Shown one piece after another: positions 1 through 36,224 of a stretch of DNA of 36,224 bases. Below the pieces are notes generated by a model. The model was not told the DNA's origin and searched no databases. It saw nothing but the letters and a program-made list of their open reading frames with translations. Position 1 is the first letter of the stretch. Every line of letters starts with the position of its first letter. Both the position numbers and the translations under genes were made by a program. This DNA comes from Microthyrium microscopicum. Taxonomy: Eukaryota. The stretch lies in contig MU004232.1 in the NCBI GenBank assembly GCA_010405405.1, positions 2,735,038-2,771,261 of the forward strand, written 5' to 3'.

Positions 1-1480
1 TATATTAAGAGTACTACTTAATATATTAATAGGTTTTTTATATACTAAAGTATAAGCTATTTAAGTTTAAACTATAAGTTAATAATTTCTATCTCTATTA
101 TCTATAAACTAATAAACTAGTTTATTACTTTATAATTTTTAGAAAAGTTTTATAGTTTATATTATAAAAGTAATTAAAATTAATCTATAGTTTAAATTAA
201 ACGTAATAATCTAGAACTATTTTAACTAATTTATCTTTATTAAGTACTTCTAGTACTAGAGATATTTATTATTAGTATTATATATACTTTATATATTGCC
301 TTAATATCTAGGATAAGTTAAATTAGGTTCTTTCTAGCTACCCTTAGGTTTTTTAAGGCTTTATTAATCTTACTAGTAATTTAGTTAAAAAGACATAGAA
401 TATAGTAATACTAGGCGGTAAGCTTTACTATAAAGTTAGCTATTATACTTATTCCTTTTATCTTATTAACTCTTCTTAGAATGTTCTATAAAGAGAATTT
501 TATATTAATAGATTTCTTATACTTTAGAACTATAATAAGTCTTAAATTAATTTATTTAAACTTATAGTTATTAACGATTTAGATTAAGTATATACTTAAT
601 ATTCTTATTATAACTCTTTAGTATATTATAATATTTTAAATATAGTTTTTCTTCCTAGATAAAGACCTTTGCTTACTAAGAATAAATATATATTTTATAA
701 TTTGTATTTAATTCTAAGTTTAAGAAATATTTAATAATAAATAGAAAGTAGTTCTATAACTAATATTGCTTTAATATAGAGACTTCGTATAGAAGTATTA
801 GATTCGTAATAACTCTTCTTCTATAAATATTCTAAATAGTAGCTATCTTATAATAACTAAGCTACTAATAATTTAGTAAGAGAAGGTATTAGAGCTTAAG
901 ATAGCTATATATCTTAAATAACTACTATTACTATAATATTATAGAATCCTATTTAGGATATACTTATAAAATAATACTAACTAATATAGTAGGCATTAGC
1001 TATAGTATTAGCTATACTTATATTAAAATTTAAACCTACTCTTGCTCTATATATTAGTATTAAGCATTAATACTTAAATTTATTTTCCTTTAGTACCTTA
1101 TAGTTAGTAGGAGTTAGTATCCTAATAAATTCGCTAATAAAGTACTTTATAATAATTTTAAGATCTCTATCATCTTTAATATAAACTAATAATTTTAGGT
1201 AATACTAAGTCTTAGTTTAGAACTATAAAGTTCTTTTAGTACTACGTATTTAGTAAATTACAAGCTTTAAATACTAGGAGAGTACTAAATAGATCTTATT
1301 AATATAACCATACTTATTACTAGTTATAAGATCTATATTATACTTAGTAATATATAAGTAGGCGTAAACTTTTATTTAATTTTAAAGATATTTAGTACTT
1401 TTTTATTACTAATTTTATAGCTTTACTTTTAGAGCATTATAATTTAGTAATAAATAACTCTCTTATTAAACTTTAGATAT
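1..1480 (-). pseudogene. RIP-degenerate hypothetical protein gene, probably running off the left edge
   Basis: A minus-strand frame over ~180-960 reads protein-like after de-RIP (…LFGMFVEEELLRIQYFYTK…VVKLTAWYHHILCLFDQITSKIDEALENLRVARKNL…). No family recognised. Confidence 0.35.
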
Positions 1481-2887
1481 AATATAATAAGGTAATAATT
1501 AGAATATAGATAAGATAATAAAATAATTTCTTTTATTTTTTTAGTTATATATCATAAAGTTCTTATATTACTAGTCTAATTATATACTCTTATTATTATC
1601 TTTAGAATATAGATTAACCTTTTTTTCTTCTTTTCTTTTCTAGGAATACTACTTAAGTATCTTCTAACGTTAATATTAATCGCTTAAGGTTCATCTTAGC
1701 TTAACTTCTTATTATCCTTTACTTAGTAGTATTAGGCAGCTTTATAAAATTAATCTAAGAGTTAAGCAATTTATTTAATAGTTACGTTAGTAGTTTAATA
1801 GCTTTAGGTAAAATACTTTTATATAACTTAACTACTTTATTAATATAAAGCTATTTAATACTACTTTTGCAACCTTTATAGCTAGTAGCCTTAAAGATAG
1901 TAGTTAAACTAACTTTCACGTTTACTAATTAGTATAGAATTTCATAGTTCTTATTTAGAAAAAACTTAGGTATTACCTTATATAAATTATAAATATAGGT
2001 ATATATACTTAGAAGCCTAATTATAATATATTCTTTAGTCTTTTAGTATTTTATCTTTTAGGCGCTAATTAAGGCTAATAATATATTAGCCTCTAACTAG
2101 TTTTTAGGGTCTCTTAATACCTCTATTATTTCCTTATTATAATTTTCATTAGGAGATAAAAAGAAGGTAAATTAACAACTTATAGGAGGTACGCTATTTA
2201 ATTAATAGGTACTACTTAAGTTATATAAATTAAGAAACGTATAATTATTAGGTATCTATAGTTTTAGCTAAGGAAAGTTATTACTAGTATACTATAAATT
2301 ATTCTCTTTGCCTTACTAAAGAAACATTAACTAATATAATACGTTAAGAAGCTTTCTTCTAAGAGTTAGAACTAATTTAGGTAGATACTAATTATAAAAG
2401 AAGACTAAAGTTTTTAAATCTAGCTATTAGTTACAAAAATAATAATAGCAAATAATATTTTATTACTTAGAATTAAAGTAGCTTATAACTAATAAAGCTT
2501 AAGCTATATTAAGCTTATACTTATAAGAAAGCTAAACTTTATTTAGCTCTAGTATATTTAGAACGATAATAGTATAGTAGCTTAGCTAAAAAGAGAACAA
2601 TTTATAAATCTTTATACTATAAACTAACTTAAAATCCTTAAGGAGCATACATATTTTTTAGTAAGCTATATATAATATAGTATATTTATAGACCTTAAGA
2701 GCTATTATTATATTAACATATTAACTATTTACCTTAGTAATATTATTAATAGTAATATTAGTTTATATCTAGTTATTAGAGTAGAACTTTATAATCTTTA
2801 CTTTTAAAAAGTTAATAGTACTTAGTAAATATATTATATTTATAGATTAATTAGCTATCCTTAAAAGAATACAACTAGGATACTTAG

Positions 2888-2933
2888 CTTAGAAAAAGAT
2901 TAGTTAGAAGTAATATAAAGTAGCGCAACGTAC
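2888..2933 (-). other. Spliceosomal intron (46 nt) in kinase-KilA-N gene
   Basis: Minus strand gtacgt…ctaac…aag. Removing it joins the kinase-containing frame to the KilA-N frame. Confidence 0.7.
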
Positions 2934-3909
2934 TAAAAGGGCTAATCTTAATAAAATAACGTATAGCTATAACTTTAAGAGAAAGACTTAAGATTACTAA
3001 GATAAGATTAGTAAGGCATAATCTATAAGGAATAAAATTCTATAGATAGTATTTACTATTTAAAGAGTAGTATAGATATAAGGGCTATAAAGTTTAGGAC
3101 TAATTTTATATAATTACTTAATATTTAATACTAGTAGGTACTAAGTAGTTTCTAATTCTTTATTCTAGTCTAGATAATATAGAAGTAAGAGATCCTTATA
3201 CTAGTATATTTTCTTAACTATAATTATAGACTATAGTAGATTTATAAATTATTTAGAATAAGTTTTGCTCTATATAATTAGAGGCTAGTATAGGTGCTTA
3301 AGAAAGTATAGGTATTAGTAATTAAAGTAAGAGTATAAGGTACTTTATAGCTAAATATCTCTCCTTTATATTTAATACTAATATTATTTTTAGAATAATT
3401 ATTAATGTATTTTTATTTTCATCTTTAAGTTTAGAAAGAATTATCGTAATTTAGCTAGCATTGTTATTTATACTATACTTTAGTAGTATAAAGCTATATT
3501 TATATATAACTATATTTAGGGACTAGATATTTATAGTAGTTATATAGCTTTACATATTAGGATTAGTTAGGTTTACTATATCTACTATTATAACTTTAGA
3601 TATAGTATATATTATAATTTTATAAAATATTTTAAAATACTTAGCTGTTTTTAATAACCTAAAATTAGCTAGCTTAATATATATTAGATAGTAAGAGTAG
3701 ATAAGAATATTATTAGGCTTAATATCTTAATAATATATTAGTAGTTCCTAAAAATAAAGATATACTAAAGCTTCTAGATTTTAGTAGAGCAAAGGGCTAA
3801 TCTCGTAATCTAATAGCTTCTTTCCTTTTAAACTATTATAAGGTATATACTCTAGAATTAGTTAGGGACTTAGGGCCTTAATTACTAATATAAGGTAATA
3901 TATATATAG

Positions 3910-3957
3910 CTTAGTATTAGGTTAGTAGCTATTAGTATTATTAAATTATTTACTTAT
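3910..3957 (-). other. Spliceosomal intron (48 nt) in kinase domain, donor RIP-mutated
   Basis: ataagt (from gtaagt)…ctaac…aag, located between …MKNLDH and PH… (kinase subdomain III/IV). In-frame length. Confidence 0.65.
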
Positions 3958-5100
3958 ATAGTCTAGATTCTTTATTAGTAATATCTCCTTTCTAAGTATT
4001 ATATTCTAGTTTAGGCTCTAAAAGTTATAATACTACTTAAAAGTATAGATTACTCTAGTACTAATATCTTAGAGACGCATAATAGTAGAACTAGTAGTCT
4101 TTCTTAGCTTTTCTATCTATAGTAGAATTAACTATTATATAGGAGTATAACTATTGCTAGGCGCTACTATTAAAATAGTGCTTTAGACTCTAAGAGCTAC
4201 TAAAGATAGCTAATTAATAACCTTACTATAGTATTTATTAATAGCGTTTTAATAGAGATCTTAAGACGCATACTTTTAGACAATAATCTAGAATTTTAGA
4301 TTACTATAAAGATAAAGAATAATAGTCTTAGTAGCGTCTAAGATTTTATTTCTACTAATAATCTAGGTAAACTATTAGTATTTAGCTTCTACTATTAATT
4401 AGTATTTATACTTATTTAGTAGATTATATATAATAGTTATATTATACTTTAAATAATCTTATACGAATAACTATTACTAATTATTAAAGGCAATATAGTA
4501 GTAGTAGTTACTAATAGATCTAAGCATTTTAGGTAAGATAATATTATAGGTCTCTACGTTACGTCTAAGAGTAATTCCTAGGTAGCTTTTTAGCTTATAG
4601 CTAAATCTTAGCGTAAGGCCTTTACTATAGAACTAAGGCGAAAGATTATTATTAAAGTTACTATTATTAAGAGAAATAGTTATTACTTTGCTAGTAGGCT
4701 TTAGTAAAGTAGATAAGCTTTATAGTAAAGGGTTATATTAACTTTTATTCTTTAAGCGTCGTACTATTTCTTTAGTAAGATTACATTTAGTATTTCTATT
4801 TTAATAAGGGAATAGATATATAAAGACGTCTTCTATTATAACTAGAAATTAGGCTAGGAAAGAAAAAGAAGTTTAAGTAAGAGAAGTTAAGAGGAAAGAA
4901 CATAACGCGCTTAATAACTAAATACGTTTATATTTTAGGTTTTTAAGTACTTAGTATAAGAGCAATATAGTATTCTAAGCGCTATTCTTAATAATTAAGT
5001 ATTAGGATTTAACTTAAAGAAATAAGCTATATAATAGTCTATTTAGCATTAATAGTAAGATATAATAATATAGATATATAAAGAATTAGATAGAGTTAAT

Positions 5101-8100
5101 ATATTTTATTTAGACTTTATAATAATCCTTAATAATTCTACTAGAAGTTACTTAGAGTCTAATATTTAGTATATAAAGATAAAGGATAGAAGTAAGAACT
5201 AGTTATAATAATTAACTTAGATTTTTATTAGTTAGTAGGCTAACGTACTAAAGACTTATTCTTTTAATTAGTATTATCTCTACGTATAATTTATAGTAGC
5301 AATAATATTATATAAACCTTTTAGGGGGCCTATAGTTAATTCTATGTATTTAAGCATACGTAATAGAATTTAGAGAATAAGAGAATATAATAGACTAATA
5401 AATAATGCTCTATATTTCGCTATAGATTATATATCTTAATAATTAAAGTATATTAAGATCTAGCCTATTTTTATACCTTTAGACATAGTCTGCATTAGTA
5501 AGTCTATATAGTATTAAGGACTACGAGTTAGTAATTTAGCTATTAGTAAGATATAGCTATAAAAGTTAGGGCTATAAGTTTAAGTAAGGAAGTTGCTTAT
5601 ATAATACTAAAGTACTAAAATCTACTATATTAACGTTATAACTCTTAGGTACGTAATTTTAACTACTTTAACTAAAGTTCTTCTTATTTACTTAGAGTCG
5701 TAAATCTCTAAAGTAATAGCATTATATATTAACTTAGATCTATTATTTATTTAAGATCTTACTACTTATAGTAATGCTTAACTTAATAACTATTTATAAT
5801 AGTATAGAAGGCTAGTTCTCTCTTACTTTTATTAAGTATATTCTACTAAGATATAGATTAGACTAGTAAGAGTTAAAAATCTAGATAAAATATTAACTAA
5901 GCTTCTTTAAAGGCTATAGTAAGTTAAAACCCTAAATCTTCTCTTCTATACTTATAATTATATACTTAGAAAACAAGTAAAGTAACTATATATTACTACC
6001 CTTTCTTTTTTAGTTAACTTAGACGAAGTTAATACCTAGTTATAGAATCCATCCCTAACTAAAGATTAGTTATACTTTTAAGTACCTTTTTTAGCATTAA
6101 CTTCTTCTAAGTATAATAATTAAGAACAATATATTAAGAACCTTTAATATAAGATAAAGTATTATAATAGGCTTATTAAAGCTAGCAGCTAACTTTTATA
6201 TCTATTTACTCTACTAGAGTATATTATTAGAGACTCTATAGAGTACTACGAGATTATTACTTATTAGTAAAGTAAAACTTATAAAATAGGTAAATAAAGA
6301 TTATTTAGCTAGTAATAAGAAAAGTAGAATAACTTTTAGAAACTATAATAATTTACAAGGAGGTAGAGTTCTTATAAATACTAGCGAAATAACTAGTAGA
6401 AAATATATTTAGCTAAGAATTAGTTACTTATAGATATATAGTAAATAAAAGTATCTACTTAGGCTACTAAGAATAAATAAGAGTATACTTAGATATAACT
6501 TTAGAAAGTATTTAGTAGTAAGCTTATAGTATATATCTTAGGTTCTAACTTAGAATAATATAAATTATAAGAATAGTTTCTTAAGCATTAAGAACTTATA
6601 GAGGATTAAGATAATTTCCTTTTATATATTATAGCGTTAAAAGAATAACTAAAAAGGTATAGATTTATAGTTTTATTTAAGCTCTCTAAGTAGCTATATA
6701 ATTAGGATAAGTTAATAAACTAGATTAAGTATCTTAGCTATTAGTACTAGTAGTATAACTAACGTTTTAAGACTTATCACTACTATTAGAGAAGATATAA
6801 AAAAGCTTAAAATGCGCTTTTAGAAGCGAAAGTCCTTTATTATAAAGAGACAAAAGAGTCTATTTATTACATAGGGTTATTATTAAAATATACTAATTAA
6901 AGACAAATAGCTTAGGAGGGCTAAGAATACGTAATATTAGCTATAGTATTAGTAAAAAGCTAACGATTTAAGATAAGACCTAAAGTCCCACCCTATTAGA
7001 AGTTATAGCTCTTTAAAGCTTAATATATACTAGATATAGAAACAAAGAGATATAAGTTAATTAAAACTCATAACTACTATATCTCTTAATTTATTTAATA
7101 GGCAAAGTCTTATTAAGTAGCTAAGTAAGAGAAAAAAGGCTAATATATCTATATATAATAAATAGTTTGCTAAATTCTTCTTATTAAGTAGAAACTAGAG
7201 GATAATAATATCTTCTATTATAAAGGCGATAGGCAAGGATCTAAGCAGGGCCTATTAGCAGATATTAAAGAGGAGCTATAACCTCTTAACTATAATAGAC
7301 TTATAAAATAGCTAAAGTATAACAGCGAGCCTAAAAAACTTAATAAGTAATTTAAACTAAATTTATATAATCTTGTTGCTGTAATATATAATATTTATTA
7401 TAGCTTATAGGTATTAATAAGAATAAAATTAGTATAGAAGGCAAAAACTTCTTTTAAATAACTCTTAAGTAATTCTAATTAGCCTCGTCATAGTACTAGA
7501 ATAGTATAATAAAATCTATAAGTAAATATAAGAATAGTAAAAACGTAAATACCTCTATAAAAGCTTTTATACTTAATACTAACAAAGTAACCTTCTTCTT
7601 AGAGATTACTATTAAGTAATATAAAGAAGGCTAATAAGAGATTAAGCCGTAGGTACTATAGTATAAATTCTAAAGAAGTAATTAGTATAAAATTATAAAT
7701 ATTCTTATATACTTCTACTTTTATTATATACTATTACTTCCTAAATTAAAAAGCTTATATATTTAATAGAGTATCTTTAGCTAATTAATAGTCTACTACA
7801 CGTCTAGAGAGAAGGATAACTTATTCTATAAAAACTATTAGTTAATATTATCTTAGAGTATATGTCTACATTTTAGAAGAATATATTCTTATCTCTAGCT
7901 AAATATTATTAAGTAGTTTTATAATAAAGATAGTTACACTTAGTCTCTACCTAACTTCTATTTATAATTACTTCTCTTACTCTAACGTAACTTTAGAAAC
8001 TACTTTATAGTATATTAATATATCTAGAGAATTAAGGATATTTATAGATATTCTATATAAGGTATAGCTTACTTTTATTATTAAGTAGAATTATAAGAGC

Positions 8101-8255
8101 TAAGTCTTATAATATAGGAATTTAAGTTAGGTAACTACGTATATAGAAATTATATAGAAGTTATTAGTAAGCTTTTTAAAATTATAAAACTAATAGAAGA
8201 AAAGATTACGCCTTAGGATAGAGAACCTAAATATAAGCCTAAAGATAATAGATAA
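5101..8255 (+). pseudogene. Large (~1000 aa) hypothetical protein gene with two predicted introns (RIP pseudogene)
   Basis: Three consecutive protein-like frames are joined in register by candidate introns 5977-6022 (gtaaag…gttaac ttag, 46 nt) and 7343-7403 (ataagt…tag, 61 nt). Segments include IHCVNVMTLGYV, YRRLVLSYFYQV, VTFGNHNDLQGGGVLVN, RIGYLQMYSEQK. Confidence 0.6.
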
Positions 8256-8279
8256 AAACTATTTACTTTATATTCCATA

Positions 8280-8791
8280 ATTTAAATTATAGTTAATATA
8301 GTTACTAAGTAGCATTTATTAGTAGTTTTTTCTAAATAAAAATAAAGAGTAATAGCTACTTCTTATAAAATAATAGTTAATAGCTATTCTTAACTACTTA
8401 TAATAGTATACTAAGGTAAGACGACTTAGATAATATATAGCCTATATATATAGGCTAGACTTATATATATAAAGTATCCTTATACTAAAAGCTATACCTA
8501 GCGAATCTCCCTACTCTTAATATAAAAAGGCTAGTAATTCTTAGTTTAATTTACTTAATTTACTTTTAGAACTATCCTCTAAGTACTTACGCTAAATATT
8601 CTTTTTTAAACTATAATAAAAACTATATTCTAAGTACTCTATTATAAGCTATATCTAATATAGCTTTCTTTACTATAGGCTTAGGTTATTTTTCTATAAA
8701 CTTACTAGTAAGATACTTTATTAATAGTAATTAGGGCCCTAAGCTTATATCTCTTAGGCCTTAGAATTTAAGACTAGAGAGACTATATATA
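8280..8791 (-). pseudogene. Small RIP-degenerate hypothetical gene
   Basis: One minus-strand frame reads …LMEYLASEFVEKQPEPMVEKAVLDMAYDGVLG…LGVGRFAGCGF…; it converges on the end of the 5101-8255 gene. Confidence 0.35.
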
Positions 8792-9329
8792 TTTCTTTCT
8801 AAGTAGAAGAGAGAGTAAGGATAGTAATAAGTAAAAGCAATTAGAACTTAGGAAAGAAAGAGTTTATATACTACGTTTAGTTTAGTTAGAGTAATAAACA
8901 TTTTATAGAAGAATCTCTTATATAATATATAAAGAGTACTTCTTTATTAAAGTTAGATAGGTATTAACTAGTCTAGATAAGGAGTTATATCTATATATTT
9001 TGCTTTAAAGTAAATAAGAATATAAATTATTAATATAGGAATAAAGATATTAAAATAATTTTATAATTAAATTTTATTTTATTCTATATAGAAAGAACTT
9101 TTATTAACTACTTACTTATTAAGGCTAGTTAAAAATAGAATCTATTAAAGTAATACTAATTATATATATTCTTAAGAAATAGTCTAGTAGCTACTACTAA
9201 TACATTAAGCTTACGCTTATAATTACCTTATAGTTATATATATTATAGTCTTTACTATTATTCTTATTAGTAGCCTAAAAGGTTTTATTAAAATCTATAG
9301 ATAATATAATTAATAATCTTGTATATTTA

Positions 9330-11500
9330 AGTAAGAAATATATATAACTTTAAAACGTAAGGTTTATATAATAGCTTAATTAAATCTTTCCTATATATAT
9401 TTTATAACTTATAGCTTTATCCTTCTTATTATAGTATAAGGTATTATTAGATACTACTAATTAGTCCTTAAGTACTACTAGTTAGTAGCTTAAGAATACG
9501 CTTCTACTAGTTTTCATTAAGAGTAAAGAGTAAGTACCACCTAGACGTCTATAGAATCTTAATATTAAGGTAGAATCTCTAAGGGCTATTAAACGTAATA
9601 GGCTAGAGTTTAAGTTCTTTTAAAGTTTATCTTCTTAATAAGTAACGTTTATTATATAAGATACTACTTAAAGTTTCTAATTCTTTAAAGTAGATTTACT
9701 CTTAGTACTTTTCTAAAACTTATCTTACTAATAAGTAATATTCATTATATAAGCTACTATTTTAATATTCCTATTTATTAAAGTAGATTTAATTTTAATA
9801 TATATTTATATATTAGGTATTTATAATGTCTTCTTAACTATTATAGTAAAGTTAGTAGGATTAAGTAAAAAGAGAGAAGAAATAAGGCTTAAAAGAATAG
9901 ATTATAAACTTAAATCTCTTTAGATTATAGTTAAGTATCTATCTAGGTAAGTAAATATTATAGTATTTTTATATACTAACTTACTTAATAACTTTATACT
10001 TAATTTAATATTAAGAAAGACCCTAAACTTTTTAATAGTTTATAATTTATATTATAGAATTAGATATATTCTAACTAGCTATTAGCTAGGGTATCTAGCT
10101 TTATTAAGTAAGCATCATAGCTAATTATAGGCCTATTTTTACCTTATCTAAAGCAAAAAGTAATTTAAATGTCTCTAAAGCTAACCTACTTTAATATTCC
10201 TTACTTAGGCTAATTTTTATTTTCTATAATATAAGAACTTCTTAGTTAAAAAGCGTACTACTCTAATGTTAGTCTATACGTAACTCTACTATTAAAGAAG
10301 CTACTTCCTAGATAATCTATGTCTAGCAAATTTATAATCTTTTATAGATAGTCGTTATATTATCCTTTTAAGTAATCTCTTAAAGCCTAATTTACTAGGA
10401 TTATATAAGTAATAAGCATTTTTCCTTTTAAAGAATTATTTATAATAACCTAGGAAATATAGTTTTAGTATAGATTAAAGAGCTAAGAAACTAATCTTTT
10501 ACGCCTACGTCTATATAAAAAGATTAGATTTTTATTATTATCATTCTATCTATTTATATAGCTAACATAGAGCCTATTTAGGTACCTATATAGTACGTAT
10601 AGTTTTCTATAGATACTCTTAGTTTAAAGCTAGTAATTAGTATATAGCTAATATAGTATTTCCTTAAGGTTTAAATTAGCCTTTTATAACTAAAATTAGT
10701 AAGTTACTAAAAATAATAAGGCAGTAGAAATATAATATAGTATACTAATAAAGGCTAACTCTAACTTTAACATACTACTAGCTAGAGAGGTTAAGGTATA
10801 AGAGTATATTAGTAATACTAAGGCCTCCATCCCTATAGGCTATAGCAACTAGCTTATTAATATAACCTTATCTATCTTACTTAAATAAGGTAAAAAATCT
10901 AAGCTACTAGTAAGAGTACTATAGAAAATTATAGTTATTAATATAATACTATTAGTACTTAGCTTACTACTTAACTTACTAATTTTCTTAACTATTAGCT
11001 AGCTCTTACAAGGTTAGAAATCTATATATATTATTTCTATACGCTATTTTTTATAAGCTTTATCTTAAGAGATATAATCTACGCCTATAAACTATACTAC
11101 TTTCCTAATAATCTATATATATAGCTAGCTTACTAATATAGATCTAAGTATAATTCTTCTAATAGCTACTCTAAAGAGAATAAGTAAAATACATATAAAC
11201 TCTACTATATTACTAATATTAGTAAAGCGTAACCCCTTTAAAGGATAGAAGAGAGCTATAAGATAAAGTATAAGCTAATGCGTGTTATTTAGTAATAGTA
11301 AAGCGTTCTATATAGATAGATTTACAACTATCTAAGCTTAATAGTAGCATAATTATAACGTTCGTTATTAAATAGGTAAGCTATATTTCCTTAAAATTCT
11401 TTTTTATTTTATACTACTTTTATATATAACTATTAACCTTTTTTATTAGCCTTAACGTCTAAATCTCGTCTCAAAATATTATTAAGACTTTTATTCTAAG
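9330..11500 (-). pseudogene. One or two RIP-degenerate hypothetical genes
   Basis: Long protein-like minus frame ~10000-11280 (…GKPYVLHRYPNRLYVGYVNG…LLDMDYLGSSFFDGGVTYGLTLEW…) and a second at ~9330-9720. No family recognised. Confidence 0.4.
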
Positions 11501-11699
11501 TAGATATTATAATATAGATTAATAAAAAGTAGAAGGTACTTAGTCTAGAGAGAACTTCTAAAGTTAGTTTTCTTCTATACGTTATACTTTAGACTATTAG
11601 ATTATAAAGATAATAGTAGAAATTATATCTATATTTTTTTAAAGTTAAAGGTTTTTTATAGCTTAACTAAAGTAAATAGTAAAATAATACAAGAGACTA

Positions 11700-12300
11700 T
11701 AACTATCGCTAAGCTACTTTGCTTTTCTCTACTCTAATTAGTATAGATTTTATAGAATTTTATATAGTAATAATTACGCTATTAATAAAGTTAGTAAGTA
11801 GCCTTTAGTACTAAGCTTAAGTCTCTTCTTTTAAAGCGTTATCTATTTAACTATTTCCCTTAAAATAATAATTATAAATCGCCTTAAGAGATTAATAACT
11901 TAGATAAACTATTTATTCTTTATAAACTTTAGAATAGTTAGATTATAACGTAAGGCTTTATAATCTTTAGTATAGTTTAGGTTACCTTAGTATTAAAGAG
12001 AAATAACCTTACTAGTTATAGGGGGCTTATTTATACCTAGTTAATAGTGAAAATTAACTTAGAATCCTATAAAAATAAGCTATATAATTTCGCGTATATA
12101 TATAGGCTAATTTTTAACTTATAGAAGGTATAAAGTTTAGATATAGTAATAGTATATTACTAGTAAATAATTAACGCTAATCTAAATAAGCAATAATTAA
12201 TATCCTAGTAATCTCTATTTACTATTTACTATCTATTAATAATTAGATAATAATCCCTATTTAGACTAAAGTATATTATTCTACTTGCTATGGTATAGAA
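11700..12300 (-). pseudogene. RIP-degenerate hypothetical gene
   Basis: Minus frame …REIMQLIFVGFQVDFH…EDYEALRCDLTILEFVKNEQFVQVVNLLRRF…. Confidence 0.3.
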
Positions 12301-12438
12301 TACTTAACCTATTATAACTAAAAGTTTCTACGTATTTAGTAATATAAATTCTAGGGAATAGATAATAAAAAGCTAGTAATATATTAGAGAAGATTAGTTC
12401 TAATTTATTTTAGACTTTACTACTTTCTTAGTTTTATA

Positions 12439-13662
12439 ATAACTACTTTTATATTAACCTTCTTTACTAAAATGCTATCTACTACTACAAGAAATTTTAT
12501 TAAGCTACTTTCTACTCTTTATTAGCTATATTATATCTTTATATTAGAGTTTTTATAGTATAAAGAAGTTACTCTTAGCATATATAATTTTATAAAGTAT
12601 ATCTTAGTAGGCTAGCAACCTAACTTATCTTATAAGCAATTTAATAAGGTTAATATAGAGTTTATAATTAAATAGTACTATACTTAGTAGTATATATTAG
12701 AGGAAATCTCTTACTTACGCGAATTTAACGTCTTAGTTAAATAGTATTAAATTAAATTATAATAGAATCTATATAATAGTTATATAATTAATAATAAAGA
12801 AAGAAACATTCTTAGCTTTAGTTATTAGTACTAATACCTACTCTAGCTTAGAAGCTATGAAAGTAAGTATAAAATAGCTAGTAGAATTTAATTTCACTAT
12901 ATAACTAAGGATTATTATTAGGTATTTATATTTAAAATTAGCATAATATTATATATTAGTATAAAGTATAAAAACTTAGGAAAATAGCTATTTATTTTTT
13001 AGTATAGTATCTATAAGATATATATTAAGGCTAAAAGCCTTATCTTACTAGAATCTTACTTAGAGTAGATAAATTATATTAATAAGTATAAGAAAGGACT
13101 TAGTAGTTCTACTTTATAGTATAGCAAGCCTAGATAGGCTATAATATCTAATTAGGAGATAGCTAAGACTTTATTTCTTAGATACTATACTAAAATTAAT
13201 TATATCTATACTATAGATAGAGTATAGTAGAAGCTTATTTTTAGGCTTTTAAGCGTAGATTAATAGTTTTAGTAGCTTTCGTAATAGAATCTTAGGAAAC
13301 TAGGTATCTTAGTACTTAAAAACTAGTCTCTTATATTAATAGCTAACGTCTCTAATAGAAAGTCTATAGAAATATTATATAATTATTAAGAGTATAATAA
13401 TCGTATCTATTTTTAGAGAAGATAGCTTAATAACTATTACCTAAAGTATAAATACTCTTTTATTAAAAGCGCTACTTCTAAAACTAGAACTTAAAAGTTA
13501 CTATATTTATTAAAGTACTTAAGTCTATAAACTATTTATAAAACTTAAAAAAGAAGCTCTTCTAATTATATAGTAATAGTAAGGTACGACCTAGATAAAT
13601 ACGTATTACTATATATAAGTAATTTTATCTCCTTAGTATATAAATTAATTATCTAAACGTAG
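12439..13662 (+). pseudogene. RIP-degenerate hypothetical gene (~400 codons)
   Basis: Single plus-strand frame whose stops are TAA/TAG, all reversible to CAA/CAG/TGG/CGA (…VLEEISHLREFDVLVE…LLWLGSYESKYE…VMVRYDPDKYVLLH…). Confidence 0.5.
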
Positions 13663-13689
13663 TATTTAGTAATAAGATATTTCTATATT

Positions 13690-14690
13690 ATAGTTCTATA
13701 CTTAGGGTAGTACTTTCTAGAAAACTAGAAAACTATTTAGTTCTCTTTATAGCAATCCTAGCATTTTAGGCAATAGGCCTTTAAATAATTAGATATAGAA
13801 CTATATAGTAGTAAGTAAGCTTATTACTATACTATCCTTATAATATCTATCTTTATTAAGAATAGTAGTTAATAATCCTTAGGCCTATATCTAGGCTAAA
13901 GTAGTAGTATTTAGGGATATCTCTTTATAAAGTTCTTTATATAATTTTTACTTAATATTAACTTATAGATTATATTAGTCTTTACTCTAGTTACTATTAG
14001 TTAGCTATTTATACTATAGAATCCTAGTAATTAACTAATAGTCCTTTAATTATAGCCTATACTAGCTATCTACTTAGATAACTCTAATACTCTTAAAGAA
14101 AGTAATTACTTACTATTATATAATAGTACTTTTTTAATTTAGGTATCTATATTATTTTAGTAATGTATTTTTAGTCCTAAGCTAAAGGGAAAAGATTTAA
14201 ATAGTAAGTATTAGAGGATTAGACTAAATTATATAAAAAATCTCTAAAGGCTTTTATAAGCTAGGTAAAAAGCTTAGTCTATAATTTAACTATATAAGTA
14301 AAGTTAATTACTTTATTAGCTCTTATTTAATAACTTTTATAACAAGTAGGTAGCTTAAATACTTAGATTACTAGATAAAAGCTTATACTTAATAGTAGAC
14401 TACTTCTAAGGATGCTACTATAATTATAAGCTATAGTTCTAATAGGCTTAGCTTATTATAAAATATATATATATTCTATATACGTACGTAGTATTACTTA
14501 CTAAAGTATTAGTATAGCTCTTCTAAGAAATTATAGAGAGCTAAGATACTAACTAAAAGACTAAATAATAGGTACTTAATTAAGAATTAAAGCTAATATT
14601 ATAGGACGTCTAAAATATTATATAATTAAGTAAGAAATAGGTTTACTAGGAATTATTTAGATATTAATAATTAAGCTAAAATAGAGTAGG
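13690..14690 (-). pseudogene. RIP-degenerate hypothetical gene
   Basis: The 3' part reads …HEELYEEMSPD…QSFEGLLPEMLGLLQRELNGFLVF…; upstream structure unresolved. Confidence 0.3.
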
Positions 14691-14864
14691 CTTTAATATA
14701 GGGAGGAAGTATAAACAAAGTAGGAAAAGTAAAATAGTTAAGAGAGTTTCATTAATTTCTCTAAATAGTTAGACTAGAGCGTATTATTATAGCACGTTAT
14801 AAAAACCTTTATACTTTTAAAATTATTAAGCTAACTAAAGAGGCTACTATAGTATCTATATACT

Positions 14865-16380
14865 TTATACGTATCTTCTTATATTACTTATTTAGTTAAC
14901 GCAATTTATAAAAATCTATTTTAGTAAGTTACGCCTAATAATAAATTATAGAGATTTACTAAACGATATATTATAGCTTAGTAATAGATTAGAAGCAATA
15001 GTACTTTGTACTAAGAAAAGATCTATTTACCTTTAAGTAAAATAACCTACTACTTAATCTAAAATATTTTAGTCCTCTATAGCAACCTTATAATAAGAGC
15101 ATAGAGTTATTATTACTAATTTTTATAATATTATAATATCTTGCTCTAGTACTAATAAGGTATTTAGTATACTATTATAGTATATTTTAGATTTACTAGT
15201 AGATACTAAATATTATTATTATAGGTTTACTATTTACGCTATAACTATTTATTTAAGTAAATCTTCTAAGATAATAAGTAATTTAATTCATTATAAGTAT
15301 AAACTTTATAGCTAGGATACTAATAACTAAGCTTTTATTATATAACTTGTCTATACTACTATAGCTAGCCTTGCCTTAGGAATAGCCTAAGTCTTTACTA
15401 TTATATAACTATACATTAGTATATTTACTCTTAAAAATTTAGTAAGCTTAGGTAGTATTATTATACTTAATAGAATATATATCTTTTATACTTAAAAGTC
15501 TTACTATTTATAATAAGGTTAAAGAAATTATTACTTATTTACCTAAACTAATAAAATACTTCCTAAATAGGCCTAGTTATAAATAGCTTTTAACTAAGTA
15601 TACTAGTACTACTTATTCTTAAGGTCTTATATAGAAGCCTAAAGAAGTATTATATACTTAATTTTAGTCTAAACTTAGCTATCTTAGCTTAATAGTTAAG
15701 AATACACTAGTTAAACCTTATAGTTTATTTAAAAATAGCATTTTAAAGTATCTAAACCTTCGCTAAAACTAGATTATAAGCTATAACTTATTTAGACTAA
15801 ACTATAGGTTTTTTATTAACTATTATACTACTTTATAGCTAGTAGCTCTATATAAGCTTAATAGCAAGTATTATATATACTAGTCGTACGTATCTAAATA
15901 AACTTATTTAACTTTTTTACTAAATTTTAGATAGGTCTTCTCTATAAAATAAGCTCTTTATAGAAGCTTTTATTAATTACTCATAGATATAAGCGTCTAG
16001 GTCGTTTACTAAAATACTCTTTTAATCATTATTAAAAACTTACTACTAAATATTAATTTTAACTCTTTATTTTATCCTCTTAAGTAGACTCCTAAGTAAT
16101 TATATAATAATCTATTTTAAAAACTATAATTATAGCGTCTTAGGATAAAGAAGGTAGGTAATTATATAGTTTAAAACTTATATAGAGATATATTAAGCTA
16201 TATTTTAAACAGTTATTAGGTATATAAAACTATACTTTAAGTTAGCTTTATAGATAGCTAAAGAAATCTAAGTTAGAGACCTTTAATAATATTATTAAAC
16301 TTAAAGCAAAATTATTAACTAAGTTTAGACTCTATAGCCCTATAAGTAAAAGAGTAATAGAGTATTATTAGATTTTATTA
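14865..16380 (-). pseudogene. One or more RIP-degenerate hypothetical genes
   Basis: Protein-like minus frame ~14870-15480 (…YYDGVLDTLSVLEQDIV…MDLFLVQSTIASDP…LRFIIRRNLPEQIF…); upstream part poorly resolved. Confidence 0.3.
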
Positions 16381-16699
16381 TAAGTTTATAAAGCGAATAG
16401 ATAAGTAGTATATTTATAGTATATAAATACTATATTCTAAATAATTCTATAGCTTATTATAAAGATTAGTATTCTAAATCTATAAAGTTACTTCTTATTT
16501 TAACGTAAGAACTAGAACTCCTTATAGGGTTATAGTCTATCTTAGTTTATAGAATAAGATTACTTATAGAATATATTTAATAAGTAAAGATAATACTTAA
16601 GTTAGTTATAACGTATTTATTAGAATTATTAGTAGTAATTCTAAGTTAAGGTATAAGAAGATTACTATAAGGAGGGTTTATTTAATACTACTAAGCATT

Positions 16700-17649
16700 A
16701 TAAGTATAATATTCTATCTATACAACCTACTATTTAAAAGAGGTAGTATCCTAAGATATATTTATCTTTATTCTAAGTTAATTCTTTATAACTCTAGTAT
16801 TAGTAGGTTTAGAATTGCTTATAATAGTAGAATCTTTTATATTTAATAAAATGCTATAAGTAGAAAGGCTTAGATATTCTTTATTATAATAAGTAACTAT
16901 CTTTTGCTTACTAGTAAAGCATTTTAAATAGTATAGGTATTAGAATAGTTTAAATATCTTAAAGTATTTTTCCTTATACTTACGTAATAGTGTTTTATAG
17001 TTAAAAAGTTTTAGATACTTACGCTTAATACGGTAAGTAAAAGGCTATAATATATAGAATTAGTAATTTAAAAGCTTACTAAGTTAGAGGATAATTTTAC
17101 TTAATATAATTAATATTTATAGAAATTAATACTTAGTATATTGCATTTTACTATTATATAAGTAAGGCCTTTTGCTAGATAAAGTTAATAAGTAATAAAA
17201 TTATAGCTAAGCCTACAACTTACTCTTTTTGTAGCTAGAGAAGTATTAGTAGTACACTTTTATTTATAGTTAAGGATCTAAATTTTATATACTTACTAAC
17301 GTAACTTGCAGTTTTTAGTAATCTTTAATTTAATTTTATAGTTTAATTTTACTTTTATATCTTTACTATATTTGCTATATTCGCTATATATATCTTTTAT
17401 TTTGTTTTAGTACTTTTTAACGTATTTTTATAGATTTATTATACGTCTATAGCGCTAACTATAAAGCTAATATTTTAGTAAAGAACTTATTTAGTATAGC
17501 TATTCTAAGTAGCTACTTACTACTACTTTGCTACGACATAGATTCTTTTTTTGTACTATAATAATAGTATTATAACGCGCCACGTAAGTAAAGTATTCAT
17601 TAAGTAGACTTTCATTCTTTTCTAGCGTCTATTTAGGTTTAAGTAGTAT
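16700..17649 (-). pseudogene. C2H2 zinc-finger protein (three fingers), multi-intron RIP pseudogene
   Basis: De-RIP of 16872-17040 gives PFAC-x5-C-x12-H-x3-H followed by KPFQC-x2-C-x12-H-x4-H. An upstream finger NLC…C GQRYRRVTNLRKHVEKH is split by an intron at 17467-17520 (gtaagt…tag), and another gtaagt…ctag intron lies at 17175-17223. Confidence 0.8.
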
Positions 17650-18189
17650 ATCTTTCTATTTAAACAAGAAAGAAGTATTAAATAGAATCTAATATTAAAG
17701 AAAGATAAGTAGATAAAAGAAAAGGAAGTTAGAATAAGATAAGAATTACTTTATAACTACCTACACTATATAGTTATCCTTAGTTAGGTTTTATAAAGTA
17801 ATTAGTACTTATATAGCGCTACTTACTTCCTTTTTCTCATAGAATACTAAGATAAAATAATAAAATTATAAAAAGAATTAGGTAATTAAATAGTAGGTTA
17901 TCTTTCTTACTATATTTTATAAAATAATAATAAGATTTAAGATTATTAGGTAAATTTAACTACGTTATACTAGAAGGTATATATTCTCTCTTAGGTATTT
18001 AATCTATATTTAAGATATCTACTTATATAGCTATATTAAAATATCTAAACGTAATTATAATATAGTCTAGAGCGCTATATTCCTACTAAACTAATAGTCT
18101 ATTCTAGTTTCTAGCTAATTAAAAATATATTAGCTATTTACTACTATATTATTACTTTAGCTAGTATTTTGCATAGGTTAAAATTTAAG

Positions 18190-18840
18190 ATAATTAGTAA
18201 TAGTAATTATAGATTAGGTAATATAGTAATATAATACGAAGTCTCTTATAAGTTCTATTCCTTAAATTAATAATTATAATATTAAGAGTGCTAATAATGC
18301 TAATAAGATATTTAATACTTATTATTACTTTACTTTAGCTTATATTATAGTTTACTATAACTCCTATACTAGATGATTTAGTTAGTAATCTTTTAGCTAA
18401 GTTAATGCCTAATACTTATTTATAGACTAATAGAATTATATTTTTATAAAATTTCTTTTCTAGTATACCTCCTACTTAACTATAGCTAGATTCCTAAAGT
18501 ATTACTATTATCTTTAAGCTGTCTAAAATTTTTTTAATATTATTTATAGATATATTAATAGTAATAACTATTATAATTAGTCTTATCTAGCTCCTAATAA
18601 AGAAGAAGGTTATACGTCTTTAGTTAGTTAGTAAGCTTAAGTAAATAAACTATTTTTATATAAGGCTTTTTAGCATAATACTTTTTAGTATAGTTTTAAA
18701 GCCTTTAGCTAGTATAATAATATCTAATATAGACTTTATTAGTTTTTTTATAGGTTTAACTACTATGTCTTTAGATTCTACCTATTACTAAGTATGCTGC
18801 TTTAGGCTTTACTAGAGTTATAGTAGGGTAGAAAGTATAT
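18190..18840 (-). pseudogene. RIP-degenerate hypothetical gene
   Basis: Stop-poor minus frame (…RRVTFFFIRSQMGPIMMVITIDVSVDDVEKI…ERVLGIDLAERLLTESSGVGVVVNHD…). Confidence 0.4.
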
Positions 18841-19426
18841 TAAATATTATTTAGGATACTATAGTTTAATTTAGTATTAAAAGAGTTAGATTTAATACTA
18901 ACTTAATATAAGATAGAAGTATTTAGTAGGAATAGGATAACTTGTAAGTTATAAGGACCTTAATTCTATATATACTAGTCCTTATAGTATAGGTAATACT
19001 AGAATTAGCTATATAGCTAGCCTTAGTATTTAGTAGTATTTAGGATCCTTTGTTTAGTAGCTAGCCCTATTTAAAAGTAACGTGTACTATAATGCTAAAA
19101 TATCTTATTAAATAGTAGGTAATTTATAGGACTAAGTATTTTAGCAATATTTACTTTAGTATACAAGTTAGAAATAGTTATATAGTAATAAGAAGGCTTA
19201 GATAGAATATTTAATTTAAGAGAAGACTATTTTTCTATACTTTGCTATTTAAGATAGTACTTAATGCTTTAGGTAAGAAAGTTAAATAGAGAATTTATAT
19301 AGAAATATACCTAATATATAGGAGTACCTTTAATAGTAAGATAGAAACCTTAATACTATACTAATATAAATATCTAAATAGACGTAGCTTTCTACGTTTT
19401 CTATACTATATAGAAGAAAAGGGTAG

Positions 19427-20851
19427 TTATAGTTTACTTCTTGCTAGTTTAATCGTAATCTCCTATTATAATTAGGCTTAAGCTTAGGATTCTACTTCTA
19501 TAATTACTTTATATTAAACCTTATACTTTAAAAGAAATCCTTATACCTATATAGTAAATAGCTTATTAATTAGTAATTTATAAGTAAAGTCTTAGGCATT
19601 TTATTTTATTACCTCCTTCTAATATATAAGTTTAAAAAGGCTTATATTATTTTTAAAGGTAGTAAGCTTAAATTTATAATAAAAATTTATATATCTAGAT
19701 TAAGTTAAAGCCTTAAGTACTTTTATTTTCTTTAGGTTATTAGTAGTTATAATAAGAACTTATCTTAGTTAATTACTAGTTATATTATTAATTACGTTTA
19801 ATAAACTAGACATTAATAATATAGATAGTACTAGGCTAATATTTATTTCTTAGCTACTCTAGCTTTTAATAGAGGTATTAATATTCTTTATTAGTAGAAG
19901 ACTATAAGGCTTAAGTTTATTAAGAAGGTGCTTAAGCTTAGCTTTACTTTTAATATTCGTTAGAGAGAGTTCATATAGAATTAGTCTAAATATAGTTACT
20001 AGCTCTTTACTAAGGCTAGTTTTCTTAGTTTTAAGAGGGCTATAGAAGAGATAACCTTATTTATAAAATATATCTTAATGTCTATATAGCTCTTTAGAGG
20101 CTAAGAACTCTATTAGATTTATAATAACTACGTTTTTTATTACTAGAGATATAATAACTATATTATAAAGGTATAAGCCTCTAATATATTTAATTTAAGG
20201 AAACTAAGATATATAAGTTTAGTTATAGAACGCTAGTATATATATTTTAATATTTTTCGTATTTTTTTTAAGGTCTTAATTATTTATATAATTTAATAGA
20301 TTATGAATATAACCTAGATAAAGTAGTGCCTAAATAATAAGAGGTAGGATAATACTATTGTTACTAAATAACTTATTTAAAGAAATAAGAAGAAGATAAA
20401 AGAAAAATATACTATAGTTAAAAAAAGTAATATACTATTAATATTTAAGTTTATAACTAATTATTTGCAATAGCTTATAAATCTAAGAATTTAGCTAGTT
20501 CTTTAAGTTAGGAATAACTAGTTCTAAGTTACTTTAAGAGAAAGCTTAGAGATATTATATAATATTCTAGGAGGTAGAGTACTAATCTATATATATATAA
20601 TATAAGCTATTATTTACTACTATTTCTATAGATGCTATAAGGTAAGGATAGACTCTTAATAAAACGTATAGTATAATAACTATACTAATAATTATTAGCG
20701 TAATATCTTAATTAATTAACTTATTAATAGTATTTCTTAGGATATTAGCAACCTATAAAAGGCCTAGAATAAGAAAGCTAAGAATACCTAGAGAGCTTGC
20801 TAGCGCTACGCGCTCTAGAGTATACTCTATAGTACTATTTATAGCGTTTAT
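19427..20851 (-). pseudogene. BCS1-like AAA+ ATPase (RIP pseudogene)
   Basis: One continuous frame with an N-terminal LSFLIPG and hydrophobic TM-like segment, then MASIEI…Y…W (BCS1_N-like). This is followed by RGYLFHGPPGTGKTS-like Walker A (~20015-20060), LLLMEDID Walker B, SGLLNVID, RVLIMTTN…EALTRSGHVD and …QVQGFLL. Confidence 0.92.
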
Positions 20852-20952
20852 TTAATAAATAAAATTAAGTATAAGAGTATATTTAGTAAAGATTAGTAAG
20901 TATATTATTAGTTGCTATATTTTAAGGAATATTACGTATTTTAAATAATTAT

Positions 20953-21423
20953 ATAGATACCTATAGCCTAAGAGAGAAGCGTACTAGAATACTTATACTA
21001 AACCTAAACTATAGATAGAACCTATTTTGTTTAATATATAGGTCTAACAATATTCTATAGAATACTATATATAATAATAGAGAAGCTATATTTCTTTACG
21101 CACAATAAGTATAGTAGCTTAGGTGCTATTATAGGCTATATAGAGAAGAAATTAATAGGTTAACAAAGTATTACGTTATAGTAGCCCCTATAGCTATAAA
21201 ATTAGTAACTTAATAAAAGAGGTTAGCCTATAGTAAGGACGCTTTAGTAGCTTATATTACGTAGCTACGCTATTATTTATACGTAATTAAGAAATCCTAG
21301 CGTATATTTAAGATAAAATCTATATAGAGAACTTAATAACTATATTTATATACGCTACTTAGATAGAGGCTAATATTTAGTTTATTATTAAGGAGAATTT
21401 ATTATACGTTATTTATAAGTTAG
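20953..21423 (+). pseudogene. Small RIP-degenerate hypothetical gene divergent from BCS1-like gene
   Basis: Plus frame MDTHGPR…LFCSMCGSDN…RLAYSKDALVAHITQLRHHL…. Confidence 0.35.
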
Positions 21424-21443
21424 TTAGTATAAACTACTCTAAT

Positions 21444-21900
21444 TTAAATCTTTGCTTTTAGAATCTTAAGCGCTAATATAAGTATAATTATAATTAGCTT
21501 ACTCATAAAGAGTCTTTTAAGTAAGTAAAGCTATTTTATAGTAAATATATTATATTAAGTTATAGCGCTACTCACTTAAAACCTAGGTTTAATTCTTTAA
21601 GACATAAAAGAGTAAGTAGTTTAGGATTCTATTAATTCTATTAAACTAAGATAAGAGGCTTTTACTCCTTAGTACTATTTATAGCAAATACTACTTTAGT
21701 ATAACTTATTAGGGACTATCTTAATAATAATTCTAATTGCGTAATATTAAAGTACTAAGTTCTTTTATTCTACGTCTTTAAGGTATATCTTAGCTTAGAC
21801 TAATACGTAGCCTTTATTACTTTAATAACCTTTAAGGAGCGGATTTTATGCCCTCTATATATAAAGTCGCCTTTATAGAACTTCTATAATATAATTAGCT
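21444..21900 (-). pseudogene. Small RIP-degenerate hypothetical gene
   Basis: Minus frame …VEVLQRRLYMQRAQNPLLEG…YAIGIIIEMVPD…; convergent with the previous relic. Confidence 0.3.
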
Positions 21901-22649
21901 CTAGTACTTATAGTTTTATTAAGTATACTATACTTTAATAATTAATATAAATATTATCCTTTAAAATATATTAAGCTATAGCTACTTAAGTTAACTTCTA
22001 GCTAGTTAAGATAAATATAAAAAAAAGGTAAACTATTAAGATAGACTAAGTAAGTATAGCGTACCTAAATAAGTAAATAGGTAACTATCTACTTACTTAG
22101 TAACTATTATATATCTTGCTAGATATTTACTCCTAGTAACCCTAACTAATTACCTATATTATAGTTTATTTTAGTAGTTAAGTTAGTAAATAGTAGATTT
22201 AGTTTAGTAGTAAAACTAAATATAATGTACTAGTAATAATAGTTATAACTAACGTATATTATAATATAATTACCCTAATATATAAGTTCTTTAGCTTTAA
22301 TTAGTATAGCTATAAACCCTTATCGTACGTTATAGGCTAAAAGGTAACTATACTAAGTTTTTTATTTATAATATTATTAAAGTAATTCTTATTAAGTAAA
22401 GGAGTAGGATTAGATATTACTACCTTAAAGTAATAAGTTTACTTCTACTATTTACTAATATAATATTAAGTATATTTCTTTTTTATATTCTAGCCTACTT
22501 TATATATATATTATAGTTCTACGCTACGATTAGCTTTTATAACGTAAATATATATATTAAGGTATTTCTACTTTAATAATTACGCTCTAAGTAATTTATA
22601 ATAGCTACTATATAAGTAGTTATAGAAAAACCTACTACTATACGTATAC

Positions 22650-25520
22650 TATTTTAATAGTACTTACTACTATCTTAAATAAGTTATTATATAGGGTTTA
22701 AAGTAATTAGTATAGAGTTTAATAGAAGCTAATCTAAACTTTAATACTCTTTTACTAACTTTAAGAGTAGTTATAAATAAAATCCTATCTAAGTTCTTCT
22801 TAACCTACTTTTAGTTTTTTATCTAAGTAACTTCTACTAGTTAAGAATCTTCTTCTCTTTATTTTTAGATTATAATAGTGTATTAAAGTACGTAAAAATA
22901 TATTATTCTTTATAGTTTTATACTAAAGACTCTATAATATAAGTAAAAAAGAAGATATAGTAATTTATTATTTATTAGAGTATAGTAATATCTCTTTTAA
23001 GGATTATTATACTTTACGTAGCTTATTTAACTTAGCTTAGATTAGGAAAGTATTTCTTACTACGCTTTATAAAACTATTTTTAGTACTAATACGTAGATA
23101 TAAGTATAAAGTAAGCGAGATAATATAAGGGTAGCTCTATATAAAAGAACTATATAAAACTATACTAATATATTTTATAGTTAGGATAGTTAATTAATAA
23201 GACTACCTATTAAGGTACTTATAAGAATTATATTCTTTAGTTTAGATAGAGTAGATATTATTTATCTTATATTATTTTATAAGGAGTTATAGCTTCGTTT
23301 ATATAAAAAGACTTAAGAAGAGGTAGTAAAAAATTATATATAGTAGGCTAGTAATTTCCTTACTTTCTCTTCTAAGAAGTCCTCTATAGTAATTCCTAAG
23401 CTAAGAAATAGTTAAGGAGCCTATAGTAGGTCTTTTAGCCTTAATACTCTCTTTAGAACTAAAGTTATTATAGTTATTAAGATTATAGAACTTATTAAGT
23501 AGTTATACTTCTTATATAATTTGTATATTTACTATACCTTAACTTAATTTAAGTTAAAGGTAATAATTAGATTCGTCCTTAAGCTAATATCTTTATCTCT
23601 TTTACTACGCTTAGAAATCCTTTTCTTTTAGGTATTATAGATTTTACGCAATATAATAGTAAAGTTATACGTATAGCTTAAGATAATTACTAAAGAAGTA
23701 TACTTAGCGTATTTATATAATTTACTAATATTTAGTTTTAGATAGTTTATTATTTTTATAATATAGCTTTCTATAAGTACTAGTCTATTGTGGCGCGAGA
23801 AATAGGTAGGAAATTAACTAGATATAATGGTTTCTAGTAATAAACTTAAGAGGTAGGTAGATATTAATAATAGATTTACTTTCCTTTTAAGGCTAGATGT
23901 AGAAGTAATAGATTATATAGAGCTAAATAGGTTCTTTCTTTTATATAATAAAGATCTAATAATTTAAATAATAAAGTCTATATAATCTTTTCGTATTAAT
24001 ATAGGAAATTTTGCTTCTATTTTATTATAATTTAATGTTATATATTAATACTATTATGTAAGTAATAATTGCCTAAATAGACTTGCTTTACTAATATATT
24101 GTTTAAAGTATTATAGTCTTAGCAATATAGTGCGTATTATTTTCTTAATAAATCGTACGAGTAAGTAATAATTATATACTTAATAGGGATTAATAACTTT
24201 ATTATTAGGCATATCCTTATCTCTAGGATAGTCTAAAGAAAGAACTATATTGCTAATTAAGGCCTCCTATTCTAATCTTTTAACTAGTCTTATTAAAGTA
24301 GACTTAAAGAAGGCTAGAAGCTAGGTATATTTTAATTTATTAGGTACTTAAGTAGATAGTTTTTAGAGCTTAAGGCTCTACTTAATTTTTGTACTTCTAT
24401 ATTTTGTTTATAACTATTTAGCTATCTTCTTTCTTAATATTATAATAGTCTAGATTATTCTTCTTCTAGGTTTAATTAGTATATATCTATAACGTAGTAA
24501 AGTATTTCTAGTATTATACTTTATATTAAAGTAGGGCATTAATTTAATAAAACTTATTCCTTTCTAAAAGCGTATTACTTTAAAGTTGCTTACTAATATA
24601 AGACGAGGTCTAATTTTAGTAGCTAAAAAGGAGAAGCTAGTACTATCTTAAGTAGCTATAACTTCTTCATTCTTATTAATATTAACTATATTTAGTTCTT
24701 CTTTATTTAAAGTACACTTAACTATAATTTCTAGGTTTCTACTTATTAGCGTAAATATAACGATAATATATTAGAATAATACGCTTTATTAGCTAGAAAA
24801 TAGAGGTATAATCCTTAAGTCCTTACTTAATTCTATAGTAGTATCTTTTATACTTAATTATAATAGTAAGAATATAATTAATATAGAGCTTTTATTAGCA
24901 AAGCCTAATATTAAAGAGTTTTATAAATAATTAATACTAAGGATATAATTATTATATTTAGAAACCTATAAGTAATAAGCTTTATTAGTTTTACTTAAGA
25001 TGTTGTAAGTTATAAGAAAGAGATTAAAGACTAACGTTCTAGTAGTAGTACTTCTTCTAAAGGTCTTAGGTAACCTAATCTCTAGATTAGGCGTAGCCTA
25101 GTCTAAGTTATCTATATCTAAAACCTAATTAGCTATAGAAGCTTAGTACTTTTAGTAAAAGAAGCTAATTCCTTTTAGTTATTACTATTACTTCTATAGC
25201 TTAGGATAAATTAAGCTAAGATATAAGCTTTATTAAGTAAGTAGACTTCTATATAATTATTAGTATAACTAACTATTTAATAGAGCAACTTTTCTAAAAA
25301 TAGCTTTATAAATGAACTTAAAGAGCTTCATAGCTATCTTTAACTTAGCTACTAAGAATAGTACTATCTCTATAAGAAGGACCTAAATTATTATATAATT
25401 AACTAAGCCTAAGTATTTTTTGTAGACTATTTTTAGTAGGTCTTAGAAAATAAGGTTACTAATTTAACTTCTAATTAACTTTAGTATAAAATTTAAAAGC
25501 TAATCTATAACTATTCATAA
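22650..25520 (-). pseudogene. Long (~950 codon) apparently intronless hypothetical gene (RIP pseudogene)
   Basis: One minus-strand register stays protein-like for ~2.9 kb (…TLVFNLFPVTYNISG…EEELDVVDIDENEEV…YLLVRFIEKMMRTMLPR…FPTYFSRHNRPVLVE…GIAMEDFSEEKVRELPAYY…). No family recognised. Confidence 0.55.
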
Positions 25521-25649
25521 AGAGTTATATTAGACTTAGTTTAGGATTATTCTCTAGTAAGGTAAGAGATAAAGCTTACTAGTAAGTGCTTATAGATTAT
25601 ACAACTATATATTAAGATAATTAGATTACTAAAGCTATATAGTAAGTAT

Positions 25650-26640
25650 AGCTAGAAACTACTTAAAACTATATAGAGACTTAGTTTATAACTATAAAAT
25701 TATATATAGGTAGTAGTACTCTAATTTTATAAATAATATAGAATACTTTAATAGTATTTGCTATATTAGTAGTTATTATAATAATAGACTATATAAATAA
25801 CTTTAAGCACTACTTAGTTATTTCTTATAACCCTTAATAATTTTCTATAATATTATTAAAGAATTTATAGTAAAGATAGAGGAATATCTAGCTATTAGTA
25901 AACCTCTAGTAAAGTATACTAGTAAGATTATTACTAAAAATAAAATAAAGATATTTAGAAATTAGGGTAAATACAATCTAGTAAGTTATTATTTATAATT
26001 TATTATTAGATAAAATAACTAACTAAACTAGTATATAATATTATTTAATAGTAAATATATTAACGCTTTTAATTACTATATACTAGCTTAATATATTTAA
26101 TACTCTTATAACTTAAACTCTTATATTAGAGAGTAGGTAGTAGATAGTAAGATATACTTACTAATCTTTATAAAGAAACCTATTAAGAAGTCTAAGAAGA
26201 TTATAATAAGGTTAGTTTATAAATATATAACGTAATTCTTTAATTAATAAGTTCTTTAGTTCTTTACCTATTTCTAAGCGAAAGTATTAATATAGTGTCC
26301 TAACTTATTCTAATAACTCTAGGGCTTAAATTTAGTAAAGGAAGTAAGTAGAGAATAATATAACTATATCTAAAAGTAACTCTATATATATTAGTTTTTA
26401 ATTATTTTAACTAAAAACTACTTCATTGCTTTATTACTATATAAGACTAAGAACTATAATAATAATAAAGATTAAGAATCTAGCTACCTAATATATAGAG
26501 TAAGCGCCTAAAAGAATTTTAGAAAGACGTTATAGAAGCATAAATTAGATATTTACCTCTTTTATTATAGGCTTTATTTAATCTTTACGCTTATAGTTAA
26601 TAAACTATATAATAGTTTTACGTTTCTTAAGATTATTATA
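25650..26640 (-). pseudogene. RIP-degenerate hypothetical gene
   Basis: Minus frame …FMLLQRLSKILLGA…ALELLEQVRTLYQYFRLEIGKELKNLSIEELR…. Confidence 0.35.
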
Positions 26641-26782
26641 TTATCTTTTTATAATAACTACTTACGTACTATAGCTCCTAACTTATTAAAGTATTAAAAC
26701 TCCTTATTCGTATCTACGTTTTAGAACCTTTTAAACTAGTTATATTTTATATATCTATACTAATTTTAAGTTAGAAATAGCT

Positions 26783-28702
26783 CTATAATAATAAAGGTAG
26801 ATAAATATTATCTAATTAGTAACTAATCTATAAAAGTCTCTCTTTTCTTTAAATCTTTATAATCCTATTTTTAAGTTATATATTGTCCTCTAAGTCTATA
26901 AAATAATCTTTAGAGTAGTAGGACTCTATAAAAAGTAAGCTACGTAGATAGAGGTTCTCTAATAGTAGATACTAGTCTATTTTCTTCTCTATATAATATA
27001 GAGTCTCTTAAATTCTTTAATTAAATCTAATAGATTTTAATAATTAAGTAAAAAATATATAGAGGTTATTTTATAGAATATTCTTTAAGATATATTAAAT
27101 CTTATTTTTTATCTCCTTTAATACGCTTAGACTATAATAAAGGCGTATTATCTATAGAACAAAACTAAGCATAATATTTATATATAGGTAGATATTTTGC
27201 TTATTAATTCGTACTAATATAATAGTAAGCATACTAAGGAAAAGCTAAGATAATAATTAAATTAATTTCTTAGTATAATTATTAGTATGTACGTTTAAAT
27301 ACGTATCTAGCGGGGCTAATACGTAAGCTCTTATCTTTTAAGTTAAATTAAGCAGTACTAATTTAGCTAAGTAGAAGGCTTATAATAGTTTCGTAGGATT
27401 ATCAAACTAGAATAAGTTAGTAATAGTTATTCCTTTAATAAATACGCCTACTAAGAGCTATTTTTAGTTAAATAGCTAAATACTAAGAAGTTAAAGAAAC
27501 CTATTTATTAAATATATTTCTAGGATATCTTATTTATAGAAATTCTTTATAATTATTTCTAGGAATGCTACGTTTAATTTTAATAAAAGGTTTATATCTT
27601 ATTTGTATAGAACTAGATTAATAATATACTTTACTAGACTTCTATATATTAGAAGAAAAAGATTAATAGAGATTATAGCTTTTATAAAAAGAAAGATCTT
27701 ATAAAGAATACCTTTAGATATAAGAGTAAGGTTATAGTATAGGTAGCTCTAGCTAGGAAGTTAATTAATCTCTATAATAAACTAGAAAGTTATAATATTT
27801 ATCTAGATAATACAATATTTAGATATCCTATTTTTTAAGGCTAATCTAGAAATAGATAGGTTACTTAGAAGCTCTATCTAGTATAGTATAAAGAAAGGTA
27901 CTAATTCTAAGAGGTAGCCTAAAAATCTAAAGACTAGCTAAAAATAGTAAATTACCTACTCTTTAGAATTAGGTAGACACTTTAAGAGAGTATCTAGAAA
28001 GGTATAAATATTATACTTCTAGAGCCTTATAATTATATAGTACTTATATATTACTTAATTTAATAAATTTAATACTTTTAACTTTTAGGATAGTAGCAAA
28101 AAATCATAATAACTATCTAATAATTTTTTATATTTATATATTAAGTTTTACTATATATTATACGTTATTTAGTTTTAGTAGCTAGTAATATATAAGATAG
28201 CTTTAACGTATTCTTGTTTAAAAAGACTAATTTAATAATAAAAGTCTCTAATAGCATTATAAAGATTTATTTATAAACTTAATGAAGTAGATAGAAGTAA
28301 ATTAATTCCTACTACCTAAGAAGTAGTAACTTCCTAGTTTTGTTTAGGCGTTAAAGATTATAGATCTATACCTTTAAATTCATTTATAGTTTCTATTATA
28401 AAAGACGCGTCTTTAAGATTTATTAGTTCCTAAAGTATATTAGTAGAGATATATTATTAATAAATACGAAATACTAACGAGTTATAAGTAATCCTATACT
28501 ACCTACTATTTTAGTATAATAAGACCCTCTATAAAATTGCCTTATAAATATGGAATTTCTAGTTACTTTAAATCCTATAGGGTCTATATTTAGGCCCTTA
28601 GTAGTAGAGATTATAATAATATTAAAATAAAGTACTAGAGTGCCTTTTTTAGCTTCTAGGAGCTTTTTCTAGTTAGTAAATTCTAGAACTCTATTTATAT
28701 AT
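26783..28702 (-). pseudogene. Est1/Ebs1/SMG7-like (14-3-3-like TPR, Est1 DNA/RNA-binding type) protein, RIP pseudogene
   Basis: De-RIP gives WQNLMHEHEKLLDSYYDFLL…KYHMIVRLWKYDIHTFLDTL…LP…LLESVPFFVPYWMELLGDLSISRLALE…LPGQSHLYYNLA…NIYPHVNIMLSFV…NIPWNNL…ENLYLRGL…RKERLLWIG. This is colinear with the Pezizomycotina Est1-like family pattern as I recall it (WQALIALHRTLLHEHHDF…RMWRHGIHSFLELL…WIECLGDL…GRLYHHLA…ERILWLG). Confidence 0.88.
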
Positions 28703-28789
28703 CTAAATATATACTTATTTAGAATAGCTTATTATAGAAAGATAGGTATTTTCTTTTATAGTAAGATAATAACTTTTAAATTAGTATAA

Positions 28790-30505
28790 TTACTTTATAG
28801 TTATTATCTTCTTATTTATTTCTTAGATATTACTATTAATATACTATAAAGCTATCTACTAGTTTAGGATTTCTTAATTATACTATATATAGTATTCTAT
28901 TCTCTTTGCTATATATTTTATACTATATAAATAAAGTATAATAGATTTTTAGTAGATTTTATTAATTTACTATAAGTTAAATTTAGTTATTAGATTAGCT
29001 GCCTAATACTTATTTTAGATTTAGTAACTTAGCCTTTAAGCTATATTTTCTATTCATTGTTAGATTAAGCAAGTTTAAAGTAGTTAGCTATTTTGTTTAG
29101 TTTTTTCTTAATTTTTAGTTTATATATATTATAATTAGGTATATTATTCTAATAAGAAACTACTATAAAGCAACTCTTTAGTCTATATTCTTTATAGTTA
29201 TAGGGGTATATTTTCTATATACGTTAGGCTATTATTTTCTTAATAATAGGAAGTATTTAACAGCCTATTAAACGGGCTAGATTTTATAAATACTTATAGG
29301 TTAGGTATTATTATGTTTTCTTTAGAAGTATAGCTATATAAAGGGATAATCTCTAAAAATCTAGTAGGTTTCCTCTTTACTTTAGGACCTTTTACTAATC
29401 TAAAGTACTTAAATAGGTTAATAAGGCTACTAGGTATACTAAGTATAATAGGTATATTTCTATAGAGATATTTAAACGTACTATAGTACTAGTTATATAT
29501 TATCTCCTAGCCTAGTTTAATTCTTCTACTTTTTACTATAAGTCTAGAATTATTATATCTTTTTACCTATATTTAGATAGATTAAAGGATTTTTATTAGG
29601 AGAGTTAAGAAAAAATAGAAGGTTTATTAAAAGCTTATAAGTTTAGGTCTTACCTTTATAAAGGATTTATATATACGTGTAAGACTTTAAATAAGAACCT
29701 AAATATTTTTATTTATTTTACTTTTTATTAAAATAGAGTAGGTATTTATTACTTAGGTAGTTATAATAAATAAGTTGCTTTATAATACTTTAAAAGAATA
29801 GATTACTTATAATCTTTTTACTTTCTATCTTAGATTCTAATTTCTAACATCATTAAACTCGTTTTATATCGTATTTAATAAGTAAATAAGAATAATTATT
29901 TATTTAAAGCTATAGCTAGTTTAGGAGTAGGCTATTAACTAGTTTCTATATAATTTATACTTAAAATATTAATAACGTAGCGCTATTATATGTAATAGAA
30001 GTAGCACTAGAAATAGAGAGAATCTACTTACTATCTTGTTTCTATCTAGTACTATACTATATTAATATCTGTACTACTTAGTCGTTCTTATTATTAATAA
30101 GTCTCTATACTTTTTTATTACTTACTATAACTTATATATTTTTTATTATACTTATATAGTTATACTATAGCTAGAATATATTAAATTATGCTTATTACTT
30201 CTTACTTAGGCTTAGGAGTATATTCTATAAATACTATAGCTAAGACTTCTTACAAACTAGCTATCTTATTATATTATTCTACTTATAGCTATATATTTAC
30301 TTTGTAGTTTATTTAGATTATACCTAAAATATTTATAAAAGCTAAGCTAATAGATTAGATAAATATACTCTTTATTTTATTAAACTTTATTTAGATTTTC
30401 TAATAAAGCGCTTAGAATGTCTCCTTACTTAATATATTTAGTAACTATATACTTACGCTTTCTAAGAGATATGAAACTAGACTCTTATTAAGGATCTAAA
30501 GCCAT
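28790..30505 (-). pseudogene. Intron-containing RIP-degenerate hypothetical gene
   Basis: A surviving ATG at 30503-30505 opens MASDPQQESSFISLGKRKH…; gtaagt and gtaaga donors lie near 30030 and 29653; downstream exons read protein-like. No family recognised. Confidence 0.35.
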
Positions 30506-30659
30506 AAGGTATACTAAGAGATTAATTTTATATATATTAATATACTTAGGCTATAGGGAAAAAGTAAAAATCTAGAACTATTTAAGCTAGTAAGCTTAGT
30601 AAACGTAAGACTATAAATAACGTTAACGAACTCTATAGAAAATATAATATAACTAAAGT

Positions 30660-31400
30660 ATTAAACGTAATTAATAAGTAGGTAAAATCTTCTAAATTCT
30701 TTTATAGAGGAGTTATTATAAGTAAATAACCTTAAACGTCCTTTAGGATAAATAGGATTAATAATACTTATATACCTAGTTATTAATATTTAGTATAAAT
30801 AATTGTATTATAAACTTAATAGAACTTAATAGTTTTAAGATCTTTACTAGAGACTATGCTAAAATAGCTCTAAATATTATAAAGATATATATAATAGTTT
30901 TATCTATACCTTTAAGAGAAGACCTTTTATTAGATAGCTATAGCTACTATACTATTAGTTATACTTAAAAATACTTCCTATTATATAAGGTCCTTAAACC
31001 TATTTAAGGCTTAGTTCTATATACTAAGGCTTAGAAAGAGTTTAAGCTATCTTAACTTTATAAGGAATAGATAGAACTATATAAAATTAGTAATAATAAG
31101 TTTCTATTTTTAATATAGATATATTAAACTAAACCTTTATTAAGATATCTACTTCTTAGCGGCTAAATATAATAAGCTTAGTACTATTCTTCTTCTACTA
31201 CTTAATAAAGCGCTTAGAGTTTTTTTAAAGTAAGCTAAGTACGAAACAAAGAACTTATAATTATTAGTCTTTTATAAAGCTTTAAGTAAAAGCGCTTCTA
31301 CTACTATAACTCTTAATAGAAAAAGCATATCTATATATAGTATTCGTACTATTTTGTACTTTAGCTAAAATAATATTCTAGCTACTTATAAGCTTAAGGC
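30660..31400 (-). pseudogene. RIP-degenerate hypothetical gene
   Basis: Minus frame …LQVLCFVLSLLQKNSERFVE…IVDPIHPEGRSRLFTH…. Confidence 0.3.
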
Positions 31401-31587
31401 TTATAAAAATATAAAAAGAAGTAAAAGGCTAATAAAGCTAAAAAAGCTAAGAATAGCACGTAGAAGGTTAAAGATTAGTAGATTATAATGAAATATTAGT
31501 ATAGTTTATAGTTCTTATTCTTTTTAATAATAAAATATAATAATATAGGTTGCTACTAGCTTAAAATCCCTAAAAATAAAAGTAAAA

Positions 31588-32185
31588 ATGAAATAAATTC
31601 TTAAATTCTAAGATACTATAATAGATAACGCTTTATTAACTTTTTTAAGCTAAGGAATAAAAGAGTTTATAATAAACGCTAGTATCTTTAAAAGTAAAGC
31701 TTTAAGTAGATTTTAATAGGTAGAAAGCTAGGAATAGTCTAATAACTTAGGATATTTAATATATATATACTTAATAGTAAGTAAAACTCTTATTAGAATT
31801 AGAATAAGTATATTTACTAAGGATATAGAAAGACTCATAGCTTCTAAGTAAATAGCTTATAAGAGGGACAATTATATACTTAGTATATTTGTCGTACTAG
31901 GGATATTAAACTTATCTTAAAGTCTAAATATAATTATATTTAATAAGTAGTTTAATAAGGTAACTAGAGATAGCTTTTTATACTATTAAAGGTATAAATA
32001 AATTTATTTTCTTACTTATAGGAACTAAAAAAAACTTAAAAGATTTACTATTTACTTTAATAAGAATATAGAGTAGTATATAGTTATATATTAAAATAAT
32101 AGCTATATAAAGAATTAAAATATAAGTACGAGATATAAATTATATAATTATTAAATTGTATCTTCTTCTCTCTTAAAGCAGTAGT
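31588..32185 (+). pseudogene. RIP-degenerate hypothetical gene
   Basis: Surviving ATG at 31588; frame …EEFVVNAGIFESEAL…ERDNHVLGVFVVPG…. Confidence 0.35.
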
Positions 32186-32520
32186 AGTAGTATATATAAT
32201 AGGATTCTATTTATATTATTAGCTAATTCTAGCTCTAGAGCCTAATCTAGCTTCTGAAGCTATATCTAGATTTTAGTCTTTTTAAAATAAGGAGAGACTA
32301 GATCCTTATTGTATATGTACTTAGCTTTATAGTCTAAATATCTAAATATATTATTTAGGCCTTAAGCTCTAATTAGCCTAGTTACTAAAAAAGGAGAGCT
32401 ATTAATATAGTATAATTTACCTATAAATTAGAGATATATAGAAAACTTCTTTAAATATTTAAATTAGATTATAGAACTAATTTAATAAAGCATTTAATAT
32501 ATTTTTATAGATAACTTAAG

Positions 32521-35500
32521 ATAGTTATCTAGAATAAAACTAGAAGAACCTCGCTAGAGCTAATTAAAGAGCGGGATAAACGCTAGGTCGCTTTTATATA
32601 GAACGTAATAAATAATGCTAGTAGCTTAAAACTTTCTACTTTAATTAATTAGTAACTTCTTAAGCTTAAAGTAGAATAGTAAGGAAATTACTTAGTCTTT
32701 AATCTAGTTTAGTATAGTTGCAAGTTTAGAATCACTATAGGCTTATATTTCTAGTACTAGAATATAATTAACCTTATTTAATAATAGTTCTAGCCTCTAA
32801 AGATTAATATCTAGGTAATAAAACTTATTACTAGTTTTAGGCTTTCTATTACTTATAATAGCTTGCTAGTCTTTTTAACCTTATATAGTTTTCTAGAATA
32901 CTTAGAAATAACGTAATATATAGCTATTCTTTAAGGAATCCTAATATCGTAAAATAAAGTTATTATAATCTAGCTAAAAGTATCCTATATCTAAAGAGAC
33001 TACTAAATATAGCTTATTTATATTTAGGAATATTACTTCTGCTTCTACTAGAGTAATATATATTAGATTATTTTAAAGAATATTAGTATTTTAATATATA
33101 TTATATCTATATATATTTTTAGGAGTAAAAAACCTATATAGAAAATTATATAATTAGCTTTATAGAATAAGAAAAGAGATTTTAGCTTTATCCTAGGGCT
33201 ATAGAAATAGATCTAGCGTTATAATACTTTAGCTTTATATATATATTAAGATAAAAGATACATATAGTTTCTATAATAGTACCTTATATAATTATTTTAT
33301 TTTTATAGCCTTATATCTTATAGTATTTAGTACTATGTTAGAAAAGAGTTAGACTATAAATACTATAACTATTAAAATAAGTACTAATAATATTATAGTT
33401 TATAAAAATATAAAGACGTAGTTTATTAAGAGTTATAATAAGAATTACTATTTTAGTCCCTACCTTAATTATAGGTAATATATTAGTTATAGTAATAGCC
33501 TTAAAGGCTTTCTATAAGGTACTTTTAATATTAATTATAGAGTAGAGATAATCTATAAATATAGCTATTAGATAATAGAATATAAATAGAAGTTATAAGC
33601 TAAGTAGTGTTTATCTCTTAAAAGTAGTAGTAGTATATAATTTAAATATACTAATAGCTTAATATATTAGCTAACCTTACAATAAAGTTAAAGTAATATT
33701 TGCTTCTAAAAATTTTAAATCTATATATATAATATTAGGGAAAATAGAGCTAATTTAAACTTATACTAATTATAAGTTAGAAGATTCATAAGATAGAAAG
33801 TAGTAGTTAAAGATAGTCCTATAGTAGTTTAATAAAAGTAAGTAGAAGAATTCTATGTACGCTACTTCTATTAATATATAGTATTATAAGAATAGTAATT
33901 AAAGGATAAGTTTTAATATAGATATTATTTATTACGTTATTATAAAGTAGATATATAGTAATCTAGAATAAGAATAGGTTATATAATTATATATTTAACA
34001 TAAATATTATTATATAAATCTTATAGAGTAAATATCTATAAGGTAAAGTATATTATAGTTAGTAACGTAAGTATATTAAGTAAGTTTTAAGAGTATATAG
34101 CTTTAACTAGAAATTCTTAAACTTAATAATAGTAGTAGTATAGATTTTAGCTATTAGCTTAGTTTTAAGAAGAAATATAAGTTGCTAAAAGTACGTCTCT
34201 ATTTATACTTAAAGTTATTATAAAAATATACTTAATAGAATTATTAATTTTGGCGTATCTATAAGCTTTATTATAATATAAAGTTTAGAGATTATTTTTC
34301 TATAAAGCGTTTATAAGATAATACGTAAGGAGAATACTATTCTTTATTAGTATTTATTAATAGTAAGTAACGTAATTAAAGGCTTAACTTATAAGGAACG
34401 TTAAGAGGATAAAAGTTTAAGAATATTAAAAATGCTATTATTAGAATACTAAAATTAAATAATATATTAGAGTTTTTTATAAATTTTAAGAATGTTATTA
34501 CTTAATTTAAGTATTAACTTAATAGCAAATTTGTTTACTAAGATATTATAATAAAGTCTAAGGAACGTAATTTATTTAGATAGAACTATTTATAAGTTAA
34601 TATAAAGAACTTATTAAAATAATAAGTAGTTAATAAATAAAAAGTTTTAAATCATTAAATCTAATAAGCTTTGCTTATATTTATAAAAAGAGTATTAACT
34701 CATCTAAACGTAATATTACTATTACTCTACGTAATAAGATAAAGTACTTAGAATTTATTATAGAATCTATATTTATACTTTTTTTAAATTAGATTTAGAA
34801 CTTAAGTATAAGTCTCTCTTTCTATTCTTTAAGTATACTTATTTAGTACTATAATTATACTAGGAAAGAGTATTTATAAAAGTATAATAAGTATAGGAGT
34901 TTTAATCTAATTTATTAGTTACTCTATAATACTTATAATACCTTTTACGTCTATTATAAAGAAGATAAAGTTTATAGTAAATAAAAAAAAAAGCTAAGAA
35001 TAGATATATAATAATAAAATAGTAATAATACTTAAGGTCTAGAAGTTATATTTTTTAATAAAGTAGTAAAGCTTATTAGTATAGCTTCTTTATAATATTA
35101 TACTTCTTTAAGAGATATCTCTATTTATAACTAGAATTAGTATATTTAGTAGTTAAAATCTAAATTCCTTAAAGAGGTAAATCTCTCTATATACTTTTTA
35201 GCTATCTAGGTAAGTATAATATAGTAAAATCGTTTATAGAAAGTAAATCTTATTAGTATTACTAATAAAAACTAAAAATACTAGTCCTTTAGTAGTATAA
35301 GACTTATTATATAGTAGTTACTTTAGTCTATTTAAATAAATAAATAAAGCTTAGCTATTCTTACTAGATATTCTTAGCTATAAATTATATAGATAGCTAT
35401 TTATTCTAGGATGTTCTTATAACACTAAATAAGGTAAGTAGTCTTAAACTTTTAACTTATAAATAAGAACTAAAAAGGCTTCTAAAAATACTATAATAGA

Positions 35501-36224
35501 TAGTAAAGCCTAATTTAGTACTTTTATTAGTTTTCTAGGCTATAAGTAACTCTATAACTATTTACTATAGTTTTTAACTTATAATTAACTATTAATATAT
35601 CTTAATAAGTTAAAGACTATATAACTATATAGAAAGTAACTTAATTATTTTAGACCTTTTCTAGATTTTATACTTATTTACTCCCTATTTAAATCTAAGA
35701 TTTAAAGTACTAAAATAGAGTAGTCTAGTAAGCTAAAATTTGCCTAAACTAAGTATACTTATATCCTTTATAGAAAGTTTAGATTAGCTAGGTTTTATAA
35801 GAGCTACCTAATATTATTTAGATATTTTATAATATTTAGTATTTATACTAGATTAGTATACTTACAAGCTCTAAGAAATATAATTAATAATAGTATTTAG
35901 CTAAGCTTTCTTATACTCTACTATTATTACTATTACTATTATAAATTAATTAGTAGAGAATTAGTTTAAAAAACTTTGCTAATTTTTAAGCTTTCTACTT
36001 AGTATATTTAAGCTACTAAAATACTAGCTAGGAGCTTCAAAATACTTATTAATTAGAAGTAATTTTCTCTAAGTCTTATTTTAATTTAAGAGGATATAAC
36101 TTAGTAAAGAGTAAATATAGATATAACTTTATAGAGGTTTTAAGTATTAGTAGATAGTCTTATATAGTTAAGTTACTACTATAGCGTGCAAAGAAAGCTA
36201 TAGGTTAGTATATTAATACTATCT
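32521..36224 (+). pseudogene. Large multi-intron hypothetical gene, truncated by right edge (RIP pseudogene)
   Basis: Candidate introns at 33838-33881 (gtaagt…tag), 34067-34110 (gtaagt…ttaactag) and 34191-34238 (gtacgt…tag). Exons read SFDVDI…(possible 1-nt frameshift near 33930)…IHEVKHIVVGN…IFLQSVYK…LYQHL…GIHIYTFFK…FPF…LSRRR, and one register then continues to the window end. The 32521-33837 part may be a separate gene. Confidence 0.55.

Follow-up and report, generated by a model that had tools for sequence, protein, structure and literature searches.

The window, that is, the whole stretch of 36,224 nt that was analysed, lies inside a large RIP-affected region and on balance probably derives from ordinary gene-carrying DNA, at least 36 kb in length, and not from classical transposons. 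Two relics within it can be given a family name, a BCS1-like AAA ATPase and a probable protein kinase, and about eleven coding-like loci are recognised overall. The coordinates of all features are collected in Table 1.

The base composition of the window (A 14009, T 14287, G 4206, C 3722) corresponds to a GC content of 21.9%, with 78% A+T extending over more than 36 kb and no live genes. Every 2-kb window has a GC fraction within the range of 0.185-0.237. RIP is generally recognised by a product index (TpA/ApT) above about 0.89-1.15 and a substrate index ((CpA+TpG)/(ApC+GpT)) below about 0.75-1.03, over a length of more than about 4 kb. The whole-window product and substrate indices are 1.67 and 0.123, respectively, and the composite index is 1.54. 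When calculated for 19 bins (18 of 2 kb and a final one of 224 bp), the product index ranges from 1.52 to 1.88 and the substrate index from 0.05 to 0.18, in all 19. The window thus has the properties of a large RIP-affected region, being contiguous, high in product, low in substrate and positive in composite index. The dinucleotide odds are 0.15 for CA, 0.10 for TG and 1.45 for TA, and the plus strand contains more G than C and more T than A. An Rfam scan of the window (E<=0.1) and a tRNA search both returned 0 matches, and the tandem repeats present are short AT-rich rows only.

The relic of a BCS1-like AAA ATPase, a gene that is now dead, can be assigned solidly from its sequence. It matches the Pfam AAA profile (PF00004) with an E-value of 7.8e-5 and 23.6 bits, above the cut-off of 21.2 (nt about 19721-20050), while residues 273-421 of the query (nt about 19721-20167) match the mitochondrial chaperone BCS1 in the PDB (6sh3_A) with an E-value of 5.9e-10. 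The codon-phase chi-square of the relic is 39.0 (df 6). As in BCS1 and the fungal AAA paralogues, an AAA module is present that aligns to yeast BCS1 with the Walker A and Walker B motifs in register. In the Walker A alignment the relic reads gylfysplktkkts where BCS1 reads GYLLYGPPGSGKTS, and all differences are G-to-A or C-to-T changes. Taken over both Walker motifs, the departures from BCS1 consist of RIP-type transitions only. Unlike the members of this family, the relic is dead, its frame interrupted by 25 stops and its two Walker motifs wrecked by transitions. An N-terminal BCS1_N (or AAA_assoc) domain gave no match in the 270 in-frame codons upstream of the AAA match, where RIP decay may hide such a domain. 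The relic could derive either from a true BCS1 orthologue or from a paralogue. A word-index search for protein homologues of the AAA relic returned nothing, such an index failing on RIPped translations.

The other nameable relic is probably that of a protein kinase, as judged from its residual motifs. The Pfam Pkinase profile (PF00069) matches with an E-value of 0.001 and 18.9 bits, which is under the cut-off of 31.7, over profile positions 14-146 of 263 (nt about 3649-4086). In the long-frame reading, the E-value of this match is 0.005. The best PDB match is CK2 alpha, with an E-value of 0.057 over subdomains V-VIb, and the codon-phase chi-square is 28.5. The motifs were read against HRDIKPxNIL for the catalytic loop and KLADFGL for the DFG motif, which we take to be the consensus sequences. 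The changes of H to Y and of R to a stop in the catalytic-loop relic are both of RIP type, and the spacing between the catalytic-loop and DFG relics is right.

Table 1. Features of the 36,224-nt window, with positions counted from its first letter (strand "." where no single strand is given)
Feature	Position	Strand	Basis and remarks
Large RIP-affected region	1..36224	.	GC and RIP indices; both window ends lie inside the region
Coding-like periodic locus	1683..2888	.	Codon phase; no Pfam match; no PDB match at E<=0.5
Probable dead protein-kinase gene	3325..4848	-	508 codons, 34 in-frame stops
DFG-motif relic KLANFRL	3655..3675	-	KLADFGL type; 20 residues past the catalytic D
Kinase catalytic-loop relic YYXDIKPNNILI	3700..3735	-	HRDIKPxNIL type
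Coding-like periodic locus	6311..7285	-	Codon phase; no Pfam match; no PDB match
Coding-like periodic locus, weak	10861..11331	.	2 of 3 models
Coding-like periodic locus	12763..13497	-	Codon phase; no Pfam match
Coding-like periodic locus	16478..16915	.	Low-stop and codon phase; plus strand stop-poorer (5 stops in 143 codons); no Pfam match
Coding-like locus	18225..19621	-	Codon phase; shares frame with the AAA relic (889 codons, 20896 to 18230)
Dead BCS1-like AAA ATPase gene, as assigned	19622..20983	-	454 codons, 25 in-frame stops
Walker B relic LLLIKNIN	19877..19900	-	BCS1: LLLEDID; E to K, D to N, D to N
Walker A relic SPLKTKKTS	20015..20041	-	BCS1 alignment; BCS1: GPPG[ST]GKTS
Longest low-stop coding-like locus	23041..24918	.	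Low-stop score and codon phase
Coding-like periodic locus, weak	27098..27811	-	2 of 3 models; no Pfam match
Coding-like periodic locus	31927..32862	-	Codon phase; no Pfam match
Coding-like periodic locus	33206..33658	.	Codon phase; minus strand with 6 stops in 151 codons; no Pfam match

The coding-like loci were delimited by a four-letter codon-phase test with three models, which was cross-validated between the AAA and kinase relics. With the AAA relic as training set, the model scores the kinase relic highest in its sense frame (+13.0), the other five frames ranging from -12.9 to -57.2. The test identifies 11 loci, both named relics included, that sum to 11,801 bp (33% of the window); frame-scrambled controls contain 0-4 loci, and Markov shuffles 1.9 segments on average and 6 at most. 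There are 25 low-stop segments, which occupy 29% of the window, whereas 20 shuffles contained 4-12 each. Plain 3-periodicity of G+C was dismissed as a coding signal, as it is not above the shuffles (13 of 239 windows versus 0-11), and the four-letter phase test was used instead. The observations point to roughly eight gene relics in the window. Judged by the density of stops, most of the loci lie on the minus strand, a preference that is confounded by the excess of G over C and of T over A on the plus strand. Where homology fails, a cross-validated codon-phase test of this kind allows the coding relics of RIPped DNA to be counted cheaply.

The longest coherent coding-like run measures 2.7 kb and has the AAA gene inside. 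The locus that shares the frame of the AAA relic is either a C-terminal extension of the AAA protein or a neighbouring gene; it has no match in Pfam, and its best PDB match, ribosomal L24 with an E-value of 0.43, was taken as noise. The longest low-stop locus reaches a score of 17.5, compared to a shuffle maximum of 12.3, with a phase chi-square of 29.9. Its strand is ambiguous, as the minus strand (23337-25097) contains 30 stops in 587 codons and the plus strand is also stop-poor. This locus has no Pfam match, and a search with 23037-25397 on the minus strand against 1.84 billion representative proteins yielded 0 matches at E<=0.001. PDB phmmer searches with three of the coding-like loci likewise gave nothing credible. 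Because a family name is assignable to only 2 of the approximately 11 loci, and the strongest of the unnamed ones is without relatives among the representative proteins, the loci could be something other than genes.

The whole window was further scanned with Pfam in six frames, with stops read as X and with E-value cut-offs of 0.01-0.1 depending on the run. The scan returned two domain relics, the AAA and the kinase, each encoded on the minus strand. No RVT, rve, RNase H, DDE, hAT, MULE or Helitron domain was found in it, nor a match to DUF3435/integrase at E<=0.05-0.1 in this window, which is interior to the RIPped block, nor to DUF3723, NACHT, patatin or ferric-reductase. Transposon and recombinase domains of Pfam are absent from 72 short low-stop segments as well. 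Translations of RIPped DNA with stops read as X are an insensitive probe, which old transposon relics may escape; a PDB phmmer search with a frame of 5000 residues gave 0 matches, long queries losing even the kinase. Several Pfam matches below the cut-off were rejected as compositional noise, namely TPR_DENND3 (0.028), ARM_TT21 (0.031), DUF1829 (0.073), DUF5671 (0.029), SUR7 (0.19), Pyr4-TMTC (0.00099), Solute_trans_a (0.012) and Rrn7_cyclin_N (0.24). Comparison of the window with itself by blastn revealed only a 97-bp match of 77% identity and a 32-bp palindrome, with no internal repeats of more than 100 bp. Repeats in a purine/pyrimidine-collapsed alphabet (words of 28-40 letters) numbered 0 in the window, and no LTR or TIR pairs were found there. 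By these searches, the hallmarks of a nest of LTR-retrotransposons or DNA transposons, i.e. domains, LTR or TIR pairs and recurring families, are absent from the window. Fossils of this kind are invisible to gene predictors and to standard homology searches.

A first-pass annotation had described the block as free of recognisable transposon genes and had recognised none of the typical Starship auxiliary genes (DUF3723, ferric reductase, patatin, NLR); the six-frame Pfam scan agrees on both points. It had also counted about 20 relics arranged wall to wall, which is not borne out by low-stop segments on 29% and 11 codon-phase loci on 33% of the window. Two of the five gene families it had named were recovered, the BCS1-like AAA solidly and the kinase probably, whereas KilA-N, C2H2 and Est1 had no Pfam match in the window (E<=0.05-0.5). 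A RIP-tolerant C2H2 pattern occurs 86 times against 46-85 in shuffles, with 0 tandem fingers, and this signal was dismissed as neither enriched nor tandem. The proposal of a nucleic-acid-centred gene set had its basis in KilA-N, C2H2 and Est1, and was not reproduced by Pfam or by the C2H2 pattern.

RIP acts on duplicated DNA, and its leakage into unique DNA is limited to a few kb. Because saturation over 36 kb far exceeds such leakage distances, the stretch or its parts should once have been present in at least two copies. A single long gene-bearing repeated unit explains the window more readily than classical transposons nested together would, because internal repeats, LTR or TIR pairs and transposon domains were not found and at least two relics of cellular type occur among about 11 coding-like loci. 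The history of the block may be pictured as follows. The stretch, or parts of it, would have been present at least twice in one haploid premeiotic nucleus, where the RIP machinery would have recognised the duplication. Conversion of C to T on both strands, over one or more sexual cycles, would have continued until CpA and TpG were nearly gone, and all genes would have been killed by missense changes and stops, as in Walker A, Walker B and the kinase HRD that became YYX-D. The AT-rich stretch would now most likely be silent heterochromatin that no longer codes for anything. In simulations of RIP on two copies, pairs remain 84-94% identical while the GC content drops from 50% to 21-38%, so in this model two copies are sufficient for saturation. 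The uniform RIP saturation proposed in the first-pass annotation is confirmed by indices that are concordant in all 19 bins at 21.9% GC, and its claim of a past duplication is supported by saturation across 36 kb, given that RIP requires duplication. That the block was multi-copy does not follow from saturation, since the two simulated copies stay 84-94% identical up to that point.

Within the preferred reading, how the block became duplicated can be explained in several ways. The window may tentatively be regarded as coming from inside a derelict Starship. Such a giant cargo transposon, mobilised by a DUF3435 tyrosine recombinase, would have become two-copy by transposition or in a cross and then have been RIPped, and its captain and ends would lie outside the window. 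Like derelict Starships, the window is a long block with host-like genes that lacks classical transposon genes and is RIPped throughout. The Starship trait of large size with host-like cargo is present, as the block is at least 36 kb long, is free of classical transposon hallmarks and contains the AAA and kinase relics with nine further coding-like loci. The auxiliary genes of Starships (DUF3723, ferric reductase, patatin-like, NLR) are frequent, not obligatory, and none was found in the Pfam scan of the window. Unlike in derelict Starships, neither the DUF3435 captain nor the auxiliary families were detected in the window (DUF3435, DUF3723, ferric reductase, patatin and NACHT, E<=0.05-0.1). 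Starships have their captain at one end and are bounded by direct repeats and/or TIRs, with an empty site in another genome. However, the window is an interior fragment only, and absence of DUF3435 from such a fragment is uninformative on the end of the element. Of the papers searched, none joins Starship with BCS1 and transposon, or with KilA-N. In an experimental cross described in an excerpt of PMC10104507, a two-copy Starship was RIPped over its full extent, in line with two copies being enough, and remnant Starships are called common there. The term derelict is recommended for the already described RIP-degraded Starships in an excerpt of PMC11162782, which also places many Starships in AT-rich sequence. 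Furthermore, the overlap between Starships and RIP-affected regions was analysed in Pyricularia, according to an excerpt of bioRxiv 10.64898/2026.01.28.702382.

A second origin within the preferred reading, and a somewhat doubtful one, is that ordinary chromosomal genes were duplicated without being mobile, as a chromosome segment or as part of an accessory chromosome, and were RIPped to saturation, with one or both copies persisting as junk. Both named relics belong to ordinary cellular families, two copies would be enough by simulation, and hallmarks of mobile elements are absent from the Pfam and repeat searches. Large segmental duplications are, however, rare and unstable in RIP-competent fungi, and a transition-tolerant 47-letter Walker A probe had 0 matches in metagenome contigs, giving no intact progenitor, although this is a poor test for one. 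An old transposon graveyard, in which individually repeated elements occur once each in the window and have decayed together with a few captured or neighbouring fragments of host genes, is unlikely. Most large RIP-affected regions in Pezizomycotina do consist of transposon relics, 9 of the 11 coding-like loci have no recognisable family, and the X-read searches are insensitive enough on RIPped DNA that the word-indexed one missed even the AAA relic. Against such a mosaic, the AAA and kinase relics are still detectable, whereas RT, RNase H, integrase and transposase, of similar length and conservation, are found nowhere in the 36 kb by the full Pfam scan; LTR pairs, TIRs and families seen twice are lacking even with transitions collapsed, and the longest coherent coding-like run, of 2.7 kb, holds the AAA gene.

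An AT-rich regional centromere or pericentromere built from RIPped relics would be compatible with the other origins, and is improbable. Some centromeres of Sordariomycetes span tens of kb, are about 80% A+T, and are non-repetitive and gene-free; the window likewise has 78% A+T over more than 36 kb and no internal repeats, live genes, tRNA or Rfam matches. Nothing specific points to a centromere, of which a genome has a handful compared to usually many RIP-affected regions, and centromere identity is not readable from sequence. Least of all is to be expected the undescribed element raised in the first-pass annotation, giant, rich in genes and either mobile or virus-like and integrated, which would have left the block as its fossil and would have had no DUF3435 captain; we consider it very improbable. 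In its favour, the block bears genes without known transposon or Starship marker genes in the Pfam scan: the kinase, the BCS1-like AAA and many orphans match no Starship marker family, and by stop density most coding-like loci favour the minus strand. This strand preference is confounded by strand composition, the KilA-N, C2H2 and Est1 content was not reproduced, and neither a recombinase nor viral hallmark genes were found in the window, leaving such an element with no positive evidence. Nothing in the evidence so far shows a new kind of mobile element. Should the block prove to be a single long repeat with ends of its own and without a DUF3435 captain, this would point to a second class of giant fungal cargo carriers.

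A long gene-bearing repeated unit, the reading preferred here, also sets the window apart from what is usual in comparable regions. With more than 4 kb of contiguous sequence, indices far past the thresholds and a GC content of about 22%, the window resembles the large RIP-affected regions or AT-rich isochores of Pezizomycotina in the RIPper definition. Such regions usually contain recognisable relics of retrotransposons or DNA transposons that recur within tens of kb. The window differs in having no transposon domain or internal repeat found in it and in that its two nameable relics are cellular, suggesting that some large RIP-affected regions are something other than transposon graveyards. 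In classical Neurospora genetics, RIP mutates every duplication that is long and identical enough, together with the genes in it, and the genes of the window were likewise mutated along with the rest of the block, as in RIPped segmental duplications. RIP-degraded cargo elements are already known, and as it stands the block is one more case of RIP erasing gene-bearing duplicated DNA.

A mitochondrial origin of the stretch was rejected, as the depletion of CpA and TpG to 0.10-0.15 is a RIP signature and matches to mitochondrial genes are none. No RNA runs are listed for the stretch, which has no bearing on its expression; the stretch is present in four DNA sequencing runs, all of one sample and one study.

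The whole window is saturated with repeat-induced point mutation (RIP), as the first-pass annotation had claimed for the full 36 kb. Its base counts (A 14009, T 14287, G 4206, C 3722) correspond to a GC content of 21.9%, and over all 2-kb windows GC ranges only from 0.185 to 0.237. The product index TpA/ApT is 1.67 and the substrate index (CpA+TpG)/(ApC+GpT) is 0.123 for the whole window, with values of 1.52–1.88 and 0.05–0.18, respectively, in 19 of 19 bins, of which 18 span 2 kb each and the last 224 bp. Relative to expectation over the whole window, CpA stands at 0.15, TpG at 0.10, CpG at 0.68 and TpA at 1.45. T follows 2862 of the 3722 surviving cytosines (77%), and A directly precedes 3213 of the 4206 surviving guanines (76%). 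Both ends of the window lie inside the RIP-affected block, which extends past it. CpA-only RIP simulated on a 50%-GC sequence halts near 38% GC; RIP in this organism therefore probably acts on CpG and CpC as well, unless the ancestral sequence was already AT-rich. The plus strand is asymmetric, with more G than C and more T than A, and its cumulative GC skew climbs nearly throughout the window, with a peak skew of 0.238 at 33001–35000, where GC is lowest (18.5%). Strand-biased RIP events or gene orientation could be the source of this asymmetry.

Only two Pfam families, AAA and protein kinase, were found, both on the minus strand. The scan covered all six frames, translated through with X at every stop, in plus-strand stretches 1–6300 (E ≤ 0.01), 6001–16800, 16501–27300 and 27001–36224 and minus-strand stretches 1–12300, 12001–24300 and 24001–36224, together with 72 short stop-poor segments (11 + 61). 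In the AAA relic, Walker A reads SPLKTKKTS compared to GPPGSGKTS and Walker B reads LLLIKNIN compared to LLLEDID, all differences being G-to-A or C-to-T, and the BCS1-like frame contains 25 in-frame stops. Judged by its sequence matches, this AAA gene relic can be regarded as confirmed. The second relic gives a kinase Pfam match in its long frame (E 0.005) and has CK2 alpha as its best PDB match (E 0.057). Its catalytic loop reads YYXDIKPNNILI, with a KLANFRL stretch 20 residues on, which are the RIP products expected from HRDIKPxNIL and KLADFGL; it is probably the relic of a protein-kinase gene.

Features located in the window, with strand and supporting match or description
Feature	Position	Strand	Match or description
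Palindrome	103–134		32 bp, near-perfect
Protein-kinase domain	~3649–4086	-	Pfam E 0.001, 18.9 bits, below cut-off 31.7
Adjacent direct repeat	9613–9800		97 bp, 77% identical
Coding-like frame, 889 codons	18230–20896	-	Runs through the BCS1-like relic
AAA domain	19622–20434	-	Pfam E 7.8e-5, 23.6 bits, above cut-off 21.2
BCS1-like frame, 454 codons	19622–20983	-	Mitochondrial chaperone BCS1 (6sh3_A), E 5.9e-10, PDB sequences
Longest low-stop stretch	23037–25397	-	587 codons with 30 stops; plus strand also low in stops

The coding-like frame through the BCS1-like relic continues for about 460 codons past its C-terminal side. BCS1 chains in the PDB have 456–480 residues and are shorter than this frame, the excess being an extension, a fused domain, or else an adjacent gene that happens to share the frame. 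Among the families named earlier from the sequence, BCS1-like AAA stands and kinase is probable, whereas KilA-N, C2H2 and Est1 gave no match in the six-frame Pfam scan of the window. A RIP-tolerant C2H2 pattern was not enriched (86 occurrences compared to 46–85 in 20 shuffles), a stricter pattern occurred 11 times (3–13 in shuffles), and tandem fingers were absent.

Homology searching in this RIPped window is nearly blind, and a word-indexed search missed even the AAA relic. For the longest low-stop frame, 1.84 billion representative proteins included no relative at E ≤ 0.001, and Pfam gave no match. Because of this near-blindness, statistics were applied to the coding question. Low-stop segments number 25, compared to 4–12 in 20 Markov shuffles, with a top score of 17.5 (shuffle maximum 12.3), and together make up 29% of the window. 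Three-periodicity is absent from G+C alone but present in the full base-by-phase table. There chi-square reaches 39.0 in the AAA relic, 28.5 in the kinase relic and 29.9 in 23337–25097, and in a scan with 900-nt windows 32 of 118 exceeded the 5% point, compared to 2–13 in shuffles. Each relic's codon-position model selects the sense frame in its counterpart: the AAA-trained model scores the kinase sense frame at +13.0 and the other five at -12.9 to -57.2; the kinase-trained one scores the AAA sense frame at +19.6 and the others at -2.6 to -41.9. When the model serves purely to detect periodicity, it picks out 18 segments that fall into 11 loci and span 11,801 bp (33% of the window); Markov shuffles average 1.9 segments and reach 6 at most, and frame-scrambled real sequence yields 0–4 loci. 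Single-relic models give 15 loci (control 0–8) and 10 loci (control 0–4) in largely shared places.

Allowing for two or three false loci, there are about eight detectable coding relics, a number well above chance that would fit ordinary fungal gene density once decay is taken into account. The content claimed earlier holds in kind, but its number (about 20 relics lying wall to wall) and its named families were overstated. Pfam, representative-protein and PDB searches assigned no family to the nine unnamed loci. Stop density favours the minus strand in about 8–9 of the 11 loci. Such co-orientation would be unusual for an ordinary fungal chromosome, but strand composition confounds the strand call, as does the symmetry of the phase signal between sense and antisense. 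The compositional asymmetry itself tilts stop counts toward the minus strand.

The reported lack of recognisable transposon genes was upheld, as the complete six-frame Pfam scan of the window gave no transposon, recombinase or Starship marker domains. Self-comparison by blastn (word 11, unmasked) yielded two matches only, the direct repeat and the palindrome in the table. After purine/pyrimidine collapse, which makes RIP differences vanish, the window held no direct or inverted shared words of 28–40 letters. On these negative searches, LTR pairs, TIRs and twice-represented repeat families are absent from the 36 kb. The window also holds no tRNA and no Rfam match at E ≤ 0.1, and its tandem repeats are trivial.

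RIP requires a duplication and leaks only a few kb, so the earlier conclusion that the stretch, or every part of it, was formerly repeated is sound. One long gene-bearing repeated unit is a better fit than nested classical transposons, because cellular genes and coding-like loci occur with neither transposon hallmarks nor internal repetition. Recognition by RIP reaches down to roughly 80% identity. Two simulated copies never fell below 94% identity under CpA-only RIP, while GC fell to 38%, or below 84% when CpG and CpC were also hit, while GC fell to 21%. Since both stay above the recognition limit, saturation need not mean a high copy number. When a strain carried the Starship Hephaestus twice, nearly all progeny lost its cargo functions and the mutations were of RIP type (PMC10104507).

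For the cause of the duplication, an interior fragment leaves several candidates. The block is a large RIP-affected region from gene-bearing duplicated DNA, a known kind, and possibly a derelict Starship. Among known sources of large gene-bearing repeats in these fungi, derelict Starships are the most common; the absence of DUF3435 from an interior piece is uninformative. PMC11162782 recommends 'derelict' or 'degraded' for RIP-mutagenised Starship copies and states that several Starship families prefer AT-rich sites, and overlap of Starships with RIP-affected regions is already being measured (bioRxiv 10.64898/2026.01.28.702382). The open-access papers searched included none on Starships together with BCS1 and a transposon, or with KilA-N. 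Second in line is a non-mobile segmental duplication, and an old graveyard of unrecognisable repeats or an AT-rich centromere is possible. An undescribed class or virus-like element, as first proposed, has no positive evidence, the KilA-N, C2H2 and Est1 set behind it not being reproduced, and for the putative multi-copy, giant mobile element, novelty of kind is unlikely on priors. The stretch is present in four DNA sequencing runs of one sample.
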